Positions 1 through 64,000 of a stretch of DNA of 64,000 nucleotides are shown here, piece after piece. The position numbers and the translations under genes were made by a program. The stretch is from Giardia intestinalis (taxonomy: Eukaryota), in the NCBI GenBank assembly GCA_000002435.2, contig CM018793.1, one strand, 5' to 3'. Numbering within the stretch: the stretch's first letter is position 1; the number at the start of each line of letters is the position of its first letter. Below the pieces are notes generated by a model, which did not search any database, was not told the DNA's origin, and was given only the letters and a program-made list of their open reading frames with translations.

Positions 1-785
1 ACTGCTTCCTTTCTCTTGTACTCACTGGAACGCCATGCTTTTCAACAGCTGCAGGCTACATCGGCCACAAGTTTAAGGTAGATCACGACATTTCTCTCAT
101 CATCCCAGAGGTCCTGAGCAGGATGAGCGTTGAAGAGAGGACCCCGAAGTATCTCATCTCTCACAAGTTTATGGAGAAGATTGAGGATTTCGAACACAAT
201 GGAAAGCATATCCCTGCATCAATCCTCGGTTACCGTATCACTTGGAGTTTTGTCAAGACGTTCTTTGCGAGAGTCTTTGATTCCGTTCATTCCCTCTTCA
301 CAGAGGAGCATCTCAAGCCTGAACTCCAGGACATGGATGCGTTTGCAGATGGTGTCCTGAACATCCACGAATCGCAGCTGCGAATAATCGACAACTATTT
401 TGCAGACGGCTCAGTTAACGAGGCAATCCCACCTCTTAAGTACCTCCTTCACATCTGCAAATACGGCGAGTATAAGGGCCTGAAGCTCCACTCCCCCGAG
501 TTCAGAAAGATGTTTACTCGCGACTACGTGTTAGATAGCGACTGGTATCAGCGACGCCTTGTGGTTAAACAGAGCTTAGACCTGAAGCTTTTAGAGAAGA
601 ATATCAAATACGTCTTTAACTTCTCCAAGAACGAAGCCATTGCAGAGGAAGCAAACCGTCGCGGCCTGTGTGTGGATAGGGTTCTTGCAGAATCCCTTGC
701 ACTGAAGAGCTATATTGGCAGCAACAAGTATCTCAACGATCTGGTCGGCACAATTGGTGTGCAAGTGTGGGGTGACGAAGATTGA
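1..785 (+). CDS. Hypothetical protein. First ATG is at 123, but the frame is open back to the window edge, so the gene may be 5'-truncated by the window.
   Basis: 220-aa ORF 123..785 starts at a true ATG. The same frame has no stop from position 3, and the sequence before 123 is not AT-rich as initiators here usually are. No recognisable domain. Confidence 0.45.
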   Translation, partial: CFLSLVLTGTPCFSTAAGYIGHKFKVDHDISLIIPEVLSRMSVEERTPKYLISHKFMEKIEDFEHNGKHIPASILGYRITWSFVKTFFARVFDSVHSLFTEEHLKPELQDMDAFADGVLNIHESQLRIIDNYFADGSVNEAIPPLKYLLHICKYGEYKGLKLHSPEFRKMFTRDYVLDSDWYQRRLVVKQSLDLKLLEKNIKYVFNFSKNEAIAEEANRRGLCVDRVLAESLALKSYIGSNKYLNDLVGTIGVQVWGDED

Positions 786-889
786 GCAGGCTGAGTCCGA
801 TAGGGCAGTGAGTGAATTTGCGTGTGCTGCATCTTTATGTGGAGCTTGGTTGCAGGGATTTACTGCGGAGCACGACGGTGCGTTCTGAC

Positions 890-2875
890 TCAAGAAAGGC
901 GTCTCTGCGTCAAAACGCCGCGAGGGATTGAGATTGAATGATGAACTGACTGTGCAGATGAGGTCCTGCCATGGCTATTGACGGGACTATTGCTTCGCAC
1001 GTGCTGACATGTACGGTTTATTTGACGAAGCTTTTCAATGCAGCGAGTAACAGAGTCTGCATACTTTAAGGATGCAAACCCCTTGGGGTTCCACTTAGCA
1101 GATTCATATTTCTCATTATAATCTTCCTGGAGTCTTGCCGGGGAAGGATACGAAAAGTGCCGTACGTTTTCCTTGATTATAGAAAAGGCAGAATGCGATC
1201 GTTGTGCAGCACGCTCATCCGGCATATTACGCAAGTCTGTTAAGTTCTGCATTTCTCGGAGCTCTTTAATGGTGCAAAATTCGTCAAACTTCGACAAGGA
1301 TGCTTCCATCTGTGCGGCCAGAACATCCTCATCTCCATCTATAGGAGTGCTGATTCTGGCAACATCAGTAGTGGCCAGACGCTGTGCTCTAGCAGGCTCC
1401 TCACTGCGGGGAGAGCTTGGAGTCGCTGAGAAAGCACGTCTCTTGTCAACAGCTGAATCGGTAGGAAGTGCACATCTTCTATTATAGCGCTCTGGAGAGA
1501 TGTTACTGTAAAGAATGTAGCCCCGCGACGGAGAAATAGGCTCATCAACCAATCTGCTAGATTGCACTTTATTGGCGTGCCTATCCATTGACCTATCGTT
1601 TGAGGCTTCTGGCTCCATGATCCTGATACTGTTTCGGGCAGAAGAATGGGAAGAAGAGTTAATCCGTGGCTTAGCGTCATTGCTATCATCCCCAACTGTT
1701 CTAACAACACTTTCAGTAAGAGGAAGGCTCCGCAAGATGTTAAAGAGGTACTCCAGCGAACATTCATCAATACTCCCAGACCATGATAGCTTGCAAAGAA
1801 GCTGCTTCAACTCGTCACAAGTTTCAACCCTAAAAAGAAGCTTTCTAGCTATATCGCTGGGCACGTACAGTTCCCTTTTCAAATCATCCGACAAAATATC
1901 TTTGAAACAGGGATTACGGAGGAGTTGAGATGCTCTAGGTCGAGCGGCTGGGTTTATGGTCAGCATGGCCTCCACCAGCTTAACTAACTCAGAGGATCTC
2001 CCCGGCAAGCATATGCCGAAACGATTTTCTCCCGAAAAGTATGCCTTTTGGACATCGGTATTGGGGAAAAGGCGCTCCGTAGTGGCCATCTCATAAACAA
2101 CGCATCCAAGAGCCCAGATATCATTCTCCACCCCAGCTACAGAATAGTACGCTTCAGGAGCCCTGTATCCTGGCGCTCCAGCAAAGCCCGACTCCTCTGT
2201 GTTAGTAACGTAGTCAAGGGTAATGTTCTTCAACTGCCTCAGCTCCTCTTCATCAAACTGTGCCGCCATAGTAAAGTCTGCTAGCTTGATGTTATTATCG
2301 TAGTCCAACAAGATGTTATCTGGCTTGATGTCACGGTGGGGTATGGGGAAGTGAATACGTGCACTGTCCACGGTACCCTGATCATCTTCTGTGTTGCCAG
2401 ATTTGTCGTCTATGCAGCTTGGCCGTCTACTGGTCGATCTGGAAAGTAATTCAGGGATTTTGTACCATGCTTCTGTCGATGGATCGTGCAGATAATGCAG
2501 AGCACTGAGAAGTTGGTACGTGTACTTCCATATGTCTGCCTCAGGAATGGGTTCCCTGCGTCTGCGGTGGCTCTGAATAAGCTTCTTGAGAGAGTATTTC
2601 ATGAGAGGCATAATAATATTGATTGTTTGCAGCCTGCTGTCAATGACGACTTCCCGTACGGGGAGGATGTATGGGTGATGGAATCCCTGCATTAGGTAGC
2701 CCTCCCTAGACATCCCATAGTACTCCTTGCTGTCTCGGTCAATATCGCCATAATAGATAATTTTGACCACCAACTCCTCTCCAGTCGCCCTATCCATGCA
2801 ATGGTGTATCTTTGCCTGTGTTCCCATGCCAATCATTGCCGCTACGTCATACTTTAAGGCGATTTTGCTCTGCAT
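890..2875 (-). CDS. Ser/Thr protein kinase, NEK-like, possibly catalytically degenerate (DFG replaced by DFT).
   Basis: Track start 2890 is TTG; the first ATG is at 2875 (MQSKIALKYD...). Kinase motifs: VVKII (beta3 Lys), HRDIKPDNILL, LADFT (DFG to DFT), GYRAPE. A long insert lies between HYLH and HRD. An S/R-rich tail follows. Confidence 0.7.
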   Translation of the reverse strand: MQSKIALKYDVAAMIGMGTQAKIHHCMDRATGEELVVKIIYYGDIDRDSKEYYGMSREGYLMQGFHHPYILPVREVVIDSRLQTINIIMPLMKYSLKKLIQSHRRRREPIPEADIWKYTYQLLSALHYLHDPSTEAWYKIPELLSRSTSRRPSCIDDKSGNTEDDQGTVDSARIHFPIPHRDIKPDNILLDYDNNIKLADFTMAAQFDEEELRQLKNITLDYVTNTEESGFAGAPGYRAPEAYYSVAGVENDIWALGCVVYEMATTERLFPNTDVQKAYFSGENRFGICLPGRSSELVKLVEAMLTINPAARPRASQLLRNPCFKDILSDDLKRELYVPSDIARKLLFRVETCDELKQLLCKLSWSGSIDECSLEYLFNILRSLPLTESVVRTVGDDSNDAKPRINSSSHSSARNSIRIMEPEASNDRSMDRHANKVQSSRLVDEPISPSRGYILYSNISPERYNRRCALPTDSAVDKRRAFSATPSSPRSEEPARAQRLATTDVARISTPIDGDEDVLAAQMEASLSKFDEFCTIKELREMQNLTDLRNMPDERAAQRSHSAFSIIKENVRHFSYPSPARLQEDYNEKYESAKWNPKGFASLKYADSVTRCIEKLRQINRTCQHVRSNSPVNSHGRTSSAQSVHHSISIPRGVLTQRRLS

Positions 2876-2972
2876 TGGCTTCTGTTGCAACTTTTTTACC
2901 CTTTGATTTACTGACTTTCGTTGTAAGCGCCCAAAAGACTTGTCGCCCAGGCTGATACTTCCCTTTGACGAA

Positions 2973-4811
2973 CTAGTACTGCCCTTCGATGATGTTATTC
3001 TGAGAGACGTTGGCGTTATTTCTTTTCATTTGCTCTGGGTTATGGAGGCGCATGACCTCGGATCCGGGCTGATTGGTGACGTCGCGCTCTGCTCCTGCAT
3101 ACTGTCGAAGACGCTCAACAACAATCCTGTCTATGTCCTCGTCGCAAAGCTCAAAGTTGTCCACGGCGGTCTTGATGCGGGCACCTGCTTCTCTGCGCAG
3201 CGCACTCTCTATGGATTTAAAGATCTCGTCTTCTCTGCTGCGTTTCCAGTTGCGAGCCTCAGAGTTAGTGACCATCTTATTAATCTTCAGTCGGAACTGC
3301 TTGGCTTCTTCTGCTTCCTTCATGAGGGCGAGGTCGTTTGCTTTCTTGGTTGCAAGAGCCTCCTTTAGTATTCGCTCCTGGCGTAGCTGCTCATTTAGCT
3401 CGTCCCTCTTCCACTTTGCCTCGAGCCGGAGGTTTTCCCGCTCGACAGCAAGCGCTCTCTTTAGGGTTTGAGCTATGCGGCCCTCGAGCTTGTAGTAGTA
3501 TGAGACTTCTTGCTGATGTATCTCCTGCATTACCTTGTAGATCATCTTGTGCAGTTTTATCTTCATCCTCTCCTCTTCGAATTGGATTGTTTTCTGTTGT
3601 GTTAGAGATCGAGGCTCGGTTGGCGTCCTCGGTGTTCTGGATGCTCCTCGTCCAGAGCCAGTACCGGGTGTGACAGGTGTGCGCAGCTGTCGTGACCGAG
3701 AGGTTGTTGAGCGATAGGGGGACATGGACTTGGAAGGAGACGCGCCACTGTAGGCTGCTGCCCGAGTGTTAGCACTTACGGATCTGTCTGCAAGGGCCAC
3801 CACAAAATTGCGGAGGTACTTATCGTAGTAGAGATCTACCATTTCACGCACTTCCTGATTGAGTGCCTCTTGGTCAACAACAGACTTTCTACTCCCCTTT
3901 TGGTGAGCACTGATAGTTGCCCGAGACGGAGTGTTCGAACTGGTGCTGGGTCGAGACAGCGCCATAGTTCTGTATGGCGGAGATCTATGCTCAATACTGG
4001 GGGTTGATTGATTGACTCCTTTGTTCCCTCTAATGGGAGAGCTAGAGTCCCCTAAATAAGAAGAACTAACGGACTGATTCTGAGAAGAACGCTGTGGCGG
4101 ATTGACAGAATCAGTTATTAGTAGGGACCCGTTGAGATTTCCCGACGCCCCAACACCAATAGGTCCAATGGATGCTTGATGGCTATCTGCCTCGGCATAC
4201 CTATCTAGGATCTGCTTTGCAGATAGAATACCCTTTGGATCCTCGTACTTCTTCTGCTGCTCCATATACTCAGCTTGTCGCTCCATCAAATCCCGTGACT
4301 CTAGTTCCATCTGCATCTTAAGCAACTTCGTGGCGACCGCTTCCGACATCATCGGGTAACTGGGCATGTCCTCGCTCTTAATAAGCGTGTATACTATCTC
4401 TAGAAGCAGGACACAGTCGAAAAGCTGGTGCTCTTTGAGTCCCTTTGGAGATATGTGATTCGTGGTGATACCCAGTTTGCTTTCAATGTATGAAAGCAGG
4501 CTAACTTCTTTGGCATACGCACGCATGGATGACGTCAGAGATTGCGGAGTGGGAAAGCGGTCCAGCTTGAAGTAGACAAGTGCTAGCTGGTTCACGACCT
4601 CAAACGTAATCTGGCTTGTGTCCGAGAGTATGTTCTTGATTCCAAGCTTGCGGAGCAATATATTAATGCAGGACAGGGCCTGGGCCTTGTAAGAGTCCAC
4701 GCTGGACATTGGATTTCCAGAATAAAATTTCTTTTCTTCCGCAAATTTCCATGGAGACCGGAGTGGGCTCAGAGCAACACTGGGGATTATGCCCAGGGCT
4801 TCGCGCATCAT
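2973..4811 (-). CDS. Hypothetical protein with a long low-complexity S/T/P/R-rich middle and a C-terminal coiled coil; possible N-terminal CH-like fold.
   Basis: 612-aa ORF starting ATG-ATG at 4811. The C-terminal ~170 aa are heptad-rich (EERMKIKLHK...LRLEAKWKRDELNEQLRQERILKEALATKKAND). The CH-like assignment is only an impression. Confidence 0.6.
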   Translation of the reverse strand: MMREALGIIPSVALSPLRSPWKFAEEKKFYSGNPMSSVDSYKAQALSCINILLRKLGIKNILSDTSQITFEVVNQLALVYFKLDRFPTPQSLTSSMRAYAKEVSLLSYIESKLGITTNHISPKGLKEHQLFDCVLLLEIVYTLIKSEDMPSYPMMSEAVATKLLKMQMELESRDLMERQAEYMEQQKKYEDPKGILSAKQILDRYAEADSHQASIGPIGVGASGNLNGSLLITDSVNPPQRSSQNQSVSSSYLGDSSSPIRGNKGVNQSTPSIEHRSPPYRTMALSRPSTSSNTPSRATISAHQKGSRKSVVDQEALNQEVREMVDLYYDKYLRNFVVALADRSVSANTRAAAYSGASPSKSMSPYRSTTSRSRQLRTPVTPGTGSGRGASRTPRTPTEPRSLTQQKTIQFEEERMKIKLHKMIYKVMQEIHQQEVSYYYKLEGRIAQTLKRALAVERENLRLEAKWKRDELNEQLRQERILKEALATKKANDLALMKEAEEAKQFRLKINKMVTNSEARNWKRSREDEIFKSIESALRREAGARIKTAVDNFELCDEDIDRIVVERLRQYAGAERDVTNQPGSEVMRLHNPEQMKRNNANVSQNNIIEGQY

Positions 4812-4861
4812 CGTGTCAAGGTATTTCTCCAGATTTATTAGAGTGTACCCTCTTTGTTGAC

Positions 4862-6430
4862 ATGGGCGATCTACGTTATTTATTTGCTAATATATGTGAT
4901 ATTGTCCGGGCCGTCAAAGGGGGCAAGCAGTGTCGTGTGTTTCTTTATGAGAGGCATGCACATCTACTATGTAAGTTGATTGTCAAGCTCATCCTCTTAC
5001 TTCTTATTGGTCAGGAGACAGACGTCAACTCCAAGATCGAGCTAGCCCACTGCTATTCGGAGATCCACGGGAACACATTTATCTCAGCAGATGCCAAAGA
5101 GCTTTTAAAGTCCGCATTGAAGATAGCATTAGCACTATTTTCTCCTGGATATCGATCCAAGCTCTCTGATGCACACAGAAAGACTTATCTGGCAGCAGCT
5201 AATGTTCTTGATTTTCGAAGCTATTTAAAGCGCGGCGATCAAGACGATTTCTATAGTATTCTTCATTCTATGCTAGAAGAATGCACGGTGAAGCAGGCAG
5301 CACCAGACGATGGGAAAGCAGTCTATCGCAAGAATAGTCACACCCTGACCCCTGGGGTCGAGAAGATAGAGGCGGTGATGGGCCCAGGTGATGCGTTTGA
5401 CAAGCGTTTGAGAGACTTCTATCTGGAGAGATATGATGTGCGTGCAAATGTCTGCATGTGGGACAAGCACATGCACTTAGCTAGTCGCCTGGCCGTTATA
5501 CACGACCCTTTCTTTCAGTCGTTTCGTACCTCGGGGATTTCATACCTAAGAGCCTACTACCGTGGAGCTGCAGTCCTGGGCAACACCGAGGAGGCCCTTC
5601 CAGTGGCGCGGCGTGCAGCAACTACCCAGGAATCCAAAATGTACTGTGGCGAGGACAATCCGCTTCTTCTTTCGAGAACCGTCGAAGGGTCAAAGGTTTC
5701 AACTACTGGATATAGAGGAGACATTCTTCTAGGTCCCTGGTTCGAGGTCGGTTACAATGTGCACTACTGCTTTCCAGACTATTTTGAGCAGGTCCTGAAG
5801 CCCACAATGCATCGAGAACCTAATGCTACCGTACCACTAGTTTCCGACCTGCACGAGTTGACGACTCTGGAAGACTTTGAGCTCTATCGTGTGTACTCCC
5901 CCACGGGCCCGTCATCCTTTGAAGGGATCTTCTCCAGCGTAGAGATATCTGTCTTTAATCTATGTGTCTGCTCTTCTCTGCTCTGGGAGCTAGTAGATGC
6001 ATACAGTACCTTGGACAGGTCACAGCCCACTGGCCCCATTGTCTTGCTCACCGGTGACTTCGGGTCCAGGGTTGGGACCATCCACAAGACTGCCAATCTC
6101 TTCACTGCTGTCTTCCTGAGCATAGAGGGGTGTCGTCTTCTCCAGTCTCCGGATGTATATCATGCCCAGCTGGAGCCGTGCTTGCGTAAGGGTGCTGGTC
6201 ACGTACTTATCACTGAGTTAGGACAGTACGTACTGAGACTGCAGCGAGCAGAGGTTCCTCTGTTCAAGGACAAGCTTAAGAGACAATTGACATCTTGTGG
6301 CTATGAAGCCTCTGAGGCAACGGCAGTTCTTCCTTTCTTCAATAAATATCCAAAGGAGGAGCAAACAGAGGCTATGGGGACGCACCTTGTTGCTGTTGTT
6401 GCAACCGCGAAAACCCCCAATCTTGAATAA
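4862..6430 (+). CDS. Hypothetical protein.
   Basis: Track start 4709 is TTG. In-frame ATGs lie at 4751 (overlapping the upstream minus-strand gene) and 4862 (just past that gene's start at 4811, AT-rich context). I chose 4862. Stop TAA is at 6428-6430. No recognisable domain. Confidence 0.5.
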   Translation: MGDLRYLFANICDIVRAVKGGKQCRVFLYERHAHLLCKLIVKLILLLLIGQETDVNSKIELAHCYSEIHGNTFISADAKELLKSALKIALALFSPGYRSKLSDAHRKTYLAAANVLDFRSYLKRGDQDDFYSILHSMLEECTVKQAAPDDGKAVYRKNSHTLTPGVEKIEAVMGPGDAFDKRLRDFYLERYDVRANVCMWDKHMHLASRLAVIHDPFFQSFRTSGISYLRAYYRGAAVLGNTEEALPVARRAATTQESKMYCGEDNPLLLSRTVEGSKVSTTGYRGDILLGPWFEVGYNVHYCFPDYFEQVLKPTMHREPNATVPLVSDLHELTTLEDFELYRVYSPTGPSSFEGIFSSVEISVFNLCVCSSLLWELVDAYSTLDRSQPTGPIVLLTGDFGSRVGTIHKTANLFTAVFLSIEGCRLLQSPDVYHAQLEPCLRKGAGHVLITELGQYVLRLQRAEVPLFKDKLKRQLTSCGYEASEATAVLPFFNKYPKEEQTEAMGTHLVAVVATAKTPNLE

Positions 6431-6441
6431 CTTCCAAAAAA

Positions 6442-8049
6442 ATGTATTCGCTGGGCCTCCCGAATCTTCCTCACACTTACAGATCAGACCGACAGAGATT
6501 GTTTGTTGAGGAAGACCGCACATACGTAACACTCAGAGACGAGAAGAGCCACTGTTTGCTCCTTAGTTTAAGAGAAAAAGGTGTTTACCAATATCTTCCC
6601 ATCCTGGTCTCCACGTCTCAATACATTCTAGTTGAAGATGAGGTAGAATACGCGGATGAAATCGCATGCAACCTGACCTCATCAACGCTGAAGTCTGCTA
6701 ATTCCATTCGAGCAATTGTAGTTGATGACCCTGCATACAGCTCCTTTATCGCTAGCCCCACTGAGGAACCAAATAGCTCTCTGCAAAAGAACTTTGCTAA
6801 GAGTATCACATACCACGCCGTCTACAGCATCAATCCCACCAATCTTATATTGATTCTTTACTCCCGCCTCTCCCTTGATGTGCAGTTCTATCACATTATT
6901 TTGAAGAAGAAACTGATTATCAAGGAATATACGCGGATTCTACCCAATGCAGTGTCAGTCTCTGCTGTTGTCGAAACAATGAAGGTGGATAACCAGATTT
7001 TCATAGGGGCGTACGACCGGCTATACAGTCTCACATTCCCTAGACTAAAGGGTCGCGAGCTTCACATGTTTATTGAGCCTCCAGAAATAAATCTGGTTCT
7101 ATTTGGCAGGCTTATCTCTGGCTACAAACTTAGTATAAACTTTATCCCCACAAATGCAGTGGTTGGACAGCCTAGCAAAGAGAATTGTGGGCCTGATCTT
7201 CCCAGGGAGTCCACGCAGAAGAGCCAACGCAGTGCTGTAGATGGAGAGCTTCTCAATTGCGACGTGGAGCGATTACCCACGCCTTCCGAGAGTGCTATGC
7301 TCGCCGCTGATCAGCACCAGGACAATTACAATCCAGTAACTCTGATTAGCACGAACAACGCCGCAACCATGGATCTTGCTGACTTCGGTGCTGTCCCAGA
7401 CACTCTGGGAGTGGAGGAGGTTAGAGCTGCGTTGCAGAGGGGCAGTGAGGGAGGGCTGCACCGATTTCCATCCAAGGCAGACACTGTGGTCACCCCATTT
7501 AATGTGCAGGACACAGAGCACGGTACTAACATATATCCCAATAGTACCGATCATCCTACACGCGCAGTCGCCTGCTCTTCTTATAGTGATGAGGCTAACG
7601 CATACATGCGTAATCAGCTACAAAGCATGGTGAGTGCCTCCACGGCGTGTGTGGTATTGATTGGTGGGGTTGTGCGCGCTAACGGAAGAAAGTACAACAA
7701 CAAGCGCATACTATACATACCGATAAGCAACATGAATAACTGGGTTTATCAGACGCTGGGGGAATCGAAAGCCATATGGCAGGACTGGGACATTTCCTTC
7801 TTGGAGCGGGAAAAGATAATAGCATTTGGGGGGCGGCGGCGACGCCTCTCATCCGACCTTCGAGTGATCGACCTATCGAAGGGTACTGTGTACGTATGTA
7901 GTCCACTCTATGGGTGTTTGGTTACTCCGAGAAGAAAGGCATCAATCTTCCTTTTCTACGATAAGGGGGTTCGGAAACTGCGAATAGAGTCGGGCTGTAC
8001 TCAAACAGAAGTATTACGAGATGTGGCGGAGCTTGTTTTGCCGATGTGA
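6442..8049 (+). CDS. Hypothetical protein.
   Basis: ATG at 6442 follows ...TAACTTCCAAAAAA, 11 bp after the previous stop. 535-aa ORF with no recognisable domain. Confidence 0.6.
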   Translation: MYSLGLPNLPHTYRSDRQRLFVEEDRTYVTLRDEKSHCLLLSLREKGVYQYLPILVSTSQYILVEDEVEYADEIACNLTSSTLKSANSIRAIVVDDPAYSSFIASPTEEPNSSLQKNFAKSITYHAVYSINPTNLILILYSRLSLDVQFYHIILKKKLIIKEYTRILPNAVSVSAVVETMKVDNQIFIGAYDRLYSLTFPRLKGRELHMFIEPPEINLVLFGRLISGYKLSINFIPTNAVVGQPSKENCGPDLPRESTQKSQRSAVDGELLNCDVERLPTPSESAMLAADQHQDNYNPVTLISTNNAATMDLADFGAVPDTLGVEEVRAALQRGSEGGLHRFPSKADTVVTPFNVQDTEHGTNIYPNSTDHPTRAVACSSYSDEANAYMRNQLQSMVSASTACVVLIGGVVRANGRKYNNKRILYIPISNMNNWVYQTLGESKAIWQDWDISFLEREKIIAFGGRRRRLSSDLRVIDLSKGTVYVCSPLYGCLVTPRRKASIFLFYDKGVRKLRIESGCTQTEVLRDVAELVLPM

Positions 8050-8288
8050 CCCGGACCTCTGTAAACGGCGCTCTTTAACGATGGGCTTTCCACTTCTACT
8101 TTTAACTTTTCTGTGCCCATAGGTTGGTATGAACACCTTTATCCACAAGCAGTGAGAATGCTCAAACGAACGTCTGGGATATTGAAGCTAATTAACACTG
8201 AAACTTAATTAATCTTCAAAATCACAAGGCCGAGGAAACTTAGAGGCTTGGCGAGAGTATACTGGTTGTTCCGTACTTTATCTAGGCT

Positions 8289-8312
8289 TATTTATCTAGG
8301 CTCTTAGGGGTA
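8289..8312 (+). promoter_or_regulatory. Tandem direct repeat (TTTATCTAGGC x2, ~14-bp period) immediately upstream of the NEK gene ATG.
   Basis: Sequence cTTTATCTAGGCttaTTTATCTAGGCtcttaggggtaATG, read directly. It sits at -35 to -8, where the AT-rich core promoter of this organism lies. Confidence 0.3.
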
Positions 8313-11069
8313 ATGAGCAGACCTGGCTTGTATATAGGGCAAGTTATTTACAACTACCGAGTCTTAGAAAAGATTGGTACGGGGAGGTTTGGGACTGTCT
8401 ATCGCGTCCAGAGAGTGGGTACAAACAAGCTTTTTGCACTGAAATACATAGACCTCAAAATGAGCACAGAGAAAGCCAGAAGGCTGCACATGCGCGAACT
8501 ACAGTTACTGCCGTATCTTAAGCATCGCAACGTCATAAACTGCTGTGAGGCACACTTAGACAACAATATGACCGCGTATTTGTTCATGGAGCTTGCAATT
8601 AGCGATTTGAGTAGCCTCTCTAGGACGTGTGCAGCGGCCTATGCACCTGATTATGAACAGCATATCTGCAGAATCATTGCTGACGTAGCTTCTGGGCTGC
8701 ACTACCTCCACACCTATCATACCATGGAAGCTGTCTGTGGACAACCAATCGCTGGGCCCACACCAACAAAGATAGTTCACCGCGACATCAAGCCCGAGAA
8801 CCTCCTTCAGATGGCCGACGGCACAGTGAAGATAGCCGATTTTGGAATCATTGGGCAGTTGAATGTAGAGGAGATGCTCTCCACAGGAGTCGGCACAATC
8901 CGGAACTGTGCGCCAGAGATCTTCAAGCTTCTCAAGTACACAGAGAAGATAGATATATGGGCTCTGGGATGCGCCATTTATCGGTTTTGTCATGGGACTG
9001 ATATCTTTAGTCAGCCCCAAAAGGCCACTACGCTGTCAAGGGTGCGGGAAAGCATGCTTCAGCAACATTCTGCCCTGGCCGACGGAAGAATAGCCTTTGA
9101 GTTTCGCGGTTTTTCTCAAGAGCTATGCAATTTAGTGAAGAGCATGTTTGCCATAGATCCCAGCCAGCGTCCCAGTGCCTATGAGATTCTTTGTCATCCT
9201 CTTATTAACAGGTGGGTGTACAGAGAACGCTATCTGGACTATAACATCCACAATGACATCCCAGCAATCGCCGGTTATCACGACTTTCATTTAATTGAAT
9301 GTACACATAACAGCAATATCTATAAAGCAGTATCTAGTCACACAAGGCAGCCTGTGGTGGTAAAGCGGATTCAATTAGAAGACTCTGGGCATGCTCGCTA
9401 TTTGCAAGATGTTGAACTGCAAATTAGTAGAGAGATCGCCAAAGGGACGTGGAACAATCTTCTTGGTACCATATTGGATGTAATAGATCCGATAGAAGTG
9501 CATCCTGGGTGCCAAGAGGCATACATAGTTATGGAATACTATGAGCGGGGAGACTTGAACGAATACTGCAGAGTAGCAAATATAACAAACGAGCAACTGG
9601 CAGAAGATTATATTTTAGTGATTATGGCTTCCATTCTGGAAGCCTTGGCATTTCTTCATACACCGAACGCTGCACTTAATAAGCCTGCTATTATTCATAA
9701 AGACGTTAAGCCAGGTAACATCCTCTTGACCTCATTTGGTAGCGTGGTACTCATTGACTTTGGATCCGCCACCGAATTGGAAGGCGACTTTCATGAGAGA
9801 GACGACTTCATTACAGGCTCATTGATGTACATGGCACCAGAGTTGTTGCGAGGAGAAAGATATAACGAAAAGGTTGATATCTGGTCTCTCGGAATGACTG
9901 CCTTGTTCCTTTGCGAAAGCCACTATCTAGTTGTTGGATCTACGGCCGGCGCAATACTAAGTAGCATAGAGAGTATATTTCGTAGTGACTATAGGATACC
10001 AAGTAGATATAGTGATGGGCTTAACTCCTTGATCATGATGATGCTCCAATGTGATGTGCAGGAACGACCCTCGGCGCAGGCTCTGTTGAAGCACCCTCTG
10101 ATTGCCGCTAACAGACCAAACTCTTCAGTGGACAGACACGGGAAGTGTCCAGTGATTCGTGCCATCGAAGCTCGTAAGGAAATAACACACTCCTTAGCGA
10201 CACGCTATCCAGACACAGTGGATTCCTCAGGGATGTTTGCCTTAGCGCATGCTGCAAAGTACTGGGACTCAGCCGCCATTCGCATCCTATTGGATATCCA
10301 GAAGAAGATGGTGACACTTCACAAGCAATTCACACCCCTAATGGTATTTCTCTTATCATTACAACTATCTCGTGAGAAAGATGTGGTGAGCAATCTCGAA
10401 AAGATTGAGGAGTGCTTTGAACTTTTAGTACCCTCATTTGCTCGACTTCAAGATGCAACGGGGTATACAGCCCTCATGTGGACTATCCGTCTATATACGC
10501 AGATTAAAGAATCCGGCACACCAGAATCAACTACCTGCGAGGTGCTTCTGAAGTTTATTCCGCGGCTTATCCAAATGGAGCAAGGGGTGGTTCGATCGAC
10601 TGGAGGCACGGCTCTCATGTTAGCCGCGGAGCTGGGATGTCTCGAGGCCGTTGAAGAGTTTGTCCGTATGAACGCAGAGCTCGGCATGCAGAAGCCCAAT
10701 GGAGTCACGGCGCTAATGATTGCAATCAGAAAAGGGCATAACAGCATCGTCAATCTTTTGGTTGAGCGGGAGCACTCACACACAGTAACTGATCCTCCAG
10801 GGTTCACCGCCCTCATGCTCGCTGTGTTGGCCCAGAACACTAAGGCGGTGGAGCGCCTACTGGCATTCGAGGCACAGAGGGCAACAAACGACGGGGTGAC
10901 CGCATTGATGATCGCCGCGGAGATAGGCAAGTCGGAAATACTCGATCTTTTAGCTCCAGCAGAATACGGCCTACTAGACAAAAACCACAATACAGCCGTG
11001 GACTATGCGTGTAGTAATGAAGTGGGGATTTATCTACAGAGATATGCCAAGGGTGATAGTAACCTATAG
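8313..11069 (+). CDS. NEK-family kinase with two tandem kinase domains and C-terminal ankyrin repeats.
   Basis: Domain 1: IGTGRFGTVY, ALKYI, HRDIKPENLL, DFG, CAPE. Domain 2 (residues ~330-600): VVVKRI, HKDVKPGNILL, IDFGSAT, YMAPE, with no Gly-loop glycines. Then TALM/xALMxAA ankyrin repeats (GTALMLAAELGCLEAV..., GVTALMIAIRKGH...). ATG confirmed at 8313. Confidence 0.8.
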   Translation: MSRPGLYIGQVIYNYRVLEKIGTGRFGTVYRVQRVGTNKLFALKYIDLKMSTEKARRLHMRELQLLPYLKHRNVINCCEAHLDNNMTAYLFMELAISDLSSLSRTCAAAYAPDYEQHICRIIADVASGLHYLHTYHTMEAVCGQPIAGPTPTKIVHRDIKPENLLQMADGTVKIADFGIIGQLNVEEMLSTGVGTIRNCAPEIFKLLKYTEKIDIWALGCAIYRFCHGTDIFSQPQKATTLSRVRESMLQQHSALADGRIAFEFRGFSQELCNLVKSMFAIDPSQRPSAYEILCHPLINRWVYRERYLDYNIHNDIPAIAGYHDFHLIECTHNSNIYKAVSSHTRQPVVVKRIQLEDSGHARYLQDVELQISREIAKGTWNNLLGTILDVIDPIEVHPGCQEAYIVMEYYERGDLNEYCRVANITNEQLAEDYILVIMASILEALAFLHTPNAALNKPAIIHKDVKPGNILLTSFGSVVLIDFGSATELEGDFHERDDFITGSLMYMAPELLRGERYNEKVDIWSLGMTALFLCESHYLVVGSTAGAILSSIESIFRSDYRIPSRYSDGLNSLIMMMLQCDVQERPSAQALLKHPLIAANRPNSSVDRHGKCPVIRAIEARKEITHSLATRYPDTVDSSGMFALAHAAKYWDSAAIRILLDIQKKMVTLHKQFTPLMVFLLSLQLSREKDVVSNLEKIEECFELLVPSFARLQDATGYTALMWTIRLYTQIKESGTPESTTCEVLLKFIPRLIQMEQGVVRSTGGTALMLAAELGCLEAVEEFVRMNAELGMQKPNGVTALMIAIRKGHNSIVNLLVEREHSHTVTDPPGFTALMLAVLAQNTKAVERLLAFEAQRATNDGVTALMIAAEIGKSEILDLLAPAEYGLLDKNHNTAVDYACSNEVGIYLQRYAKGDSNL

Positions 11070-11111
11070 CGTAGCAATGCACGTGCTACTAGGCTATCAC
11101 AACTACTAAAA

Positions 11112-13205
11112 CTAGATAGGGGTGGAGTAGAAGTTCCTTATAACTGAGATAACATGCTCAAGCTCTCTTAGCGTGCTATCATAGAGAGCAAGATCAGTTT
11201 GCAACACCGTGAGCTGAGAGTCATTAGTTTCGATTAGAGTGTCAACAGATACGTCTATGGCCGAGTTAAACGACTCGCCTTGCAAGAGATAAGGGGCCAT
11301 GCTTTTGTAAAGCGCGGAAAGCTTATTAGATATCAACGAGGAAAATACATTGGGTGCCATCACTTCCCGTTGCTTCAGCAGAGTATGCGTATCTACAACC
11401 CACCCATCCAGCTGGGCCACCTTGATGCCCTGCACAATCCCTGTACCTCTATCGAGCTTGAGATGTGGGTTAGCGGTACCGCCGAGCTTTGTGACTCCAG
11501 AAGGTGTCAGGTATGCGTCTGTCATGTGGTCATTGATGATCCTTTTTGAGAATATCGATTTGAGGCTCTCTTGATAGCCGTCAATACGTGCCAAAAACGA
11601 GTCCAAAGCATCAAAAACTTGATTCTGGACCTCCCAATTCCTTGAGAGACAGGTTTTAGTGAACATGGATGTGAAAAAGTGTCTTTTGGAGTGATTTAGA
11701 AGCTTAAATAATTCATACACGGATTGGATGCAGTCAACAGAATCCCTCAATTGATGTGAGTACAGTCCTGGTAAGATATCATCACTGTGGGCCACATGAG
11801 AAATCACTTTTCGGTGTCGGTGCTCCTCTGTCACCATTCTCTCTGAGACAGAGTCCTGACTCAAGGGGATTGTTGCACCTGTTCTTATTATTTCCTTAAG
11901 GCGCATCAGCACTGCACTACTAGAAGACCCCTGCTCAAGCTCTCTGATTGCCAAAGAGTGCGCATACATGTCTCTGAAAGATGTAATCGCAGACAAGGAT
12001 GAATAGGTGTCTAGGGAAGCATGAATATCACTGAAAACTTTCCATATCCCATCCAGCTTTTCAGTGAGTAATTGCCTGTGCTCTTCTCTACCAGAACTCG
12101 TTACAGTAGCCTCTATTTTCTTGTTGGTTCGCTGAATAGTATCAGTAAGGTATTCTATCTGTTGCAATTGGTTTTCTGTTTTCTGTCTAAGTGTGTTTGT
12201 TTTGTTCATAGCTGATACTAGCTCGTCAACAAGGCGCTTTGTTCGACGACCGCAATTCTCAAGCTCTCTGCTGTGGTCCTGCAAAAACGAACTGCACCGT
12301 TGTAACCCGAAAACCTCTGCCTTCAGGAGAACTGCGCCTAGCTGTGGTGTCTTTGTCATCAAATGCTTAATAACCTGAGATGTGATGTTTTCTGGGGCCA
12401 GTTCAAAAGACTCATTACAATAGGTTAGCAAAAGGTCGTTTTCACGCATGCGCAGCAGATCTAGCTCAGCTAGTATTGCTTCTCCCTCCTTAATGTTACG
12501 GAGCGTTGCCTTGTACACGAATCCTAAGCGCGGATGAGTATCTGGGTAGGTCTCATTAGACTCTTCAAAGACCTCTTCATCGTCTCGAAGAAATACCTTA
12601 AGTTGGTGAATCGCTGACTCTATCTCACTCTTGAGTTGACGGAGGAGGGTGGCAAGCCGATGCTTGGTGCTCATGGTGAACTGTCGTGTAGCCTGCTCCT
12701 GTGCAGACAAAAGGTCACGCTCAGAAGTTGCTGTCTCAGATAAATTGGTAGAATCAACCAGAGCCGACCCACATGCGCCTCGAAAAGCGTTCAAGGATTG
12801 CACAATTCCATCTAAAGCCTCATTGACCCTTGTTAGATGGACAATTTTAGTTAGTTGGTTTCGTGTGCTTTCTTCGCTCTTTGCATATGTATCTGTGTCC
12901 ACAAGTACAGACTGCACTAGCTCAAGGAGTTTGGATGGCTGCTCTCCGACTGACATTTGAGTAGACGCGTTCGTGGCAGCAATCTTTTGCTTTTGGAGCT
13001 CCATGATGCGGAAAATCTTTCGAATGCGTGTATACTCGCCCGGGCTAACAGTGTGACGCATCAGCTCTTCCTGAAAGCTCTCATTTGATGCTGAAAGGCA
13101 ATCAAAGTTCTTGGGATGCGGCCGTAGCCTTTCGTCATGCGGAGCATAGCCGAGATCCTTCGTCAGCCAAGTATGAAACTTGATGGATGCCGGTGTGGCA
13201 CACAT
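11112..13205 (-). CDS. Hypothetical coiled-coil protein.
   Basis: 697-aa ORF with ATG at 13205 and stop TAG at 11112-11114. Heptad-like regions run through the middle. No identifiable enzymatic motif. Confidence 0.6.
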   Translation of the reverse strand: MCATPASIKFHTWLTKDLGYAPHDERLRPHPKNFDCLSASNESFQEELMRHTVSPGEYTRIRKIFRIMELQKQKIAATNASTQMSVGEQPSKLLELVQSVLVDTDTYAKSEESTRNQLTKIVHLTRVNEALDGIVQSLNAFRGACGSALVDSTNLSETATSERDLLSAQEQATRQFTMSTKHRLATLLRQLKSEIESAIHQLKVFLRDDEEVFEESNETYPDTHPRLGFVYKATLRNIKEGEAILAELDLLRMRENDLLLTYCNESFELAPENITSQVIKHLMTKTPQLGAVLLKAEVFGLQRCSSFLQDHSRELENCGRRTKRLVDELVSAMNKTNTLRQKTENQLQQIEYLTDTIQRTNKKIEATVTSSGREEHRQLLTEKLDGIWKVFSDIHASLDTYSSLSAITSFRDMYAHSLAIRELEQGSSSSAVLMRLKEIIRTGATIPLSQDSVSERMVTEEHRHRKVISHVAHSDDILPGLYSHQLRDSVDCIQSVYELFKLLNHSKRHFFTSMFTKTCLSRNWEVQNQVFDALDSFLARIDGYQESLKSIFSKRIINDHMTDAYLTPSGVTKLGGTANPHLKLDRGTGIVQGIKVAQLDGWVVDTHTLLKQREVMAPNVFSSLISNKLSALYKSMAPYLLQGESFNSAIDVSVDTLIETNDSQLTVLQTDLALYDSTLRELEHVISVIRNFYSTPI

Positions 13206-13234
13206 TTGGTGTGGAATTAAAAAGTATTCCTTTA

Positions 13235-14713
13235 ATGAATGTTGAGCCTAGCAGGGCCTCAACTGCTTCATATGTGCGTCTAGTAAAACTATATACCCGT
13301 AGCCTTGAAAGGTGTGCCAAAATAGGAAGTATGTTTCCATCTGCTACGATAGTTTCTATGTGCCTGAAATGTGCTAAAATACTCGAAACTCTCAAATTAT
13401 CACATTCCGGACATACACCGGCTTCTTTTTGTGAGGCCCACACGGTGGACGATGCCTGCGGTGTCCAAGATTCATATGCAGTTGCCAGGCCTTTATATGA
13501 TTTTCTATTCAAGTTGTTAGAGATTGCATCTCAGGTGAGCGATAGTGAACATGCAAGAATGCAATTGAAGGGTATATTAGATAACAGGGAAAACAGATCA
13601 GCATCAGAAATTAGAGACAATCTGCAGCGTATATTATCCTTACCTCAACAGCCATGTGCGCCTCCTACAGAGGCGATATGCATTGCATTATTGGCTACTA
13701 AAGATATCAATCAAATGGCTTTTCAAATTGAACAGAATTTCGATCAACAAATGGCAGACCTCTATACACTGATGCGCGCCGGCAAGGCCACCTCTACTGA
13801 GGTTGAGGACTTTCTTAATGGAGAACGCAACCACTCTAATTTCCGGTTTTATATACTTTTATGCACGTACATAAGCACGGCGGGATTGACTGTCAAAATC
13901 AATCAACGAACCGGGACTTTGGTGCAGTGGAAGACCGCCCTGATTGATGCAGCAATCAATAATGACCCCGAACAGGTATACGCGCACCACGACAAGCTAT
14001 TTCAACAGAGCCAAGAGTGGATAGATCTGGCTGCCAATGGGGGGTCACACAAAGATCATGTCAAGCTGTCGTCTTTCAATTTAACTGCCTTGATGGCCGC
14101 TGCGTGGTATGGTCACATCGAGTGTGTAAAGCTTCTCTTGGCGGAAATGGGCCTGCAGGACAAGCTGGGGTATACCGCGCTAATGATGGCTGCACAGAAT
14201 GGAAGCGTAGACGCAGCCCTACTCCTTCTGGCAGAGGCAGGGTTTTCTGATGAGTCTGGGTTTACGGCACTGATGGCTGCTGCCTCCAACGGGCACACAG
14301 AGATTGTAGCTATGCTGGCAAGCAGGGAGTCTCGCATGCAAAACAAGGATGGGTCGACCGCCCTAATGCTAGCAACATCCAGGAACAATATCGACGCAGC
14401 ACGGATTCTTGCAGAATATGAGGCAGGGATGTGTGATAACGACGGCATGACTGCTCTGATGATAGCATCTGCTAATGGCTGTCTCCAAATTGTCGGGCTC
14501 TTATACCCAAAAGAAATAGGGCATCGTGACAAGTCTGGCTGGACAGCAATGATATGGGCTGCCCAGCGATGTGCATATTGGTGTATGAAGCTCCTTCTCC
14601 CTTATGAAGGAGAGATCAAGGATAACACGGGAAAGAGCCCAATGGATCATGTAATATGTTCCTCTCATGGAAAGCCTTTAGACAAACAACGGTGTCTTTT
14701 TCTTCTCGTCTAA
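13235..14713 (+). CDS. Ankyrin-repeat protein ('Protein 21.1'-like).
   Basis: Six or more ankyrin repeats (LTALMAAAWYGHIECVKLLL, YTALMMAAQNGSVDAALLLL, FTALMAAASNGHTEIVAMLA, STALMLATSRNNIDAARIL, MTALMIASANGCLQIV...). ATGs lie at 13187 (19-bp 5' overlap with the divergent gene) and 13235 (AT-rich ggaattaaaaagtattcctttaATG). I prefer 13235. Confidence 0.7.
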   Translation: MNVEPSRASTASYVRLVKLYTRSLERCAKIGSMFPSATIVSMCLKCAKILETLKLSHSGHTPASFCEAHTVDDACGVQDSYAVARPLYDFLFKLLEIASQVSDSEHARMQLKGILDNRENRSASEIRDNLQRILSLPQQPCAPPTEAICIALLATKDINQMAFQIEQNFDQQMADLYTLMRAGKATSTEVEDFLNGERNHSNFRFYILLCTYISTAGLTVKINQRTGTLVQWKTALIDAAINNDPEQVYAHHDKLFQQSQEWIDLAANGGSHKDHVKLSSFNLTALMAAAWYGHIECVKLLLAEMGLQDKLGYTALMMAAQNGSVDAALLLLAEAGFSDESGFTALMAAASNGHTEIVAMLASRESRMQNKDGSTALMLATSRNNIDAARILAEYEAGMCDNDGMTALMIASANGCLQIVGLLYPKEIGHRDKSGWTAMIWAAQRCAYWCMKLLLPYEGEIKDNTGKSPMDHVICSSHGKPLDKQRCLFLLV

Positions 14714-14762
14714 GTGGATGATTTGCTGATAGCAACTTGCTTTTAGTTTCAAAAATTGATTC

Positions 14763-16097
14763 ATGGACAGAGAGAACATTCAGGCCCTTCGACAGTACAG
14801 GAAGTTCGCTGACTTGACAGACAGAGACCTGCAAATATTGAACTGGGACACGCGCAGCCAGTTGCTAGCAACGCTGATGGACGGCATCGCCCCCAGCTGC
14901 AAGCTTTGCAGGTTGTACTACTCTTGCTCACAGACTATATTGCCACGCAGACACCAAGCAGAACGGGGGGTATTCACCTATGAGGACTATATGGAGACGA
15001 TGAGCAGGGGCATTCTGGTCGAGCTACGTAAATTGAACTACAGCTTAGAGCACATCTCGCCGGAAATGGTGCGCAGCGGCTCTACAGAAGCATTCAACGA
15101 GATCGTGCAGATACTTCTTCGGCACTATAACCCAAATATGGAACCTCCCCCGGAGGCGACTTCTAAACGACCAAAACGGCCCCAGGCTGAGACTGTACAC
15201 CCTCATGACCATATTTTCTCCGGGGCAGCATACGAGGCTAATGGAGAAGCAGAATCGTGCAACAACCCAGGGCTGGATGCTCCTGATGCTGTGGAGGAAG
15301 AGCTTCAGGAGCCGAAACAAAGGCCTTCAGAGCGTAGGCTAGGAAGACAGAAATCTACACAATCACGACAAGGCACGGCTTCGTCTTTTGGCCGCCCTGT
15401 TTCCTCAGCTTCTGGTGGGAAAAAGCTCACGGCATTAACCCAACAATTTGAGGCCGTAACTCGGGCGATTATGCTAGATCTTCCCACGGAGTTCAAGAAT
15501 TGCCTCCAACATTTGCCGCTACCGTATGACCTCAGTCAAGAAGAGATAGAAGGTAGGCGTCTCATGTACGTGAGTGCGCGGCGCCTCTGCATGCTGAAGG
15601 CTCAGATAGCATGTCTGGAGGTGTCTCTTCAAAGCTACAAGAAGGGCCTTACCGAGCACAGAGAGCGAATGGATAATGTACTGTCCGCAACGGATAATCT
15701 GGAAGCGGCGTGTCGTAAAGCCCTTCGAGAAGCAGGCACCAATGGGTCACTAACCAATGACCTAACGGTTGTCTTGAACAGCTGTCGACACCTGCGGGAT
15801 ACAGCAGAACCGGAGACATTAGATGTAGACTTTTCACTGATCAAAAGACAGCAGTCGCTCCCTGCAGTCCAGGAGCTTGAAGAGCAGGTGGTGCGCCTCT
15901 CTGCTGATGTTAGAGCAATGATAGAGCCTGTGCGCACTCTCTTTACCAAGGACTTTGGGCTGGAGCTGAGCCCCCAGAAAGCGAATTTGTATGAGCAATT
16001 CCACTCGGCTCTAACACTTTTAGAATATACTACTGTTCGCTTGATTGGGGAGCGCAGCAACGTTGCGACCATAGACGACACCCTTGCCAAAAAATAA
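14763..16097 (+). CDS. Hypothetical protein.
   Basis: ATG at 14763 preceded by ttttagtttcaaaaattgattc. 444 aa with no recognisable domain. Stop TAA at 16095-16097. Confidence 0.55.
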   Translation: MDRENIQALRQYRKFADLTDRDLQILNWDTRSQLLATLMDGIAPSCKLCRLYYSCSQTILPRRHQAERGVFTYEDYMETMSRGILVELRKLNYSLEHISPEMVRSGSTEAFNEIVQILLRHYNPNMEPPPEATSKRPKRPQAETVHPHDHIFSGAAYEANGEAESCNNPGLDAPDAVEEELQEPKQRPSERRLGRQKSTQSRQGTASSFGRPVSSASGGKKLTALTQQFEAVTRAIMLDLPTEFKNCLQHLPLPYDLSQEEIEGRRLMYVSARRLCMLKAQIACLEVSLQSYKKGLTEHRERMDNVLSATDNLEAACRKALREAGTNGSLTNDLTVVLNSCRHLRDTAEPETLDVDFSLIKRQQSLPAVQELEEQVVRLSADVRAMIEPVRTLFTKDFGLELSPQKANLYEQFHSALTLLEYTTVRLIGERSNVATIDDTLAKK

Positions 16098-16125
16098 GGA
16101 CGCCTCTGAATTAAAAAACTGCGGC

Positions 16126-17337
16126 ATGAATGTTCGGACTGTGGAGGACTGGTTCGCCGCTGTGGCCTCGGGAGATCAGCCTCTTGTGGCGGGCTATAGT
16201 CCACGATTTAAAAAGTCAGTTAATGAGAACGGTATGACGGCCCTTATGGTTGCAGCACAGACAGGAAACACAGAGCTTGCAGCCATTCTTCTTAAGGACG
16301 AGCAACAGATAAAGGACAGTCAAGGTCGCACGGCATTGATATATGCCATCCAAAGTGGTCAGTCGCAGCTCTGCCGACTCCTAGCCACCCGTGAACTGGA
16401 TACGAGCAACTTAAAGAGCCAGTCTCCATTTTCGGTGGCAATTCAGAACGATGCTCACGATTGCCTTGAAGCCATGCTGCAGGCTGTTGGACCCGTTAAG
16501 GTAGTGGATAACCCCTTGCTGACTGCGACGTCCGTGGGGTGTCTTCGCTGCCTCAGGATCTTGCTAGAGTATGGCCAGTGTTTCGAGATGAGCGAGTTTG
16601 ACGAGGCACTCGCTCGAGCAGAGGAGCTGGGTCTTGCGGAGCTTTGTACCGAGCTGGTGAGTTGGAAGCACGAAATCACAGACATAATAGCGATCGCAAA
16701 CAAAGCCCCTCAGATTTCGAAGGAGAAATTTCACAATACTATCGATACGTCTACCAGAGCACTAGTGGAGAGCCATTTTGTCGATATCTCCGAGGTAAAG
16801 CATGATCTCAATGAGCGGATAGCTCATCTGCTCGCAGAGAACAAGGAGCTGCGGGCTATGTTGAAGAACTTAGAAGCTAACAACAAAGTACTGCGCGCTG
16901 AGTTGGCCGACGTGCGGACTCAGCAGGAGGACCAGATAGATGGCTACAACCTTGGTGTAGAGGACCCTTGCCTACAACCGCACGGCAACGGCACGACACT
17001 TCTCAGCACTGATTTTCCCAACACCAGTTTACAGCCCCCTGTGGATCTTCTCGATGAGGTTCTACCATTCGACGTCACTGAGACGGTCACCCCTTCCATG
17101 ATCCAAGCCGCACGAAATTTCACGCTGAAAACCAATCCGTATCTACTTTCTCGAAGGCTATTTGGGGAGCAGAGCGCGTGTGACCAATCTTACTCGACGG
17201 CTTTTTTGGCCGAGCAGCACAGCATCCCAGAAGACGGTGACAGAAAGAATACAGGGACGGGGCAAGCACACTATAAAGGATCAGCCTATCATCGTAACGC
17301 AGGAAATAAACGCAGGAAGGCACACCACACTAAGTAG
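16126..17337 (+). CDS. Ankyrin-repeat and coiled-coil protein.
   Basis: Track start 16084 is TTG and overlaps the previous gene. The first ATG is at 16126 after aattaaaaaactgcggc. N-terminal ankyrin repeats (GMTALMVAAQTGNTELAAILL, GRTALIYAIQSGQSQLCRLL). C-terminal coiled coil (LLAENKELRAMLKNLEANNKVLRAELADVRTQQE). Confidence 0.65.
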   Translation: MNVRTVEDWFAAVASGDQPLVAGYSPRFKKSVNENGMTALMVAAQTGNTELAAILLKDEQQIKDSQGRTALIYAIQSGQSQLCRLLATRELDTSNLKSQSPFSVAIQNDAHDCLEAMLQAVGPVKVVDNPLLTATSVGCLRCLRILLEYGQCFEMSEFDEALARAEELGLAELCTELVSWKHEITDIIAIANKAPQISKEKFHNTIDTSTRALVESHFVDISEVKHDLNERIAHLLAENKELRAMLKNLEANNKVLRAELADVRTQQEDQIDGYNLGVEDPCLQPHGNGTTLLSTDFPNTSLQPPVDLLDEVLPFDVTETVTPSMIQAARNFTLKTNPYLLSRRLFGEQSACDQSYSTAFLAEQHSIPEDGDRKNTGTGQAHYKGSAYHRNAGNKRRKAHHTK

Positions 17338-17360
17338 CTCTTTGTTGTTTGGGTTAGATT

Positions 17361-19184
17361 TCAGTTAGATTGATTAGGATGATACTCACTGCCATTTGGA
17401 CATTTTTCTTCTACTTCTGGTGCCAAGTTCAGTATGTTTATAATGAAAGACGATAGGTTATAGATTGTGGCGAGGGCCATGCAGGTACCGAACACGGCAT
17501 ATCGCCACTTGGGCAGCGCAATGTCTGGAAGCCGTCTCCTTCCAGGGCCCTTGCGAATACGTTTCCTGAGACTGGTCTGTTTGCCCTTAGAAGACGACTT
17601 CTCAGGCGCGGCGTCGACTGTAGAACTATTCGCCATGTACGATGACTCATTGCAGGTCACGGTCATCTCGGTGAGCTCTGTCCCTGTAGCATTAAGGTTC
17701 TTGACGTCCCTGTCGTCGAAGTCTTCTGTAGGCTTTCCCATGGCGCGAATCCGCGGCATGTACATGATGACCATGAGGGGTGCGATCCACGTCACGAAAA
17801 TGCCGAAGATCGATGCTGCATAGTTAAATATCTCTCCGATGTTGGGGTATAACATGGCTACGCCCATGCACAGCAATGTTACACCAAAGCCAACGGAGTA
17901 AAATACAATTGTGTCTGTTCTCCCGTTCATCTTGTTGTATGGAATCCACCGCATTATGGAGGCCCGGACAGGGAGAAGGATGATGGGATACGAGACGATG
18001 ACAACGCATGACATCGCCACTCGGATGGCAGAAATGATTTTTTCTTCGTTCCCAGGCTTAAATGTGTTTAGAATGTTGTCCTTTGGCCTGGTAAACATAG
18101 TGCTGCCAACAATTCCCATAACCAGGTTTATGATTGTGGTTATAGGTACGGATATCATGATTGCAAGCTCCATAATCCTTTTGCGCGCTGTCATCGATTG
18201 GCCGCGCATCTCTGCAAACATTGGAGGGATAGAGGAGTGGACCAAATACAGTGTAATAGGGAACGCAGCATATATCATAAAGTGTAGAGAACTCGGCGGG
18301 TAGGGTTTTACGTGTATCAAACACTTTTCAGTTCCTATAACAGGGGTCCTACTCTTCACATGACTACAAAGTAGCACAACTAGGGTCACCGTGGTGAAGA
18401 GGACCATGATGGTGGCGACAATGCTAACATAGTTCAGAAAGTTCAGGCCACGGAAGCATATTAACGGCACTATTATAATGGTAACAATTACAACCGCTAT
18501 GTAGTGTTGGTGACATTGCGGAGCATACTTCCTTGCATAACACGTGTCGTAGTCGTACCCTATTTGGCCTCCAAACGACGTTATGAACCCGAGTGAGTAC
18601 TGAGAGGCGATGACGATGTATCCAATCAGATAAGACGATAGAATAAGGGTGTTAGCGACGTCGATGATGGTCGCAAAGACTGGCCCGAAAATAAAAATAA
18701 ATAGTTCCCTAAATGTTCTACTTTTTGTGTAGTATACAGCCTCGTTGATGGCTATAAAGCTAAAGTAAATTATAACAGCAGATCCTATGAGAATGATTGT
18801 CGCGCCGATCAGGCCCATACTGTAAAATGTGTCTCCCAGCGCTAGCATGCCGGCGCCGATGACGCCGTTCACTATGGTCATAGCAGTGTTGAGCCCCATT
18901 GCACACATCTTCCCGCTGGAGAGATCCCCGGCCGGGGCCTTGAGTCCTGCTGCATCGCCGCTGAGCTTACTTCTTTTGGCAGCCTTCGGTTGAATGTCCC
19001 ACTGTTGTGCTCCAGCCTCCTCATCTGCAACGTTGACAACAGACAGCGGGGTGTGCTGTGCTGTGCTGGGAGACGAGCCCCGATAGGGTGTGGAAATCGA
19101 AGCAAACGCTTCTCCCGGCGGCACTGCAGGGTGTGCGCACTCAATCCCCATCTCATTGCCCGTTTCCGGAAACCTTTGCTCCAT
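17361..19184 (-). CDS. Amino acid transporter family membrane protein (AAAP/SLC38-like).
   Basis: 607 aa with ~10-11 hydrophobic helices (GLNTAMTIVNGVIGAGMLALG, IILIGSAVIIYFSFIAI, etc.), typical of amino acid/auxin permease topology. ATG at 19184 is preceded by an AT-rich tract. Confidence 0.7.
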   Translation of the reverse strand: MEQRFPETGNEMGIECAHPAVPPGEAFASISTPYRGSSPSTAQHTPLSVVNVADEEAGAQQWDIQPKAAKRSKLSGDAAGLKAPAGDLSSGKMCAMGLNTAMTIVNGVIGAGMLALGDTFYSMGLIGATIILIGSAVIIYFSFIAINEAVYYTKSRTFRELFIFIFGPVFATIIDVANTLILSSYLIGYIVIASQYSLGFITSFGGQIGYDYDTCYARKYAPQCHQHYIAVVIVTIIIVPLICFRGLNFLNYVSIVATIMVLFTTVTLVVLLCSHVKSRTPVIGTEKCLIHVKPYPPSSLHFMIYAAFPITLYLVHSSIPPMFAEMRGQSMTARKRIMELAIMISVPITTIINLVMGIVGSTMFTRPKDNILNTFKPGNEEKIISAIRVAMSCVVIVSYPIILLPVRASIMRWIPYNKMNGRTDTIVFYSVGFGVTLLCMGVAMLYPNIGEIFNYAASIFGIFVTWIAPLMVIMYMPRIRAMGKPTEDFDDRDVKNLNATGTELTEMTVTCNESSYMANSSTVDAAPEKSSSKGKQTSLRKRIRKGPGRRRLPDIALPKWRYAVFGTCMALATIYNLSSFIINILNLAPEVEEKCPNGSEYHPNQSN

Positions 19185-19904
19185 ACTTTAAATTTTTTAC
19201 ACAGGAGAATTTCGGTAGGTGTTGTACTAAGTTTGTCGGCTTGAAAATGTTTGTATGCTGGGTCGCTCCCTGCAACCAGGAAGACAGGAGTGCACCGCAC
19301 ATCTTGCCCATCTTGGTCATCTTCTCCTGATAGTTTCAGTGATCTACCTCAAGTAGATTGGCGAGCTACTGCTGCTATCGATGTATCAAGCTATCTAGTG
19401 GGTTGACACTTATGATGGCCTATCTTTAGACTATTTACATGATTATCATAACCCTAGTCATAGTCTAAACCAGAGTCTAAAAAAGTCAAAACATTACATG
19501 CATCCATTTCATCCCAAAGCAAAAGCTATCTCTCTGCCCTTGCCATCTTGACTACAGAGCAGCAGAACAGATAGCAAGTGGTAAGTCGTTCCTCACAGGC
19601 TAATCAAAGAGCACTTTTTTTTGAATTTTTTGAAATAGAATCTAACACGGATGCGTTTTAAAGGTGATCAAGATTGAAATTACTTTCATGTGTTTCACCT
19701 AAGACCTTCTGTACAGAGCAGCCAACCACTAGGAGGCAGCTTGTCAAAGTGTACACAGAGACTACGCTCGTTTTGACCGCCAGTTTACTCAGTGACTACA
19801 AGAAATGGTGTGGGGCCGGTCATCCTAAAGCTGTAGTCTACAGATCAGGAGTGAGGCTGTGAGGGCGAAAAGGCAGCTAACCAACAGGGTGTCAATCAGC
19901 CTAT

Positions 19905-22178
19905 CTACGGCTTCTGCTTGCGCTTGCTCTGCATTTCCTCCTCTGACTCATCAAAAGAGGAGTCATCATAGCTTGACTCTTGTTCAGAGGCTGCTCTTCG
20001 CTTGCTCTTCCTCCTGTTCTTTCGTTTATGTGCTTCCCGATCGAAGGAATCGTTATGTGCTATGCGTTGTTGGAGCCTAGAGACGTGAGAGGCTTCATTT
20101 GGAAACGTTGTACCGGAGTGTTCTTCACTAGCCGAAGTATATGACGACAGCTCGCTCTCATCGCTTTCGTCTTGAGCTGAATTGTTGGTGTGTTTCGCAC
20201 TGAAAGCGCCAGACGTAGATTGGCTCTCCTCGTCGCTACTTGTATTAAGAATCTTGTGGCGCCCAGCTTCTCGGGCAATTCGAGCAGCCTCCTCAATGGA
20301 CCCCTTTAATAACTTTCTCTCTATTTGCTTTTCCCGTTCTTGTTGAAGCTCCTCTTTTTCCTTGGAGCTGAGTACAGATGTGACAATCTTGGTGACCTTT
20401 AAGAGATCGTCTCTCTCCTCTTCATCGTCTGCATCAGTATGCTCGCCTTCTGGTTGGCGGATCCCTGTAGCTGATGCCATCTGCTGTTCTGATGCAGGGT
20501 GTTGCGTAGATATACCAGGCTGCTTTCCAACTGATAAATTAATATTGCTGGCCAATCCGTAGCTCAATGCTATATCTGTTAGGTTGAGTTCAGATGCCGG
20601 GGGAAACACCTCCCGATCACCTTGGACATGGATGGATTTAGCATATGAAACTATCGCTTTTTGTGCTAGGTGCTTTATGTATGTATCTGTGATGCAAAGC
20701 TCTGTAAGCTTCTGGCGTATGGACACGACGGTCCTTAGCTTCACCGTCTTCTTCTGATAGTCAATCTTTGCCTCGTCCAGCCTCTTCGTGAACCCCTGCT
20801 CCTGATCTGTTAGGAATAGAAGTGAGAAGCCAGGGAGGTTCATTCTTGCTGCACGACCTGCTCTGTGTGCGTAGGTGATCACACCATCTGGACAGTCGAA
20901 GTGCACCACCCAGTGAACAATAGGAAGGTCTACACCACGGGCACACATGTCTGTGGTTATAAGGGCAGCTGTGCGCATCCCAGAGAATTCGATAAAGGTA
21001 TCGTGGCGCTTCCCAGCCTTCATCCTTCCACTGAGGCACATGATAGGTATTCCTGGCTCACAGAGCTTAAAGCTTTCACAGAGAAAAGCTGCCTGGCGGG
21101 CTGTAGCAACGAAAATCACGATCTTGCTGTTGCTCTTGCTCTTTAGAAAGCTAAACAGAATGTCTATCTTGTCTGCCGGATGTACTGTCATGATGATGTT
21201 TGTCAAATTTGGAGGGAGCTTTATACCTCCCGTGTCTGGGCAAGAAGAGGTAACAAACTGTATGTTCTCTCCGTATGTATCTGATGTAATGTCTTTCTGT
21301 GAGATACCCGCTAACTGTGCCAGTGATATCCCATCAGCTTTGTAGAGATCTTTTCCTTTCGGCTTTTCTTTCAAATCGTCTGTCTCCTGCTGGACAAGCT
21401 GATCAAGATTTGCCACTGTCACTACTCCTGTATTCATATCAGCAATCTTCAACATGTGCTCTGCTATTCCAAAGTACTTTATTAATTTGATGATGGCCTT
21501 GCGCACAAGAGGCGTTTCTATTGCCGTAAAGAAGCCTAGCCAGAGCTGCTCGCTCTGCTGTGGTATGTACTTTATGATAGAAAAAATATCAGCATAGAAT
21601 CCCTTTTCAAGTAGGTTATCAACCTCGTCAAAGATCAGAACGCGAAGATTGTCAGCTGAAAACTGGATGCAAGAGGAAAGCTGGTGGAGAAGCCTGCCTG
21701 GAGTAGCTATTATGACATTCATAGACATGAGCACACGTTGCTCTTCCTTGACGTCGTGGCCGCCAGTGATGAGGCCGACAGACATTTTGTATTTTCGCCC
21801 GAGAACGTTGAGGACAGTGAAGGTCTGGACACAAAGCTCGGCTGTAGGAAGAAGAATGAGCGCGCCCAGGCCGTCTAGACGCTGCCATTGAAGGGATATA
21901 AGCCGCTGAAGTAAGGGTATCAGGAACGCTAGAGTCTTGCCACTACCCGTCCTGCTGAGCCCGAAAACGGCCACAGACTCTCCTGTAAACAGAGGAATAG
22001 TGTACCTTTGAATTGGGGTCATCGTCTTAAAACCGCTCTGGGCGAGGTTGTGCTTGAGGGTTTCGTCTATGTCTAGTGTTTGAAACGAATGTTCTTGAAC
22101 ATTCTCCTGTTTAGTATCCTCAGCAGGAGCCAAGAGCGACGGCCCCCTGCGATATGCGCGCCGCTTGTGAGTGGGCAT
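19905..22178 (-). CDS. DEAD-box (DEVD variant) ATP-dependent RNA helicase, ribosome-biogenesis type.
   Basis: Motifs: Q motif FKTMTPIQ, motif I TGSGKTLAF, Ia PTAEL, Ib IIATPGRL, II DEVD, V/VI ARGVDLP...HRAGRAAR, plus a basic/acidic C-tail. The track ORF runs to 22400, overlapping the dynein 3' end. In-frame ATGs are at 22220 and 22178. The dynein AGTGAAC poly(A) signal at 22227-22233 argues for 22178 (aaaataattcaagttATG). Confidence 0.75.
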   Translation of the reverse strand: MPTHKRRAYRRGPSLLAPAEDTKQENVQEHSFQTLDIDETLKHNLAQSGFKTMTPIQRYTIPLFTGESVAVFGLSRTGSGKTLAFLIPLLQRLISLQWQRLDGLGALILLPTAELCVQTFTVLNVLGRKYKMSVGLITGGHDVKEEQRVLMSMNVIIATPGRLLHQLSSCIQFSADNLRVLIFDEVDNLLEKGFYADIFSIIKYIPQQSEQLWLGFFTAIETPLVRKAIIKLIKYFGIAEHMLKIADMNTGVVTVANLDQLVQQETDDLKEKPKGKDLYKADGISLAQLAGISQKDITSDTYGENIQFVTSSCPDTGGIKLPPNLTNIIMTVHPADKIDILFSFLKSKSNSKIVIFVATARQAAFLCESFKLCEPGIPIMCLSGRMKAGKRHDTFIEFSGMRTAALITTDMCARGVDLPIVHWVVHFDCPDGVITYAHRAGRAARMNLPGFSLLFLTDQEQGFTKRLDEAKIDYQKKTVKLRTVVSIRQKLTELCITDTYIKHLAQKAIVSYAKSIHVQGDREVFPPASELNLTDIALSYGLASNINLSVGKQPGISTQHPASEQQMASATGIRQPEGEHTDADDEEERDDLLKVTKIVTSVLSSKEKEELQQEREKQIERKLLKGSIEEAARIAREAGRHKILNTSSDEESQSTSGAFSAKHTNNSAQDESDESELSSYTSASEEHSGTTFPNEASHVSRLQQRIAHNDSFDREAHKRKNRRKSKRRAASEQESSYDDSSFDESEEEMQSKRKQKP

Positions 22179-22226
22179 AACTTGAATTATTTTCTGGAAA
22201 GACCCCAACTGGTGCTGCATACAAAA

Positions 22227-22233
22227 GTTCACT
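22227..22233 (-). terminator. Polyadenylation signal AGTGAAC for the dynein gene (minus strand).
   Basis: gttcact on the plus strand, ~11 nt past the dynein TGA at 22244-22246. It matches the AGTRAAY poly(A) consensus of this lineage. Confidence 0.5.
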
Positions 22234-22243
22234 GATAATGAAA

Positions 22244-25200
22244 TCACTGGTTCAGCGCTGCAAACAAGGCTACGCCGCGCTTGGTCCACTTGGCACTTTC
22301 GTCGGCTTGAATCGGTAAATCCACGGGCATGATGAAATTGGTGCTGTGTCCTGTCGTACTCAGGACACCAGCGCGCGCAAGAGTTCGGTATGCAGGGCAC
22401 CGATATATTCTACGAGCAACCTCGGGGTCGACATCCTTCCCTTGCTCATCTGGAAGGAAGTGGATGACCGGCATCCGTGAATACAGCTCGCGAGAGTATG
22501 ATTCCTGGATAGTGCTGGTTTCCATGCACCACCTGGCCCCCTCCATATAGAGTCCGTAAACGTAACACCCATCTGTGTTTGAGCGGTGCAAAGCTTCTAC
22601 ACGAGTGTTGAGCTCTGGGCCTTCGTTGAGGAAGTTGGTTGTGTTTACCATTACATTGCTAATAGTAAATCTAAAGATGAGCTTATCGATTGCAATGACA
22701 TACTTTCTAGCAAAGTTCTGCAAACAGCCGGTCAAGAAGCCCTGCGTGAAGAAGAAGCCCGAGATCCAGAAGCAGATTGGAATCCCCTTCTCAATCCAGA
22801 CATTGATGAAGGATATCCGGTCCAAGAGGTCAATATAGTACGAAGCAAGAGGCTTGAGGCATGGATAGCTATATTTAAGCCACAGTGCTGGGGTTTTGTT
22901 GTTCGACAGGTTATCCGCCAGCTCTTCAAGCTCGGCGTTCATGACGGAGAAGCCCCGAATTGCCTTTTGTAGGTCTTGGAGAGACTTCTTGATATTTATA
23001 AGCAGCTTGTTATACCTCATACATTCTTGAACAAGAACAGTGTTGAACGACTCTTCATAACGCGTGGGATACTTCAGGCTGACCGCCTCAACGTCGAAAA
23101 GGTCGGGGCAGCGGTCTAGGAGCCCCTGGGCTTGATCGAGGAGAAGAACGTTTTTGTCATTTCCGGTGGAATTCTGGGAACTGTCTTCGGCGTCTCCGTC
23201 TTTGGTGTCTTTATTGTCTTTTGGTTGCAGCTTAATCAGGTCATTCAGCATGGCCTGCACAGCTTGATTATCGCAGGTTATGGCTGCATTCATGTGGAGG
23301 CCAAAGATTTCTGGTCTGGGGTCGTTGGGAATCTGCTCTCGGATACACTCCAGATAGTCCTTATAGTTTAGATTGTCTGGAAGCTGTTTGATCGAAACAA
23401 TCTCTGTGTCGTTCATCCGACTAAAGTCATAGCCCTCCACAAGGGCTTCGTCTGAAAGGTAGTCGTTAAGGATGGTAGTCAGACACCTCTCGTCGTTATA
23501 GTCTGTTACACGCCCGCAGTAGTTTATCTTTCCGAAAAGAAACTGGAGGACGTTGTACGGCACCGAAGTGTACGAATCAATGAAGAGACCTAGCTGTTTA
23601 AAGCACATGTCAAGATCGCCAGACGTGAAGTCGTAGGAGATGTTATATCCGAGCGGGCCAAATTTGCGCCTCTCCTGAGTGACAGCATGAAAGACCGACA
23701 TGGAGAAGGTAAGCTTCTTGAAGATCTGAATCTTTGTCGGATCGCCAGACTGTATCGTCTCGTTAAGAATTTTATCGTTCAGGTTGCTGTACGTTCTAAG
23801 CACATTGTTACGCATCCCGAGGGCGGCTTCGTTTGTCATTTTAACGGAGTTCTGCAGAATAGAGACAGGGAATTGTTCGCTGGGCATAGAGGTGAGCCAC
23901 AGCCTGAAGTCGCGATGAATATTTGAGGGATCGGAGCTTAGTTGTTCAATAATCTTGTCTAGCTCTGGCATCCACGAGACCGCCAGGTGGCAGTTCATGA
24001 GAATGATCCACGAGCCCCGCTCGATACCTTGAGTAATCAACTGGCTTGCTATCGCTCCCTGTCCTTGGCCCAGAGAGATGGACTGCATCTTTCGGCTCAT
24101 CCTCATTTCGTCTGCGAAGCGGAAAAGGTCGGCCATGGGATCTGATCCGCTACTCAAAATGAAGAGCAGGGGCGTAACATTGTTGGAGTCCTTAAAGGAG
24201 AGCTCTAGATTGAAGAGTTGCGGTTCGTTAAAGCGTGGTCCAAGCTCCTGCTCTATGTATATACGAGAGTACGCGATAATCTTGTCTGGACGAATGCACA
24301 TGAGTGGTAGAAACCGCTGGAAGGGAGTGAGTGCGTCTTGGTATGGCTGTGGGATTGGAAGCGTCTCGGGTTGTGAACTCTCAAACATTCGCCTCCAGAT
24401 AGCCTGGTTTTCTTTGTTGGCAAACGTATTAGAAAAGCCTTTGAAAGTACCTGAAACGTTGTCCAGATCACATATGTTGATCCAAGACCTCTCACTGAGC
24501 CATTCGGGGCACGGGTTAGGCTTTGGGGCCGTTGCAGACGCAGACCCAATAAGCAGATATCGAAGCTCGTTGGTGTTGAGGTCTCCGGCATGGTGCTTTA
24601 TGCGTATCGCTACTAGCACGGCGAAAAGAAGCTTATGGACTTCGAAGAGAGACCTGCAAATAGTGGTGTAAAGGTAATAGGTAAAGTGATCAATCAAGTT
24701 CTCTAAGCGTACACTCAGCTCGTCGGCCTGCTCAGCGTCAGCTATTGCTTGGACAAAAAGACTAACGTACCACTGCAAGGAGTATTGGTACATGCTGTCG
24801 ATGTTCGCCATATCACAGCAGCAGAAGTACAGGATGCTAGCACGCGTGGCAACAGGGCGGTACAGCTCGCGCGTGACATCAATCTCTTTTTCGGTCTTTT
24901 CAGACTCGGCAACCTTCGTCGCGATTTCCTGGCTAGTCTTCTGAGACTGCGATAGCGTCTCTATCAGTGTTTCGTCCGACAGGATATCGCCCGTAGACTC
25001 CGAGAGAAGCCTGAGGATCGTTGCCTCAAGGGACTTGAGCTCCTGACGCATTCGACTGTTGCTTATGACAAGCTGGCTCTTCATGCTTTCGAGGTCCTGG
25101 CGTTCTCTGTTCACGACGGTGGCCAACAGCTGCTCCTCAAGCCCGGACTCGTTGATGGCAAAGTTGAGGGTTAGGACCTTGACTGCGTTTTCTGGAGAGT

Positions 25201-28200
25201 ATTTTGGGTTTGGCAAGCTTGTGACAAGGTAAACCCTGAAGTTCGGATTATATGGAATAATCTGGTCTCCTAGTTTTATCACCACAGTGTTCCCATCCTT
25301 GTAAACTTGCTTCTGCAGAATTCCGTCAAGTGCAGGGTCGATCTCCTCCAAGAGATTGACGATCATAACCGGCTTGCCAAAGCGCAATGCATTCTCCATG
25401 GTTCTGAGGAGATCTTTGTCGCTTGCTTTGCAAACTGTGAGCGAATTGTCCTTCTCCATGTTACGGACGAACTTCATGCCCTGGCCCTGTGGGTCAATGA
25501 GTAGTGGATACTTGTCACTATTGTACATAAAAAGAGCGTTCTCTATCGAGTGATTATCCGAGGGCAATCCGTTGACATGGAAATGCTGAATTTCAACCTC
25601 GTCAGAAAGTATCTCCTTCAGGTTTAAGTGTTCTCCTGTAGAGCGCGGTATGTTCAGCTCATCAATGAACTTAATCCAGCTCTGGGCAATCTTTGTTCTG
25701 AACTGCGATGTAAATGCGCCGAGGTAGACGATGCATCCAGCAGAGAACAGACAGTCTCCGAGGATGGAGCTCAGCTTCTTGTCCATGTCGGCCATAGCCT
25801 GCGTCCAACGATCCTTTTCTCCGCCAAGCCCACTTATCAGCTTTTCAGCCCTCTCGAGTTTCAGCCCTGTCTCCTCAACCTGGCGAGTAAGGTCCTCCTT
25901 CTTTTCAACAGCTGCCGAGAATTGCGCTTCCAGTTGGGCAATCTTATTTTCAACGGTATTTAGCTCATCCACCAGCTTATCCAGGTTCTGCTGGACAATT
26001 GTTAGCTCTCCCTCTGCTTCGGCAAGCTTTTGACGTTTAGGCTCGACCTGTTTCGCCACGTGATAGTACTTGTTCATAGCGTGCACCCAGGAACACATCG
26101 CCATGGCGGCCTTGGACTTCTTCTCAATCTCCTTCGGAACAAATTCTGGGTCAACAATATACTTTTGAATCTTCTTTATGATGTCTGGTTTGATGTTATC
26201 TCGATCGTAGTTCATAAGCTTGTCTAGAAGACCACGAGGATCCGAAAGTAGCTTTTTGCTAGGGTCCCAATAATCCTCGATAAACTGGCCTGGCTTATCC
26301 TTGTCTTGAACGCGATTGCCCTTGACGCCGAAGAATTGACAGACCGCTTCAAGGACCAACTTGACACCGTAGGGTGGGCTAGTGTAGTGTCCAATTTCAG
26401 AGAGATCTGAAACCTTCAGGGACTTAAGCGCTTCGAGAGCAGCTTCGAGGGCGGGAATTGCCTCTGCCAAATCGCGCTCAGCATCATTCTTGATAGCTTC
26501 ACACTCGTCGCGCTTCGCTGCAGCAATTTGTTTCTCCTTCGCGACAACTTGCCTGGTCTTATCGGCTTCTGTTTTGTCCTTATCAAGATCAACCATCATG
26601 GCCTCCACCTCTGTCTGCGTCCGCTCAAGGACGGGTTGGAGCGCAATGAGATCTTCCTGCATCTTTGCAACCATAGTTTGTGTGTCCAGAAGCTTGTGCA
26701 GCCCAGATTTAAGTTGCATCTTGTACTCATTAACCTTGTTGTACTGGGCCTGGAGAACGCGTGCAAAGGTGGATAAGAGCGTAAGATAAAGAGTTGGGGT
26801 GATATGATTTAGACGTCCTGACTCTTCCTTGTACCTCTTGGACCAGGTTTCGATAGAGATATGGAATCGCATGCATAGCTTGATAATTGAGTTCTGTAAG
26901 AGGGTCTTTTTCTCCTTCCTCTTAGTCTCATCTAGCTCCATCCCAGACTGCTCGTCCAGATAAGCATTGAGAAACTCGGATTGCGGAGAGTCTGGGAAGC
27001 ATGTCACACCCTGTTCTATTAAAGCATAATTATAGACACTGCGACCAACGTCGATCAGCGCCTCATCTGGCCATCCTGTGAACCAGTCCAGCGTGCAGCA
27101 ATTGACCAGAGATGGGAAGTTCCGAAGGCGTGTTCTGAGTGCTGCAGACGGACTGAAGGTCAGAACCAAGTGGATATTGGCCTTGACCCGGGTAAGATAC
27201 GCATCAAAGAGGGCTATCTTTGTAGGCTGGAGGCCCTTCTCCATACACAGTGGTCGTACGGCTGCGAAGATTGTCTCCATATCGTTTAGGTCATAGAGGT
27301 TCTGGATGTCAGCAGTGTTCAGGATTGCGTTGATATCTTCCACCATCGCCTCGTTGACAATCATGGAGTCTGTAAAGAGGAAGACAATCTGCTTATTGTC
27401 TACACCAGCAGTCATCAGAATCTTCTTCAAGTCATCGCGCCATTCTGGTATCCCGTAGTTCTTTCGTAGTTCAATTGTGTGTAGATCATACTCGGCAAGA
27501 AAGGCGCTAAGACGCGCCAGGCTACTACGACCAGAGCCCCCAAGGCCTATCAGCAAGCAGTTTCCACCGGGTTGGCGCAAAATGCGTGAGATCCTGCTTA
27601 GGTGCGAGATGGCATCCCTGAACATAACGAGGTTCATCTGCTTGCTGTTCTGATCGTTATAATCGTTGAGAGTGTCTGAAAGAACATGAGAAAGAGCAGG
27701 TATATCAGTAATTTCTTTGTAAGGCCGAATTGCCTGCTGTGGATTAGCAAAGTTACCAAAAAGAAGAGTGTCTGGGTGCTTGCCCTCTAAGACGTCCTTA
27801 TCCAGATCACGGTTAAAGAAGTTGCTTGTCTGCTTTGTCAAAAGCTTCTCAAACCAATGCCTATCGTGGTCATCGACCAAACGATCGTAATACACTCGCA
27901 TGTTCTCGTGGATCCAGAGTCTGATTAAGTTCTTCTCAACATCAGCGATAGAATAGGGGACGGTGGATCCATCATTGCTGAGCTTAGCGACAACGCTGAG
28001 AGGGTCTATCATGAGGATGCCCTGGAACACTTTAGAGAGATCGCGCAGATTGAAAACATAGTGGGACTTCTCTGGAGTTGGCAGAAGTTCCGCCCTTGCA
28101 CTGTTGTACACACTGAGAGAAGCGTCAACAAGAATCTGGCACCGCTTCTTCACCTCGTCAGCCAGGTCTGCTGCCGACGCCGTTGTGAAGGATCTGCCGG

Positions 28201-31200
28201 ACCACCACTTAACAATAGTCGAAAAAATGCCCTTAAGGCCGTTATCGTTCATCTCTGGAAAGACCAGAAAGTTCAGATGCCTTTGCATACGATTTGTTAT
28301 TGTCTGTCGTCCACCTCCAGGCGGCCCCATAGCCGTGATGAGATACGTGTCAATGATCTGCTTAAAGAAAAGCTCGTCTCGGTCGTACCAGCCGCCGTGA
28401 TCCACCATTTGCCGAATAAGTTCAATGACAGGAATAGCTCCGTACTTCTCCTTGTTAGGAAGATTAAGGTCATCTATGAAAAGCACAAACTTCTTCCCTG
28501 CTACAGGCCCATAAACGCCCTTCCTCCGCTTCTCCATCTTTCCATCTATAAAATCTTGGGTCTGATTCGCCCCCGTCCTAGCGGAAAAGTTCAAAAAGAT
28601 AGGGATGTTTGTAGTCATGTCACTCGCGGGGCCTCGGAGAAGGTAATTCTTTATAACACTAGTCTTACCGGTTCCAGTTTGACCCACAGCAAGCACTGGG
28701 AATCCATTTAGAAGAAGCTTACGGACAAGATAGCTCGAGCGAACGGTGTCGGCTGTGGGAATGAAGATGTCTTGGAATTCAACGGTCTTGTTGGGACCTG
28801 TCCCCAGGCTGTCAATGGAAAATTCTGGGATTGTCTGCATCCATGGCACCCAGCGCGGTTGGTTCTCACCTTCTTCGTTATCATCCATAGTTACTTTGGC
28901 ATCTATCGGCGGATAGACAAAACAGTAATCGTAAATAGTCGTTGGATGACCGGTCTGGGGGTCTTTTTCAGGAAGCGGAAAATCTGCCAAGTAGCCGCCC
29001 TCGTTGATCCTTGCTCTTAGCCAGTTGTCAAAGCGCTTTCTGTCGTCTTCTGTCGCGATATTGCTGCCAACACCCCAAGCCAGAGCGAAGAAGAAGAAGA
29101 CCTCGAGATAAGTGTTCAGTGTGTCGATCTTCTGTTCCTCAATGACATTAAACTCATTTGGCTTGAACTCTCGGATGAAGCAATCAAGGATTTTAGTCGT
29201 TGCATGTATAAGATTTTGAGGGCACGATTTTATCATGCTCTGCGTGTTTTTGGCTACAAAATCAAGTGAGTCGTTGAGGTGTGAAACGAACAACTCCTTA
29301 AAGCGCTTTGCCACATCGGAGTACCTCTCCGTGACACCGAGGCGCGACTTCATCGAGGTTCCGCGAGAAGAATCAGCGTTTGCACTCTTTCCACGAGCAG
29401 CATTAGTCCCGACAACGCGCAAATCATCAGGAAGACGGTCAATCCATGTGTCGACATAGGCTGATGAGCTGACTGTGTCCAACCCATTGAAGAAGATCAT
29501 GCCTGCACGACTGACGGTGGCTGGGGAGGCTTCGGCGAGATCCTCGACTTCAAAAACAAGACTAATCACATTCGTTAAGGCAATGATTTCGCCAGATGTC
29601 AAACAGAGTTTCTTGTTGTCATCGAGAACAGTGTTCATAGACTCTATCCACAAGGCATCGATGGGTCCACAGATATGGAGCCACTGCCGCACATGGTCGA
29701 ACTTCCGGACGAATGCCGGTCCGTTCACCTGAGATATCGTTAAGATATTCTTGTCGGTGACACCATCGTTTTGCAAATACATAGACTGCTCAATATAAGT
29801 CGTATGCGCATTGTACGCAGCCACCGACTTTCTGATCAGGTCGGCCAGAATACCATCAGACCATTCGTGGGATACCAGGTCAAATTCACCATAAAGCTGG
29901 CCCATCGTGATAGACTTTGGATTAATGCGGTGGATCACTGCCTTCATGAATGTGTAGTCCTCGGGGATCTCCTTGTCCGCCTCAGCCAGGGTCATGCCGG
30001 GGTTGCTTCGGAGAAGCTTATTAAAGTGTGCAAGTCTAGCGTCATATTCTTCCTGATTAAGCTTGTTGAGTGCCAAGGCCAGCGCCTCAAGAGCCACGGT
30101 CTTTCCAGAAGACGTCTGGCCAACGGTCATGAGACCGTGACGAAGCAGAACAGTCTGGTACACCTCGATGACCTTATTGATGAACGATTCCTCTATCTGC
30201 ATATAGCCCATCTGATTGGACCGCAGCACGTATGTAATGCTTTCAATAAGTTTGGTGAAGTCGACATGCGGTGATTCTGTCCCTGGGAACATATCCTTGA
30301 CGATGTTGCCAAAAAGAATAACGTCATTGCTGAGGAACTTAGGTACGTTGACCTCTTTAATAGCGCGCAAAAGAATTTGCTCCTCTGTAACAGTTAGCTT
30401 TCCGTTGGACGTGTACTCCCGAATCATGTTGCCGGCAGCCTGAAGAGTGGTGTTGAGCGCACGCATGCCAAAGTCGTAGTGGTCCTGTGACGATAGTTGT
30501 TCTGAACTAAGCTTAAACGACGCAGTCGTCTTACGGGCAAGGATCTTCGCATTCTTGTATCCAAAGCTATAGAGCCGTATTTCTGCAATAAGAGAATAGT
30601 CTGGAACCATACACGAAACCGACCTAAACAAAGCCTTAAGATTGTCAGGCAGCTCAACGCGACCAGCGTATCCTGGGTTCATTGTGATGAACACAGCGCA
30701 GGTTGGCTTGAGGCTGATCTCGCGGCCTTCAAAGAGGAAGCGCTCCTGCCTGTTAATGATGGCACGTTGAATCGTCAAAATCTGCTGAGCGATAACAGAA
30801 AGAACCTCTATGTCAATGCGGTTGAATTCATCGAAGCAGCTCCAAGCTCCAGACATCGCCAGTCCGGTGAAGAACTTCCCCATGGCCTTGTAGTCTAGAC
30901 CCTCAGAGCAGTTGAAGACAATAACTGGCTGTGCGAGGGCTTTTGCAAGATCCTTTGTAGACTCTGTTTTTCCTGTTCCCGCAGGTCCTGCGGGAGCGCC
31001 TCCAAGATAGTTTGAAAGGGCAGAGGTCAAGGTAATATAGATTCTATCAGTAAGAGGAGTAATGACAAGTCGGGATGTATTGCCTAAATATTCAAAACCA
31101 TAGGGATAAGTGGTCTGAACCTGTCGGATATGCATGTCGATTTGATTATTGGTCTTGGTGAAATAAGTTCTGGCCGCAGACTGGACCTGAATAACACCGG

Positions 31201-34200
31201 TGTCTTCATTAGTCTCCAAGGAACCAGGATCAATATTCTGAATGGCTATGTCCAAAAGATCTTCTGGCTTGCTCTGATCAGGAACGTTGCAGACATAGTA
31301 TCGAAGCTGCGACATCCACTCGAAGTCCGACGTGCGCGTGATCTTCGCCTTAACGAGGTTAGCGACTGTGTCTCTGTTGTGAACGTCGAGGGTTAGAAGA
31401 GCTGCTAAAGTCTTTGCCTCAAGCTTCGTGAGTCCCTGCCTCACAAGGTCTGTCAGAGACGAAAGTTGCTCCTCTTGCCGAGCATAGAATTCTTCTATTC
31501 TCCCTTCTACAATAGCTGTTTCTGTGTCTGAGCAGAAGAAGAGCTGGCTTGCAGCCAGTACGCCCTGGGCAAAGAAACGGCGCACCCACTGAGAGCGGCC
31601 CTTGATTCCGTCACTGACCCACGCGACTTGATACGCCAAGATAGACTCAAAAATGCGCTGGCGAACGGTCCGAATCATCATCTTCTCGAGATTGCCCATC
31701 CAAACCTCAACAGACCCCTTCGGATAAAGAGGCTCGGAAAACTCAACCCACTCACCTTCGTGAGAGAACATCCCGCTCATCTGGTAATCCTGCTCCTCTG
31801 GGGCAAACTTGACCCGGTTGATATTTTCGAAGCAAGACCTGAAGTAAGGTTGTACGCAGTTCGGATCTCTTGTCTGAGATAAGATGGATAGGAGCTCTGC
31901 ATCGGACAGAAAGTAGAATCGGGGAAATGCTTGCCTTTTCGCCTCAAGATAGTCTGAAAGACCCTTCTGAACCGTATCAAGGATCTTATTGGACTCTCGA
32001 AGCTTGGGGAGGAGCTTATCTGTATTGAGGCATATCTCCAGCACATTGGGTGTCTTGTACGTATTCCCCATAAGCTTTCGCCACACAGCATCCACCGACC
32101 GAAAGTTCTTGCTTTCTGCGGGGAGCTGACGTGAGATATCTGGTGAGGAGAAGACAGGCTCAAGATAGAGCCACTGTTGCTGGACCTGGAGCCATACCTC
32201 TATAATTTCAGAAACCAAAGAAAGCTTGCGTTCCCAGGACGCGATCTGCTCCTCGAAGTATTTCTTGAAAGGAGAGAAGCCCATAGTCTGAACAAGTGTG
32301 ATGTTATCGTCCAATTTCTGAATGATATCATCAAGAGAGCGTAGAACATATGTATTGGTATTAGCGTACTCCAGTAGGTCAAACTCTACATCGGCCCATT
32401 CCGCCTGGATGTTTTTAAGAACCTGTTCAATCGCAAACTCCTTTGAGGCGACTTCAGAGACTTTTTGGATGATGTGCAGCTTTGATGGTTCGTTCAACCC
32501 GTGCACCTCGATGGCCTGTCTGAACGTATACTCGACAGGTCGCGAGTTTAGCTCAGCAAGCTGTTCTGCAGTGTACTCTGCATAGTCTGTTTCAGAGTCT
32601 ACGTCGTCATTCACGGCTTCCCCATTCGCCTCTGCAGCTTCGTTACTGGACCCACGCTGGAGCGTCGCATCTTTGACCTCGATGCCATTAATGTAACGCA
32701 GACATGATAGGTCGATGTTTATTTCTCGAGAAATGCGGTACCAGTGCCTTTTGCGCATTCCAGGGTTCCGCAGTGCAACGAGCAGTGGCATGTAGAGCTT
32801 GAAGTCCGCTATCTGTGTCTTCACCGTCTCTGCGATCTCCTTGGTATTCCCCGCATTATCTTTCAAGGAGCGAATACACTTTGCAATATTCCTGTATGCC
32901 TGGTCTACGTTGCGCTCTGTGACACTCGCGTCAATGACTTTGAAGTCGTTCTCCATGACCTCTGTGTACGTGGTGTTATAATCTAAGATAGTCTTCCAAA
33001 GGATGTTTAGAGGCTCGAAATCCCTAATGACCTGCTCAAGTCGTGTGTAGTCTGTCATCGGCAGGTCCATAATGATTTCACGTTTGTTAAAGAGCTTCGC
33101 CTTTTCTTGAAGACGGTTAAGCTGCCTGAAGATCTGCTCAGCGTCCTCTGCAGCAGCCACATAATCGGTGACGCTTGTGTACTTGAGTGGAAACGAAGTC
33201 ACCTGCCGAGTGCAGTTTTCTAGCGACTTTTCCAGGCTCTGCTGTTGCTGGTTCTGCTCATCCTTGAACTTCTCGCGATCCAGAGATAGCACCTCCATAG
33301 TCTTTGTGACCAAGTTGCGAATTTCCAACGGATATGACATGGTCTTGTATCGTTGTTGGACGACCTGGTTTGTCTGTCCGACAAAGAGATCATCGAGGAT
33401 AGAGTAGTAGTCAAGCATAATACCGATGTTGGCTTTCATGGAACTAATAATGCCATCTATCTTCCCTTTGATAAACTCCTCCGTGACAGAGACCTCTTCG
33501 ATGTTTTTGTTCTTACGGTTAATCTTTTTATTAATTGCAAAGTAGGTCTGAGAGATCATGTTCGACTTCTTACCAGCTATCTCAGAGATGATCTCCTGGG
33601 TCAGCTCGGCCAGTCTGAGACACTTGTTCGAAAGGAAGTTACGGACATTACCGTTTCGCACGACAAACAGGCCGACATGTACCGATTCTGGGATGCTCAA
33701 GAGAATATCTTTTTGTCGTGCTAGCTGGTCGTTAACAAGAGACCGCAGATCTGCAGGAGAGAGCGGCGTAGCGTTCTGAATGGCAGTCTGCATTGTCATG
33801 GGAAGACTACTAAACCCTTCAATTTCCGAGGTATCGCTGGTGGTACCTTCGTCCTTCTTAGCATCTGCCCCCATCTTCAGGTAGAGCTCTGCACGAAACT
33901 TTACAGTACTAGCCCATTTCTCTTCATCTAGTAGAATAAGCTCTGTATACCTGCTGAAGCAACGCAGATATTCAGTGAGCGGCTGAATTGCCGTCTCCAT
34001 ATACTCAACTAACTCTGTCCGGTAATTGACATAGAGCTCTTCCTGGACAGAAGGGCTGGCTATGTGAGTCCTGTCAGCCCATATAATGTTCTGGATAACA
34101 AGGGGCTCGATCTCCCCAACGCCAGAAACGGTGGTGAGCCCCGTCTCAAAGACTTGAAGGACAACCGAGATAAAGTCTTCCGGTTTGGTCATGTATGCGA

Positions 34201-36877
34201 TAGTCTTGACAGTGTCTGGGAGCGGGACCTCTGGGGCGACATCCTGGACACCTGCCTTTACTGATGAGCCTGGCCTTGTCGTTGCTCGACGAGACTTGCG
34301 AGAGCCCTTCTCAGTTGTGGGTCTATCGGAAGCCTTCTCAGCAGATTGCTTGGAGGCATCCCCTGTCTTCTGCGCTGTGTCATCCTTTTCATTGTCATCA
34401 CCGTCATCATCGGGTATAACGTCTGCGTTACCGTCGTCCTTGCCATCATCGTCGAAGTCAACTACCTCCTCATCGGCAAGAGCCGTAACGCCGTATATGT
34501 ACTCGCTGTTAAGCTTAGTCAGAATAACCTTATCTTCGTTGGAAGTTATCCCGTCCAGGACACTAACTGCTATAGAGAATAGAGGTTGGCGATAACACGT
34601 GAGGTATATACTTTTCTGCGTTTCTAAGGCCTTTGCAGATGATCCCGCTGCACTCAACGGAAGGGCAAGAGGGCTCAAAGAGTCTACTTCATGATCTTTC
34701 TCCTGCTCATCCAAGAGAGCCGCATCTGCACCCCGATGGCTTATGTGACTCCTCCCCAAAAGGGCGTTATCTCTATGGTAAGAGCGGACGTCGCTTGTTG
34801 AGAAGGATTTGACCTTCCACATGGCGCCGGCACGGAACATCGCGACGTACTGCTTGCAGGAGAATTCGCAGAGATACCGGATCGTGTCTGCCATTGTTAT
34901 TGTTATCCTGCGGAAAATACGCTTCAGTTTAGAGCTCTCATAAACATCTTTAGACTTAACAGAGATGTCGTACCACCCTTTGCCACACTTCTGTAATGCG
35001 TCAATGATCCCATGCTTGAGGTTTCCAGTCCATGTCTCTTCCAGGTACTGCTTGAGGTGCCTTGCGTGTGTATTCTGGGTCACACGGAAATCATCAAGGG
35101 TATACGTTTTAACCGCAAGGGGGAGGGTTGCAGAACCAGTCTCCGATATGATTGCGTAGAGATTCTGGTTGTACTTTACATCATCGTAGCGAAGACTCGG
35201 AAAGTCTTCATAGTTGCCAAACAGTGAGTTGGCTTGGACGGTAAAGTCTGTAATGGAATACGAAAGAATCTTATCTACCTCGTAGTTGAGACACTGAAGG
35301 GCCTTGATAGCCTCTGGGCTGGTCAAAAAAGAGTTAAAAGAGATGACGTCACGAGCTTGCGTAAAACGCTTTTTAAGGTATTTTCCAATATTATAGCAGA
35401 CCGCAGTGTCGGTTATAGTGTCGTCAGTTAAATTAGCCGTGAAGGCTTCTTGGTTGCACGGAGAAACTAGCTGGCGGTATATCCCCATTGCCTTCTCTAT
35501 ATTGTTATACTTATATATTTTTTCGTACTGAATATAGTCGACAGCGTGTTCTAGGTTGAGCTCACTCATGAGACTTGGCTGCCGCTGTAAGCTTAGGTCA
35601 AACAGCACTCTGTTCTGGCTGGTATAGAAGCTCCGCACGACATCACTGGTTAACGACTCAAAGACGGCTTCGACTGTTCTGTCTTTCAGCTTTTCCACTA
35701 TAGATGACTCGAGCGTGAGGACTGTTCGCTTGGTAAAGAAGGGAATAGACCGGCGCTGGATGCTGAACTTGAGGGCATCAGAGAATTCAAACAGCCCGCT
35801 CACGGGCATAGAATTGATGAAGAGATCGTACTTCAACAGTGACTCTGTCTGGTCCCGGAGGAAGATGGCTTGACGGAGCCGCTCAACATAGATCCTGGGA
35901 TCTTCCCCCCAGAAGTGAACGTAGAGTCGAGGAACCCAAATGCGCTTTGCCACATTACTTCTGAGGACGCAAAGAAGTCTGTCGTCGAAGGGTTCATTGT
36001 CGGCAGGCTTCTTTTGTCCGATGACAACTACTCGCTCCCACTGGCCATTGATGAACGCTTGTCCATAAAGCCCTTTGACCGTACGAGACCGGCCAGAGGC
36101 CATATCAACCAAGGAATAAGCTTTAGAAACAGTCCACCACGCAGCCATAGTACGGACGTCGAATTCAGTGTCGTCGAACAGCTCCAGTGGGATGTGCATT
36201 TCATTGTCTGCGGCGCTTGGATCCACGGCAGGGCTGCCTGACACACGGGCCGCCTCCTCATACAACTCAGTAACACTCTGGAATAGTTCAAGCGTGTTTA
36301 CCGACGCTAGCTCTCTCCGCTTACGTTCGAGGGCTATGGATCTGGGAAGAGAACCAGGAACGGTTTTGAAAGGAACGCGAATAACAGGATCTGCCATGAA
36401 ATGTAGTATTTCAGACGTCATGTCGGATGTCGCTTCGACATTTTGAACGGTTTGCGTCATTGTAATACTCTTCGCAGTGCCACCAGAAATTACCCCTGCA
36501 GTAGTCTGATGGTTGATAACTGTGGTTGGCGCAGCGGAATTGATTGATGGAGCAACAGTCCGGAGCTTGCGCGTGGTGAAGGGCTTAGATGCAGTGTCAG
36601 CGACGTCTGTGATCTGCTGATCATGTGCAAGAGTTGAGCCACGGGAGCTGGCCCGAATATCTCGAAACGGGGATCTCTGTTCCATCGGAGCTCCCGTGGC
36701 TATACTAACGGCACTGCCTGCTGAAGGACGAGAGAACACCCCAATGCTGTTTGCTTGGATCGGTGACTTTGCACGAATGGCTCTATCTGGTATAGCAGAC
36801 TCTCCCAAGCGGTTGGGTCCCTGAGCTTCTGCGTACCTCTGTGGATCCATCGAAGGATCGGGCCCAGAAGCACTCAT
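22244..36877 (-). CDS. Dynein heavy chain (axonemal type), ~4,877 aa.
   Basis: Single uninterrupted ORF. AAA1 P-loop GPAGTGKTET, AAA2 GQTSSGKT, AAA3 GQTGTGKTS, AAA4 GLGGSGRSSLARLS. Stalk coiled coils and a C-terminal domain follow. Track start 36883 is TTG; the first ATG is at 36877 (MSASGPDPS...), preceded by caaaaagtctgcaagttaatttttggcc. Confidence 0.9.
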   Translation of the reverse strand: MSASGPDPSMDPQRYAEAQGPNRLGESAIPDRAIRAKSPIQANSIGVFSRPSAGSAVSIATGAPMEQRSPFRDIRASSRGSTLAHDQQITDVADTASKPFTTRKLRTVAPSINSAAPTTVINHQTTAGVISGGTAKSITMTQTVQNVEATSDMTSEILHFMADPVIRVPFKTVPGSLPRSIALERKRRELASVNTLELFQSVTELYEEAARVSGSPAVDPSAADNEMHIPLELFDDTEFDVRTMAAWWTVSKAYSLVDMASGRSRTVKGLYGQAFINGQWERVVVIGQKKPADNEPFDDRLLCVLRSNVAKRIWVPRLYVHFWGEDPRIYVERLRQAIFLRDQTESLLKYDLFINSMPVSGLFEFSDALKFSIQRRSIPFFTKRTVLTLESSIVEKLKDRTVEAVFESLTSDVVRSFYTSQNRVLFDLSLQRQPSLMSELNLEHAVDYIQYEKIYKYNNIEKAMGIYRQLVSPCNQEAFTANLTDDTITDTAVCYNIGKYLKKRFTQARDVISFNSFLTSPEAIKALQCLNYEVDKILSYSITDFTVQANSLFGNYEDFPSLRYDDVKYNQNLYAIISETGSATLPLAVKTYTLDDFRVTQNTHARHLKQYLEETWTGNLKHGIIDALQKCGKGWYDISVKSKDVYESSKLKRIFRRITITMADTIRYLCEFSCKQYVAMFRAGAMWKVKSFSTSDVRSYHRDNALLGRSHISHRGADAALLDEQEKDHEVDSLSPLALPLSAAGSSAKALETQKSIYLTCYRQPLFSIAVSVLDGITSNEDKVILTKLNSEYIYGVTALADEEVVDFDDDGKDDGNADVIPDDDGDDNEKDDTAQKTGDASKQSAEKASDRPTTEKGSRKSRRATTRPGSSVKAGVQDVAPEVPLPDTVKTIAYMTKPEDFISVVLQVFETGLTTVSGVGEIEPLVIQNIIWADRTHIASPSVQEELYVNYRTELVEYMETAIQPLTEYLRCFSRYTELILLDEEKWASTVKFRAELYLKMGADAKKDEGTTSDTSEIEGFSSLPMTMQTAIQNATPLSPADLRSLVNDQLARQKDILLSIPESVHVGLFVVRNGNVRNFLSNKCLRLAELTQEIISEIAGKKSNMISQTYFAINKKINRKNKNIEEVSVTEEFIKGKIDGIISSMKANIGIMLDYYSILDDLFVGQTNQVVQQRYKTMSYPLEIRNLVTKTMEVLSLDREKFKDEQNQQQQSLEKSLENCTRQVTSFPLKYTSVTDYVAAAEDAEQIFRQLNRLQEKAKLFNKREIIMDLPMTDYTRLEQVIRDFEPLNILWKTILDYNTTYTEVMENDFKVIDASVTERNVDQAYRNIAKCIRSLKDNAGNTKEIAETVKTQIADFKLYMPLLVALRNPGMRKRHWYRISREINIDLSCLRYINGIEVKDATLQRGSSNEAAEANGEAVNDDVDSETDYAEYTAEQLAELNSRPVEYTFRQAIEVHGLNEPSKLHIIQKVSEVASKEFAIEQVLKNIQAEWADVEFDLLEYANTNTYVLRSLDDIIQKLDDNITLVQTMGFSPFKKYFEEQIASWERKLSLVSEIIEVWLQVQQQWLYLEPVFSSPDISRQLPAESKNFRSVDAVWRKLMGNTYKTPNVLEICLNTDKLLPKLRESNKILDTVQKGLSDYLEAKRQAFPRFYFLSDAELLSILSQTRDPNCVQPYFRSCFENINRVKFAPEEQDYQMSGMFSHEGEWVEFSEPLYPKGSVEVWMGNLEKMMIRTVRQRIFESILAYQVAWVSDGIKGRSQWVRRFFAQGVLAASQLFFCSDTETAIVEGRIEEFYARQEEQLSSLTDLVRQGLTKLEAKTLAALLTLDVHNRDTVANLVKAKITRTSDFEWMSQLRYYVCNVPDQSKPEDLLDIAIQNIDPGSLETNEDTGVIQVQSAARTYFTKTNNQIDMHIRQVQTTYPYGFEYLGNTSRLVITPLTDRIYITLTSALSNYLGGAPAGPAGTGKTESTKDLAKALAQPVIVFNCSEGLDYKAMGKFFTGLAMSGAWSCFDEFNRIDIEVLSVIAQQILTIQRAIINRQERFLFEGREISLKPTCAVFITMNPGYAGRVELPDNLKALFRSVSCMVPDYSLIAEIRLYSFGYKNAKILARKTTASFKLSSEQLSSQDHYDFGMRALNTTLQAAGNMIREYTSNGKLTVTEEQILLRAIKEVNVPKFLSNDVILFGNIVKDMFPGTESPHVDFTKLIESITYVLRSNQMGYMQIEESFINKVIEVYQTVLLRHGLMTVGQTSSGKTVALEALALALNKLNQEEYDARLAHFNKLLRSNPGMTLAEADKEIPEDYTFMKAVIHRINPKSITMGQLYGEFDLVSHEWSDGILADLIRKSVAAYNAHTTYIEQSMYLQNDGVTDKNILTISQVNGPAFVRKFDHVRQWLHICGPIDALWIESMNTVLDDNKKLCLTSGEIIALTNVISLVFEVEDLAEASPATVSRAGMIFFNGLDTVSSSAYVDTWIDRLPDDLRVVGTNAARGKSANADSSRGTSMKSRLGVTERYSDVAKRFKELFVSHLNDSLDFVAKNTQSMIKSCPQNLIHATTKILDCFIREFKPNEFNVIEEQKIDTLNTYLEVFFFFALAWGVGSNIATEDDRKRFDNWLRARINEGGYLADFPLPEKDPQTGHPTTIYDYCFVYPPIDAKVTMDDNEEGENQPRWVPWMQTIPEFSIDSLGTGPNKTVEFQDIFIPTADTVRSSYLVRKLLLNGFPVLAVGQTGTGKTSVIKNYLLRGPASDMTTNIPIFLNFSARTGANQTQDFIDGKMEKRRKGVYGPVAGKKFVLFIDDLNLPNKEKYGAIPVIELIRQMVDHGGWYDRDELFFKQIIDTYLITAMGPPGGGRQTITNRMQRHLNFLVFPEMNDNGLKGIFSTIVKWWSGRSFTTASAADLADEVKKRCQILVDASLSVYNSARAELLPTPEKSHYVFNLRDLSKVFQGILMIDPLSVVAKLSNDGSTVPYSIADVEKNLIRLWIHENMRVYYDRLVDDHDRHWFEKLLTKQTSNFFNRDLDKDVLEGKHPDTLLFGNFANPQQAIRPYKEITDIPALSHVLSDTLNDYNDQNSKQMNLVMFRDAISHLSRISRILRQPGGNCLLIGLGGSGRSSLARLSAFLAEYDLHTIELRKNYGIPEWRDDLKKILMTAGVDNKQIVFLFTDSMIVNEAMVEDINAILNTADIQNLYDLNDMETIFAAVRPLCMEKGLQPTKIALFDAYLTRVKANIHLVLTFSPSAALRTRLRNFPSLVNCCTLDWFTGWPDEALIDVGRSVYNYALIEQGVTCFPDSPQSEFLNAYLDEQSGMELDETKRKEKKTLLQNSIIKLCMRFHISIETWSKRYKEESGRLNHITPTLYLTLLSTFARVLQAQYNKVNEYKMQLKSGLHKLLDTQTMVAKMQEDLIALQPVLERTQTEVEAMMVDLDKDKTEADKTRQVVAKEKQIAAAKRDECEAIKNDAERDLAEAIPALEAALEALKSLKVSDLSEIGHYTSPPYGVKLVLEAVCQFFGVKGNRVQDKDKPGQFIEDYWDPSKKLLSDPRGLLDKLMNYDRDNIKPDIIKKIQKYIVDPEFVPKEIEKKSKAAMAMCSWVHAMNKYYHVAKQVEPKRQKLAEAEGELTIVQQNLDKLVDELNTVENKIAQLEAQFSAAVEKKEDLTRQVEETGLKLERAEKLISGLGGEKDRWTQAMADMDKKLSSILGDCLFSAGCIVYLGAFTSQFRTKIAQSWIKFIDELNIPRSTGEHLNLKEILSDEVEIQHFHVNGLPSDNHSIENALFMYNSDKYPLLIDPQGQGMKFVRNMEKDNSLTVCKASDKDLLRTMENALRFGKPVMIVNLLEEIDPALDGILQKQVYKDGNTVVIKLGDQIIPYNPNFRVYLVTSLPNPKYSPENAVKVLTLNFAINESGLEEQLLATVVNRERQDLESMKSQLVISNSRMRQELKSLEATILRLLSESTGDILSDETLIETLSQSQKTSQEIATKVAESEKTEKEIDVTRELYRPVATRASILYFCCCDMANIDSMYQYSLQWYVSLFVQAIADAEQADELSVRLENLIDHFTYYLYTTICRSLFEVHKLLFAVLVAIRIKHHAGDLNTNELRYLLIGSASATAPKPNPCPEWLSERSWINICDLDNVSGTFKGFSNTFANKENQAIWRRMFESSQPETLPIPQPYQDALTPFQRFLPLMCIRPDKIIAYSRIYIEQELGPRFNEPQLFNLELSFKDSNNVTPLLFILSSGSDPMADLFRFADEMRMSRKMQSISLGQGQGAIASQLITQGIERGSWIILMNCHLAVSWMPELDKIIEQLSSDPSNIHRDFRLWLTSMPSEQFPVSILQNSVKMTNEAALGMRNNVLRTYSNLNDKILNETIQSGDPTKIQIFKKLTFSMSVFHAVTQERRKFGPLGYNISYDFTSGDLDMCFKQLGLFIDSYTSVPYNVLQFLFGKINYCGRVTDYNDERCLTTILNDYLSDEALVEGYDFSRMNDTEIVSIKQLPDNLNYKDYLECIREQIPNDPRPEIFGLHMNAAITCDNQAVQAMLNDLIKLQPKDNKDTKDGDAEDSSQNSTGNDKNVLLLDQAQGLLDRCPDLFDVEAVSLKYPTRYEESFNTVLVQECMRYNKLLINIKKSLQDLQKAIRGFSVMNAELEELADNLSNNKTPALWLKYSYPCLKPLASYYIDLLDRISFINVWIEKGIPICFWISGFFFTQGFLTGCLQNFARKYVIAIDKLIFRFTISNVMVNTTNFLNEGPELNTRVEALHRSNTDGCYVYGLYMEGARWCMETSTIQESYSRELYSRMPVIHFLPDEQGKDVDPEVARRIYRCPAYRTLARAGVLSTTGHSTNFIMPVDLPIQADESAKWTKRGVALFAALNQ

Positions 36878-36914
36878 GGCCAAAAATTAACTTGCAGACT
36901 TTTTGATTTCGGGA

Positions 36915-36921
36915 ATTTACT
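36915..36921 (-). terminator. Polyadenylation signal AGTAAAT, 3-9 nt after the stop of beta-tubulin copy 1.
   Basis: Minus strand reads TGAGCGAGTAAATTCCCG. Confidence 0.5.
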
Positions 36922-36924
36922 CGC

Positions 36925-38268
36925 TCAAGCGTACTCGTCGCCGAAGTCCTCCTCCTCCTCGAACTCCTCGCCCTCGTCGACGCCGGCCTCCTGGTACTGC
37001 TGGTACTCGGAGACGAGGTCGTTCATGTTCGACTCGGCCTCTGTGAACTCCATCTCGTCCATCCCCTCGCCCGTGTACCAGTGGAGGAAGGCCTTGCGGC
37101 GGAACATCGCCGTGAACTGCTCGCCGACGCGCTTGAAGAGCTCCTGGATGCACGTGGAGTTTCCGATGAAGGTCGCGGCCATCTTGAGCCCGCGCGGCGG
37201 GATGTCGCAGACGCTGACCTTCATGTTGTTCGGGATCCACTCGACGAAGTACGAGGAGTTCTTGTTCTGGATGTTGAGCATCTGCTCGTCGACCTCCTTC
37301 GTGGACATGCGCCCGCGGAACATGGCGGCGGCGGTCAGGTAGCGGCCGTGGCGCGGGTCGGACGCGGCCATCATGTTCTTGTTGTCGAACATCTGGGAGA
37401 CGAGCTCGGGGACCGTGAGGGCGCGGTAGATCTGGGAGCCGCGGCTCGTCAGGGGCGCGAAGCCGACGAGGAAGAAGTGGAGGCGCGGGAACGGGATCAG
37501 GTTGACCGCGAGCTTGCGGAGGTCGGCGTTGAGCTGGCCGGGGAAGCGGAGGCAGCTCGTGCAGCCGGACATGACGAGCGAGACGAGGTGGTTGAGGTCT
37601 CCGTAGGTGGGGCACGTGAGCTTGAGCGTGCGGAAGCAGATGTCGTAGAGGGCCTCGTTGTCGATGCAGAAGACCTCGTCGGCGTGCTCGACGAGCTGGT
37701 GGACCGAGAGGGTCGCGTTGTACGGCTCAACGACCGTGTCCGAGACCTTCGGGGACGGGACGACGGAGAACGTGCACATCATGCGGTCGGGGTACTCCTC
37801 GCGGATCTTCGCGATGAGGAGCGTGCCCATCCCGGCGCCCGTGCCGCCCCCCAGGGAGTGGCAGATCTGGAAGCCCTGGAGGCAGTCGCACGCCTCGGAC
37901 TCCTTGCGGACGACGTCGAGGACGGCGTCGACGAGCTCGGCGCCCTCCGTGTAGTGGCCCTTCGCCCAGTTGTTCCCGGCGCCGGACTGGCCGAAGACGA
38001 AGTTGTCGGGGCGGAAGATCTGCCCGAAGGGGCCTGCGCGGACAGAGTCCATCGTGCCCGGCTCGAGGTCCACGAGGATGGCGCGGGGGACGTACCTGCC
38101 GCCCGCCGCCTCGTTGAAGTAGACGTTGATCCTCTCGATCTGGAGCTCCGAGTCCCCGCGGTACTCGCCGCTCGGGTCGACGCCGTGCTCGTCGGAGATG
38201 ACCTCCCAGAACTTCGCGCCGATCTGGTTGCCGCACTGGCCTGCCTGGATGTGGACGATCTCACGCAT
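36925..38268 (-). CDS. Beta-tubulin (copy 1 of 3).
   Basis: 447 aa [23 protein letters not shown]...[12 protein letters not shown]...EEDFGDEYA, canonical beta-tubulin throughout. The track's longer start (38289) is TTG; the real ATG is at 38268 after AATTTAAAA. High GC and strong codon bias. Confidence 0.95.
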
Positions 38269-38608
38269 TTTTAAATTTTGGCAGTCCAAAAAATTCCCAA
38301 GGAATATTAAATTGAATTCTAATATGCTTCGTAATTTTCAATCTTCAGTGTAGTGTATTCGACAACAAACTAAAGGCCCGCAACACACTGCATGCCAAAT
38401 TTCAGCGACCATTATTTGACCATCGTACTTGCATGCCTGGGTCATCGCACTACTTAATGGTCTTCAACTTGTATTCTGCCACCCGTCCAATAGATTGAGA
38501 TAGGTCTTAGCTTAAGTCTAGAACTACTCATAAGGGCGGCCCACTTCAGGATCCCTGCTTTGTCTACCTAGCCCTAATCACAAGTCCAGAGAAGCATACT
38601 CAGTCACA

Positions 38609-38615
38609 GTTTACT
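38609..38615 (-). terminator. Polyadenylation signal AGTAAAC overlapping the lysyl-tRNA synthetase stop codon.
   Basis: Minus strand reads ...GAG TAA ACT..., so stop and AGTAAAC are fused. Confidence 0.45.
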
Positions 38616-40341
38616 CGACAAGTCTCCCCATGAGCGGAAAAGCAATCACTTCTCGGATGGTGCTACTGTTAGTCAGCAGCATAACCAGGCGATCTATGCC
38701 TATCCCTATCCCACCTGTGGGAGGAAGACCGTAATCGAGACACTTACAGAAGTCCTCGTCATACTCCATTGCGTCCATATCCCCGGCAGCCTTGTCTCGT
38801 ATTTGAGCCTGGAAATTCTCCCTCTGAATAATGGGATTATTCAGCTCTGTATAGGCATTAGAGACCTCAAAGCAGCTGATGAAGACCTCGAAGCGTTCAG
38901 CAAGTTCTGGGATAGAACGATGTGGCTTGGCCAAGGGCGACATGAGGACAGGATGGTACATTAAGAATATTGGGTTCGGCGTGAGCGTTTCAAGGTAGCG
39001 CTCCACCAACTTGTCAAGCATCCGGGCAGTTGTCAGAGGAGGCTTGCATTCCAAATCCAGACGCTCCAGTAAGGAAACAAGGAACCCATTGCATTCTTCA
39101 CCATCCAAAGGCCGTGGAAACTTAATGCTCAGCAGCTGCTCAAGAGTCTCAATGATAGGAACACGCCTCCAGGGTCTACTGAAATCTATGTCGTAAGTCT
39201 CTCCCTTGTGCGAAACAAATGTGAGCTTGTAGTGCTTCTTCTCGTCTGGCAAGCGCACATGGTTGTAGGTGATATTGTACCACCTGACCAATCTCGAAAC
39301 AAGGCCCTCAATGAGGTCACACATATCTTCCAGATCATCATACGCGGAATATGCTTCCATCATGGTAAACTCTGGGGAGTGCGTCTGATCAGAACTCTCG
39401 TTGCGGAAGTTCTTGTTTATCTCAAAAACCCTATTAAGCCCTCCAACGACTAAGCGCTTGAGGAACAGCTCGGGAGCAATGCGCAAGTAGACATCATGGC
39501 CAAGGTCGTTGGACTTGCACACGAAGGGCTGGGCTGCTGCTCCGCCGTGGACCGTCTGCAGCATCGGAGTCTCCACTTCAAGGTAATTCCTCTGATCAAT
39601 CATAAAACGCCTGATAAAGTTAATTATGCCCGACCTTTGTACTATCTTCTGCCCAGTATTATTGATTATGAAGTCCAGGTACCTCTGTCTGAAGCGAGCA
39701 TTGATGTCTGTAAGAGCCGACGGGCTGTTCGGTATCATATGTAAGCACGGACTGAGAAGAACCAGTTGCACGGGGATTATAGACAGCTCCCCACTCTTGG
39801 TAGTCGTGGGATACCCCTTCACGCCCACGATGTCGCCTCTATGGAGAGTAGAGACAATAGTGTCCCAGTCGAATTCCAACTTGACACGAGAGTCCTCTTT
39901 CGGGACATGAGCAAAGATCTGGAGCCTGTCATTATCTCCGTGGATAGTGTAGAATACGAGTTTTGCGCCAGATGTCCGGATGCTATGGATCCTTCCGGCA
40001 ACAGAGACCTGCTCCTCAGCCATTTCTCCTAAACTGCACTTCCCCTCATAACGCCTGCGGAACTCAGCAAGGGTCATCTCGACGACGAACTTGTGAGGCC
40101 ACGGATTCAATCTCCCGGACTTTTGAAGTGCAAGAAGCTCATTCTTTCTGTTCTCAAAATACTTTGTGGGATCTATCTCCTCAGGTGCACCTTCCACTGG
40201 CTCTGATCCCGATCCCGCGGCCTTAGCGGGAGGCGCAGGGCCCTTGGTCTCTTTTTCGCGAAGCTTCTGTCGTCGCTTCAGCTCGTTCTTCGAGACATAC
40301 TCTCCTGTCACTTCATCAAGGTGGCGTTTCTGCGAATCCAT
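38611..40341 (-). CDS. Lysyl-tRNA synthetase (class II).
   Basis: OB-fold anticodon-binding N-domain. Class II motifs: YLRIAPELFLKRLVVGG, FRNESSDQTHSPEFTMME (motif 2), GGIGIGIDRLVMLL (motif 3). ATG at 40341. Confidence 0.9.
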   Translation of the reverse strand: MDSQKRHLDEVTGEYVSKNELKRRQKLREKETKGPAPPAKAAGSGSEPVEGAPEEIDPTKYFENRKNELLALQKSGRLNPWPHKFVVEMTLAEFRRRYEGKCSLGEMAEEQVSVAGRIHSIRTSGAKLVFYTIHGDNDRLQIFAHVPKEDSRVKLEFDWDTIVSTLHRGDIVGVKGYPTTTKSGELSIIPVQLVLLSPCLHMIPNSPSALTDINARFRQRYLDFIINNTGQKIVQRSGIINFIRRFMIDQRNYLEVETPMLQTVHGGAAAQPFVCKSNDLGHDVYLRIAPELFLKRLVVGGLNRVFEINKNFRNESSDQTHSPEFTMMEAYSAYDDLEDMCDLIEGLVSRLVRWYNITYNHVRLPDEKKHYKLTFVSHKGETYDIDFSRPWRRVPIIETLEQLLSIKFPRPLDGEECNGFLVSLLERLDLECKPPLTTARMLDKLVERYLETLTPNPIFLMYHPVLMSPLAKPHRSIPELAERFEVFISCFEVSNAYTELNNPIIQRENFQAQIRDKAAGDMDAMEYDEDFCKCLDYGLPPTGGIGIGIDRLVMLLTNSSTIREVIAFPLMGRLVE

Positions 40342-40528
40342 GGCCTTTCGGGTCTTTTATTATTTCAGTTCTATTTTAATTATTTTGGACCTTTGCAACC
40401 TTGCAATGATCTCCTGGAATCTTTGTTTACAACTTGTAAAGAGCAATCCCACAAGTGGAGTGACACAACCGTCATTGGCTCCATACTAGCGTACCGGAGC
40501 TAGAATTAGACTGGAGCACATTATCGTC

Positions 40529-43500
40529 TTACTTGTATTTGTAATCGCTGAAAAGATCTATCAGCGACGCCCTTACCTGGGGAGGAACACGTGGGCTGCA
40601 ATTCTGGGCGTAGTACTTGGGGCCTCTACCAATGCTATCCTTCATACCACCTTCAAAAGGGAGAAGGATGGTTGCCGCTTTGAGCCGGCCATGGTAACAG
40701 GCGAGAATTAGAGCCGTGAACTTCGATGGCAAACGCTCGTGCCAGCGACCGACAAATCCTGCCTCGTCTTCTACTAACAAGTTGACTAGATTGTTATTGC
40801 CCATTACAACTGCATACATCAGAGCCGTGAACCCATTCCTGTCTTGAATCCTTGTCTCTGCTGTCGCGAGAATTCGTGCACAGAATGTCCTCTTCTGCTC
40901 AACTGCATGCATCAGTGCAGTCTTCCCGGACCAATCCTGAACGCGACCCTGGAGGGGAATCAAGCACCACACGGTAAGCGGATTGTTCTCGGTCACCGCA
41001 GTCATAAGGTCAGTGTGGCGTCTCGTTGTGACTTTGATGCCGTTGCCTATATCGATTCCCTCAAGAGACCTAAGTATAGCTGCCGTAGCGTAATTCCCCT
41101 TGTAAAGGGCAATCTCCAATGCGGTGAGGTTCTCTGGACCGCGAATATTTGCTTCAAGAGGGCCCAGTTTTTCAGCAATCTGTGCCCTATCAAGATACGC
41201 TGCAAGCATGAGGGCTGTGGCACCGTCAGATCTTGTTTTACGCACATACATCAGGTTCTTATCTACTTCGCTGATTTTATCGTTCAAAACAGCTCGCATC
41301 AAAGGAGTTACGTTAGTATATATGCCATCAATAAGATTGAGACAAAATGAAGCGGTGCTCGTCGTCGTCGACGTCATGCTAGAGCCTGGCTCTAGATCTT
41401 GCGTTGTCATTCTTCTGTCTCTCTCGTCTTGGAGAGCAGCCAAGTAGCTGTCCTCTTCGTCTCCCGGCACATAGTCGCGCATGTCAAACGGATTCCGACG
41501 TCCGGATTGGTCGCTTTTCTCCTGCCTTACGCTGCTTCCCCGTCTGCTCGAGATCTTCTTGCATAGTTCATCAGTTATAGAGCCAGAATATGAAGTTGCC
41601 CTATCGTCGAGATTACCTCCAGATGCATACACGTGGCTGTCGCCCTCTCCTCGGAGGCTTGCTGGCCGCGTTGACTGTGTTGACAAAGGAGCTTGGGGAC
41701 CTTTAGTCTGCACATTTGTGCACGCTTCAATCTCCTTTTGTTCTGGTTGAATTTCGTACAAAGAATCGTGATTTGCTCTATGTGCATAAGCTGGCCGAGC
41801 CTCCAACATGGCCTTTTCGGCCAAGATATCTGCATATTTCTTTTCCTGCTCTTTTAGCAGCTCCCTTAAGTCAATGATCTCGGATGCCAACTTGCCTGCC
41901 TCGGCGCTCAAAACCACATTGCTGGACTGAAGATCCATGCACTTCTTCTCGAGGTCATCATTGCTATTTTGCAAGCGTGTGAGTTCTTTTTCAAGCTCGT
42001 CATCTGCCGGAAGATGACTCACGGCGCCTGTTCTAAGATTAATAGTGCTAATTTCATGCACTAGATTCTTATTAGGGTCATCGTCTGCGGGATCATCTCT
42101 ATCGTATGCCTTTTGATGAGATAGAATATCGTCTATTTCATCGGGGCTAAAATTCAGCTTAATCAAAAGCTCATGGTATGAATTAGAGTTTCTTATAATG
42201 TCGTATATATCGTCCATCTTCGGAGATGGCTGCTGGTTGTTATCATTGAATCCTAAAACGCTTACTGGAGAGCCACACTCGCCAGGTCTTGGTGAAGAGG
42301 TCATGCGGCCTCGAAGCTCCAAGATATCATTGGAAAGCGTACTTTCTTTTGCAAGAGATTCATCCAGCCTATCTTTGAGCTCCTCTATCTCTGAGGTCAT
42401 GTGATCTATTGTGTCGCGGCAAACAGTAAGCTCTGAGACCAGCTGGGATTTTTCATCACGTTCTTCTCTAAGCTGCTCGAGGATGACCTGCTTGTCGTCG
42501 AGGGCCTCCTGAAGCTCCAGCTGCACCTTATTAAGCTTTATCTGGACAACAGATGCATTTATTTCCGTAAATTCATTAGATTTAGTGCCCGGGAGTGGAG
42601 GAAGCTTTGCAGTGGGCGGTTCCCTATATCTGATATCTTGATCAGTCCCTATGTCAAATGACATGACGTACTCGCGACCCTCGCTGGCCATTTGATTAGA
42701 CCCTGCAGATTCTCCCTTAGTGCCATAATGCGACTCTGGAAACGAGAAAGACGTGTTAGAGATAGTCATATCAACTTCAATTTCATGGTTTGTCTCACTC
42801 AAATCGTATTTGTTTGAAGCGATTTGTGGCCTTACGCTTTCCATGCTGGGTCCCATAGTCATGCTCATTTTAAGCTGAGACTGACGCAGGTCATATAGCT
42901 CTTGCCGCAGGGTTTTAATTTGCTCGTCTCTTGTTGCCAGCTGCCTCGTTAGTGCTTCAACTTCAGCCTGCAAGGACAAGTTTTCTGTTTCAAGGCGCTC
43001 CTCTAAGCCTGGAACAACAGTGCAACCAGGGGTAGGGCTTCTCATTTCAACCATTTCAATCGAGCTACTGTGCGATGTGTCCGGGCAATTGCTCCCCACG
43101 TCGTCCACATTATTACATGGCCCATCAGTGTCAGCATCAATAGGCACAATACTTTGGGGTCTCCCAGTGGATGATTGCTCAGGGACACTCATGCTTCGCT
43201 TCAAGTCGTTGTATACCTGCTCTGCGCTATCCTTATTGTTGCGTAAAAACTCCAAGATTTGCTCCACAGTGAGCTCTTCTGTGACGCCCTCGTTCTTTGC
43301 TGCATCAGGCAGCACTTTGCTGGATTGACCCTGCTCTATGTCATCCAAGGACATACGCAGTTGCTTGTTCCTTAGCTCAAGGCTGGACACCTGCAACTCA
43401 AGGCTTGAACACTTGTCTTGCAACCGTCGTATGTCTGCATCTGGTGTAGTTGGAGTAGTAAACGAGTTGTCAAGATTGGAAAACTTATTCTCCCATGAGC

Positions 43501-44539
43501 GACAACTCTGTTCTTTCAGTAGATTCTGAAGCCGCTGTATTTCATACGTTGCAGTGTAGAGCTGAGACCGCAAGTTCGCTATCTCCTCCCCCTTCCGACC
43601 GATATCCCGCCTTGTCGGTGAGCTCGAATTGAAGATAGAGGCGCCACCCTGCTGAAGATTTGCATGCAGTTCTCCAGTTTGTATAGAACGTACATCAATA
43701 GATGTGTCCGATACAACAAGATCATTTTTCGAATCTAAGTCCCACGGAGTGTCAGTTCCTGGAGGACTGGCATATACGCTGTAAGGATACATACTGTCCA
43801 CTGTTGCATGCTGGTGGTCGTCTGAGCTGACGTTAGCGCTACAACAAGCTTCGTTGACCCTAGTGTCATCATACGAAACGTGGTCAATGGAAGTAGGCTC
43901 CCCTCCTTTAGATATGCTTCGTTCTAGTGCAGCTGCGCTACGACACTCTCTTATGACATCGTTGATAGAATCAGACCCGACGATTTCTTGAAGTAGACCG
44001 TTCAAGAAGTCTAGCATCTGCACATCCCCCTGGGTAGTCGCCATATCGATACAACTTACTAGTTCTTTTTTGGTTGGGGGGAAAGCTCGTACAAGTATGG
44101 TTGCACACTGTATATGCCCGCTTAGGGCGGCGTAAAAGAGAGCGGTATGTCCTTCAGAATCAGTGTCGTCACCAATATGATCAACCAAAACACGCAGCGC
44201 GTCATTGCTTCCAGTATCTGCTGCAACCATAAGAGCATTAACGCCCGTGTCAGTCGTGATTCCGCTCTCCAAAGGTGCAAGCAAACGACACAAATCCGTA
44301 TTATTTGAGCCCGCGGCTAACATCAGCGCGGTGTGTCCAGTTGGCGTCGTCATCTTGGACTCTACCTCTGCAAGAATATGGGCGGCAGCCAGGTTTCCAG
44401 CCCTAACAGCAACCATCAGTGCTGTCTCGCCCTTGCTGTCCAGAGCACGCTGAAAGTCGTTTAGGTTCATCTGTAAGACAACGCAGTCGTCTTCATTGGC
44501 AGCCTGAAACCATTGGCTCCTAGTAATCTCGGGCTCCAT
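40529..44539 (-). CDS. Large ankyrin-repeat / coiled-coil protein ('Protein 21.1'-like).
   Basis: N- and C-terminal ankyrin repeats (ETALMVAVRAGNLAAAHIL, HTALMLAAGSNNTDLCRLL; C-term ATALMLAAYLDRAQIAEKL, KTALMHAVEQKRTFCARIL, FTALMYAVVMGNNNLVNLL) flank long coiled coils. Track start 44584 is GTG; the first ATG is at 44539 (MEPEITRSQWF), preceded by an AT-rich tract. Confidence 0.7.
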   Translation of the reverse strand: MEPEITRSQWFQAANEDDCVVLQMNLNDFQRALDSKGETALMVAVRAGNLAAAHILAEVESKMTTPTGHTALMLAAGSNNTDLCRLLAPLESGITTDTGVNALMVAADTGSNDALRVLVDHIGDDTDSEGHTALFYAALSGHIQCATILVRAFPPTKKELVSCIDMATTQGDVQMLDFLNGLLQEIVGSDSINDVIRECRSAAALERSISKGGEPTSIDHVSYDDTRVNEACCSANVSSDDHQHATVDSMYPYSVYASPPGTDTPWDLDSKNDLVVSDTSIDVRSIQTGELHANLQQGGASIFNSSSPTRRDIGRKGEEIANLRSQLYTATYEIQRLQNLLKEQSCRSWENKFSNLDNSFTTPTTPDADIRRLQDKCSSLELQVSSLELRNKQLRMSLDDIEQGQSSKVLPDAAKNEGVTEELTVEQILEFLRNNKDSAEQVYNDLKRSMSVPEQSSTGRPQSIVPIDADTDGPCNNVDDVGSNCPDTSHSSSIEMVEMRSPTPGCTVVPGLEERLETENLSLQAEVEALTRQLATRDEQIKTLRQELYDLRQSQLKMSMTMGPSMESVRPQIASNKYDLSETNHEIEVDMTISNTSFSFPESHYGTKGESAGSNQMASEGREYVMSFDIGTDQDIRYREPPTAKLPPLPGTKSNEFTEINASVVQIKLNKVQLELQEALDDKQVILEQLREERDEKSQLVSELTVCRDTIDHMTSEIEELKDRLDESLAKESTLSNDILELRGRMTSSPRPGECGSPVSVLGFNDNNQQPSPKMDDIYDIIRNSNSYHELLIKLNFSPDEIDDILSHQKAYDRDDPADDDPNKNLVHEISTINLRTGAVSHLPADDELEKELTRLQNSNDDLEKKCMDLQSSNVVLSAEAGKLASEIIDLRELLKEQEKKYADILAEKAMLEARPAYAHRANHDSLYEIQPEQKEIEACTNVQTKGPQAPLSTQSTRPASLRGEGDSHVYASGGNLDDRATSYSGSITDELCKKISSRRGSSVRQEKSDQSGRRNPFDMRDYVPGDEEDSYLAALQDERDRRMTTQDLEPGSSMTSTTTSTASFCLNLIDGIYTNVTPLMRAVLNDKISEVDKNLMYVRKTRSDGATALMLAAYLDRAQIAEKLGPLEANIRGPENLTALEIALYKGNYATAAILRSLEGIDIGNGIKVTTRRHTDLMTAVTENNPLTVWCLIPLQGRVQDWSGKTALMHAVEQKRTFCARILATAETRIQDRNGFTALMYAVVMGNNNLVNLLVEDEAGFVGRWHERLPSKFTALILACYHGRLKAATILLPFEGGMKDSIGRGPKYYAQNCSPRVPPQVRASLIDLFSDYKYK

Positions 44540-44588
44540 TCCAGGAATCGGGAATAATCTATTTTGTTTTTTGGACGCGGACACTCCT

Positions 44589-46511
44589 ATGCCTATTATG
44601 TCGGGGTCTATGCTCGGCGATCGCTATGAGATCATTTCCAGGCTGGGCGTCGGATCCTTCGGTGTAGTGTATAAAGTAAAAAGGCTTTCTGATGAGAGAA
44701 TTGTAGCGGTCAAAGAGGTTCGTTTAGAATCCTTCGCCAGTAATAAGCCTAGTGTGGAAGGTGAGTTCTCCATTTTCCCGCACCTCACCCACCCTCATAT
44801 TGCTACGTACTATTTGCAAACGTATGATGCAACAACGAACTGCTATCTAATAGAAATGGAGTGCTATGATAGAGGCAATTTAAAGGCATACATTCAGGAG
44901 TACAGGCGTAACAAGATAGATATCCCCGAGGAGGAAATCTGGAGGTTTTCATCCGAGATCCTTTTGGCTCTGGATTATCTCCACACCGATGATCATCAAA
45001 ATAAGACTAAAGGTGTTATCATTCATAGGGATATCAAGCCAGAAAACATACTTCTTACACAAGATAACCACGTAAAGCTATGTGATTTTGGAGCCTCTCG
45101 TCTTCTGAAACCCTCCGCGATGGCAGACTCTGTCGTGGGCTCTCCATTATTTATGGCCCCAGAGGTTGCATATCATAAGGGTTATCGCGAACCAGTTGAC
45201 ATCTGGTCTCTTGGCTGCGTCATAGTTAATATGTGCACGCGGATGGCGCCCCAAGTAATTAGGAATAAATCCTATGATCAGCTCCTTGACGTACGCCCTA
45301 ATATTCCAGAGATATACTCACGGGACCTTGCTGATTTTATTGCCTCTTGTCTCAAGATAGATCCGTCCCATCGGATAACCGTGCCACAGGCTTTGAGGCA
45401 TCCCCGTATCATAACTCATTTACACAAGGATAGCCTCATTGCCTCTCTCGTACCCCATAACGACAAAGGTGATACAATTAAGGCACATCCATCACTCCCA
45501 GACACCACACGATCGACCTCCGGTATCAGAAGTCAACGATATTCTCAGGTATGCAACGGGTCTTCTGTAAAGAGTACTTTGGGTACAATTTCTGTCTGTT
45601 CCTTTGAGGCTGATGTGCGGCCACTTAGCGTGTCTGGATTCTTAGTTAATACATCCGCTCTACCCAGTGAAAGTACTGCTCCTCCACGCAGCAACACATC
45701 CACAGCACCTCCTCGTATACGTAGATACTTGGAGGATTCTGAGCTTAGCCGCTCCTCCGTCTCTAGGGCCCCTTACCAAAGCACTCATTACACACCTATA
45801 AAGCTCGCTACAAGCGCAGAGTACAACAGCTTTGCTGCCACTTTGAAGGACGGGACGACAGGTCTTATGTTGGCAGCTATGGCTAACGATATTGATGCTT
45901 TTCATGACCTCTTACCCATCCAAGCAAGAATGCAGGACAAGCGAGGAAGAACAGCCTTAATGCGAGCTGCAGAATACGGTCATATAGATGCCATTGTAAT
46001 TCTCTCTCCATTGGAAAGTAGGCAGACTGATGTCGATGCTCATACAGCACTAATGTACTCGGCAAAATTTGGCAAAGTGCATTGCATCAGTTTGCTCCTC
46101 CAAGCAGAGGGAAGATGCAGAAAGCGAAACGGGTGGACAGCATTAATGACCGCTATAGAAACAGGGAATTTGGAGATTGTTTCACTGCTTAAACCAAAGG
46201 AAGAAGATATTTCCATGATGGACGGCACAACCCCACTTATGGTTGCGGCCAAGGTGGGGAACGTCGCATGTCTTCAGATGCTCATTGACGCAGGAGCCGG
46301 AAAGGTAGACGAATCTGGCTTCTTTGCGCTACTTTGGGCCATCGTCTGCAATAATCCACCATGCGTTTCTTTTCTCCTTCCTTATGAGCTACACATGGCA
46401 GACAAAAACGGTAAAACAGCCTATCAATGGGCAAAAGACAAGAAAAAGAAGGAATGCCTTATACTTATCGAAGAATATTGCAGGGCCAAAGGAGTGAATT
46501 TGCAGTATTAG
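44589..46511 (+). CDS. NEK-family Ser/Thr kinase with C-terminal ankyrin repeats.
   Basis: Track start 44571 is TTG; the first ATG is at 44589. LGVGSFGVVYKV, AVKEV, HRDIKPENILL, DFGASR, FMAPEV, then ankyrin repeats (TTGLMLAAMANDIDAFHDLL, RTALMRAAEYGHIDAIVIL, etc.). A 49-bp AT-rich divergent promoter is shared with the upstream gene. Confidence 0.8.
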   Translation: MPIMSGSMLGDRYEIISRLGVGSFGVVYKVKRLSDERIVAVKEVRLESFASNKPSVEGEFSIFPHLTHPHIATYYLQTYDATTNCYLIEMECYDRGNLKAYIQEYRRNKIDIPEEEIWRFSSEILLALDYLHTDDHQNKTKGVIIHRDIKPENILLTQDNHVKLCDFGASRLLKPSAMADSVVGSPLFMAPEVAYHKGYREPVDIWSLGCVIVNMCTRMAPQVIRNKSYDQLLDVRPNIPEIYSRDLADFIASCLKIDPSHRITVPQALRHPRIITHLHKDSLIASLVPHNDKGDTIKAHPSLPDTTRSTSGIRSQRYSQVCNGSSVKSTLGTISVCSFEADVRPLSVSGFLVNTSALPSESTAPPRSNTSTAPPRIRRYLEDSELSRSSVSRAPYQSTHYTPIKLATSAEYNSFAATLKDGTTGLMLAAMANDIDAFHDLLPIQARMQDKRGRTALMRAAEYGHIDAIVILSPLESRQTDVDAHTALMYSAKFGKVHCISLLLQAEGRCRKRNGWTALMTAIETGNLEIVSLLKPKEEDISMMDGTTPLMVAAKVGNVACLQMLIDAGAGKVDESGFFALLWAIVCNNPPCVSFLLPYELHMADKNGKTAYQWAKDKKKKECLILIEEYCRAKGVNLQY

Positions 46512-46535
46512 CGTTATGCGTGCTTCTTCAGTTAT

Positions 46536-48398
46536 ATGAAATTAATTTCTATGCAAGGCCATAGTGTTGAGCTAGAGCTGCAAAAGCAGGCCATGAGCGC
46601 CGATTCATTAAATGCATTGGGACTGTCAGCTGGAAACGCGTTGTGCAGGTCTCCAAAAGTAACATCTAGGCCTCTAAAGATCTTATTCAGCTACCCGACT
46701 CGGGAGCTAGCAAAGGACGCACTAGAGTTTTTTAACGGCTTCACGGTCATTCTCCGGGGACAAAAGATAACATTTTCTGCTTCACATTTGGCTTGTGTCA
46801 ATCACTCAGGAGAGAATAGTGCAAACAGCCTTAAGTATTCAATTTTACTGACAGAAGAGCGTAACGTGTGTGCTAGTTGTTCATGTGTTGAGCAGAAGCA
46901 CGTTAGCAGAGCAAATATTCGGAGCAGAAGTCCCTCTACACAGCTTGCCTCAACACTAAGGTCTGAATATCAATCAGAATACCTGATCCCTTCTCAAGGT
47001 GTACAACCAACTGTGACGCTCTCTGCGAATCACGTTACCAGGGAAACTGCAGAATTAAATGACGCGACATCTAAGGTATCAGAGACTAACGCTATGCTCA
47101 CAAATCGACTCTCTAGCTTAAACCTCTTCGCTCCCCTTTCAACCAAATCACCAGACCTTACACACCTACATGTTAATAATTCAGTTAGCATTGCAGAGTC
47201 GTACTGTGCTCCAGACACAGATACTAAGTATCATATTGTGATATCTAACATCCCAACGGACACATTATCACCAGATATTGTGAAGATTTGTCGGAGTCAG
47301 GGGTTCTTCCCCCTTGAGGAGGCACCTGTTATATTTGAGGCCAATTTGGAAACAAACAGCAATCAGGTATACATGGTTCAAAGATCCATGACTGTCTCCT
47401 TCTCAGATCTTGCCACAGCGATGCTCTGTAAGGATTTCCTTAATCAATATGTTATTGATCAAGATTCTGGTGTAAAACTCTTTGCAAAGCTGGTAGATAA
47501 ACTCTCCGAACAAAAAGTGCATGCCACAGGGGTGTTGGTACGGCACATACCTCGCATAGTTCAGCAGGATGTCTTTTTCAGTGCCATGTCGTCGTTCGGT
47601 GGAATTCTTAGCTGTAGGTTTGTCCGTGGAACACGCACAACCACTGGTTTTGGTGCTGTCATTTTTGAGGCTAGCGTTGCTGCTATTGCGGCTAAAAAGC
47701 AAGGCCTTACTAAGATCAAGGAGTTCACGCTTCAGTACATAGAGGCTAAACGCCTTACTAAGACCCAACAAGGGTCATTGATAAAAAGCCAATCGTGCCG
47801 AAACGAGCTTCAGCAGCAGCCGGATTCTGTAGCTACCGATAAACCGCTAAAGAACAGCGTAAGCTTTGGGGCCGTGTCATATGCAGACCCCGCGGCTCCG
47901 CAGCCTCTTGTTATGTCATTGAGCAACAACAGTGATGATAGTACTACTGATGTCATACGTGCAGTTGTTGAAGCAAATAATAGATTGATATTATCTAGAA
48001 AAAAAGAGCCAAAAGTGTCCCACGCAGAATCCGCGCATCTCGATCCTCAGATCAGTAAGCTTGACCTGCTTTATACAGCTATACACAATCACCACCTACC
48101 AGAAGAATTCTTTAAGAAGTATGACACACTTATTCGTCAGGCCGGTGCAGATGATCGACTCCTTTCATTTCTTCATCAGAATGCCATCCTTCATAGAGTA
48201 GTCGCAAGCCATCGAGTGCACAGTAGTGTGGCCAATCCATCACTCAGCGAGTACCCAGCTTGCTTAGATGGCGACGTGACTCAAGTCACCGATAACACGC
48301 TTAGGCCTGAAATTAACTGCACTAATGGTATTGAGCTTGATGCACGGGAGCTCGAGCTAGATATTACTAGCGAACTTACCGCGACTACCGATTCATGA
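46536..48398 (+). CDS. Hypothetical protein with degenerate RRM-like modules (putative RNA-binding protein).
   Basis: 620 aa with ATG at 46536. RNP2-like VLVRHIPRIV and RNP1-like TGFGAVIFE. Earlier units are weaker (HIVISNIPTD...; ...FNGFTVILRGQKITFSAS). Confidence 0.5.
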   Translation: MKLISMQGHSVELELQKQAMSADSLNALGLSAGNALCRSPKVTSRPLKILFSYPTRELAKDALEFFNGFTVILRGQKITFSASHLACVNHSGENSANSLKYSILLTEERNVCASCSCVEQKHVSRANIRSRSPSTQLASTLRSEYQSEYLIPSQGVQPTVTLSANHVTRETAELNDATSKVSETNAMLTNRLSSLNLFAPLSTKSPDLTHLHVNNSVSIAESYCAPDTDTKYHIVISNIPTDTLSPDIVKICRSQGFFPLEEAPVIFEANLETNSNQVYMVQRSMTVSFSDLATAMLCKDFLNQYVIDQDSGVKLFAKLVDKLSEQKVHATGVLVRHIPRIVQQDVFFSAMSSFGGILSCRFVRGTRTTTGFGAVIFEASVAAIAAKKQGLTKIKEFTLQYIEAKRLTKTQQGSLIKSQSCRNELQQQPDSVATDKPLKNSVSFGAVSYADPAAPQPLVMSLSNNSDDSTTDVIRAVVEANNRLILSRKKEPKVSHAESAHLDPQISKLDLLYTAIHNHHLPEEFFKKYDTLIRQAGADDRLLSFLHQNAILHRVVASHRVHSSVANPSLSEYPACLDGDVTQVTDNTLRPEINCTNGIELDARELELDITSELTATTDS

Positions 48399-48412
48399 AG
48401 GGATACAGGCCT

Positions 48413-50653
48413 TTACTCATTAAGAAATATTGTTGCCTTGCATGCTATACTCTCCACACACACGTCTGGTGGGAAGCAATTTCCCAAACGCGTAGCATCT
48501 GTAGCCTTTGTATACACTATTATGAGAGATCTTGGTATATCTTGGTTGACACTAAAGTATCTTCCTGCATTGCTCAGAAGCTCAGGCGACCGTGGCGGAG
48601 ATAAGAAGATAACGTTTTGAAGTTTTGAAAAGGGCGGTTGACGATAATACAGAATTCTTTCCGTGACAATTAAGAAGTTAAGTACACCATTTTCGAGCTT
48701 GCGTCTTAGCTGCGTAATTTCCTTCAGGGTAGCACTCTCCTCTATAAACCCCCACACTATGTTAGAATATGCAAGAAGCTTCAGGACTCTAACAATGCAC
48801 ACCATCATATAATAGCTGGGCACAACAACTAGCATGTGCTTATCTATTTCTGGCGCTCTTATTAACCGAGGAATGAGAACGTTAATTAAGTAGTCGATCT
48901 TGGGATAATCTTTTACTAAAAAGCTCAATCTCCGCTCATCTATGCTATCTGTCTGACGAGCCTGGACAGCTCCCTTTTCTAATCTGTATAGAATAATGCG
49001 GAGAAACGGGAAGTCTTCTCGTAACTTCACATGCGGATATATCGTTGGAATAGAAGTAATCCTAATAAGGCCCTTAGAGTTGTGGACTAATGAGCATGTA
49101 GAAAAAGCCTCATTCATTGGTATTGACTGAACAGGCCCGCTACGTTTGATGGAGGGCTCATTAATAATCTCATCCTTTTCTGCCTTCTCCACATTCTGTT
49201 GATGCAGTAGCTTATTGAAGTCTTCTCCAAAACATTCTCCCACAGCTAGTACTTGGAGTAAGAATCTTTGTTGTCCGTTGAGATATGCAGGTAGGTATGT
49301 TCGGATGTCACAGGCGTAATTATGCGTCTGCACGAGACTTCCTTCGCGTGGAGGCTTATGAATCCCCCATATGCAGCTCAAAAAGTGCTCCCAGTTCTGC
49401 ATCTCTAAGGCGTTGATGTCTCCTATAAGTAAAGTGTGCAACGATGAAAGCATCCCGATAAAATTGACAATCTTAAAGCCATCGCCAGCCCGAGCCTTGA
49501 ATGTATTATCAGTTGTTGGATCAATATTGCATTGTTGTCTCAGGCCAAGCGGAGACGCCACTATTATATCTGCGACACGCAGCGGCGTGAGAAGAATGAT
49601 TTTGTTTCCATGTATTTGTATTCCAAAATTAAAATTATCGTCTGTATCGCCGCAAAATGACCGATACCATTGTGCAGTATTTCGTCGCCGCTGTTCAACA
49701 AGTGCGTCACTGAGGGCGTCCGGGGCTTCGTCGGCCAATAGGGAAAGTGTGTGTGTATTTCCATCCTCTAAAACAGAACATGCGATTCTTGGTTCATCTT
49801 CATCGCACCCAAACTTTTCTTCCCATTCCTCCAATCGATGCGGAGTTAATTCAAAGATTTTCATCCCAACAGCTAATAGGGTCATTACAAACCTCCACGA
49901 TGCATGCCTTGTTGGGAGTAGAACTAGCGTGTGAGTGCGTGTGTATCCATTACATGTAAGATCGTAGGCAGCACTCTCGGATGTATCTCGCCCAGCACGC
50001 AGATTCTGAACAACGTCGTACCGCTTTGCAGCATGCTGAACTGCTTGGTTCAAGAGATGCACTACAGCAGCTTCCTGATATATTGCTCTAACATCATAAG
50101 AAGGAGATGTGCAGACAACAGACACGCGAGATGAAAATAAGCCCAAAAAACGCTTGTACAAAGCTTGGTTGGCAAAACGCTGATCTGGATCGAAATGGGT
50201 ACGAAGCTTTGCTAGAAGAGACCATTCCTCTGGATCGAGCTTTTCAGAATAATAGTCTTGAAATCGTTGTTGAAAGGCCAACAAAGATTGGACTTCCGAG
50301 TCATTAAGGTTGCACGAACACGTAAGTCCTGTAACAATGTCAGAGCTATATGTGAACAGGCCAGTAATCTCCTTCGCCGCCTTAAAGTGTGTTCTGTCGG
50401 CTGGTATAGGAGAAGAATGTAAGTGATCCCAGAATGAAGACAAGATACTGCTTTGTTTTATCTGAGTAGAACGATACTCCTCCTCGCTCTTCTCGTCCTC
50501 TTCATAAAGATTAGGAGCAAAATCTGACGTGCGTCGCAGGATAGCTCCTACGCCACACGAACTTTCAGATTCATCAGTAGGCTCAGTAAACTCGTTGCTT
50601 TCAGCCCTCTTACTCCCCTGAAGAAGAGAAATAAGAGATTTGTAGTCACTCAT
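48413..50653 (-). CDS. Probable Utp25/DEF-like protein (SSU-processome factor with degenerate DEAD-box-like fold).
   Basis: 746 aa with an acidic N-terminus. Helicase-like but degenerate motifs: LLPTRHASW (Ia-like), IIVASPLGLR (Ib-like), LLIGDINALE (II-like), and C-terminal FLIVTERILYYRQPPFSKLQNVIFLSPP, which resembles the Utp25 signature. ATG at 50653 after an AT-rich tract. Confidence 0.55.
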   Translation of the reverse strand: MSDYKSLISLLQGSKRAESNEFTEPTDESESSCGVGAILRRTSDFAPNLYEEDEKSEEEYRSTQIKQSSILSSFWDHLHSSPIPADRTHFKAAKEITGLFTYSSDIVTGLTCSCNLNDSEVQSLLAFQQRFQDYYSEKLDPEEWSLLAKLRTHFDPDQRFANQALYKRFLGLFSSRVSVVCTSPSYDVRAIYQEAAVVHLLNQAVQHAAKRYDVVQNLRAGRDTSESAAYDLTCNGYTRTHTLVLLPTRHASWRFVMTLLAVGMKIFELTPHRLEEWEEKFGCDEDEPRIACSVLEDGNTHTLSLLADEAPDALSDALVEQRRRNTAQWYRSFCGDTDDNFNFGIQIHGNKIILLTPLRVADIIVASPLGLRQQCNIDPTTDNTFKARAGDGFKIVNFIGMLSSLHTLLIGDINALEMQNWEHFLSCIWGIHKPPREGSLVQTHNYACDIRTYLPAYLNGQQRFLLQVLAVGECFGEDFNKLLHQQNVEKAEKDEIINEPSIKRSGPVQSIPMNEAFSTCSLVHNSKGLIRITSIPTIYPHVKLREDFPFLRIILYRLEKGAVQARQTDSIDERRLSFLVKDYPKIDYLINVLIPRLIRAPEIDKHMLVVVPSYYMMVCIVRVLKLLAYSNIVWGFIEESATLKEITQLRRKLENGVLNFLIVTERILYYRQPPFSKLQNVIFLSPPRSPELLSNAGRYFSVNQDIPRSLIIVYTKATDATRLGNCFPPDVCVESIACKATIFLNE

Positions 50654-53060
50654 ATAGTCAGAATATTTACAATTAATAGCGAATTGACAGCGGGCTCCTA
50701 GCTAGGCTTATTGCCTCTAAGACACCGAAATATATAATAGCATAGCTGTTAACTAGGTAACCGATTAAGATTCGGTTAATTGTAAATGCATATTTTGCCT
50801 CTATTAACGAGGAAGGCAACGACTATTGCTCCAGTATTCTTCAATAATCTGAGCAGTTTTGCAGGGCTTTCCCCATGCATTTTTAAAGAGGTTGGATTAT
50901 GATTATAGCAATCTGAAGAATACAAATTTTTAAGACTCACTGCATATTACCTTTAACTCGCTAAGCGATGCAGAAAAAGATGTCAGCTTGGCCTGCAGTA
51001 GTTCTCTGACCCTTCTGCCTCAGTGGCCTCTCTGATGAGCAACAGCCAACTGGAAAGTCGTCAATCGCTGGAACGCTCATACCACATAGTGGCCGCTCAA
51101 GAGGTGCAAGGGCTGCACACACCGCTGTGGACGGGATGTTCGGTCAGCGGCTCTCCGGTGCGTTGAGCTGGCCCTTAGTTGCCACTCTGTGGCCTCCGAT
51201 AGGGACGAGCCTTATGAAGAGGCTTGCTTGGAGAACTCCTGACATTGCGACGCCTATCCTGAGAAGACAATGCTAACTCGCATAAGGTACTTCCACTGCT
51301 CATTCCCGCTGATCCAGATAAACGCCTTGCATGCTTCAGATTGTCCTCTGTTGCCAGCAGAGCAGCCACCGCCCTGTGTGTCTCCTTCAGACACATGCCC
51401 ATCTATGACGGCGCTTCCTGTCTCTTCTCTGAAGAGGCACAACCGTCCCAATCCAGACACCTTGCTCTCAGCACACACCTCGTATCTATCAGAGGCCAGG
51501 TGTTCGTCGACCATATTCCATGAGCATCAGTACTGTGCCACTATGTTACTTCCTGTCCTGAGGGGCGTGCTCTGACCATCCCAGTGTCTCTATGATAGGA
51601 GAGCTGTGGATCCGGAGGTGGTTGTTGCTTTCTGGCCCTCTCTGCTGTCCAGTAGACTGCAAGAGCGCCCTTCGGAAGTCGGTCCCCTAACCTCCTGTTC
51701 TCTCGGGGAAGTGGTCCTTGGATAGCGCCACTCGGAAGACTCCCGAAGCCTCACTACACGAGCTGCTGCACCTGGGGACTCCTGGAGTATCCTTATAAAG
51801 TCGCCCAGTGACGCAAGTCCTACCCATTGTCAGCGGAGGTCTCGGCTCTCAAGGACATCTCAGGGACAGCACGTCAGCGCCACTTCCTGACAGGGGCATG
51901 CGGAAGATCTGCTTCCTCTTGTGGATCCATCATTGGCATCGAGAGCACTAAGCCTGCCATCTTCGCTGGAGGTGTCAGCAGACGGTACTCCGCATCCACC
52001 CACGGAAGGGCTGAATCGTGTGCTGTCGTCATAATATTCCATATTAATGCAGATAAACCTCCCGGTGGCACTTGGGGATTCCCGACACGGTGCGCTAATA
52101 TACTACTTGCTCGAGCTATTGCTCAGATCTGCGATCCCCGTGGTCTGGGCCAGGTGCCTTGAATGGCCTCCAGCCCTAGTAGGAGCACAGGTCGGTGCTC
52201 CTTGTTCCAAACAAGCATTCCATCTATTGTGCCCAGCCCTGAAAGACCCGCTCCTTTGCCGGTATCCGAGCGCTGTCTGCCCCCAGGGGGCATGCTGGCA
52301 TTCAACAGAGAGGCTTGCAGATACCACAGATCTCGGTGGTAAAGCGCCTGGGCCCCTGCCCTGGGCACGAGTAAGAAGCCCCAGCAGTACTTCGCTGCGG
52401 ACTATGACACGGTTCCTGTGTGGTGCCAGGCGATGCACAGCAGCCACGAGTGTGCAGTCCTCTGCGCCTGCCCACCGATGACGCAGCCGGGGCCTGTGGA
52501 GCAGCAGGGTCGAGACACACATATGGGAGGCGCCGACGGGCATTGGACCATTGGCCGTCAAATGGTGGGTATGACTTGAGAGGTGGCTCGCGGCAGGTAA
52601 TTTACTCGACCGCAGCAGACAGGATCGCCTTTGGCCTAAAACCGCCATGTGTCGGTAGATGCACCTGTGTCTTCCACCACTGTTCTGTGTGCCATTATTA
52701 TATTCTGGCGTCTCTAGATTTGGCAGAGGCATCTAACAAGGAATTCACAACTAGAGGCTGGCCCAACAGCCAGAGAGGCGTCTATTGGGCTGTACACCCA
52801 TGCACCGGATTGTCTTGAAGGGGTCGTTCCCTCTCTAATCACGTGCTCTGTCCCCGGTCCGTACCAGCGAAAGTCTTACTGAGACAATGCACTGGCAACG
52901 GACACAATAACCGGTGTTAGGGTAACTAACTGAGACACCCACTGCCCAGGATACTGACCAGACCACCAGGCAGCGATTGGCCGGAATAAGGGAGAGCCGC
53001 TCTCCTTGGCATACTCTACTATGTGCGTGCAAGAATGGATGGACCATAAAGTGAGGCCAC
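50654..53060. other. 2.4-kb block with no credible ORF: AT-rich for the first ~350 bp, then moderately GC-rich.
   Basis: Only short overlapping ORFs (209 aa or less) with no codon bias and no cysteine periodicity. Contrasts with 7-50 bp intergenic spacers elsewhere. Confidence 0.4.
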
Positions 53061-55484
53061 TCAATTCTTCTTTCGGAAGACGAAAAACCAAACCAGCACA
53101 GCCGCCACACCGCCGACGACAAGGACCACGCCGATGGCGATGCCAGAGATGGCACTAGACGAGAGGGCGGACTTTTTGGAGGTGTTGTCGTACTCCAGAC
53201 ATATGGGTGTGGCTGCGCCCTCTGGAACCACGCAGAGGCTGCACTTGGAGATCGCCTTGTGACACGCCTTGCACGTGTTTTCGGAGAAGTAGTACCCGGT
53301 CAGGCAGTCGAAGCATGCCTTCCCATGGGGGCAGGTGGCGCAGCCCTTGGAGCACGCCTTGCATGCCCCCTTCTCCAGGTAGAACCCGCTGTTACAGGCG
53401 TTGCAGACCCCACTACTACACATTGCACAGTTCGTCGGGCATGTAAGGAGCGTTCCGTTGTACGTTATCCCATACCCAGCCACGATGCTATCACACCAGC
53501 CGTTATTCTCCTTCGTACAGACAGTCTTCCCGGGGAGGAGTGTGGAGGTGTAGCACCCCCCGTTGAGGCTGAAGGAGTTTGAGCTGCAGAGAGCACATCT
53601 ACCGTCGGCGACATTCACGCACGCGGTACCAGCCGCCCGCGAGCTGGAGGAGGTGCACACCCCGTTGTTGGGGTACTCCGTGCTCTTGGCACAGCGCGAG
53701 CAGTAGCTGGTCCCGCTCACCGTGAGCCCGCACTCTGCACAGCTGCTGTCCTTCACGCACTGCGGGACGCACGATCCCTTGGCACCGTCGCTGTACTGCA
53801 GCCGCTTCCTGGCAGGGCAGGAGGTGCAGTCGCCGGATGCCGGTCCGCTGCACGTGGCGCACTCAGAGCTGCACGGCTTGCATCCTCCCGAGCCCTCGAC
53901 GTAGAACCCGTCCCTGCACGTCTTGCACTTGGATTCCGACTCGCAGACTACGCAGTTGCCGAGCGTGCACGCCACGCACCTCGAGACGCCGCCCACGGTG
54001 GCCTTGTAGTACCCGGCGGAGCCCAGGCAGTCCTTCACGCACAGACCGTGGGGATCGAGGCTGTTGCCATCGGTACACTTTGTGCACACGTCTCTGTCCT
54101 CGCACGTGTCGCAGTTGGGGTCCTTGCACTTGGTCGCCACGCACTGACTGCTGGAGAGTGTGTAGCCATACTTGCACTTCTTACAGCTCGACTCGTCACA
54201 CTCAGCGCAGTTCTCCACCGCGCACCCGACACACTTCCCGTCCTTCAGATAGGACCCGTCATCGCACGCGCAGCTGTGGACCGAGGATGAGGACTCCTGC
54301 ACGCCCTTCTGCCCCTTGGGACAGCTGGCCAGGCAGCTCCTCTTATCCAGGCTCAGGTAGAGGTCGCGGCACTCCAGACACTGAAGACCACTGTCCTTCA
54401 TCTCACACCTTTGGCATCCCTCTATTCCCCCGTTGGCTGAGTCCCCGCAGCGCCAGCATCTGCTATTCTTGGTGAACACCTCTTTGGTTGAACTGTTACA
54501 TGTGGTGCAAACGTTGCCCTGCATTGCTTGACAAATATAAGATTCTATTTGATTCGGAGCATTATTAAATAAGTAGCATCCACCATAAAACAAGAAGTAT
54601 TGCCCGCTGCTATCATTCTTACAAGATGTGCATTTTCCTGTTCTAGGATCTTTCGTACAAACATTACCAAATTCGCTGATTGACTTACAGAGGCCATTCT
54701 GAGGCGCTTCTGATGAATTGGCGCATTGTGTGCACAACGATCGTCCCTGTATATCTATAGTATTTCTTGGTAAACAGATACTGTTACCAATTATACTATC
54801 TGCGGTATAACACCCAAACTGACTCCAGACGTAACCCCTAGGGCAAACATAACAATAGCCAAAAACAGCTGTGCTAGAAGCAGGCTTGCATCGAAAATCA
54901 AAAGGGCACATAACTCGTTCTGAGCATTCGCTACAGCTGGGTATAGTGTTCCCTGGCAACCTATGTTGGTTACAGTACTGACACCTATATACACCACTAC
55001 TCCCGCCAAAGCCTACTATATCTCCGCAGTAGATACAGCGTTCAGGAGAGGTCGCATTAGGGTTGGTAAAAGTTATTGGGGTATAATACCCACCGCCCTT
55101 TCCGCACTCTTGACAAATCCCATTTTCTGCACGATCGCAGATACTTGCTTTCCATCTGCCAGACAATTCATAGCAGCCACCGTAAAATAAGAAGTAACCA
55201 TTGTTACATCCTGTGCACCATCCACCTTTCGGCGATTTAACACAACCGGCTTTATTAACTTTTTCGTCTGTAGTAGCAACACATGTGCCATTGATGGGAA
55301 CATAATCCTGGCTACACTCTGTGCAAAAAAAAGTAGTTAAGTCCACTAGGCATCTATCCTGAAGACACTGTGGGATCCTGCCTTCACAAGAATACCCAAA
55401 GCCATTGTAGTATACAAACGTTTCCTCAGAGAAAGACCCTGCCAGAAAACAAGTCAGAATCACGATCAGCGAAGCCAAAATCAT
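53061..55484 (-). CDS. High-cysteine membrane protein (VSP-like ectodomain with non-VSP tail).
   Basis: Signal peptide MILASLIVILTCFLAGSFS. About 11 percent Cys with many CxxC and GGCY motifs. One TM segment (GIAIGVVLVVGGVAAVLVWFFVF) and a short cytoplasmic tail RKKN, not the VSP-specific CRGKA. Track start 55526 is GTG; the first ATG is at 55484. Confidence 0.8.
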   Translation of the reverse strand: MILASLIVILTCFLAGSFSEETFVYYNGFGYSCEGRIPQCLQDRCLVDLTTFFCTECSQDYVPINGTCVATTDEKVNKAGCVKSPKGGWCTGCNNGYFLFYGGCYELSGRWKASICDRAENGICQECGKGGGYYTPITFTNPNATSPERCIYCGDIVGFGGSSGVYRCQYCNQHRLPGNTIPSCSECSERVMCPFDFRCKPASSTAVFGYCYVCPRGYVWSQFGCYTADSIIGNSICLPRNTIDIQGRSLCTQCANSSEAPQNGLCKSISEFGNVCTKDPRTGKCTSCKNDSSGQYFLFYGGCYLFNNAPNQIESYICQAMQGNVCTTCNSSTKEVFTKNSRCWRCGDSANGGIEGCQRCEMKDSGLQCLECRDLYLSLDKRSCLASCPKGQKGVQESSSSVHSCACDDGSYLKDGKCVGCAVENCAECDESSCKKCKYGYTLSSSQCVATKCKDPNCDTCEDRDVCTKCTDGNSLDPHGLCVKDCLGSAGYYKATVGGVSRCVACTLGNCVVCESESKCKTCRDGFYVEGSGGCKPCSSECATCSGPASGDCTSCPARKRLQYSDGAKGSCVPQCVKDSSCAECGLTVSGTSYCSRCAKSTEYPNNGVCTSSSSRAAGTACVNVADGRCALCSSNSFSLNGGCYTSTLLPGKTVCTKENNGWCDSIVAGYGITYNGTLLTCPTNCAMCSSGVCNACNSGFYLEKGACKACSKGCATCPHGKACFDCLTGYYFSENTCKACHKAISKCSLCVVPEGAATPICLEYDNTSKKSALSSSAISGIAIGVVLVVGGVAAVLVWFFVFRKKN

Positions 55485-57279
55485 GGGGCTATTATTCTTT
55501 ATTGGATACCTATGAAAGTTACACACTAATCCGAGTCAGCCACTGAAAGCCTTGGCTTAGAATTACAACTGTCAGAATAATACCCCTTGTACTTCTTACA
55601 GACAGACTACAGCCGGCAGACCCATGGAAGGGCTCACTCTACTTACACTAGTCATCGACTCACACGGCGACCTGAGCAGCCTGTAATCTGGCTCTGCAAT
55701 GAAACAGTTAGGCGATCTGTTTGTCTCCATTCTCAAGCAGACTTGCCTAATTCAAAATTACTAACATACGCTTCAAAGTTTCGCAGGACTTACAGTACAG
55801 AAAACTCATTGGGAACATGTTCCGAGCAAACACGTTCGATACACAACCACCTCACAAAGGACTCTCTGCTATCAAGAAGATCCTCTCGAGGTCTATGAGT
55901 GGGGTAACTGTAAGCAAGCTCCTTGAAGAATGGCTGTTTTCAGGCGCCTGTCCATCCCCTTACCCCGATGTTCCAGGAGCCAGCATCAGTCATATCTTCG
56001 TTGAGCAAGGGCACTGTGGAGGGAACCCTGCAGGGCCTAACGAGCGTTCGGAGGTGCAGCAGAACAACGACGAGACACGGTGTGCCATCGCATAGGCACT
56101 AAGATCTCGCTGACCTGTGCACTGAAGGATGCAGGCCATCCGAGTCCTTCTCTGTATGCAATCGTAGCCTGCTGCTTTCGTCGGTGTTTGTCCTCCACGA
56201 GGGCCCTTATTACCCGAAGCCCTAGAGCCCTGAGGTCGTACTGCGGCAAGCATCTGCTCTACAGGTGCTGACGTACAGGCCACTTTACTTTAGTACTGGC
56301 AGTCGGAGAATACTTCGACGTGGTTTGTTCAGAGACGCCAGGAGTACAGCCAAGTACCTTGCCGACAAACACAGCATCCAGCCCCAGAAGAACATCTAGT
56401 CCTCCTGAGGCACGATGCGGCCATGTTTGTCTTCTGCTGGTACCGGGCCCAAACGGACAGCCTGCTTACCGAAGAAGAACGTATGCAGTTAGACACCTCT
56501 GAAGGCCTGGCCTGCCCTAGCAACCCAATTCACTGCGGAGTGCTCTTTGCTGCCCCCGCCCCCGGTGCACGGAGATTTAATCAAGTAAATCGCTATTTGG
56601 ACATTGAAACATTCCCTTCCTTATTATCAACAGCCGCCCTGCAGCCGCTACCGGAAGGACCCGCGTGTATGACCTTTGCTCTAACGCTAAGCAAGGGTGC
56701 TTTAATGTGTGGCAACGTAGAACTCGTTTCGACAAAGCATGCGGCCTTATCCACTCTCTCTATGTGCCTATTGGATAAGGCTCAATCGAGTACACACAAG
56801 CCTTTTGTTTATCAAAAAATACTACCTCTGGCCGAGCCTACCTCTCATAACCAAAACGAAGGCACTTACTGACGTGCAACACGATGGGAAAACGGACCCA
56901 CACTGTATCTTGAGGTAGCAGTCAATGATTAGGCAGGTGGTGCTTGCATTAGCGCATCAAAGGGAAAATTATGGACCACTGCCTCTGAACTTAATGTCAA
57001 GTTTGTACAGCCTAGCCCCATATGGGACGAAGCTTATGCGCATACATGAGTGGATTTGACTGCATAATCACATTGAGTTGAGATACAGACGACACAGGGT
57101 ATTACGGCCCAGTCACATGGAGTAATCGAGCTTCCTGTGGAGAACACCCTGAAAGGCTAGACCATCTGGAAAAGATACTTGACCTCACAACATTTGTAGA
57201 TCCATCACATATAGAGATCCGCTCATAGCCAGTGTGGTCATCGCATGGGATCCGTCGATGATGCGCTTATTATTTAAGT
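55485..57279. other. 1.8-kb block without convincing genes between the high-cysteine protein's 5' end and the VSP fragment.
   Basis: Only short ORFs, for example 56423..56872 (149 aa, true ATG, no features). Confidence 0.35.
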
Positions 57280-58086
57280 CTATAGCTTTCCTCTACAAAG
57301 GAGCCACCAGCGGCGGAAGCCGGCCAAAGCAGCAACAACGAGAAAGCCGGCCGCTGCCCCCTGCGATCGCTGCCCTCTTCCTGACCAGCTCCTTGGCTGG
57401 AACGCAGACGCCCTTCTGAGGACTGCGTCGATCTCACACATGCACACCCCCTGGTTCGATGAGGCCCTGGCGCCGCACCCTTCTGCACACGTCCGCTGGT
57501 CTACTTGGACGTTGTGGCCCGAAGTGACACACGAGAGGCACCTACCCGACTCATCGCAGGCAGCACACAACGGCATGCCAGAGGAACACTCGACTGCGGA
57601 CACACACCCGGATCTATCCAGCGCCGGCAGGAAGCCCCGCTCGCACCAGCACCTCCGCACGCCGCCGGACACCTCTCCCACCACCTTGTCCCCGGTGCAC
57701 TCCTCCAGGCACGACTGCCCGTCCAGGCTCACGAAAAGCTCCTCCGCGCACTCTGTGCAGAAGGATGTATGCCCGCAGGTCTTGCACCCCGGAGTGGCGC
57801 AGGGCAGGCACGCGTCTCCGTATGCGTAGTACCCGTCCACACAGGCGCCGGGGTCGACGCAGCTCCCGGTGGCGGCACCCGAGGCCTTCTTCAGGAGCTT
57901 GTCAGAGGGGCACCTGGTGCAGCGGCCGGGGCCAGGGGCAGTGCACTCCAGGCACCCAGGGGCACAGGGCTGCAGGCTCCCATCGGCCGATATCCAGTAC
58001 CCCTTCTTGGTCGTTGTGCACTTCCCGCCTGACTGCTTATCACAGATAGTACTTCCCGGATAGTACTTCGTTGTGTAGCAGCCCGT
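57280..58086 (-). pseudogene. Variant-specific surface protein (VSP) 3' fragment: C-terminal ~268 codons without a start codon or signal peptide. Tail is ...WWLLCRGKL.
   Basis: Minus-strand frame is open from the stop at 58087-58089 down to TAG at 57280-57282. It reads ...GKCTTTKKGYWISADGSLQPCAPGCLECTAPGPGRCTRCPSDKLLKKASGAATGSCVDPGACVDGYYAYGDACLPCATPGCKTC...TM...FRRWWLLCRGKL*. There is no in-frame ATG until deep inside. The track 'M' at 57840 is GTG. Confidence 0.6.
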
Positions 58087-58211
58087 TCATCAGGAAGGCC
58101 GCTTCAGAGCAGGCAGGGCAACCTAGGAGTGCACACCCGGCCCGGCGCTTGTCACAAACGACCACTCACAGCGGCAAACGGAGGTGCAGGCCTGCTTAGA
58201 ATGCGCGGAGA

Positions 58212-58218
58212 GTTTACT
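58212..58218 (-). terminator. Polyadenylation signal AGTAAAC after beta-tubulin copy 2.
   Basis: Minus strand reads TGAGTGAGTAAACTCTCCG. Confidence 0.5.
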
Positions 58219-58221
58219 CAC

Positions 58222-59565
58222 TCAGGCGTACTCGTCGCCGAAGTCCTCCTCCTCCTCGAACTCCTCGCCCTCGTCGACGCCGGCCTCCTGGTACTGCTGG
58301 TACTCGGAGACGAGGTCGTTCATGTTCGACTCGGCCTCTGTGAACTCCATCTCGTCCATCCCCTCGCCCGTGTACCAGTGGAGGAAGGCCTTGCGGCGGA
58401 ACATCGCCGTGAACTGCTCGCCGACGCGCTTGAAGAGCTCCTGGATGCACGTGGAGTTTCCGATGAAGGTCGCGGCCATCTTGAGCCCGCGCGGCGGGAT
58501 GTCGCAGACGCTGACCTTCATGTTGTTCGGGATCCACTCGACGAAGTACGAGGAGTTCTTGTTCTGGATGTTGAGCATCTGCTCGTCGACCTCCTTCGTG
58601 GACATGCGCCCGCGGAACATGGCGGCGGCGGTCAGGTAGCGGCCGTGGCGCGGGTCGGACGCGGCCATCATGTTCTTGTTGTCGAACATCTGGGAGACGA
58701 GCTCGGGGACCGTGAGGGCGCGGTAGATCTGGGAGCCGCGGCTCGTCAGGGGCGCGAAGCCGACGAGGAAGAAGTGGAGGCGCGGGAACGGGATCAGGTT
58801 GACCGCGAGCTTGCGGAGGTCGGCGTTGAGCTGGCCGGGGAAGCGGAGGCAGCTCGTGCAGCCGGACATGACGAGCGAGACGAGGTGGTTGAGGTCTCCG
58901 TAGGTGGGGCACGTGAGCTTGAGCGTGCGGAAGCAGATGTCGTAGAGGGCCTCGTTGTCGATGCAGAAGACCTCGTCGGCGTGCTCGACGAGCTGGTGGA
59001 CCGAGAGGGTCGCGTTGTACGGCTCAACGACCGTGTCCGAGACCTTCGGGGACGGGACGACGGAGAACGTGCACATCATGCGGTCGGGGTACTCCTCGCG
59101 GATCTTCGCGATGAGGAGCGTGCCCATCCCGGCGCCCGTGCCGCCCCCCAGGGAGTGGCAGATCTGGAAGCCCTGGAGGCAGTCGCACGCCTCGGACTCC
59201 TTGCGGACGACGTCGAGGACGGCGTCGACGAGCTCGGCGCCCTCCGTGTAGTGGCCCTTCGCCCAGTTGTTCCCGGCGCCGGACTGGCCGAAGACGAAGT
59301 TGTCGGGGCGGAAGATCTGCCCGAAGGGGCCTGCGCGGACAGAGTCCATCGTGCCCGGCTCGAGGTCCACGAGGATGGCGCGGGGGACGTACCTGCCGCC
59401 CGCCGCCTCGTTGAAGTAGACGTTGATCCTCTCGATCTGGAGCTCCGAGTCCCCGCGGTACTCGCCGCTCGGGTCGACGCCGTGCTCGTCGGAGATGACC
59501 TCCCAGAACTTCGCGCCGATCTGGTTGCCGCACTGGCCTGCCTGGATGTGGACAATCTCACGCAT
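58222..59565 (-). CDS. Beta-tubulin (copy 2 of 3).
   Basis: 447 aa, identical in protein sequence to copy 1. ATG at 59565 is preceded by GATTTAAAA, with an in-frame TAA at -6. Confidence 0.95.
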
Positions 59566-59744
59566 TTTTAAATCGGCGCCGGCGGAATCTGGATTTGGCG
59601 GCGGCCAAGTTCAGATTGCGTAACAATAAATATGCAATAATGACATGAATGCAACCACTGTTATATACCATAGGTGGTCCTGTGGGAATCCTTACTTAAT
59701 GGTACAAGGCGATAAGTCAACAAAGTGTTGGAGCACCTACGGAA

Positions 59745-61319
59745 ATGTCCAATAAATACAATATTTACACTACAAATGCCGTCTTAAAAATGTCCCTGCC
59801 TGAGTTGAACGAGCTCGAGCCCAAGGATCTCTGGCAAAACTTCTTCTTTATGTGCGGGATACCACATGGGTCGGGAAATGTCACGGCTATCGTCCAGGCC
59901 CTCAAGGAGCGTGCCGAAGCAGCCGGTCTCAAGGCGACCATTGAAGCCTCCTCCGGGAATCTTCTCATTGTGAAGGAGGCAGACCCAGGATGCGAGAATG
60001 CCCCAACAGTCTGCCTACAAGGTCATTGTGACATGGTTTGCAGCAAGCGTGCCACGACAGAGCACGACTTCCTCAAAGATCCGATTCGCCCACGTCTTGA
60101 GATGACGGACGGCAAGCTCTGTATGTATGCAAACGGGACGACTCTCGGGGCAGATAACGGGATCGGCGTCTCTGCTGCCCTCGCGATTGCTTGTGACAAG
60201 ACTCTGAAGACGGGCCGTATCGAGGTCCTCGTCACTATCGACGAGGAGACTACAATGCACGGCGTGAAGCACATGGGGACGGACCTTCTCGAAGCCAAGT
60301 ACTTGCTGAATCTGGACTCTGAGGACCTCGGGGTCGTAACTATTGGGTCTGCAGGAGGGTTCAATGGCAACTTTTACTTCAATCCCGCAACCTTCAAGAC
60401 CATAGATTGTGACTCTTGCAATTGCCTGAGTATTGAAGTCAAGGGATTCTCGGGTGGACACTCTGGCGTCGACATCCACCATTACAGAGGCAATGCTATA
60501 AAGATTATGGCGCGTATCCTGGACATTGCCTGTAGCCTTGAGTATCAAGGAAAGATTTGCTCCATCAAGGGCGGAACAGCCCACAATGCAATTCCTATGG
60601 ACTGTTCTGCCTGTCTGTGCTTCTGCGGTGTCAGTCAGGCCAAGATCGCCAGCTTCATTTCTGAAGCCAAAAAGCTTGCGGAGGATCTTAAGACTGAGTA
60701 CAAGACAACCGACAGTGACGCCACGATAGTGATTCATGAGCAGAGCCAGACCTGCCATGGCAAGTGCACTCATGCTCTCTATGTTTCGTCGCGCAGCCTT
60801 GTTGACTTTCTGCTTACTTGCCCCTCTCAGGTTATTCGCGTGTCTCAGGACGTTGAAGGCCTTACGGAGAGCTCGATGAATCTGGGCAAAGTGAGGTTCA
60901 GCGCAGAGAACCTCCCTGGGAGTTACATTGTCACTCTGTCTCGTTCGTCGGTCAACTCCTACCTTGATGCCAACGACAAGATGTTGGCTGGGCTCGCCCG
61001 CATGGCCAGGATCTTCAAGTATAGCGGCAAGCTGGATCCGTACGGCGGCTGGACCCCGAATCCTCACTCCAAGCTGCTAGAGATCTGCAAGAGGCACTAC
61101 GCAGACGCCCTCGGCGGGAAAGAGCCGATCGTGGAGGCCATCCACGCCGGCCTTGAGTGTGGCGAGATTATCTCTAGATATCCCAGCATGGAGGCTATTT
61201 CCATCGGGCCGACTATTAGGAATCCTCATAGTGACAGCGAACTCTGTGAAGTGGAGACTGTTCTGCCGTTCTACAATGTCGTCAAGGGCATTGTCTCGGA
61301 GATTGCCACCCTCCAGTAA
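59745..61319 (+). CDS. pepD: Aminoacyl-histidine (Xaa-His) dipeptidase PepD, peptidase family M20C.
   Basis: Matches bacterial PepD blocks: LQGHCDMV (vs LQAHLDMV), HDFLKDPIRP, NGTTLGADNGIGVSAALAIA, IHAGLECG, SIGPTIRNPHS. ATG at 59745. Confidence 0.85.
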   Translation: MSNKYNIYTTNAVLKMSLPELNELEPKDLWQNFFFMCGIPHGSGNVTAIVQALKERAEAAGLKATIEASSGNLLIVKEADPGCENAPTVCLQGHCDMVCSKRATTEHDFLKDPIRPRLEMTDGKLCMYANGTTLGADNGIGVSAALAIACDKTLKTGRIEVLVTIDEETTMHGVKHMGTDLLEAKYLLNLDSEDLGVVTIGSAGGFNGNFYFNPATFKTIDCDSCNCLSIEVKGFSGGHSGVDIHHYRGNAIKIMARILDIACSLEYQGKICSIKGGTAHNAIPMDCSACLCFCGVSQAKIASFISEAKKLAEDLKTEYKTTDSDATIVIHEQSQTCHGKCTHALYVSSRSLVDFLLTCPSQVIRVSQDVEGLTESSMNLGKVRFSAENLPGSYIVTLSRSSVNSYLDANDKMLAGLARMARIFKYSGKLDPYGGWTPNPHSKLLEICKRHYADALGGKEPIVEAIHAGLECGEIISRYPSMEAISIGPTIRNPHSDSELCEVETVLPFYNVVKGIVSEIATLQ

Positions 61320-61326
61320 ATTTTGA

Positions 61327-62790
61327 ATGCCGTTTATTCCGTGGGTGCTGTGTCGCAGACTCTCAGGCTTGCTCAGAGAGCAGATTCGCAGGTCCCTTGA
61401 GGCAGTGGGCGATTATATAATTCGCGGAAGAGAAGGAGGAACTAGACTCCAGTTTATTGTTATTCCATCCGGGGAAGCTGTGGCGTCATCACATCTTCTG
61501 CTAGACGAGATTATGGATCTTATTCAGGTTTCTTCTCCAGACACGCACATAGTGAGCTCTCTAGGGTCTGACATAATACAAAACGTTCCTTGGGATAGGA
61601 CGGACATTGCTTTGATCGTCGATGGAAACGACCTCTTTCCGCTACGGGGAAATGACGATGGTGCGCTTCGAGTCATGCGGTGTTTCCTATCCCATATAAG
61701 GGCCAACGAGGCTTCGCGCATCCTTCTTATCATATTAACAACCGCACTTCCCACTGTCTTCATTTACATGTTCAAGAAAACTATGGCCCGGGCCGTCGGC
61801 CAGATAACGCTTTTAGTGCCCCAGAGCATACAATGCTGTCCACTACATATTGGCATGGACCTCTGCGATAGTATCCTTGGAGAGCTGCTCGTAGAAGGAG
61901 TTCTCCCAAGTAAAGACAGTGTCAACTATATGAATAGTCTCGACGGGTCAGAACTTATAATGCTGCCTGAGATGATCTACCGAGCCCTTACACAGACTGG
62001 AGCAGTGCAGACTAAGGTAGCTAATCATCTGTGCAAGATTCTAAACACGTGTCTTCTAATATACCAAGTCATGATACAGCACATCCCCTTCCAAGGAGAG
62101 CTGAGTACATTTTGCTTGTTTCTAATTAACATGTTGAAGGGCCGCCTTGACCAGTGGCCCCACTCTCGGGCAATAACCTTGGCAACAGAGCGGGAAATGG
62201 ATACAGCCCAAATGGCTATTCTATCAAAGTGTATATGTGACATTTTAGAGAAAGGGTCGGTGCAATCAGACCCTAGGGACACGCCCCGCTGGGTCTCAGA
62301 GTACAACAGTATGCTCAAAAAAGAGGTAGCGTTGCTAAGCGACGACCTCCTAACTATAGAAAGTTGGCCTGCAAAACGCCGCACGCAGCACGCGCACACG
62401 ATTTTTAACACAGTATACGGAGGGATAATCGGACACCTGTTCCCCCTGTCTCTTTGGGATGCTGTCTATACAACGGAGAACAGTTCCTTGTTCCTCGTAG
62501 GACAGCATAACAACCCAAATATCCAACTTGACGGCTTGATTGGCTCATACAATGACACCATCTGTGAAGCAACCTGGAGCATTCTCAAGACAGTGAGGGC
62601 AGGGTCTATTGCTGTCAACACCCTCTTCCAACAAGCAGCAGAAAACTACTTCAAAACCCATTGGATACGGTCAGATGATCATACAACGCTGATCAGTGAC
62701 TTCATCACCTTCCTAATGGCACTGCAGCAGGCACAGATAGTGACAATCACCGCTCAGAGCGCCAGACTGATGGTTGAAATGATTATATGA
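61327..62790 (+). CDS. Hypothetical protein.
   Basis: ATG at 61327, only 7 bp after the dipeptidase TAA. 487 aa, no recognisable domain. Confidence 0.55.
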   Translation: MPFIPWVLCRRLSGLLREQIRRSLEAVGDYIIRGREGGTRLQFIVIPSGEAVASSHLLLDEIMDLIQVSSPDTHIVSSLGSDIIQNVPWDRTDIALIVDGNDLFPLRGNDDGALRVMRCFLSHIRANEASRILLIILTTALPTVFIYMFKKTMARAVGQITLLVPQSIQCCPLHIGMDLCDSILGELLVEGVLPSKDSVNYMNSLDGSELIMLPEMIYRALTQTGAVQTKVANHLCKILNTCLLIYQVMIQHIPFQGELSTFCLFLINMLKGRLDQWPHSRAITLATEREMDTAQMAILSKCICDILEKGSVQSDPRDTPRWVSEYNSMLKKEVALLSDDLLTIESWPAKRRTQHAHTIFNTVYGGIIGHLFPLSLWDAVYTTENSSLFLVGQHNNPNIQLDGLIGSYNDTICEATWSILKTVRAGSIAVNTLFQQAAENYFKTHWIRSDDHTTLISDFITFLMALQQAQIVTITAQSARLMVEMII

Positions 62791-62804
62791 TTGCCATTTA
62801 AATT

Positions 62805-64000
62805 GCAATCTGAACTTGGCCGCCGCCAAATCCAGATTCCGCCGGCGCCGATTTAAAAATGCGTGAGATTGTCCACATCCAGGCAGGCCAGTGCGGCAAC
62901 CAGATCGGCGCGAAGTTCTGGGAGGTCATCTCCGACGAGCACGGCGTCGACCCGAGCGGCGAGTACCGCGGGGACTCGGAGCTCCAGATCGAGAGGATCA
63001 ACGTCTACTTCAACGAGGCGGCGGGCGGCAGGTACGTCCCCCGCGCCATCCTCGTGGACCTCGAGCCGGGCACGATGGACTCTGTCCGCGCAGGCCCCTT
63101 CGGGCAGATCTTCCGCCCCGACAACTTCGTCTTCGGCCAGTCCGGCGCCGGGAACAACTGGGCGAAGGGCCACTACACGGAGGGCGCCGAGCTCGTCGAC
63201 GCCGTCCTCGACGTCGTCCGCAAGGAGTCCGAGGCGTGCGACTGCCTCCAGGGCTTCCAGATCTGCCACTCCCTGGGGGGCGGCACGGGCGCCGGGATGG
63301 GCACGCTCCTCATCGCGAAGATCCGCGAGGAGTACCCCGACCGCATGATGTGCACGTTCTCCGTCGTCCCGTCCCCGAAGGTCTCGGACACGGTCGTTGA
63401 GCCGTACAACGCGACCCTCTCGGTCCACCAGCTCGTCGAGCACGCCGACGAGGTCTTCTGCATCGACAACGAGGCCCTCTACGACATCTGCTTCCGCACG
63501 CTCAAGCTCACGTGCCCCACCTACGGAGACCTCAACCACCTCGTCTCGCTCGTCATGTCCGGCTGCACGAGCTGCCTCCGCTTCCCCGGCCAGCTCAACG
63601 CCGACCTCCGCAAGCTCGCGGTCAACCTGATCCCGTTCCCGCGCCTCCACTTCTTCCTCGTCGGCTTCGCGCCCCTGACGAGCCGCGGCTCCCAGATCTA
63701 CCGCGCCCTCACGGTCCCCGAGCTCGTCTCCCAGATGTTCGACAACAAGAACATGATGGCCGCGTCCGACCCGCGCCACGGCCGCTACCTGACCGCCGCC
63801 GCCATGTTCCGCGGGCGCATGTCCACGAAGGAGGTCGACGAGCAGATGCTCAACATCCAGAACAAGAACTCCTCGTACTTCGTCGAGTGGATCCCGAACA
63901 ACATGAAGGTCAGCGTCTGCGACATCCCGCCGCGCGGGCTCAAGATGGCCGCGACCTTCATCGGAAACTCCACGTGCATCCAGGAGCTCTTCAAGCGCGT
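62805..64000. repeat. Inverted-repeat arm B (54-bp flank plus beta-tubulin copy 3; continues past the window).
   Basis: Reverse complement of 58222..59619. The antisense spurious ORFs mirror those of copy 2 (for example 62798..63001 vs 59423..59623). Confidence 0.85.
62859..64000 (+). CDS. Beta-tubulin (copy 3 of 3), 3'-truncated by the window end.
   Basis: ATG at 62859 after ATTTAAAA. The first ~380 codons are identical to copy 2 wherever checked (including ATT at codon 4). Runs off the window. Confidence 0.95.

Follow-up and report, generated by a model that had tools for sequence, protein, structure and literature searches.

What keeps three genes in different surroundings almost identical? 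The stretch of Giardia intestinalis DNA analyzed here (64,000 nt, assemblage A, WB-like; hereafter the window) contains three beta-tubulin genes that encode one shared 447-aa protein by translation, the third gene being represented by its first 380 codons. The existence of three beta-tubulin genes in Giardia has been known since 1989, and we take those of G. lamblia WB to be GL50803_101291, GL50803_136020, and GL50803_136021 (Kirk-Mason et al. 1989). The same number is given in more recent literature (PMC13315228), and a single primer pair serves all three genes (PMC5607323). The literature searched, to which the 1989 paper did not belong, makes no mention of concerted evolution of the copies across assemblages and contains no mapping of their homology limits or of the inverted duplication described below; the 1989 paper may already describe divergent 5′ flanks.

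Identity and composition of the three copies

The three genes are:
36925-38268, minus strand: W1 coding sequence (CDS), 447 aa, with lysyl-tRNA synthetase (LysRS) upstream and a dynein heavy chain (DHC) gene downstream; from translation, Pfam on the identical protein, and codon usage.
58222-59565, minus strand: W2 CDS; from translation, the repeat finder, and codon usage.
62859-64000, plus strand: W3, the first 380 codons and two bases, cut by the window end.

These coordinates and the identity of the proteins, as given in a preliminary description of the window, are exact on translation. Only two differences separate the W1 and W2 CDS, both synonymous and both listed in that description: position 12 (ATC/ATT, codon 4) and position 1341 (GCT/GCC, last codon). 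Each is at most 12 nt from a CDS end (P about 3e-4). W2 and W3 are identical across the 1142 nt compared. The protein equals KAE8305766/KAE8305773 and UniRef A8BEI6, is named “Tubulin beta chain [Giardia]” in the source records, matches both PF00091 (Tubulin) and PF03953 (Tubulin_C) in the precomputed Pfam results for the identical protein, and is 85-92% identical to beta-tubulins across eukaryotes. Introns are absent from all copies. The coding regions had also been described as more GC-rich and codon-biased than their neighbors, and they are: GC is 0.66, GC3 0.98, and ENC 25.2, against GC3 of 0.41-0.64 and ENC of 50-61 in 22 neighboring genes.

Age of the three loci

The loci can be followed across assemblages by the genes beside them:
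22244..36877, minus strand: DHC gene, 4877 aa, its ATG 47 nt downstream of the W1 stop; from the ORF list, Pfam on the P15 ortholog, and the junction sequence.
38611..40341, minus strand: LysRS, the upstream neighbor that anchors the W1 locus across assemblages; from Pfam.
59745..62790, plus strand: unique spacer between W2 and W3, with an M20 peptidase (59745-61319) and a 487-aa ORF (61327-62790); from Pfam, the same pair lying between two P15 beta-tubulin copies.

The window LysRS is identical to WB XP_001707384, and beta-tubulin follows each of its orthologs in isolates GS, P15, and DH. This upstream context of W1 (up1) was thus found in the WB window, in GS of assemblage B (contig L011), in P15 of assemblage E (L017), and in DH of AII (L038). 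The contexts in which the M20 gene (up2) or the 487-aa ORF (up3) adjoins beta-tubulin were found in A, E, and B, and the junction from beta-tubulin to the DHC gene (dn1) in A and E. Since all three upstream contexts also occur in B and E, the triplication is older than the A/B/E split. Furthermore, dS in the flanking genes is 0.45-0.59 (A-E) and 1.4-2.2 (A-B), and thus the loci have long been separate.

Near-identical copies with unrelated flanks would also result if a gene-sized piece had been copied recently, with no conversion, and Giardia duplicate pairs of low dS were taken as recent in a published survey (PMC2829556). However, such copying does not predict orthologous flanks for all three loci in A, B, and E beside neighbors whose dS is 0.45-2.2, nor paralogs that resemble each other more than orthologs do (next section), and we consider it very improbable. 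A recent segmental duplication was rejected separately: the W1 flanks are unrelated, the homology of the W2/W3 flanks is old (about 89%), and A, B, and E each have all the loci.

Paralogs compared with orthologs

The preliminary description had pointed to a comparison of copies within a genome against their orthologs. Run across A, E, and B, it gives 0-2 sites against about 14-25, which favors gene conversion. Within one genome, W1 and W2 differ at 2 sites, W2 and W3 at 0, and the two P15 copies (P15a and P15b) at 0, an identity that could come partly from consensus building; orthologs differ at 14 (A-E), 17-26 (A-B), and 24-33 (E-B) sites, all synonymous. Paralogs are 7-12 times more alike than orthologs, on few informative sites (14-25). 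Each lineage-specific change is common to all copies examined in that lineage; the P15 up1 copy, for instance, carries E-specific alleles across its first 377 nt. No variable site in the A, E, and B copies groups them by locus, where interior alleles outside WB are unphased, the upstream and downstream contexts in short-read assemblies being unlinkable across the 1.3-kb repeat. The pattern is one of concerted evolution, not of recent duplication, and is a clear but ordinary case of it.

Could the old paralogs be held identical, with no exchange, by an optimal choice of G/C-ending codons? The composition (GC3 0.98, ENC 25) would suit such selection, and beta-tubulin dS between assemblages is 0.05-0.06 against 0.45-2.2 in the neighbors, a 10- to 30-fold slower change at synonymous sites, so selection must add part of the copy identity. 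The earlier attribution of this identity to conversion keeps its support from the concerted pattern and gives up a share to this extreme synonymous constraint. However, about 14-25 synonymous substitutions have been fixed between lineages, and in lineage E many of these replaced an optimal C/G by T/A. It is not credible that two to three copies fixed the same sites in parallel and independently. The within-lineage pattern is the same in the non-coding 54-nt promoter block discussed below. Selection acting alone is thus highly unlikely.

The true copies might also differ, the reference having been homogenized by collapsed reads during assembly or polishing. The repeat is indeed mishandled elsewhere: P15 joins up2 to dn1 and skips 20 kb, DH joins up1 to the context downstream of the third copy (dn3), contigs of assemblage B join anything to anything, and contigs of GS and P15 stop within the gene. 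Copy-specific differences found only near unique flanks are also what an artefact predicts. Nevertheless, more than 10 independent runs gave De Bruijn contigs that cross all 1344 nt without bubbles at 0-3 nt from the window sequence. Several Logan, ENA, and NCBI contigs pass through the gene unbranched, with 0-3 differences within lineage A, which argues against a polishing artefact. Identical proteins are recorded for two WB loci and for two P15 loci. Furthermore, neither restriction mapping nor sequence could reportedly tell apart the three genes in the clones of 1989. We give an artefact almost no weight.

Some features of the ends hint indirectly at conversion. The P15 dn1 and dn3 contexts have the full 14-nt 3′UTR in common, the dn3 copy carrying a 3′UTR of dn1 type, and in contigs of AI isolates the up3 copy is followed by the W2-type flank for 135 nt or more, where AII has an 80% version.

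W2 and W3 as arms of an inverted duplication

W2 and W3 lie 3.2 kb apart in opposite orientations, and the sequences around them include:
57280..58221, minus strand: W2 downstream flank, with the 3′UTR and a VSP-like fragment that has no start codon (CXXC motifs, TM segment, tail CRGKL-stop); outer part of the W2/W3 arm.
59566..59619, minus strand: promoter block upstream of W2, 54 nt, GC-rich, identical to the block upstream of W3; lineage-specific changes are common to up2 and up3 in A, E, and B.
62805..62858, plus strand: promoter block upstream of W3, 54 nt, beginning 15 nt past the stop codon of the 487-aa ORF.

The M20 gene is transcribed divergently from up2, and read-through from the 487-aa ORF could cover up3.

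The repeat finder returned an inverted repeat at 58424-59619 / 62805-64000, in which W2 and W3 share 54 nt upstream. The VSP-like fragment downstream of W2 has a weak C-terminal match to PF03302 and a tblastn match to a neighboring cysteine-rich protein. Aligned with the dn3 context of DH, the W2 downstream flank is 88.8% identical across about 950 nt, and with that of P15 it is 79% identical; the W3 side is known from these dn3 contexts, as the window ends inside W3, and W2 and W3 very probably share the flank in the window's own genome too. W2 and W3 are thus arms of an older inverted segmental duplication comprising the 54-nt promoter block, the CDS, and about 950 nt with the VSP-like fragment, about 10% diverged. 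The preliminary description, on the homology of W1 with the other copies, had seen no fit with shared ancestry of a larger segment. For W2 and W3 such ancestry does hold, because both a flank of about 950 nt alignable at about 89% and a promoter block of 54-58 nt are shared.

This promoter block is the same in up2 and up3 inside each lineage and differs between lineages, reading CTGAAC in A and CCAAAC in E and being heavily changed in B. Since a non-transcribed block co-evolves in each lineage, conversion between W2 and W3 appears to act on DNA and not to be limited to the transcript.

Limits of the unit shared by W1

The unit that W1 shares with the other copies, and the sequences at its two ends, are:
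36911..38276, minus strand: whole unit common to W1 and W2/W3, an 8-nt AT-rich initiator, the CDS, and a 14-nt 3′UTR with AGTAAA; from breakpoint mapping, the repeat finder, and assemblages E and B.
36907..36924, minus strand: W1 3′UTR, GCGAGTAAATTCCCG(AAA), with AGTAAA at 36916-36921 and poly(A) addition 15-18 nt past the stop; from contigs L009 and L004.
38269..38330, minus strand: W1-type (up1) AT-rich promoter-proximal region, kept in A, E, and B, with no relation to the promoter block of W2/W3; from upstream alignment, GS contig L011, and P15 contig L017.

Upstream, W1 has only 8 nt in common with W2/W3 (ATTTAAAA); downstream, 11 of the first 14 nt match W2 (G.GAGTAAA.TC.C), and the sequences are unrelated beyond. 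The repeat finder (36913-37212/58210-58509 and 37127-38276/62851-64000) sets the same limits as breakpoint mapping. The edges of homogenization are sharp, at -8 and +14 for W1 and at -54 upstream for W2/W3, whose downstream flank is about 89% identical against 100% in the CDS. The W1 boundaries (-8/-9, about +14) are unchanged in every lineage where they are readable. These positions agree with the earlier observation that W1 homology stops about 8 bp before the ATG and just past AGTAAAY. The stronger statement that the copies are homogenized exactly from initiator to poly(A) signal describes W1 against W2/W3, but not W2 against W3 with their 54 nt shared upstream. Neither ATTTAAAA-ATG nor stop plus G.GAGTAAA occurs in any of the 22 neighboring genes, so a signal generic to Giardia does not account for the UTR matches.

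The W1-specific 3′UTR was found in contigs L009 and L004, followed in the former by a non-genomic poly(A) run and in the latter by poly(A) and an Illumina adapter. In these contigs, poly(A) is therefore added to the W1 transcript where the W1 unit has its 3′ boundary. Homogenization is limited to transcribed sequence for W1 against W2/W3, but not for W2 against W3, where the promoter block of 54-58 nt co-evolves.

A unit that ends with the mRNA on both sides may mark an RNA-templated transfer. W1 could be a retroposed beta-tubulin mRNA that landed between the LysRS and dynein genes with its own initiator, or a copy homogenized with cDNA of the abundant transcript as donor. Giardia leaders (5′UTRs) are a few nucleotides long, with which the 5′ limit of 8-9 nt before the ATG is compatible, and non-LTR retrotransposons are present in Giardia. 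The 3′ limit of +14 adjoins poly(A) at +15 to +18 in RNA-derived contigs, and the genomic bases that follow it are A-rich (AAATCAAAAAG). For fungal ribosomal protein genes, which are highly expressed and undergo conversion bounded by the CDS, cDNA has been proposed as the donor (PMC6993855). However, W1 shows no target-site duplication, the AATTTTT(T)GG and CTGC(C)AA matches in its two flanks not being colinear. The A-rich stretch is only 11 nt long and lies inside the 47-nt DHC promoter region, kept between A and E, which gives the tract a functional explanation. The usual criterion of intron loss is inapplicable to a gene with no introns. Moreover, the homogenized non-transcribed block of W2/W3 indicates that DNA-templated conversion operates in the family. 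On balance, an RNA template for W1 seems unlikely. If it were true, Giardia would be a case of transcript-templated homogenization with almost no introns, which might extend to alpha-tubulin and histones.

The favored reading of the mRNA-length unit of W1 is that its ends mark how far homology has been retained. The preliminary description had spoken of gene-conversion tracts bounded by the transcription unit. Conversion is upheld by the old loci and by paralogs closer than orthologs, but the boundary is not: the W2/W3 block is larger, and W1 is ambiguous, as UTRs of only about 8 and 15 nt make “mRNA-bounded” the same in effect as “CDS plus signals” and indistinguishable from a bound where homology or selection ends. 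Under conversion, the end of the unit at both mRNA ends is a coincidence, explained only by homology and selection ending there.

Probable conversion, selection, and comparable systems

We consider it probable (about 0.8) that three old loci, established before the A/B/E split, are kept near-identical by ectopic gene conversion together with strong selection on the protein and on synonymous sites. Conversion is read from the pattern, no event or tract mosaic having been observed directly. Repeated non-reciprocal homologous recombination between copies at the DNA level would maintain the near-identity, to which absolute purifying selection on the protein and unusually strong selection on synonymous codons add. 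Between W2 and W3, it would homogenize the non-transcribed promoter block as well. W1, 20 kb from W2 in direct orientation, has its own conserved promoter and would take part with the mRNA-length unit only (-8 to about +14). Tracts involving W1 would have to begin and stop within the shared block, which would account for the fixed edges and for the few copy-specific differences being placed right beside them. Because essential genes (LysRS, UTP25) would be lost in a crossover between W1 and W2, the only events expected to persist are those without crossover.

The arms of Y-chromosome palindromes are homogenized by intrachromosomal gene conversion, and W2 and W3 are likewise inverted arms that are identical in each lineage and diverge between lineages. 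They differ from such palindromes in that identity covers only the gene and the 54-nt promoter block, the outer roughly 950 nt having drifted to about 89%. The tubulin arrays of trypanosomatids (Trypanosoma, Leishmania; PMC13315228) are also multicopy and uniform within a genome; these are head-to-tail, with unequal crossing-over of whole units including intergenic DNA, whereas the Giardia genes are dispersed, in both orientations, and have unrelated flanks. Closer are the fungal ribosomal protein genes (PMC6993855; Evangelisti and Conant 2010, as cited therein), which are, like Giardia beta-tubulin, highly expressed, dosage-sensitive, dispersed paralogs with homogenized CDS, diverged promoters and flanks, and clustering by species and not by locus. 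In fungi, unconverted introns support a cDNA donor; the Giardia genes have no introns, and the homogenized W2/W3 promoter DNA points to a DNA donor.

At this locus, the published assemblies of P15, GS, and DH are broken or wrongly joined by the repeat, which leaves 20 kb and one copy of the gene hidden in P15. For typing and age estimates, the beta-tubulin silent sites are 10-30 times slower than those of neighbors and the copies are not independent; low paralog dS is therefore not evidence of recent duplication, contrary to its use in the genome-wide survey (PMC2829556). For drug resistance, three interconverting loci in a tetraploid cell amount to about 12 beta-tubulin copies. A resistance mutation such as E198K (PMC8267433) would show up as only partly present, as if “heterozygous,” and could be spread or erased by conversion. 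This matters for the reading of amplicon data.

Three beta-tubulin genes of one protein

Three beta-tubulin genes, here W1, W2 and W3, lie in the window, the last of them cut by its end.

Beta-tubulin genes in the window
36925-38268 (-), W1, open reading frame of 447 aa
58222-59565 (-), W2, open reading frame of 447 aa
62859-64000 (+), W3, open reading frame that leaves the window after 380 codons

One and the same protein is translated from W1, W2 and W3 (from W3 as far as the window reaches). The coding sequences of W1 and W2 differ at positions 12 (ATC/ATT) and 1341 (GCT/GCC), both synonymous, and W2 equals W3 over all 1142 comparable nucleotides. The preliminary description had reported these three copies, their coordinates, the identical protein and the two synonymous changes; translation and comparison bore this out, and the observation proved right in every checkable detail. 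Upstream of the start codon, the homology of W1 to the other two copies comprises ATTTAAAA only, and downstream of the stop codon W1 matches the others at 11 of 14 nt (G.GAGTAAA.TC.C), with no alignment farther out. A repeat finder placed W2 and W3 in arms (58424-59619 and 62805-64000) that are 100% complementary, 3185 nt apart and have 54 nt upstream of the gene in common. The sole tandem repeat (18 nt, 2.2 copies) falls in the acidic tail within the coding sequence and is irrelevant here.

The composition of beta-tubulin is extreme (GC 0.66, GC3 0.98, ENC 25.2, with A or T in the third position of only 9 of the 447 codons) vs the 22 other genes of the window (GC3 0.41-0.64, ENC 50-61). None of these 22 genes carries ATTTAAAA before the ATG or G.GAGTAAA after the stop codon; the short UTR matches are therefore specific to the beta-tubulin family, and their interpretation as generic Giardia signals is ruled out. 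Long antisense ORFs (308-480 aa) cover each copy, at 37081-38274 (+), 58129-59571 (+) and 62853-63779 (-). Because a GC3 of 0.98 leaves few stop codons on the opposite strand, these are a by-product of beta-tubulin codon usage, and nothing supports them as genes.

The exact protein is also encoded in G. intestinalis P15 (assemblage E) and in many sequencing runs, and is recorded as the Giardia "Tubulin beta chain" under two accessions from WB (assemblage A) and two from P15. The window and WB clone C6 have identical lysyl-tRNA synthetases (LysRS). Together, these records identify the window as assemblage A, either WB or a near-identical isolate.

Age of the loci

The three copies were followed across lineages by their flanks. 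Upstream contexts were named up1 (LysRS side), up2 (M20 peptidase side) and up3 (side of a 487-aa ORF), and downstream contexts dn1 (dynein heavy chain), dn2 (a VSP-like fragment, within the window) and dn3 (past the window end). The order up1 then beta-tubulin was found in GS (assemblage B), where the contig (L011, ACGJ01002381) stops 273 nt into the gene, in P15, where it stops after 409 nt (L017, ACVC01000214), and also in DH (assemblage AII) and one B-type metagenome contig. Both up2 and up3 are present in P15 and B-type contigs (L003, L024, L021, L033, L037), and dn1 is present in P15; a search with the dynein N-terminus for a B-lineage junction of beta-tubulin and dynein gave no match. 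Neighbouring genes have a dS of 0.45-0.59 for A against E and of 1.4-2.2, which is saturated, for A against B. Contexts common to A, B and E, taken with these distances, show that the triplication predates the split of the three lineages. Recent duplication as the source of the near-identical copies is contradicted by loci of this age.

For the outgroup G. muris, the beta-tubulin homolog search returned no Giardia-specific match among the matches listed, and G. muris is not among the protein-cluster members listed. In the diplomonad Spironucleus salmonicida, three slightly different beta-tubulin proteins (P0188, P0189, P0191) are encoded on one 623-kb contig, and clusters of three such genes may predate Giardia. 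A more distant relative (L013, Logan SRR31929897), with a LysRS 63% identical, keeps the large upstream neighbor of LysRS; downstream of LysRS, the place of beta-tubulin and dynein is taken by ribosomal protein P0 (RPLP0).

Paralogs are more alike than orthologs

If the copies had evolved independently since triplication, paralogs should differ at least as much as orthologs. The WB copies show 0-2 differences among themselves. In P15 the two complete copies are identical (0 differences), and the third, over its first 377 nt, has the E-specific alleles of the other two. Among orthologs, 14 sites separate A from E, 17-26 separate A from B and 24-33 separate E from B; all are silent, and one lies in the stop codon. 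Grouping of the copies by locus is not supported by any variable site. Non-coding DNA behaves alike: in the 54-58 nt block 5' of W2 and W3, up2 equals up3 inside each lineage and differs across lineages (A has CTGAAC and E has CCAAAC; B has changed at many positions and has indels). In P15 the entire 14-nt 3'UTR is common to copies in the dn1 and dn3 contexts; in WB, W1 and W2 differ at 3 of these 14 nt. Paralogs closer to each other than to their orthologs, together with a co-evolving non-coding block, form the classical signature of gene conversion. The comparison of within-genome copies with orthologs, proposed in the preliminary description, was positive, and the preliminary reading of the copies as gene conversion is essentially right.

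Selection contributes to this similarity. Beta-tubulin dS is 0.049 (A-E) and 0.060 (A-B), 10-30 times below that of neighboring genes. Such extreme constraint on silent sites means that codon-usage selection adds to the similarity and that few sites are informative. Selection alone as the cause of the identity is nevertheless contradicted, because fixed lineage substitutions are common to the paralogs, and in lineage E most of them are C-to-T or G-to-A changes that replace the preferred codon. The slow silent sites and the GC3 of 0.98 could reflect either translational selection or GC-biased conversion.

Assembly behavior at the repeat

Short-read assemblies cannot connect the flanks of a perfect repeat as long as 1.3 kb, and public Giardia assemblies (P15, DH, GS) break or mis-join at beta-tubulin. 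In P15 contig 215 (L001, ACVC01000215), up2 is joined to dn1, with ~20 kb and one copy missing. This contig (beta-tubulin, 487-aa ORF, M20, beta-tubulin, dynein) was rejected as a real deletion of the 20-kb interval and taken as a collapsed path, because the adjacent contig 214 terminates in LysRS and beta-tubulin. A DH contig (L038, AHGT01000052) joins up1 to dn3, a flank belonging to the W3 position, and in B-type contigs every upstream context is joined to several downstream contexts; with joins so ambiguous, short-read contigs were dropped as a guide to the architecture of assemblage B. The joins in P15, DH and B are read here as assembly paths across a collapsed repeat and not as rearrangements; short of long reads, some could be real inversions or deletions between copies.

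Owing to this collapse, interior alleles outside WB are unphased, and the conclusion of concerted evolution rests on the WB copies in one contiguous sequence, on P15 and GS alleles within read length of unique flanks, and on more than 10 independent de Bruijn contigs without bubbles. These last contradict an assembly artefact as the origin of the identity.

W2 and W3 form an inverted duplication

Directly 3' of W2, and in frame with its coding sequence, comes a start-less, cysteine-rich fragment.

57280-58090 (-), VSP-like fragment with CXXC motifs, a TM segment and the end CRGKL* (canonical CRGKA)

This is apparently a truncated VSP that was included in the inverted duplication of W2 and W3. 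The W2 downstream flank aligns with the dn3 context of DH at 88.8% over ~950 nt and with that of P15 at 79%, and both dn3 contexts lead into a CFAP43-like gene. WB-like contigs running from the 487-aa ORF through beta-tubulin then match the W2 flank without a difference over at least ~135 nt, and in assemblage B exactly 57 nt are common to two different downstream contexts. A search by way of the 487-aa ORF for WB sequence past the window end yielded contigs under 5 kb only. On the evidence of the arms and the aligned flanks, W2 and W3 belong to an old inverted segmental duplication of promoter block, gene and VSP-like fragment. Gene and promoter block have been kept identical, with the outer flank now ~10% diverged; for W2 and W3 the shared unit exceeds the transcript, and non-mRNA DNA is also homogenized. 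The proposal that all three copies are homogenized exactly from initiator to poly(A) signal thus holds for W1 against W2 and W3, but not for W2 against W3, which belong to this larger, older duplication.

Nearby, an 807-aa cysteine-rich membrane protein (53061-55484, -) has a strong Pfam VSP match but, with a C-terminus of ...VFRKKN in place of CRGKA, more closely resembles a high-cysteine membrane protein. A 209-aa GC-rich ORF of no family (52103-52732) adjoins this gene in a GC-rich stretch (51000-54000). The ~1.7 kb that separate the cysteine-rich gene from the VSP-like fragment (55527-57280) lack a sizeable ORF in all frames; this is unusual in so compact a genome, and the stretch may consist of decayed gene remnants.

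The W1 unit and its transcript

W1 is preceded by an AT-rich promoter of its own, which A, E and B conserve and which shows no relation to the GC-rich block of W2 and W3. Its homology to the other copies starts at -8 (A, E) or -9 (B) and ends at +14. In two contigs, evidently RNA-derived, the W1-specific 3'UTR GCGAGTAAATTCCCG leads into a long stretch of non-genomic poly(A), which in one of them is joined by an Illumina adapter; this shows that W1 is transcribed, with polyadenylation 15-18 nt past the stop codon, exactly where homology ends. In these poly(A)-ended contigs (L004 and L009; Logan SRR10662865 and SRR3596228), beta-tubulin is also preceded by the M20 gene and the 487-aa gene, owing either to RNA assemblies merging neighboring transcripts or to read-through across tightly packed genes. 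Only 47 nt (36878-36924), 100% conserved between A and E, separate the W1 stop codon from the dynein ATG, which puts the W1 poly(A) site ~30 nt upstream of the dynein start codon and requires an overlap of the dynein promoter with W1 at its 3' end. Both W1/W2 coding differences lie within 12 nt of the ends of the coding sequence (chance about 3e-4), an edge effect expected if tracts start and stop inside the homologous block.

The apparent coincidence of the unit with both mRNA ends also fits the main alternative, an RNA-templated origin or maintenance of W1, which has precedent in fungal ribosomal protein genes (PMC6993855). We consider it improbable: W1 has no target-site duplication, the A-rich tract past the poly(A) site falls within the conserved dynein promoter, and DNA-templated conversion is demonstrably active in the family; as beta-tubulin has no introns, the standard test is inapplicable. 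As a candidate target-site duplication, AATTTTT(T)GG, found in the window at just two sites, one per W1 flank, was rejected together with a CTGC(C)AA match, since the two matches stand in opposite order in the two flanks and AATTTTT(T)GG is a conserved up1 promoter element (A, E, B).

Mechanism and implications

We favor, at a probability of roughly 0.8, DNA-level ectopic gene conversion among three old loci, alongside absolute constraint on the protein and strong selection on codons. Conversion would proceed by non-crossover homologous repair among W1, W2 and W3. The limits of the W1 unit would be those of retained homology, tracts being unable to extend outward because the W1 flanks are unrelated to those of the other copies. 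Giardia UTRs, only ~8 and ~15 nt long, are functional themselves (initiator, poly(A) signal), so that a block preserved by selection and conversion would inevitably equal the transcript. A direct-repeat crossover between W1 and W2 would delete LysRS and UTP25, and thus only non-crossover products should survive.

Three beta-tubulin genes have been known in Giardia since Kirk-Mason et al. 1989 (as cited in PMC13315228); they are annotated as GL50803_101291, 136020 and 136021, and qPCR treats all three as indistinguishable (PMC5607323). No analysis of their concerted evolution was found in the searchable literature, and a survey of Giardia duplicates explicitly left gene conversion aside, taking low-dS pairs as recent duplications (PMC2829556). 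The kind of process, conversion among highly expressed paralogs with diverged flanks, is well described; these genes add a clean new example, which has a practical bearing on how benzimidazole-resistance alleles are read, on how Giardia duplications are dated and on assembly quality.

What the first reader, a model, noticed from the sequence alone, without database searches (positions are those of the whole stretch)
57280..58221. Truncated VSP gene fragment abutting the 3' end of beta-tubulin copy 2
An open frame of ~268 codons encodes a typical VSP C-terminal half (CxxC spacing, GYWI/GYY motifs, TM helix) but ends CRGKL rather than the invariant CRGKA. It has no start codon or signal peptide. 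The frame is closed by a stop only ~135 bp from the tubulin stop. This looks like a VSP gene whose 5' half was lost when the tubulin unit was inserted or duplicated here. The A to L change at the last residue is itself unusual.
Basis: partly seen in the sequence, partly recalled or inferred. Interest (0 to 1): 0.6.

Follow-up and report, generated by a model that had tools for sequence, protein, structure and literature searches.

The report
Known VSP-like pseudogene beside beta-tubulin
This is a decayed piece of a Giardia surface-antigen-like gene that was copied together with a beta-tubulin gene. Its odd CRGKL ending marks the edge of that copy rather than a point mutation. The ORF is already catalogued as GL50803_25892, so the finding is ordinary.

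Summary
On the minus strand, 58086-57283 is a 268-codon open frame, cysteine-rich (11.6% Cys, 7 CXXC), ending CRGKL*. It has no usable start and lies about 130 nt from the stop of beta-tubulin copy 2.

The window is Giardia intestinalis WB, and the feature is already known. The last 98 codons are XP_001707376.1 'VSP', which is GL50803_25892, vsp #75 in Adam et al. 2010. That paper lists its CRGKL tail.

- The same tubulin, 86-nt linker and fragment junction follows tubulin copy 3 in assemblage A2 (DH) and E (P15). The 5' truncation therefore predates the A/E split and was not made at this site.
- Copy 2 and its fragment form one arm (57286-59619) of a head-to-head inverted repeat. Homology to the copy 3 fragment and its relatives stops exactly after the Lys codon of CRGK.
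- Leu and the stop codon come from unrelated flanking DNA. An A2 isolate reads CRGKLQT* at the same place.
- The more complete relatives seen end ...RGKRIG...SKSM, not CRGKA.
- The fragment has frameshifts, a transmembrane segment broken by two arginines, and no Inr or poly(A) signal.

It is best read as a pseudogene fragment, probably kept open by gene conversion. Interest is low.

The parts
58222..59565 (-). Beta-tubulin copy 2 CDS (447 aa; KAE8305773.1 'Beta-tubulin 2').
   Evidence: ORF list. Exact protein look-up. It differs from copy 1 at 2 of 1344 nt. It is 100% identical to copy 3 over the part of copy 3 that lies in the window.
58212..58218 (-). Tubulin poly(A) signal AGTAAAC. It is the only AGTRAAY on this strand between 57150 and 58230.
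   Evidence: Motif scan. RNA-type Logan contigs L001 and L011 carry poly(A) right after the equivalent AGTAAATTCCCG of the copy 1 type. Homology between copy 1 and copy 2 ends at 58210.
58124..58209 (-). 86-nt linker between the tubulin transcript end and the VSP-derived DNA. It is shared with the copy 3 locus of DH and is not demonstrably VSP-derived.
   Evidence: Alignments. Smith-Waterman scores against the upstream parts of relatives L020, L008 and L007 fall within the shuffle range.
57286..58123 (-). VSP-like (HCMP-type) gene fragment. It matches roughly the C-terminal 295 codons of a relative of at least 640 codons. Lesions: a 2-nt deletion at 58084/58083, a 1-nt deletion at 57417/57416, a 3-nt deletion at 57375/57374, a 2-nt deletion at 57358/57357, and Leu-Cys changed to Arg-Arg in the membrane segment.
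   Evidence: Pfam VSP hit. Homologues P0001-P0006 and P0082. Nucleotide alignments. Longer relatives.
58087..58092 (-). It arises from the out-of-frame reading of C-CTG-ATG-AAC after the 2-nt deletion.
57280..58086 (-).
57280..57576 (-). ATG-initiated 98-aa ORF, MPLCAACDES...CRGKL. This is XP_001707376.1 'VSP' = GL50803_25892 = vsp #75 (clade III, chromosome 5, no Inr, CRGKL tail).
   Evidence: Exact-sequence look-up. Adam et al. 2010, PMC2996952, text and Additional file 1. ATG position.
57280..57285 (-). CTA TAG: the Leu codon and stop codon, supplied by unique DNA just outside the duplicated unit.
   Evidence: Homology to DH L009, P15 L007 and L020 ends at 57286. The flank beyond aligns at chance. 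The A2 orthologue L017 reads CTA CAG ACT TAA, giving CRGKLQT*.
57286..59619 (.). One arm (2334 nt) of a head-to-head inverted repeat. It holds 54 nt upstream of the ATG, tubulin copy 2, the linker, and the fragment up to CRGK.
   Evidence: Inverted repeat I1, 58424-59619 against 62805-64000, 100% complementary. L009 aligns with 59573-57286. In A2 isolates the two fragment ends are 99.6% identical up to the junction and 39% after it.
62805..64000 (+). The start of the other arm (tubulin copy 3), cut off by the window end. Its fragment would lie beyond 64196.
   Evidence: The WB-identical Logan contig L010 runs from the 487-aa gene through tubulin into 239 nt of fragment sequence.
55527..57279 (.). 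Unique 1.75-kb spacer between the fragment and the HCMP gene (53061-55484, minus strand). It shows no similarity to any relative's flank or to the GS interval.
   Evidence: It is 94% identical in the A2-type contigs L017-L019.

Best explanation
The feature is a pseudogene fragment of a small VSP-like (high-cysteine membrane protein type) subfamily. It travels with beta-tubulin as part of a 2.3-kb inverted repeat.

Inferred history:
1. A VSP-like gene of the ...WWLL-x-RGKRIG...SKSM* type lay between tubulin copy 3 and the Cfap43-like gene. It lost its 5' half or more before assemblages A and E split.
2. Later, in the lineage leading to assemblage A, one block was copied in inverted orientation to the other side of the dipeptidase and 487-aa gene pair. 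The copying was either a duplication or a gene-conversion tract running past the tubulin 3' end. The block held 54 nt of upstream sequence, tubulin, the 86-nt linker, and the fragment up to the Lys codon of CRGK. This gave copy 2 plus the fragment seen here.
3. The outer edge of that block falls after AAG. The next unique bases, CTA TAG, happen to add Leu and a stop, which produces 'CRGKL*'.

The fragment has no promoter-like initiator, no signal peptide, three separate frame disturbances, a membrane segment broken by two arginines, and no poly(A) signal. It most likely makes no functional protein. Its long open frame and dN/dS below 1 are best explained by recurrent gene conversion, both between the two arms and with more complete relatives.

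Shown directly: the coordinates, the lesions, the shared junction, the homology end-point, and the prior annotation. Inferred: the direction and order of events, and gene conversion as the homogenising force.
For: Identity of the locus:
- The window is WB. Its proteins match KAE83057xx / XP_0017073xx exactly.
- The 98-aa tail ORF is XP_001707376.1 'VSP', which is GL50803_25892 with a CRGKL tail in Adam 2010.
- The 2020 accessions KAE8305772 (HCMP) and KAE8305773 (tubulin) are consecutive, so no protein is now called in this interval.

Shared junction:
- DH L009 aligns with 59573-57286 across tubulin, linker and fragment.
- P15 L013 aligns with 59617-57385.
- The genes downstream of L009 and L013 are orthologous, 85.8% identical over 3.1 kb.
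- In GS, homology to the WB sequence downstream of copy 2 stops at 58206, and no fragment follows.

The 3' edge:
- Alignments show identity up to ...TGTAGAGGAAAG and unrelated sequence after it.
- The WB flank beyond the junction scores at chance against all relatives: 8-9 against shuffle means of 8.9-9.3. DH copy 3 against P15 L007 scores 18, and P15 L007 against L020 scores 31; 0 of 500 shuffles reach either value.
- In A2 isolates, the copy 2 side and copy 3 side fragments are 99.6% identical up to the junction and 39% beyond it.

Signs of decay:
- The Kyte-Doolittle maximum is 1.44, against 2.0-2.5 in relatives with an unbroken hydrophobic segment.
- There is no AGTRAAY after the stop and no PyAATGTT initiator.
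- The A2 orthologue has lost the TAG and reads CRGKLQT*.
- The DH copy 3 fragment falls out of frame before the membrane segment.

Concerted evolution:
- P15 copy 3 against P15 L007 is 96% identical, while P15 copy 3 against A2 copy 3 is 79.6%.
- WB and A2 copy 2 fragments are 82% identical over their last 243 nt, while the first 100 nt of unique flank next to them is 91% identical, and the 2.6-kb A2 contig (L017), which also covers that fragment tail, is 94% identical to WB overall.
Against: - dN/dS between fragment copies is about 0.35, not 1. I attribute this to imported, already-selected variation, but it could reflect some constraint.
- The 268-codon frame is longer than composition alone predicts (P about 5e-4).
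- Franzen et al. 2013 included CRGKL-ending ATG ORFs in their vsp set and report transcription at all 178 vsps. I could not retrieve the value for this ORF.
- WB copy 3's downstream sequence lies outside the window. The inverted repeat in WB itself is supported only indirectly by contig L010, whose path through the repeat is ambiguous.
- The DH and P15 draft contigs cross the tubulin repeat and may be partly mis-joined.
Confidence: 0.8

Rival explanations
1. An intact VSP gene sat at this site, and insertion or duplication of the tubulin unit here removed its 5' half. The terminal Ala later mutated to Leu.
For: - The fragment begins about 100 nt after the tubulin stop and has no start codon or signal peptide.
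- Tubulin copies share only their transcribed unit, so the tubulin unit looks mobile.
Against: - The same junction exists at the copy 3 locus in A2 and E.
- No VSP sequence lies upstream of copy 2. Only 179 nt separate it from the dipeptidase gene.
- A non-VSP linker separates tubulin and the fragment.
- Leu and the stop lie in DNA unrelated to any relative, so this is not a substitution.
- The more complete relatives seen end RGKRIG...SKSM, not CRGKA.
Confidence: 0.08
2. The CRGKL-ending ORF is a real, expressed small cysteine-rich protein, either the 98-aa GL50803_25892 model or a longer non-ATG product. This is how it was annotated in 2007-2010.
For: - It was annotated as 'VSP' and counted as a complete vsp.
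- Its tail class was included among vsps reported as transcribed.
- dN/dS is about 0.35.
- The frame is open for 268 codons.
Against: - There is no Inr (confirmed) and no signal peptide.
- The membrane segment falls below the usual hydropathy threshold.
- The stretch before the membrane segment is read out of frame compared with the relatives.
- The stop codon is not conserved in A2, and the DH copy is frameshifted.
- There is no poly(A) signal.
- No protein is called between the two neighbouring genes in the 2020 accession series.
Confidence: 0.07
3. The fragment is retained because it is useful as DNA or RNA. It could be a silent donor or acceptor cassette for recombination within the VSP-like subfamily. 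It could also be a source of VSP-homologous RNA, made by read-through from the highly expressed tubulin gene.
For: - Similarity to different relatives is patchy and mosaic, and copies within one genome evolve in concert.
- The WB-identical contig L010 runs from tubulin 239 nt into the fragment.
Against:
- Every member of the subfamily seen carries a lesion, so there may be no functional recipient.
- Whether L010 comes from RNA or DNA is unknown.
- Gene conversion happens to pseudogenes without implying any function.
Confidence: 0.05

Closest known systems
GL50803_25892 (XP_001707376.1), vsp #75 of Adam et al. 2010, BMC Genomics 11:424
   Same: It is this very sequence. The 98-aa ORF at 57280-57576 (minus strand) matches exactly on clade III, chromosome 5, absence of an Inr, CRGKL tail, 9 Cys and 2 CXXC.
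   Different: The catalogue treats it as a short complete vsp with an altered tail. Here it is shown to be the tail of a longer frameshifted fragment (57286-58123). The 'L*' comes from DNA outside a duplicated unit.
Truncated vsp pseudogenes without an ATG (three cases of 224, 329 and 902 bases in Adam et al. 2010)
   Same: These are short 3' vsp remnants in the middle of contigs with no in-frame start, interpreted as inactive pseudogenes.
   Different: Those three end in CRGKA. This one does not, and it derives from a subfamily with a longer tail.
VSP-like high-cysteine membrane proteins with an extended cytoplasmic tail: GLP15_2952 (P15), the GL50803_100877 locus (WB), and ENA contig NODE_831 ORF P0082
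   Same: They are 67-89% identical to the fragment and share its cysteine framework and its GF(LC/RR)WW(L/F)L membrane end. They are the closest relatives found.
   Different: They keep more 5' sequence and an unbroken hydrophobic segment, and they end RGKRIG...SKSM*. Each still has its own single lesion. None lies next to tubulin.
Identical inverted vsp gene pairs of the WB genome (10 pairs, Adam et al. 2010)
   Same: These are inverted duplications in WB that stay nearly identical, consistent with homogenisation between arms.
   Different: Here the repeat unit is centred on a housekeeping gene (beta-tubulin) and carries only a dead vsp-like remnant as a passenger.

Membership tests
Giardia VSP (variant-specific surface protein, PF03302) | Sequence match to the family profile | tested here: met
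   PF03302 scores 37.3 bits against a gathering score of 31.4. Only residues 2-67 match, at profile positions 220-282 of 397.
Giardia VSP (variant-specific surface protein, PF03302) | Cysteine-rich ectodomain with frequent CXXC (about 12% Cys) | tested here: met
   31 Cys in 267 residues (11.6%) and 7 CXXC.
Giardia VSP (variant-specific surface protein, PF03302) | N-terminal start codon with signal peptide (often with a PyAatgTT initiator) | tested here: not met
   There is no start at the head of the frame. The in-frame ATGs at 57576 and 57441 lie in GC-rich context, and no PyAATGTT occurs in 57150-58230. Adam 2010 also lists 'No' Inr.
Giardia VSP (variant-specific surface protein, PF03302) | Conserved C-terminal transmembrane segment | tested here: not met
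   The hydrophobic run is 14-15 residues, then Arg-Arg. The best 19-residue Kyte-Doolittle mean is 1.44, against 2.5 for a GS CRGKA VSP and 2.0-2.3 for the closest relatives. The stretch just before it is frameshifted.
Giardia VSP (variant-specific surface protein, PF03302) | Invariant cytoplasmic tail CRGKA followed by a stop | tested here: not met
   The tail is CRGKL*. Leu and the stop come from unrelated flank. The closest relatives read Y/R-RGK/R-RIG...SKSM*.
Giardia VSP (variant-specific surface protein, PF03302) | Poly(A) signal AGTPuAAPy shortly after the stop | tested here: not met
   The only AGTRAAY on this strand in 57150-58230 is the tubulin signal at 58218.
VSP-like HCMP subfamily with RGKRIG...SKSM tail (GLP15_2952 / GL50803_100877 / P0082) | Closest homology over the whole retained length, including the membrane end | tested here: met
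   67% identity over 99% of the fragment to GLP15_2952. 88.9% nucleotide identity over 773 nt to L020. Alignment.
VSP-like HCMP subfamily with RGKRIG...SKSM tail (GLP15_2952 / GL50803_100877 / P0082) | Extended cytoplasmic tail of about 21 residues | tested here: not met
   It is cut off after CRGK by the edge of the duplicated unit. The DH copy 3 fragment still keeps DNA homologous to the tail.
Pseudogene (non-processed, partial duplicate) | Disabling lesions compared with relatives, and no conserved reading frame among orthologues | tested here: met
   There are four indels, including two shared frameshifts, plus a 5' truncation. The stop codon differs in A2. The DH copy is out of frame.
Pseudogene (non-processed, partial duplicate) | Neutral substitution pattern (dN/dS near 1) | tested here: not met
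   dN/dS is about 0.35 over 218 codons. This is probably confounded by gene conversion from relatives.
Pseudogene (non-processed, partial duplicate) | No transcription or translation of its own | not testable with these tools
   No read-level RNA-seq or proteomics was available, and the held supplement of Franzen 2013 lacks this ORF.

The most novel reading that the evidence does not exclude
The fragment is not just debris. Because it sits in an inverted repeat with one of the most highly transcribed genes, it may be kept open by repeated gene conversion. It could then serve as a silent sequence cassette that exchanges patches with the small RGKRIG-tailed VSP-like subfamily. Alternatively, tubulin read-through into it could supply VSP-homologous RNA to the RNA-based silencing of surface-antigen genes.
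Probability: 0.05. Interest if true: 0.5.

Novelty: already known. Interest (0 to 1): 0.15.

Why it matters
It matters little for biology at large. For Giardia annotation it settles one point. CRGKL is one of the eight variant tails that differ from CRGKA in the WB vsp catalogue. At GL50803_25892, one of the two CRGKL entries in that list, it is not a tolerated variant of the palmitoylated and citrullinated CRGKA motif. It is an accident of where a duplicated block ends, so it should not be used as evidence that the tail can vary. The locus also gives a clean small example of concerted evolution: the tubulin parts stay identical, and the passenger fragment tracks relatives in the same genome. 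Finally, it shows that draft assemblies of DH and P15 probably mis-join across the three tubulin copies.

Tried and rejected
- Exact-protein look-ups of the 186-aa GTG ORF and the 807-aa HCMP in the contig index found nothing. The WB chromosome is not in that index, so DNA beyond the window end could not be fetched.
- GL50803_100877 has no contig on record.
- I tested whether the 86-nt linker is a remnant of a more upstream VSP part, which would imply an internal deletion. Local alignments to L020, L008 and L007 score no better than shuffles, so I rejected this.
- I tested whether the WB flank after CRGK retains diverged tail homology, or carries a 20-nt insertion before 'CGCATC'. It scores at chance, so I rejected this.
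- I looked for similarity of the 1.75-kb spacer to the GS 509-aa gene, or to the flanks in P15 and DH, with blastn at word size 7 and with tblastx. Nothing was found.
- P15 L007 is not syntenic with the window downstream of the fragment. Its dynein is a different paralogue, and its VSP538 is only 31% identical to the HCMP here.
- Literature searches for GL50803_25892 and GL50803_0025892 returned nothing. The held supplement of Franzen 2013 has no expression value for it.
- dN/dS was meant as a pseudogene test but is confounded by gene conversion.

Full report
**What is there**

On the minus strand, the frame from 58086 to 57283 is open for 268 codons and stops at TAG, 57282-57280. It is cysteine-rich: 31 Cys (11.6%) and 7 CXXC, with KKGYWI and VDGYYAYGD motifs, ending ...AAAGFLVVAALAGFRRWWLLCRGKL*. 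Pfam's VSP model matches above its gathering score, but only over residues 2-67. The frame is closed upstream by TGATGA at 58092-58087. That is 130 nt below the stop of beta-tubulin copy 2, whose CDS is 58222-59565 on the minus strand.

**Which genome, and is it known**

Seven neighbouring proteins match entries of Giardia intestinalis WB (ATCC 50803) exactly. They include the adjacent 'High cysteine membrane protein VSP-like' KAE8305772.1 and 'Beta-tubulin 2' KAE8305773.1, on a 4.02-Mb record.

The ATG-initiated last 98 codons of the frame (57576-57280) are exactly XP_001707376.1, named 'VSP'. Adam et al. 2010 (PMC2996952) name CRGKL in their list of eight variant vsp tails that differ from CRGKA. 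Their Additional file 1 has vsp #75 = GL50803_25892: clade III, chromosome 5, no Inr, tail CRGKL, 98 aa, 9 Cys, 2 CXXC. This matches the ORF here. Franzen et al. 2013 also accept CRGKL as a vsp tail class. In the 2020 accession series the HCMP and the tubulin are consecutive, so no protein is now called between them. The ORF and its odd tail are therefore already catalogued.

**Anatomy**

The three tubulin copies in the window are at 36925-38268 (minus), 58222-59565 (minus), and from about 62859 onward (plus, cut by the window end).
- Copy 1 shares with copy 2 only 8 nt before the ATG through about 17 nt after the start of the stop codon. Homology ends at 58210, just past the AGTAAAC poly(A) signal at 58218-58212.
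- Next comes an 86-nt linker (58124-58209) with no detectable VSP similarity.
- VSP-derived DNA runs from about 58123 to 57286.

Compared with its most complete relatives (ENA contig L020 ORF P0082, and P15 GLP15_2952), the fragment has the following lesions:
- A 2-nt deletion inside FLMNGG|CY at 58084/58083. This creates the TGATGA 'closing stop', so VSP homology actually continues about 40 nt further up in another frame.
- A 1-nt deletion at 57417/57416, a 3-nt deletion at 57375/57374 and a 2-nt deletion at 57358/57357. The pre-membrane stretch is therefore read out of frame, as RRASAFQPRSWSGRGQRSQG instead of TKDICVSAKELAKKRTAAIAGG.
- Leu-Cys changed to Arg-Arg inside the membrane segment. 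Its best 19-residue hydropathy is 1.44, against 2.0-2.5 in relatives with an unbroken hydrophobic segment.

No PyAATGTT initiator occurs in the region, and no AGTRAAY signal follows the stop.

**The tail**

Alignments with the DH copy (L009), P15 L007 and L020 are collinear up to ...TGT AGA GGA AAG at 57286 and unrelated beyond it.
- The WB flank beyond the junction scores at chance against all relatives.
- The relatives' tails are significantly alike: 0 of 500 shuffles reach the observed scores for DH against P15, or for P15 against L020.
- The more complete relatives seen end Y/R-RGK/R-RIG(A/S)S...SKSM*.
- The orthologous copy 2 site in an A2-type isolate (Logan contigs L017-L019) has the same junction but reads CTA CAG ACT TAA, giving CRGKLQT*.

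CRGKL is therefore 'CRGK' from a VSP-like tail, plus a Leu codon and a stop that belong to the unique flank. It is not an Ala-to-Leu substitution in CRGKA.

**Origin**

- The DH (A2) contig L009 carries tubulin, the same linker and the same fragment, followed by a Cfap43-like gene.
- The P15 (E) contig L013 carries tubulin copy 3, a fragment starting at the same point, and the orthologous Cfap43-like gene, 85.8% identical over 3.1 kb.
- The truncated fragment next to tubulin is therefore older than the A/E split.
- In GS (B) the DNA after copy 2 has no fragment.
- In the window, copy 2 and copy 3 are head-to-head and 100% identical from 54 nt upstream of the ATG onward.
- In A2 isolates, the copy 2 side and copy 3 side fragment ends are 99.6% identical up to the junction and 39% after it.
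- A WB-identical contig (L010) runs from the copy 3 side through tubulin into 239 nt of the same fragment.

The simplest reading is a 2.33-kb inverted repeat whose arm in the window is 57286-59619. Copy 3's fragment still keeps tail-homologous DNA, so it is probably the older arm, and copy 2's arm was copied or converted from it. This ordering is inference.

**Why the frame is still open**

Copies group by genome rather than by locus.
- P15 copy 3 against P15 L007 is 96% identical, while P15 copy 3 against A2 copy 3 is 79.6%.
- WB and A2 copy 2 fragments are only 82% identical over their last 243 nt. The first 100 nt of unique flank beside them is 91% identical, and the 2.6-kb A2 contig, which includes that fragment tail, is 94% identical to WB overall.
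- Differences are patchy and match other relatives.
- dN/dS is about 0.35.

I attribute this to ectopic gene conversion that imports variation already filtered in more complete relatives. This is not proven. The subfamily is tiny, and every member seen has a lesion: one nonsense codon in L020, one frameshift in P15 L007, and an early stop in GL50803_100877.

**Verdict**

The fragment is a real, correctly described, but already catalogued vsp-family pseudogene. Interest is low. The one useful point is that the CRGKL tail of GL50803_25892 should not count as a natural variant of the CRGKA motif.

Noticed in passing
window 36908-38276 compared with 58205-59573 and 62851-64000: Tubulin copy 1 shares with copies 2 and 3 only the transcribed unit. 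This runs from the 8-nt ATTTAAAA initiator to about 17 nt after the start of the stop codon (the AGTAAAY signal). The CDS differs at 2 of 1344 nt. RNA-type contigs show poly(A) added right there. This fits either a retrocopy-like origin or gene-conversion tracts limited to the transcript.
   Followed up: partly
L014 (GS, AHHH01000188.1) 6257-7786 compared with window 55527-57279: In assemblage B, the interval between tubulin copy 2 and the VSP/HCMP gene holds a 509-aa ORF with a signal-peptide-like start and no Pfam hit. WB has no trace of it. WB has an unrelated 1.75-kb spacer instead. That spacer's 149-aa ORF (56423-56872, plus strand) is also called, in a version at least 90% identical at the protein level, in the A2-type Logan contigs.
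   Followed up: partly
window 50900-52850: A GC-rich (0.52-0.64) stretch between the UTP25 gene and the HCMP gene has no called protein. Its 209-aa ORF (52103-52732, minus strand) has no Pfam hit and is absent from the protein collection. It may be another decayed gene.
   Followed up: no
L009 (DH AHGT01000052.1) and L013 (P15 ACVC01000215.1): The DH contig joins copy 1's upstream genes (LysRS and others) to copy 3's downstream genes through the tubulin repeat. The P15 contig joins copy 1's dynein flank to the dipeptidase side. Both differ from the WB order and are probably joins made by collapsing the repeat.
   Followed up: partly
L008 (DH AHGT01000072.1) 19874-21001 compared with window 53045-54172: The 3' part of the HCMP gene in the window (KAE8305772.1) is 95% identical to a partial VSP at a DH contig end. 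It also has a 90%-cluster paralogue (KAE8302612.1) on another WB record. This is a second example of recently exchanged VSP-like sequence.
   Followed up: no
L009 10001-10822 (DH protein ESU-type, P0003): The DH copy of the fragment is deposited under the name 'Molecular chaperone, DnaJ family protein, partial'. This looks like a misannotation, probably driven by the cysteine repeats. No Pfam family is recorded for it.
   Followed up: no

Follow-up and report, generated by a model that had tools for sequence, protein, structure and literature searches.

Two of the three beta-tubulin genes of Giardia intestinalis lie head to head on either side of a 3.2-kb spacer. We consider it highly probable that they form an ancient inverted pair within the three-copy family, homogenised by gene conversion and likely retained for dosage. 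The window analysed here, a stretch of 64,000 nt, is from assemblage A, WB-like Giardia intestinalis.

A head-to-head beta-tubulin pair

The features of the locus are listed with their strand and, in brackets, the evidence that placed them.

36925-38268, minus strand: beta-tubulin copy 1, T1 (repeat finder and base comparison)
57286-58221, minus strand: 3' flank of T2, called X, a VSP-like cysteine-rich fragment (sequence comparison)
58213-58218, minus strand: AGTAAA, 4 nt past the T2 stop codon, matching the Giardia polyadenylation signal (read from the sequence)
58222-59565, minus strand: beta-tubulin copy 2, T2, complete CDS, 447 aa (open reading frame list; Pfam Tubulin and Tubulin_C)
58424-59619: left arm of the inverted repeat, extent as verified within the window (100% complementary to 62805-64000)
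59566-59619, minus strand: 5' flank of T2 within the repeat, 54 nt, ending in TTTAAAAATG; presumably the core promoter with a very short leader (reverse complement of 62805-62858)
59620-62804: unique spacer, 3185 nt (repeat finder and sequence)
59745-61319, plus strand: M20-family dipeptidase gene, 524 aa, divergent from T2 (Pfam Peptidase_M20 and M20_dimer)
61327-62790, plus strand: gene for a 487-aa, Giardia-only protein (no Pfam match)
62805-62858, plus strand: 5' flank of T3 within the repeat, 54 nt (sequence comparison)
62859-64000, plus strand: beta-tubulin copy 3, T3, CDS nt 1-1142, truncated by the window end (sequence)

The complete gene T2 matches both tubulin domains in Pfam (PF00091, E 8.9e-63; PF03953, E 1.5e-41), and contigs of Giardia P15 and DH encode the identical 447-aa protein. 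The T2 and T3 start codons are 3293 nt apart. T1, which has a dynein heavy-chain gene downstream, is a direct repeat of T2 at a distance of 21,297 nt and an inverted repeat of T3. A repeat finder run on the 64,000-nt window recovered the head-to-head copies and the spacer at 59620-62804, as described in a sequence-only reading of this DNA: the inverted arms, 58424-59619 and 62805-64000, are 1196 nt long and 100% complementary, a perfect inverted match far beyond what chance could give. The right arm ends with the window at position 64000, which makes 1196 nt the length of repeat that can be checked inside it; the 3' divergence point, and with it the outer end of this arm, is beyond the window.

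Compared base by base, copies 2 and 3 match from -54 of the ATG to CDS nt 1142, the window end, and the identity of their 5' flanks stops abruptly at -54, confirming the additional 54-nt flank, identical in reverse orientation, that had been proposed for these two copies. T1 shares only 7 nt with them before its ATG (TTAAAAA) and differs beyond -7, which bears out the claim that copy 1 lacks this flank and that copies 2 and 3 are the true inverted duplication. The arms had also been put at 1.4 kb or more. Within the window this stands for 1196 nt and is otherwise an extrapolation, supported by two sets of external sequences: in the P15 genome, where both arms are complete, they are identical from -51 to +1358 (~1409 nt), and in WB-like contigs that enter the gene from the side of the 487-aa protein, the CDS equals that of copy 2 up to and including the stop codon.

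The stop codon of the 487-aa gene lies 68 nt ahead of the T3 ATG. Because the intergenic DNA upstream of T3 amounts to these 68 nt, the shared 54 nt presumably have a promoter role. Each arm would then be a minimal transcription unit, with a promoter and leader of ~54 nt, an intron-less CDS of 1344 nt and the AGTAAA poly(A) signal, and the two units would face outward from a 3.2-kb spacer carrying the M20 dipeptidase and the Giardia-specific gene. At the T1 counterpart of the AGTAAA site, poly(A) follows in RNA-derived contigs. The exact dipeptidase protein is present in Giardia DH (GCA_000498715.1), and the 487-aa protein has five homologues, every one of them from Giardia. Rfam and tRNA scans of the 64,000-nt window gave no matches. 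Neither a look-up of a 454-aa T1 variant nor one of UTP25 yielded anything beyond the DH contig and WB-like contigs of 12.8 kb, which end at the repeat.

The copy number and the indistinguishable coding sequences of this family were already known: the genes are those annotated in WB as GL50803_101291, GL50803_136020 and GL50803_136021 (PMC5607323), three beta-tubulin genes have been on record since Kirk-Mason 1989 (as cited in PMC13315228), and the family is handled as a single target in qPCR and drug-resistance studies. Within the literature searched on Giardia beta-tubulin, we found no description of the head-to-head layout, of its conservation across assemblages or of evidence for gene conversion. 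The sequence-only reading was right about the inverted duplication and its role in breaking assemblies; it missed the known three-copy family, the age of the pair and its concerted evolution.

Conservation across Giardia lineages

We considered whether the second arm could be an artefact or misjoin of the source assembly. In its favor, short-read assemblies do break at the beta-tubulin locus, and they do so exactly at the repeat boundaries, in keeping with the assembly trap suspected earlier: a 3245-nt spacer contig recurs in at least 20 samples, and a DH contig of 4237 nt holds 482 and 570 nt of the two arms. Nevertheless, more than 20 samples, as well as DH and P15, independently show the arm joined to the spacer on the dipeptidase side and on the 487-aa side. 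With more than 20 independent assemblies and four lineages supporting the two junctions, we take the inverted pair to be genuine and attach a negligible probability to the artefact that the earlier reading had allowed for.

The same inverted architecture, with its inner boundary at a homologous position, is found in assemblages A, B and E and in a fourth lineage. The spacer measures 3177-3187 nt in the four lineages, despite an identity of only 76-88% between them, and both of its open reading frames, the dipeptidase and the 487-aa protein, are conserved in all four. Spacer contigs of assemblages A and B and of the fourth lineage all carry 30-nt inverted-identical termini; in the last two, the comparison covers these 30 nt at each arm end. 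Altogether, the comparison indicates that the inverted duplication arose before assemblages A, B and E separated.

Concerted evolution of the arms

The two arms differ at no position in the window and at no position in P15, while the window copies T2 and T3 differ from P15 at 14 positions. The variable CDS sites, 31 in number, are all synonymous, and the 13 changes private to P15 are found in both P15 arms. In the window, nt 12 is T only in T2 and T3 and is C in T1, both DH arms, P15 and assemblage B. Between assemblages A and B and the fourth lineage, the non-coding 5' flank has diverged strongly; inside any one of these genomes, the two arms carry the same flank sequence. Arms of one genome thus resemble each other more closely than they resemble their orthologues in other lineages, neutral sites included.

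Perfect identity over 1196 nt could also be expected of a very recent inverted duplication, in which no ongoing homogenisation would be needed. This explanation has to contend with the presence of the same pair, boundary and spacer genes in all the lineages above, around spacers that have themselves diverged, and we hold it to be very improbable. The identity of the arms within each genome, together with lineage-specific substitutions present in both arms, instead argues for ongoing gene conversion. Codon selection has a part as well, since the tubulin gene has a GC3 of 97.8%, so that synonymous change is also slowed and the apparent homogenisation of the CDS may be inflated; it cannot account for the within-genome identity of the non-coding flank. 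T1 and T2 have two CDS differences, at nt 12 and nt 1341, both synonymous; these lie at opposite ends of the homologous stretch, where conversion tracts would be expected to leave them.

On this comparative evidence, the arms are kept identical by recurrent gene conversion between them. Homologous recombination between the arms recurs and restores their identity, with copy 1 drawn in less often, and the multiple copies likely serve simply for dosage of a cytoskeletal protein that is expressed at very high levels.

Flank pairings and structural isomers

Conversion may sometimes be accompanied by a crossover, which would flip the spacer, and judging from the sequence it is plausible that the spacer turns between orientations. 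We compared the flanks joined to each tubulin copy, naming the dipeptidase side of the spacer SL, its 487-aa side SR, the tRNA-synthetase side of T1 Z, the dynein flank D, window positions 57286-58221 X and the paralogue of X Y. Y, ~89% identical to X, comes after a tubulin copy in the DH contig and is followed there by a Cfap43-like gene; in P15, sequence ~75% similar to Y comes after a tubulin copy. The window pairs Z with D and SL with X, the P15 contig SL with D and SR with Y, and the DH contig Z with Y.

These discordant pairings could mean that the three tubulin copies are recombination hubs, at which a T2-T3 crossover reverses the spacer and one involving T1 inverts or deletes a segment of 21-25 kb; we consider this possible, though unlikely. 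The existence of several structural isomers within or between Giardia populations, which would follow, is put forward as tentatively. Besides the pairings themselves, the gene conversion between the arms documents recombination there, and PMC7048089 reports 162 intra-isolate inversions predicted in WB from nanopore data. However, the data behind the P15, DH and Logan contigs may not reach across the 1.4 kb of perfect identity, and mis-phasing could explain the discordance equally well. Contig L003, for instance, has T at both nt 12 and nt 1341, a combination found in no window copy, showing that the collapsed repeat does give rise to assembled chimeric paths. Among the structural-variant rows listed in the part of PMC7048089 available, no tubulin gene ID occurs, and the 3' flank of T3 is past the window end, which leaves the orientation of the spacer relative to both outer flanks unreadable in this window. 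Among the rows listed in the same paper's supplement, the nanopore WB annotation has at least two same-strand tubulin copies, 21,299 bp apart, a spacing that fits the window but would equally fit an alternative isomer.

Several candidates were set aside in this comparison. P15 was at one point read as a spacer inversion relative to flank X; since X has the paralogue Y and the P15 flank is syntenic with Y, no inversion is necessary. GL50803_100877, a homology match to the X flank, was rejected as Y because the nanopore WB assembly places it on another contig. Logan short-read contigs were rejected for phasing the flanks, several being RNA-derived (poly(A), adapter) and at least one a chimeric path. 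An exact look-up of the X-flank open reading frame, which sought the 3' flank of T3, returned no match, and no assemblage A orthologue of the 966-aa neighbor in P15 is recorded.

Inverted repeats bracketing a gene-bearing segment also have the geometry of a programmed invertible switch that would alter gene expression by turning the spacer round. Geometry is all that speaks for it: of the two spacer proteins, one is an M20 peptidase and the other lacks any domain match, Pfam finds no recombinase domain in either and thus no dedicated recombinase in the spacer, and the arms are 1.4-kb genes, unlike short recombination sites. Moreover, promoter and gene form one unit that is the same in both arms, so inversion would leave each gene with its own upstream sequence in place. 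We regard such a switch as exceedingly unlikely, and gene conversion between the arms of an old pair remains our preferred reading.

Discussion

Beta-tubulin is the target of benzimidazole drugs and a common marker for genotyping and normalisation in Giardia. A tetraploid Giardia cell holds 12 beta-tubulin copies (3 loci x 4), which exchange sequence by conversion; this bears on how resistance mutations such as E198K could spread or be diluted and on the way amplicon data should be read. The capacity of Giardia to recombine is debated, and the pair offers a clean, conserved case of concerted evolution there. It is a genome-assembly trap of a known type; in other respects it is an ordinary housekeeping locus present in several copies.

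Comparison with known systems

The closest likeness is found in the same organism. In Giardia lamblia WB, vsp genes form inverted pairs of identical ORFs with 2190-3847 bp between them (Adam et al. 2010, PMC2996952; for example the vsp1267 pair); they are oriented head-to-head or tail-to-tail, their flanks match until they diverge abruptly, and they end contigs in assemblies (PMC2996952). The tubulin pair shares the identical inverted ORFs (1142 CDS nt in the window, full length in P15), the contig-ending behavior, the ORF spacing of 2-4 kb (3293 vs 2190-3847 bp) and the abrupt flank divergence, its common 5' flank measuring 54 nt vs 158-729 nt in head-to-head vsp pairs. It differs in consisting of tubulin genes around a spacer with two genes, where the vsp pairs have a non-coding interval, and, unlike them, it is conserved across assemblages and accompanied by a third copy in direct orientation. 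Adam et al. 2010 (PMC2996952) make no mention of tubulin. The tubulin pair thus has the architecture of a vsp pair and stands outside the vsp set. If the discordant flank pairings were real and the tubulin hubs made isomers, identical inverted pairs spaced by ~3 kb might reflect a Giardia-specific mechanism common to both gene families, a reading that we find doubtful.

Long near-identical arms, a unique spacer and concerted evolution would also place the tubulin pair by analogy beside human Y-chromosome palindromes and plastid inverted repeats. In both of these, the arms are homogenised by arm-to-arm gene conversion, and in plastids crossover between the repeats yields two spacer orientations. 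The tubulin pair differs from them in having arms of 1.4 kb and in being a nuclear gene pair of a tetraploid, binucleate protist. Trypanosomatids carry their alpha- and beta-tubulin genes in head-to-tail tandem arrays of many units, near-identical through concerted evolution and presumably serving dosage. PMC13315228 cites these arrays as a contrast. In Giardia, three dispersed beta-tubulin copies, two of them inverted, take the place of a tandem array.

An inverted pair of beta-tubulin genes

We compared the three beta-tubulin copies of the window (T1-T3) and found T2 and T3 divergently oriented as the arms of an inverted repeat around a spacer with two genes.

36925-38268 (-), beta-tubulin copy T1
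58222-59565 (-), beta-tubulin copy T2
58424-59619 and 62805-64000, inverted arms (54-nt 5' flank plus tubulin coding sequence)
59745-61319, M20 dipeptidase gene in the spacer (59620-62804), from the ORF list and Pfam
61327-62790 (+), 487-aa ORF in the spacer, from the ORF list; no domain in a Pfam search
62859-64000 (+), beta-tubulin copy T3, running to the window end

A repeat finder run on the window gave arms of 1196 nt, 100% complementary and 3185 nt apart, together with an inverted match of 1150 nt (37127-38276 against 62851-64000) and a direct match running from 36913 on and from 58210 on. Compared base by base in coding orientation, T2 equals T3 from -54 relative to the ATG to coding nt 1142, the window end, and T1 shares with them just 7 nt before the ATG. 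T1 and T2 differ at two coding positions, nt 12 and nt 1341, both synonymous; past the stop codon they mismatch at 2 nt, then at 10 nt, and similarity is gone from ~13 nt. All copies encode one identical protein of 447 aa, in which Pfam recognises the Tubulin and Tubulin_C domains; Giardia P15 encodes it as well. The sequence-only reading was thus right about the coordinates of repeat and spacer, the 54-nt 5' flank common to copies 2 and 3, and its absence from copy 1. Its arm length of at least 1.4 kb finds support outside the window, in P15, where arm matches arm without a difference between -51 and +1358; the window shows 1196 nt only.

GC3 reaches 97.8% in the tubulin gene at 58222-59565 (GC 65.7%), against 64% and 53% in the two spacer genes, and the composition profile peaks at the three copies because of this extreme codon bias. 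Three beta-tubulin genes are known in Giardia (Kirk-Mason 1989, as cited in PMC13315228). The WB annotation lists them under GL50803_101291, GL50803_136020 and GL50803_136021 (PMC5607323), and they are handled as indistinguishable (PMC5607323; PMC8267433).

Gene anatomy and probable function

Very short promoters and leaders are the rule in Giardia. The upstream intergenic DNA of T3 totals 68 nt, 54 nt of it within the repeat, and 179 nt separate T2 from the divergent dipeptidase gene; AGTAAA lies 4 nt past the stop codon. With such short upstream regions, each arm looks like a minimal transcription unit made of a putative short promoter/leader ending in TTTAAAAATG, the coding sequence and AGTAAA. 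We infer that the 54-nt flank is the promoter and that the copies serve dosage. The T1-type 3' end, ...TGAGCGAGTAAATTCCCGAAA (window ~36900-36925), is followed by poly(A) in RNA-derived contigs from WB-like runs (L001/L014, L018), one of which also runs into an Illumina adapter; it follows that copy 1 is transcribed and receives its poly(A) tail ~20 nt past the stop codon.

The pair in independent assemblies

Perfect inverted repeats could reflect misassembly. A contig of 3245 nt, which consists of the spacer with 30 nt added at either end, is found again in at least 20 samples; its ends are mutually reverse-complementary for exactly 30 nt, the outcome to be expected when a de Bruijn assembler meets a unique segment between inverted repeats. 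In the Giardia intestinalis DH contig AHGT01000173.1 the arms are present for 482 and 570 nt, and P15 contig ACVC01000215.1 includes both complete. A nanopore-based WB assembly made independently (PMC7048089 supplement) has two tubulin copies on the same strand, 21,299 bp from each other, in agreement with the T1-T2 spacing of 21,297 nt in the window. The inverted pair is real and no artefact. As to the identity of the sequence, several contigs assembled from WB-like runs match the window at 100% across 4-12 kb, DH (GCA_000498715.1) and many sequencing runs encode exactly this dipeptidase protein, and further window genes (VSP, NEK/ankyrin proteins, dynein heavy chain) are typical of Giardia.

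Conservation and concerted evolution

P15 (assemblage E) has the order tubulin(-), 487-aa gene(-), dipeptidase(-), tubulin(+). Spacer contigs of assemblage B and a fourth lineage also carry 30-nt inverted-identical termini, and the inner repeat boundary is at a homologous position in all four lineages. Spacers measure 3177-3187 nt across lineages, yet are merely 76-88% identical between them. The 487-aa ORF is retained within the spacer in four lineages; a homology search gave five homologues of its protein, all from Giardia lineages (71-97% identity). As judged from these sequences, the inverted pair is conserved.

All 31 variable sites among the collected tubulin copies are synonymous. Low divergence between lineages follows from codon selection, but this does not account for changes shared by the arms or for identity of the non-coding flank. 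Each of the 13 P15-private changes is in both P15 arms; nt 12 is T solely in T2 and T3 of the window and C in T1, both DH arms, P15 and B. The non-coding repeat flank differs strongly among A, B and the fourth lineage, and within each genome both arms are identical. Shared lineage-specific changes and an identical flank show that recurrent gene conversion keeps the arms identical. T1, where the T at nt 1341 is private, participates over the coding interior, because its sole differences sit at both ends of the homology.

Flank pairings and possible spacer inversion

The combinations of 5' with 3' flanks around the three identical copies vary among assemblies.

5' flank SL, dipeptidase side of the spacer
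5' flank SR, 487-aa side of the spacer
5' flank Z, tRNA-synthetase side of T1
3' flank D, dynein gene
3' flank X, window 57286-58221
3' flank Y, X paralogue (~89%), then a Cfap43-like gene
Window pairings: Z/D and SL/X; the partner of SR lies beyond the window end
P15 contig (L011): SL/D and SR/Y
DH contig (L022): Z/Y
Short-read contigs: SL/D (two), SR/X (four), SR/D (one)

Such discordance may come from mis-phasing or from genuine rearrangement at the tubulin copies. Among the short-read contigs, at least one can be shown to trace a path through the collapsed repeat, and the P15 and DH contigs come from older, 454-based draft assemblies. The P15 contig is without the 21.3-kb T1-T2 interval, and its dipeptidase-side arm runs straight into the dynein flank; in the DH contig, the T1 5' flank meets the Cfap43-side flank. 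P15 would most simply be the window arrangement minus the 21-kb interval, which may have been deleted, may be missing from another ancestral arrangement or may have been lost by collapse of the assembly. Once flank Y is recognised, an inverted spacer need no longer be invoked for P15, and that reading was withdrawn. Given the demonstrated exchange of homologous sequence between the arms, an occasional crossover is plausible mechanistically, and with it a putative spacer inversion. Such an inversion would leave every gene with its own upstream sequence and would thus be neutral.

Neighbouring features

At 53061-55526 (-) lies a gene for a variant-specific surface protein, complete and with a Pfam VSP match (E 9e-83), and the 51-57 kb stretch has few other long ORFs. 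Directly downstream of T2 is a VSP-like cysteine-rich fragment, 57280-57840 (-), ending ...CRGKL. Its paralogue (~89% identical) follows a tubulin copy in DH, before a 3189-aa Cfap43-like gene, and a more distant sequence (~75%) has the same position after tubulin in P15. Short-read contigs of ~12.8 kb from several WB-like samples start at ~51,060-51,120 and reach the T1 junction at ~38,280; given these common starts, another repeated element probably begins near 51.1 kb. In the ORF list, the divergent ankyrin-repeat protein gene (40529-44584, -) and kinase/ankyrin (NEK-like) gene (44571-46511, +) have 14 nt of their 5' ends in common, which may be no more than a product of the ORF finder's upstream alternative starts (GTG, TTG).

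Comparison with known inverted pairs

In a literature search on inverted repeats and gene conversion at Giardia beta-tubulin genes, no description of this arrangement came up, and the excerpt of the nanopore structural-variation paper (PMC7048089) does not mention tubulin. At this locus, a known multicopy gene forms an inverted pair that is real, conserved and held identical by gene conversion. The closest described architecture is that of the 14 identical inverted vsp gene pairs of WB, arranged head-to-head or tail-to-tail, in which 2190-3847 bp separate the ORFs and the flanks are identical until an abrupt divergence point; contigs stop at these pairs (Adam 2010, PMC2996952). With 3293 bp between ORFs the tubulin pair fits this architecture, but it differs in that the gene is not a vsp, the spacer is coding and the shared 5' flank is shorter.

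Follow-up and report, generated by a model that had tools for sequence, protein, structure and literature searches.

Two PepD-type dipeptidases with solved structures, Vibrio alginolyticus PepD (3MRU) and the Xaa-His dipeptidase of Haemophilus somnus (2QYV), represent peptidase subfamily M20C among bacteria. More distant members of clan MH, namely the human carnosinases CNDP1 and CNDP2 and the bacterial enzymes PepV and PepT, likewise combine a di-zinc catalytic domain with a lid or dimerisation domain, and CNDP2, the mammalian 'cytosol non-specific dipeptidase', is a functional analogue. However, these proteins yield Foldseek TM values of only 0.46-0.54 against the Giardia protein described here and share 12-16% identity with it; they belong to different subfamilies and are not orthologues. 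Among eukaryotes, EhMP20-3 and EhMP20-4 of Entamoeba have been described as M20C enzymes, and an equivalent set of active-site residues has been listed for Entamoeba (PMC1913524).

We analysed a gene for a protein of this type in a stretch of 64,000 nucleotides from Giardia intestinalis (contig CM018793.1), hereafter termed the window. The product aligns end to end with both solved enzymes (3MRU, E 2.7e-83, query residues 20-516; 2QYV, E 2.9e-78), with the same two domains, a colinear full-length alignment, and identical metal and catalytic residues, but with an identity of only 32-35%. Moreover, the Giardia protein differs from both by a 4-residue loop insertion after the DPI motif and by approximately 15 extra cysteines, seven of which are lineage-specific and located in the lid.

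The TIGR01893 profile (M20C/PepD) covers residues 24-519 over profile positions 1-476 of 478 and scores 397.9 bits against a curated cut-off of 343.75, and Pfam matches were obtained for Peptidase_M20 (PF01546, residues 90-517) and M20_dimer (PF07687, residues 230-315). In contrast, NF011600 (PRK15026, cytosol non-specific dipeptidase), the equivalog of enterobacterial PepD, yielded 272.1 bits and did not reach its cut-off of 991. Judged by these profiles, the Giardia protein is a member of the same subfamily as E. coli PepD, but not an enterobacterial-type orthologue. The likeness to enterobacterial PepD claimed in the initial annotation hence holds for the subfamily and not for the enterobacterial type, and the most similar prokaryotic sequences are those of Thermoplasmata.

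Gene model and the beta-tubulin inverted repeat

The translated open reading frame is 100% identical to XP_001707374.1, 'Aminoacyl-histidine dipeptidase' of G. intestinalis WB (GL50803_15832). The 524-residue product first reported for this DNA corresponds to the maximal frame, whereas the RefSeq model (XP_001707374.2 / KAE8305774.1) comprises 509 residues from Met16 and is identical to the translation from position 59790 onward. The N-termini of the homologues align from Met16, and its ATG is preceded by the A/T-rich sequence CTTAAAAATG, which resembles the tubulin sequence TTTAAAAATG. Translation therefore most likely starts at Met16, although the longer frame is present. At the 3′-end, the TAA stop codon is overlapped by AGTAAAT, which we take to fit the Giardia polyadenylation signal consensus AGTRAAY. 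Identifier and 524-residue length agree with two earlier reports, in which the protein was found to be expressed, metronidazole-adducted, and SUMOylated (PMC7190177, PMC12400078). The features of the locus are compiled in Table 1.

Table 1. Features of the dipeptidase gene and its surroundings (positions in the window; residues in 524-aa numbering unless stated otherwise; residue roles as predicted)
Feature	Position	Strand	Basis and remarks
Beta-tubulin, left copy, outward	58222..59565	-	Tubulin and Tubulin_C domains
Perfect inverted repeat, left arm, with 54 nt ahead of the tubulin start codon	58424..59619	.	complementarity to the right arm
Maximal ORF, GL50803_15832 / XP_001707374.1	59745..61319	+	ORF list and identity
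Probable true CDS, 509 aa, M20C/PepD dipeptidase	59790..61319	+	XP_001707374.2 identity, homologue N-termini, TIGR01893, AF2
H94-C95-D96 codons, HxD motif: H94 as first zinc ligand, D96 as catalytic residue	60024..60032	+	invariant (H79, D81 in 509-aa numbering); aligns with HIDMV of 3MRU
D137 codon, bridging zinc ligand in GADNGIG	60153..60155	+	invariant (D122 in 509-aa numbering)
E167-E168 codons, general base and zinc-ligand Glu, IDEET	60243..60248	+	invariant (E152, E153 in 509-aa numbering)
D191 codon, zinc ligand, NLDSE	60315..60317	+	invariant (D176 in 509-aa numbering)
Lid segment with seven lineage-A cysteines	60366..60767	+	alignment counts, AF2 strands
H495 codon, zinc ligand, PHSDSE	61227..61229	+	invariant (H480 in 509-aa numbering); aligns with PHS of 3MRU and 2QYV
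AGTAAAT overlapping the TAA stop	61315..61321	+	read from sequence
Conserved Giardia hypothetical protein, 487 aa, second spacer gene	61327..62790	+	ORF; G. muris orthologue
Perfect inverted repeat, right arm	62805..64000	.	complementarity to the left arm
Beta-tubulin, right copy, outward, cut by the window end	62859..64000	+	inverted-repeat match, sequence

As first described, the gene is located in the spacer of a beta-tubulin inverted repeat. The arms are 100% complementary over 1,196 nucleotides, their outer limit being set only by the end of the window, and they enclose a spacer of 3,185 nucleotides. The hypothetical gene reported 7 bp downstream is likewise present: the dipeptidase frame ends at 61319, the next ATG is found at 61327, and the gap reads ATTTTGA. 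Since open reading frames are adjacent or overlapping across the window and the compactness of the Giardia genome is known (PMC2723961), this short distance is unremarkable and has no bearing on the origin of the dipeptidase gene. The 487-residue hypothetical protein has no match in Pfam or NCBIfam; its orthologue in the corresponding spacer of Giardia muris aligns over the full length with 22% identity (E 4e-23). A scan of the spacer for bacterial promoters and terminators, which is not relevant to a eukaryote, revealed no enrichment.

The G. muris locus has the same layout, with tubulin genes on either side of the hypothetical gene and the dipeptidase gene, and arms of 4,060 nucleotides with 100% identity. 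The dipeptidase genes of Spironucleus and Hexamita do not show this inverted-tubulin layout. The tubulin-flanked arrangement is thus a feature of Giardia at the genus level. The inverted duplication is older than the split between G. intestinalis and G. muris. We infer that the identical arms are maintained by gene conversion. The location of the gene had been singled out as notable; as the layout is common to both Giardia species, however, it is uninformative with regard to a foreign origin.

Relatives among eukaryotes and origin of the gene

The dipeptidase had been put forward as a candidate for lateral transfer from bacteria. Taken together, our results suggest that GL50803_15832 is very probably a native, vertically inherited M20C dipeptidase of the PepD type that falls within a eukaryote-only group and whose tubulin location is unrelated to its origin. 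One observation underlying the initial annotation, an ordinary codon usage, is confirmed. The GC3 value is 0.65; ordinary genes nearby have values of 0.41-0.59, and tubulin reaches 0.98. Codon preferences correlate with those of the other window genes at 0.80, where these genes themselves range from 0.73 to 0.93. The codon usage is native, within or near the range of the window genes.

The closest relatives are direct orthologues with 52-70% identity (Giardia muris 70%, Hexamita 53-55%, Spironucleus 52%, Dysnectes 52%) in which both the loop insertion and the cysteine clusters recur. This fornicate lineage, termed lineage A, includes G. muris TNJ27749.1, two genes of Hexamita inflata, and one each of Spironucleus salmonicida and Dysnectes brevis, and was recovered with bootstrap values of 99-100; within it, inverted beta-tubulin flanks occur only in the two Giardia species. 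The Spironucleus and Hexamita orthologues are located on nuclear contigs of 1.2-1.7 Mb. As lineage A is common to diplomonads and the free-living Dysnectes, the gene is older than the parasitic lineage of Giardia. M20C genes are also present in the fornicates Carpediemonas, Kipferlia, and Aduncisulcus as well as outside Fornicata, and their presence in these protist relatives argues for an old resident rather than a recent bacterial import. In addition, G. intestinalis encodes a second paralogue (XP_001705176.1, 506 residues, 40% identity), the closest relatives of which are also fornicate genes. It probably corresponds to GL50803_8407; in the literature consulted, the secretome reference pertains to GL50803_8407 and not to GL50803_15832. 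When the second Spironucleus paralogue (P0012) was used as query, the matches listed were only prokaryotic or metagenomic, with 36-41% identity.

The wider relationships were assessed by neighbour-joining trees based on distances only (Scoredist, and gamma distances with a = 2.25, 1.0, and 0.6). The trees do not include M20C sequences of Entamoeba or any from Trichomonas, and two poorly extracted, gap-rich bacterial ORFs (L014 and L080), whose placement in the eukaryote cluster of the first tree was an artefact, were left out. With Scoredist, the eukaryotic M20C sequences were exactly monophyletic, at first with 35 of 35 (bootstrap 31) and then with 44 of 44 sequences (bootstrap 43). Under the three gamma settings, 43 of the 44 stayed together, and bootstrap values for the group were 20-25%. 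The median largest eukaryote-only clade contained 42-43 of the 44 sequences. The group draws on Metamonada, Andalucia, Balamuthia, Pygsuia, and Cantina and spans five supergroups; three members are encoded on contigs bearing actin, cofilin, cyclin, PSME4, and UBX genes. Carpediemonas, Kipferlia, Blattamonas, Pygsuia, Cantina, the second Giardia paralogue, Balamuthia, Anaeramoeba, and Andalucia are the neighbours of the Giardia protein. Every distance tree thus placed the Giardia protein in a eukaryote-only group with 43-44 members, an outcome that the initial annotation had set against lateral transfer, with weak to moderate support (bootstrap 20-43%).

Further comparisons gave a mixed picture. 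The other eukaryotic M20C proteins and the second Giardia paralogue share the family and the active-site set with the Giardia protein, and the signature residue Phe191 is present in 75% of the eukaryotic sequences, but in none of 226 prokaryotic ones. Sequences of the other eukaryotic subclade (subclade II) are approximately 35-43% identical to the Giardia protein and lack the cysteine clusters of lineage A, and several eukaryotic members carry GGHTG in place of GGHSG. On a profile HMM built from this other subclade alone, the Giardia protein scored 533 bits, as compared with 494 bits on prokaryote HMMs of equal size. In the reverse HMM test, a link to the eukaryotes was favoured for Blattamonas and the lineage-B sequences of fornicates, but not for Cantina, Balamuthia, Anaeramoeba, or Andalucia. 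Moreover, the eukaryotic sequences are long-branched, and long-branch attraction may contribute to their grouping. An insertion of 2-4 residues after DPI was considered as a synapomorphy and rejected, as it is frequent in eukaryotic sequences, but not universal. The eukaryotic M20C sequences apparently form a patchy, yet coherent group across five supergroups.

Given that the Giardia lineage lies within this patchy group, any transfer from prokaryotes to eukaryotes would have taken place long ago, and Giardia would not have been the recipient. At this level of support, the trees are also compatible with an early eukaryote having received the gene by ancient transfer. In such a scenario, a single prokaryotic gene, whose donor was possibly an anaerobic bacterium or an archaeon resembling Thermoplasmata, would have entered an early anaerobic eukaryote and spread by descent and transfer between eukaryotes, the Giardia copy deriving from a fornicate ancestor. 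The family is overwhelmingly prokaryotic, in line with the initial annotation, with nearly all named members of 7,583 representative clusters (E<=1e-3) being bacterial or archaeal. Among eukaryotes it occurs patchily, and many of the groups that have it are anaerobic or microaerophilic (Fornicata, Preaxostyla, Anaeramoeba, Pygsuia, Cantina, Entamoeba). Likewise, Thermoplasmata are the best-scoring prokaryotes against both the Giardia protein and the eukaryote profile, and their raw distance to Giardia (1.13-1.18) is smaller than that of most other eukaryotic sequences (mean 1.32). However, the trees provide no prokaryotic sister group (bootstrap 0-2). Thermoplasmata may have been the donor, being the most similar prokaryotes, but the trees did not recover them as sister group, and an HMM built from Thermoplasmata only gave the lower score of 424 bits. 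In addition, the group contains the aerobes Andalucia godoyi and Balamuthia mandrillaris and spans five supergroups, so that a gene already carried by the last eukaryotic common ancestor and lost in some of its descendants would fit equally well. We consider the ancient transfer a real possibility, while leaning slightly away from it; it is compatible with vertical inheritance in Giardia and differs with respect to the ultimate origin only.

A lineage-specific transfer from bacteria, either recent or at the level of Giardia or the diplomonads, is very improbable. The product is named after bacterial PepD and resembles it, and the roughly 100 hits that rank directly below the fornicate matches are of prokaryotic or metagenomic origin, with 39-44% identity. 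Nevertheless, orthologues are found in G. muris, Hexamita, Spironucleus, Dysnectes, and more fornicates, with a well supported core (bootstrap 100); the gene is nested in no prokaryotic clade, its tree neighbours are eukaryotic, it has native codon usage, and synteny at the locus extends to both Giardia species. In line with this, the supplementary LGT tables searched from Alsmark et al. 2013 contain no entry for GL50803_15832. The word 'dipeptidase' does not occur in the Spironucleus survey paper or the G. muris genome paper, and the literature searched, outside of which Morrison et al. 2007 lies, contained no report naming a Giardia dipeptidase as a lateral transfer.

Predicted active site and lid cysteines

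All seven metal and catalytic residues (H94, D96, D137, E167, E168, D191, and H495) are retained in the Giardia protein and invariant across 61 homologues, which answers positively the question of whether the zinc-binding His/Asp/Glu set is present. They align with the corresponding motifs of 3MRU and 2QYV, and the residue list of Entamoeba EhMP20-3 parallels this set (PMC1913524). The GGHSG, HAGLECG, and PHS motifs are intact as well. The AF2 model (pLDDT 94) superposes on 3MRU with Foldseek TM values of 0.88/0.92 and an rmsd of 2.6 A, and together with the Pfam matches it indicates the PepD architecture, in which a large lid domain is inserted into the catalytic M20 domain.

From its homology with the bacterial enzymes, the protein is predicted to be a di-zinc exopeptidase of the cytosol that consists of two domains and belongs to MEROPS subfamily M20C. 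The catalytic domain is predicted to bind two Zn2+ ions through H94, D137, E168, D191, and H495, with E167 as the putative general base and D96 positioning the first histidine; these roles are assumed from the Vibrio PepD structure and from the residue list of Entamoeba (PMC1913524). The lid domain would shut over the dipeptide, and cleavage of Xaa-His and other dipeptides would supply free amino acids to an organism that scavenges them. No assay of the recombinant enzyme turned up in the literature searched. That the protein is instead an inactive pseudo-peptidase with a non-enzymatic role is hardly credible: although cysteines are enriched in this lineage (22 versus 4-7 in sampled prokaryotic PepDs) and the conserved NAIPRE motif is changed to NAIPMD, the residues and motifs named above are intact, the high-confidence predicted fold superposes on active PepD, and conservation between Giardia species is strong (70-84% identity).

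Seven cysteines of the lid (C210, C212, C257, C275, C277, C322, and C326 in 509-aa numbering) are specific to fornicate lineage A. At each of these positions, 7-9 of the 10 lineage-A sequences have a cysteine, as compared with only 2-13 among 260 other sequences, and in the AF2 model they lie on or beside the predicted lid strands 212-218, 255-261, 272-277, and 326-329. This lineage-specific set is possibly a new detail. The diplomonads and Dysnectes are glutathione-free microaerophiles, and the lid cysteines of their lineage might conceivably make up an additional site for metal binding or redox sensing through which closure of the lid is regulated, a proposal we regard as unlikely. If it were true, reactive lid thiols could also explain the adduction of the dipeptidase by activated metronidazole.

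Implications for Giardia and the M20C family

The gene itself offers little in terms of discovery, as it is annotated in every Giardia genome, has been seen in proteomic studies, and has a conventional predicted function. For the tubulin locus, arms that are fully identical in both species represent a clear case of concerted evolution. The locus is also relevant to the genotyping of benzimidazole resistance, where all tubulin copies must change. With regard to the dipeptidase, a false lead is removed, in that PepD is not a Giardia-specific bacterial acquisition. The eukaryotic M20C group bears on the debate as to what share of the metabolism of anaerobic protists arose by lateral transfer and what share from ancestral genes that were lost elsewhere.

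The PepD gene and its product

The open reading frame (ORF) at 59745-61319 (+) was found as the initial annotation had described it, and its 524-aa product is identical at every residue to XP_001707374.1, 'Aminoacyl-histidine dipeptidase [Giardia lamblia ATCC 50803]'. The revised 509-aa model (XP_001707374.2/KAE8305774.1) corresponds with a 100% match to the product from Met16 on. In GiardiaDB the gene is listed as GL50803_15832; the protein, given as 524 aa, has been found among metronidazole-adducted proteins (PMC7190177), and its HA-tagged form was reported as a SUMO substrate (PMC12400078). Given this identity and these two reports, the feature is real, expressed and previously annotated. 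Gene and function had both been described before, so the find is of low interest.

In alignments, the homologues of further fornicates, other Giardia species included, start at the position of Met16. Moreover, the ATG at 59790 is preceded by the A/T-rich element CTTAAAAATG, which is of the same kind as the A/T-rich TTTAAAAATG before the tubulin ATG, whereas the first ATG at 59745 lacks such a context. The sequence context and the homologous starts therefore indicate that the coding sequence probably comprises positions 59790-61319 (509 aa). The TAA stop codon lies within AGTAAAT, which fits what we take to be the Giardia polyadenylation consensus, AGTRAAY. The next gene starts at 61327, seven bases past the end of PepD, in keeping with the dense packing of ORFs throughout the window.

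The assignment to the PepD-type enzymes is corroborated by family models, by alignment to solved structures and by the predicted fold. The product scores 397.9 bits with NCBIfam TIGR01893 (aa-his-dipept; cut-off 343.75), covering nearly the whole profile, and only 272 bits with the E. coli PepD equivalog model (cut-off 991); Pfam indicates a Peptidase_M20 domain with an inserted M20_dimer domain. It aligns colinearly to the PepD structure of Vibrio alginolyticus (3MRU, E 2.7e-83) and to the Xaa-His dipeptidase of Haemophilus somnus (2QYV, E 2.9e-78). An AlphaFold2 model built from a 61-sequence alignment (mean pLDDT 94, pTM 0.88) likewise has 3MRU (TM 0.88/0.92, rmsd 2.6 Å) and 2QYV as its top structural matches, with PepT, DapE, CPG2 and carnosinase far behind. 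The set of zinc-binding and catalytic His, Asp and Glu residues is complete: all seven (H94, D96, D137, E167, E168, D191 and H495 in the 524-aa numbering) are present and invariant in the alignments, and they correspond to the seven listed for the Entamoeba M20C enzymes (PMC1913524). We infer a mechanism of the standard M20 type, in which Asp137 would bridge two zinc ions, Glu167 would activate a water molecule for attack on the peptide bond, and the dipeptide would be clasped between the catalytic and lid domains. The N-terminus lines up with the N-terminus of the cytosolic bacterial PepD and thus shows no evident likeness to a signal peptide, which suggests a cytosolic role in amino-acid salvage.

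The Giardia-type lineage is rich in cysteine, the 509-aa protein containing 22, compared with 4-7 in the sampled prokaryotic PepDs. Seven of them (C210, C212, C257, C275, C277, C322 and C326, 509-aa numbering) are kept in 7-9 of the 10 members of this lineage, which comprises the Giardia, Hexamita, Spironucleus and Dysnectes orthologues; of 260 other sequences, no more than 13 carry cysteine at any one of these positions. In the AlphaFold2 model they lie on or beside neighbouring strands of the lid domain and, speculatively, may constitute an extra metal or redox site.

The tubulin inverted repeat

The inverted repeat seen initially is perfect, its outer limit being imposed by the end of the window. 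Each arm contains one outward-transcribed beta-tubulin gene and 54 nt of upstream sequence common to both copies, and the 3,185-nt spacer contains PepD and a hypothetical gene as its sole genes.

Coordinates of PepD-associated features, neighbouring ORFs and the corresponding Giardia muris locus
Feature	Position	Strand	Remarks
Seven-cysteine segment of PepD	60366-60767	+	motifs C-x-C, C-x-C-F, C-x3-C
Inverted-repeat arms	58424-59619, 62805-64000		100% complementary
Beta-tubulin	58222-59565	-	flanks PepD
Beta-tubulin	62859-64000	+	flanks PepD
Beta-tubulin, third copy	36925-38268	-	
Hypothetical protein	61327-62790	+	487 aa; no Pfam or NCBIfam match
Antisense ORF over tubulin	58129-59571	+	480 aa
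Antisense ORF over tubulin	62853-63779	-	308 aa
VSP-family surface protein	53061-55526	-	821 aa, cysteine-rich; Pfam VSP, E 9e-83
CXXC-rich fragment	57280-57840	-	186 aa, ends ...CRGKL; resembles truncated VSP tail
Dynein heavy chain	22244-36883	-	4,879 aa, complete; AAA, stalk and C-terminal domains
G. muris L001 (CM016927.1), arms	2316-6375, 9576-13635		
G. muris L001 (CM016927.1), spacer	6376-9575		

All three beta-tubulin genes are found in a stretch of about 27 kb, and their coding sequences are 99-100% identical (GC3 0.98). With the third copy, whose coding sequence is identical, the shared flank shrinks to about 8 nt upstream and 12 nt downstream, and the copies together suggest ongoing gene conversion mainly confined to the coding region. 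The antisense ORFs over the tubulin genes are almost certainly not genes; the products they would encode are of low complexity with much Arg, Ala, Glu and Leu, a composition that the extreme GC3 of tubulin would lead one to expect. Besides beta-tubulin, the window contains a VSP-family gene, an axonemal-type dynein heavy chain and ankyrin-repeat genes; the VSP ORF and the VSP-tail-like ORF are located just outside the left tubulin copy.

The initial annotation considered the position of PepD within the spacer notable. The same layout is present in G. muris, in the order tubulin (-), the orthologue of the hypothetical protein (475 aa, E 4e-23), PepD and tubulin (+), with 4,060-nt arms that are 100% identical and a 3,200-nt spacer. 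The hypothetical protein has just 22% identity to this orthologue, yet both are kept beside PepD in the same spacer. The relative orientation of PepD and the hypothetical gene is reversed between the two species; since their split, therefore, either one gene alone has been inverted, or the spacer has flipped and an inversion has occurred besides. Tubulin does not lie beside the PepD orthologues of Spironucleus salmonicida or Hexamita inflata, which places the origin of the arrangement in the Giardia lineage, ahead of the G. intestinalis/G. muris split. The arms have stayed identical since, presumably by gene conversion. The location within the inverted repeat is thus uninformative as to where PepD came from.

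Relationships among M20C proteins

When relatives were sought among 5.8 billion proteins, the best matches were other Giardia (84%; G. muris 70%), followed by Hexamita inflata, with two genes at 55% and 53%, by Spironucleus salmonicida and Dysnectes brevis, each at 52%, and then by several further assemblies. Prokaryotes appeared only thereafter at 39-44%, Thermoplasmata archaea first. A HMMER search run exhaustively over 1.84 billion cluster representatives yielded a family of 7,583 members, of which the best 150 were aligned with 80 named genes of bacteria and archaea for tree building. All trees were inferred by neighbour-joining, that is, by distance methods only.

The Giardia/Hexamita/Spironucleus/Dysnectes lineage obtained a bootstrap support of 99-100, and its neighbours, once identified, were all eukaryotic. 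Among fornicates they comprise Carpediemonas, Kipferlia, a second Giardia paralogue (XP_001705176.1) and more Spironucleus and Dysnectes paralogues, and beyond them Blattamonas (Preaxostyla), Pygsuia (Breviatea) and Cantina (an anaerobic stramenopile); the contigs of three further members carry actin, cofilin, cyclin, PSME4, UBX and Swi3 genes. A profile of these sequences retrieved Balamuthia mandrillaris, Anaeramoeba flamelloides (three genes) and Andalucia godoyi. An additional S. salmonicida paralogue (P0012, 482 aa) is without a close database relative, its best matches being bacterial or metagenomic at 40%; trees nevertheless place it with the fornicate subclade (bootstrap 67-68), and it has only five cysteines, unlike its relatives in the Giardia-type lineage.

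With L-INS-i alignments and Scoredist distances, the eukaryotic M20C sequences formed one exact clade free of prokaryotes, first 35 of 35 and then 44 of 44, at bootstrap values of 31% and 43%. Under gamma-corrected distances (a = 2.25, 1.0 and 0.6) 43 of the 44 stayed together, and the median bootstrap replicate held 42-43 in a pure clade. Moreover, proteins of the Giardia lineage match an HMM made from the other eukaryotic subclade alone better, by 25-50 bits, than prokaryote HMMs of equal size, and Phe191 (509-aa numbering) is found in 75% of eukaryotic but in 0 of 226 prokaryotic sequences. The reverse HMM test favours the eukaryotic link only for Blattamonas and for the fornicate sequences of a second paralogue lineage (lineage B). 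By raw distance, Thermoplasmata are nearer to Giardia PepD than most eukaryotic sequences are; branches are long throughout the eukaryotic sequences, and deep support is modest. We place PepD in a broad eukaryotic clade with moderate confidence, 43-44 of the 44 sequences grouping together; such a placement is what the initial annotation had named as refuting a lateral transfer.

The initial suggestion of a lateral transfer into the Giardia genome is not supported, given the eukaryotic tree neighbours, the fornicate orthologues and the native codon usage, which a codon-usage comparison bore out as first noted; nor did the literature searched list GL50803_15832 as laterally transferred. The neighbour-joining trees resolved no prokaryotic sister group of the eukaryotic sequences. 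A single, very old transfer of an M20C gene into an early eukaryote is possible, and so is an M20C gene that the last eukaryotic common ancestor already had and that was later lost many times. For Giardia, or for diplomonads, acquisition by transfer can effectively be excluded. Fornicates carry two or three old M20C paralogue lineages, and Giardia PepD has been inherited vertically from the ancestor that diplomonads share with Dysnectes, or from an earlier one.
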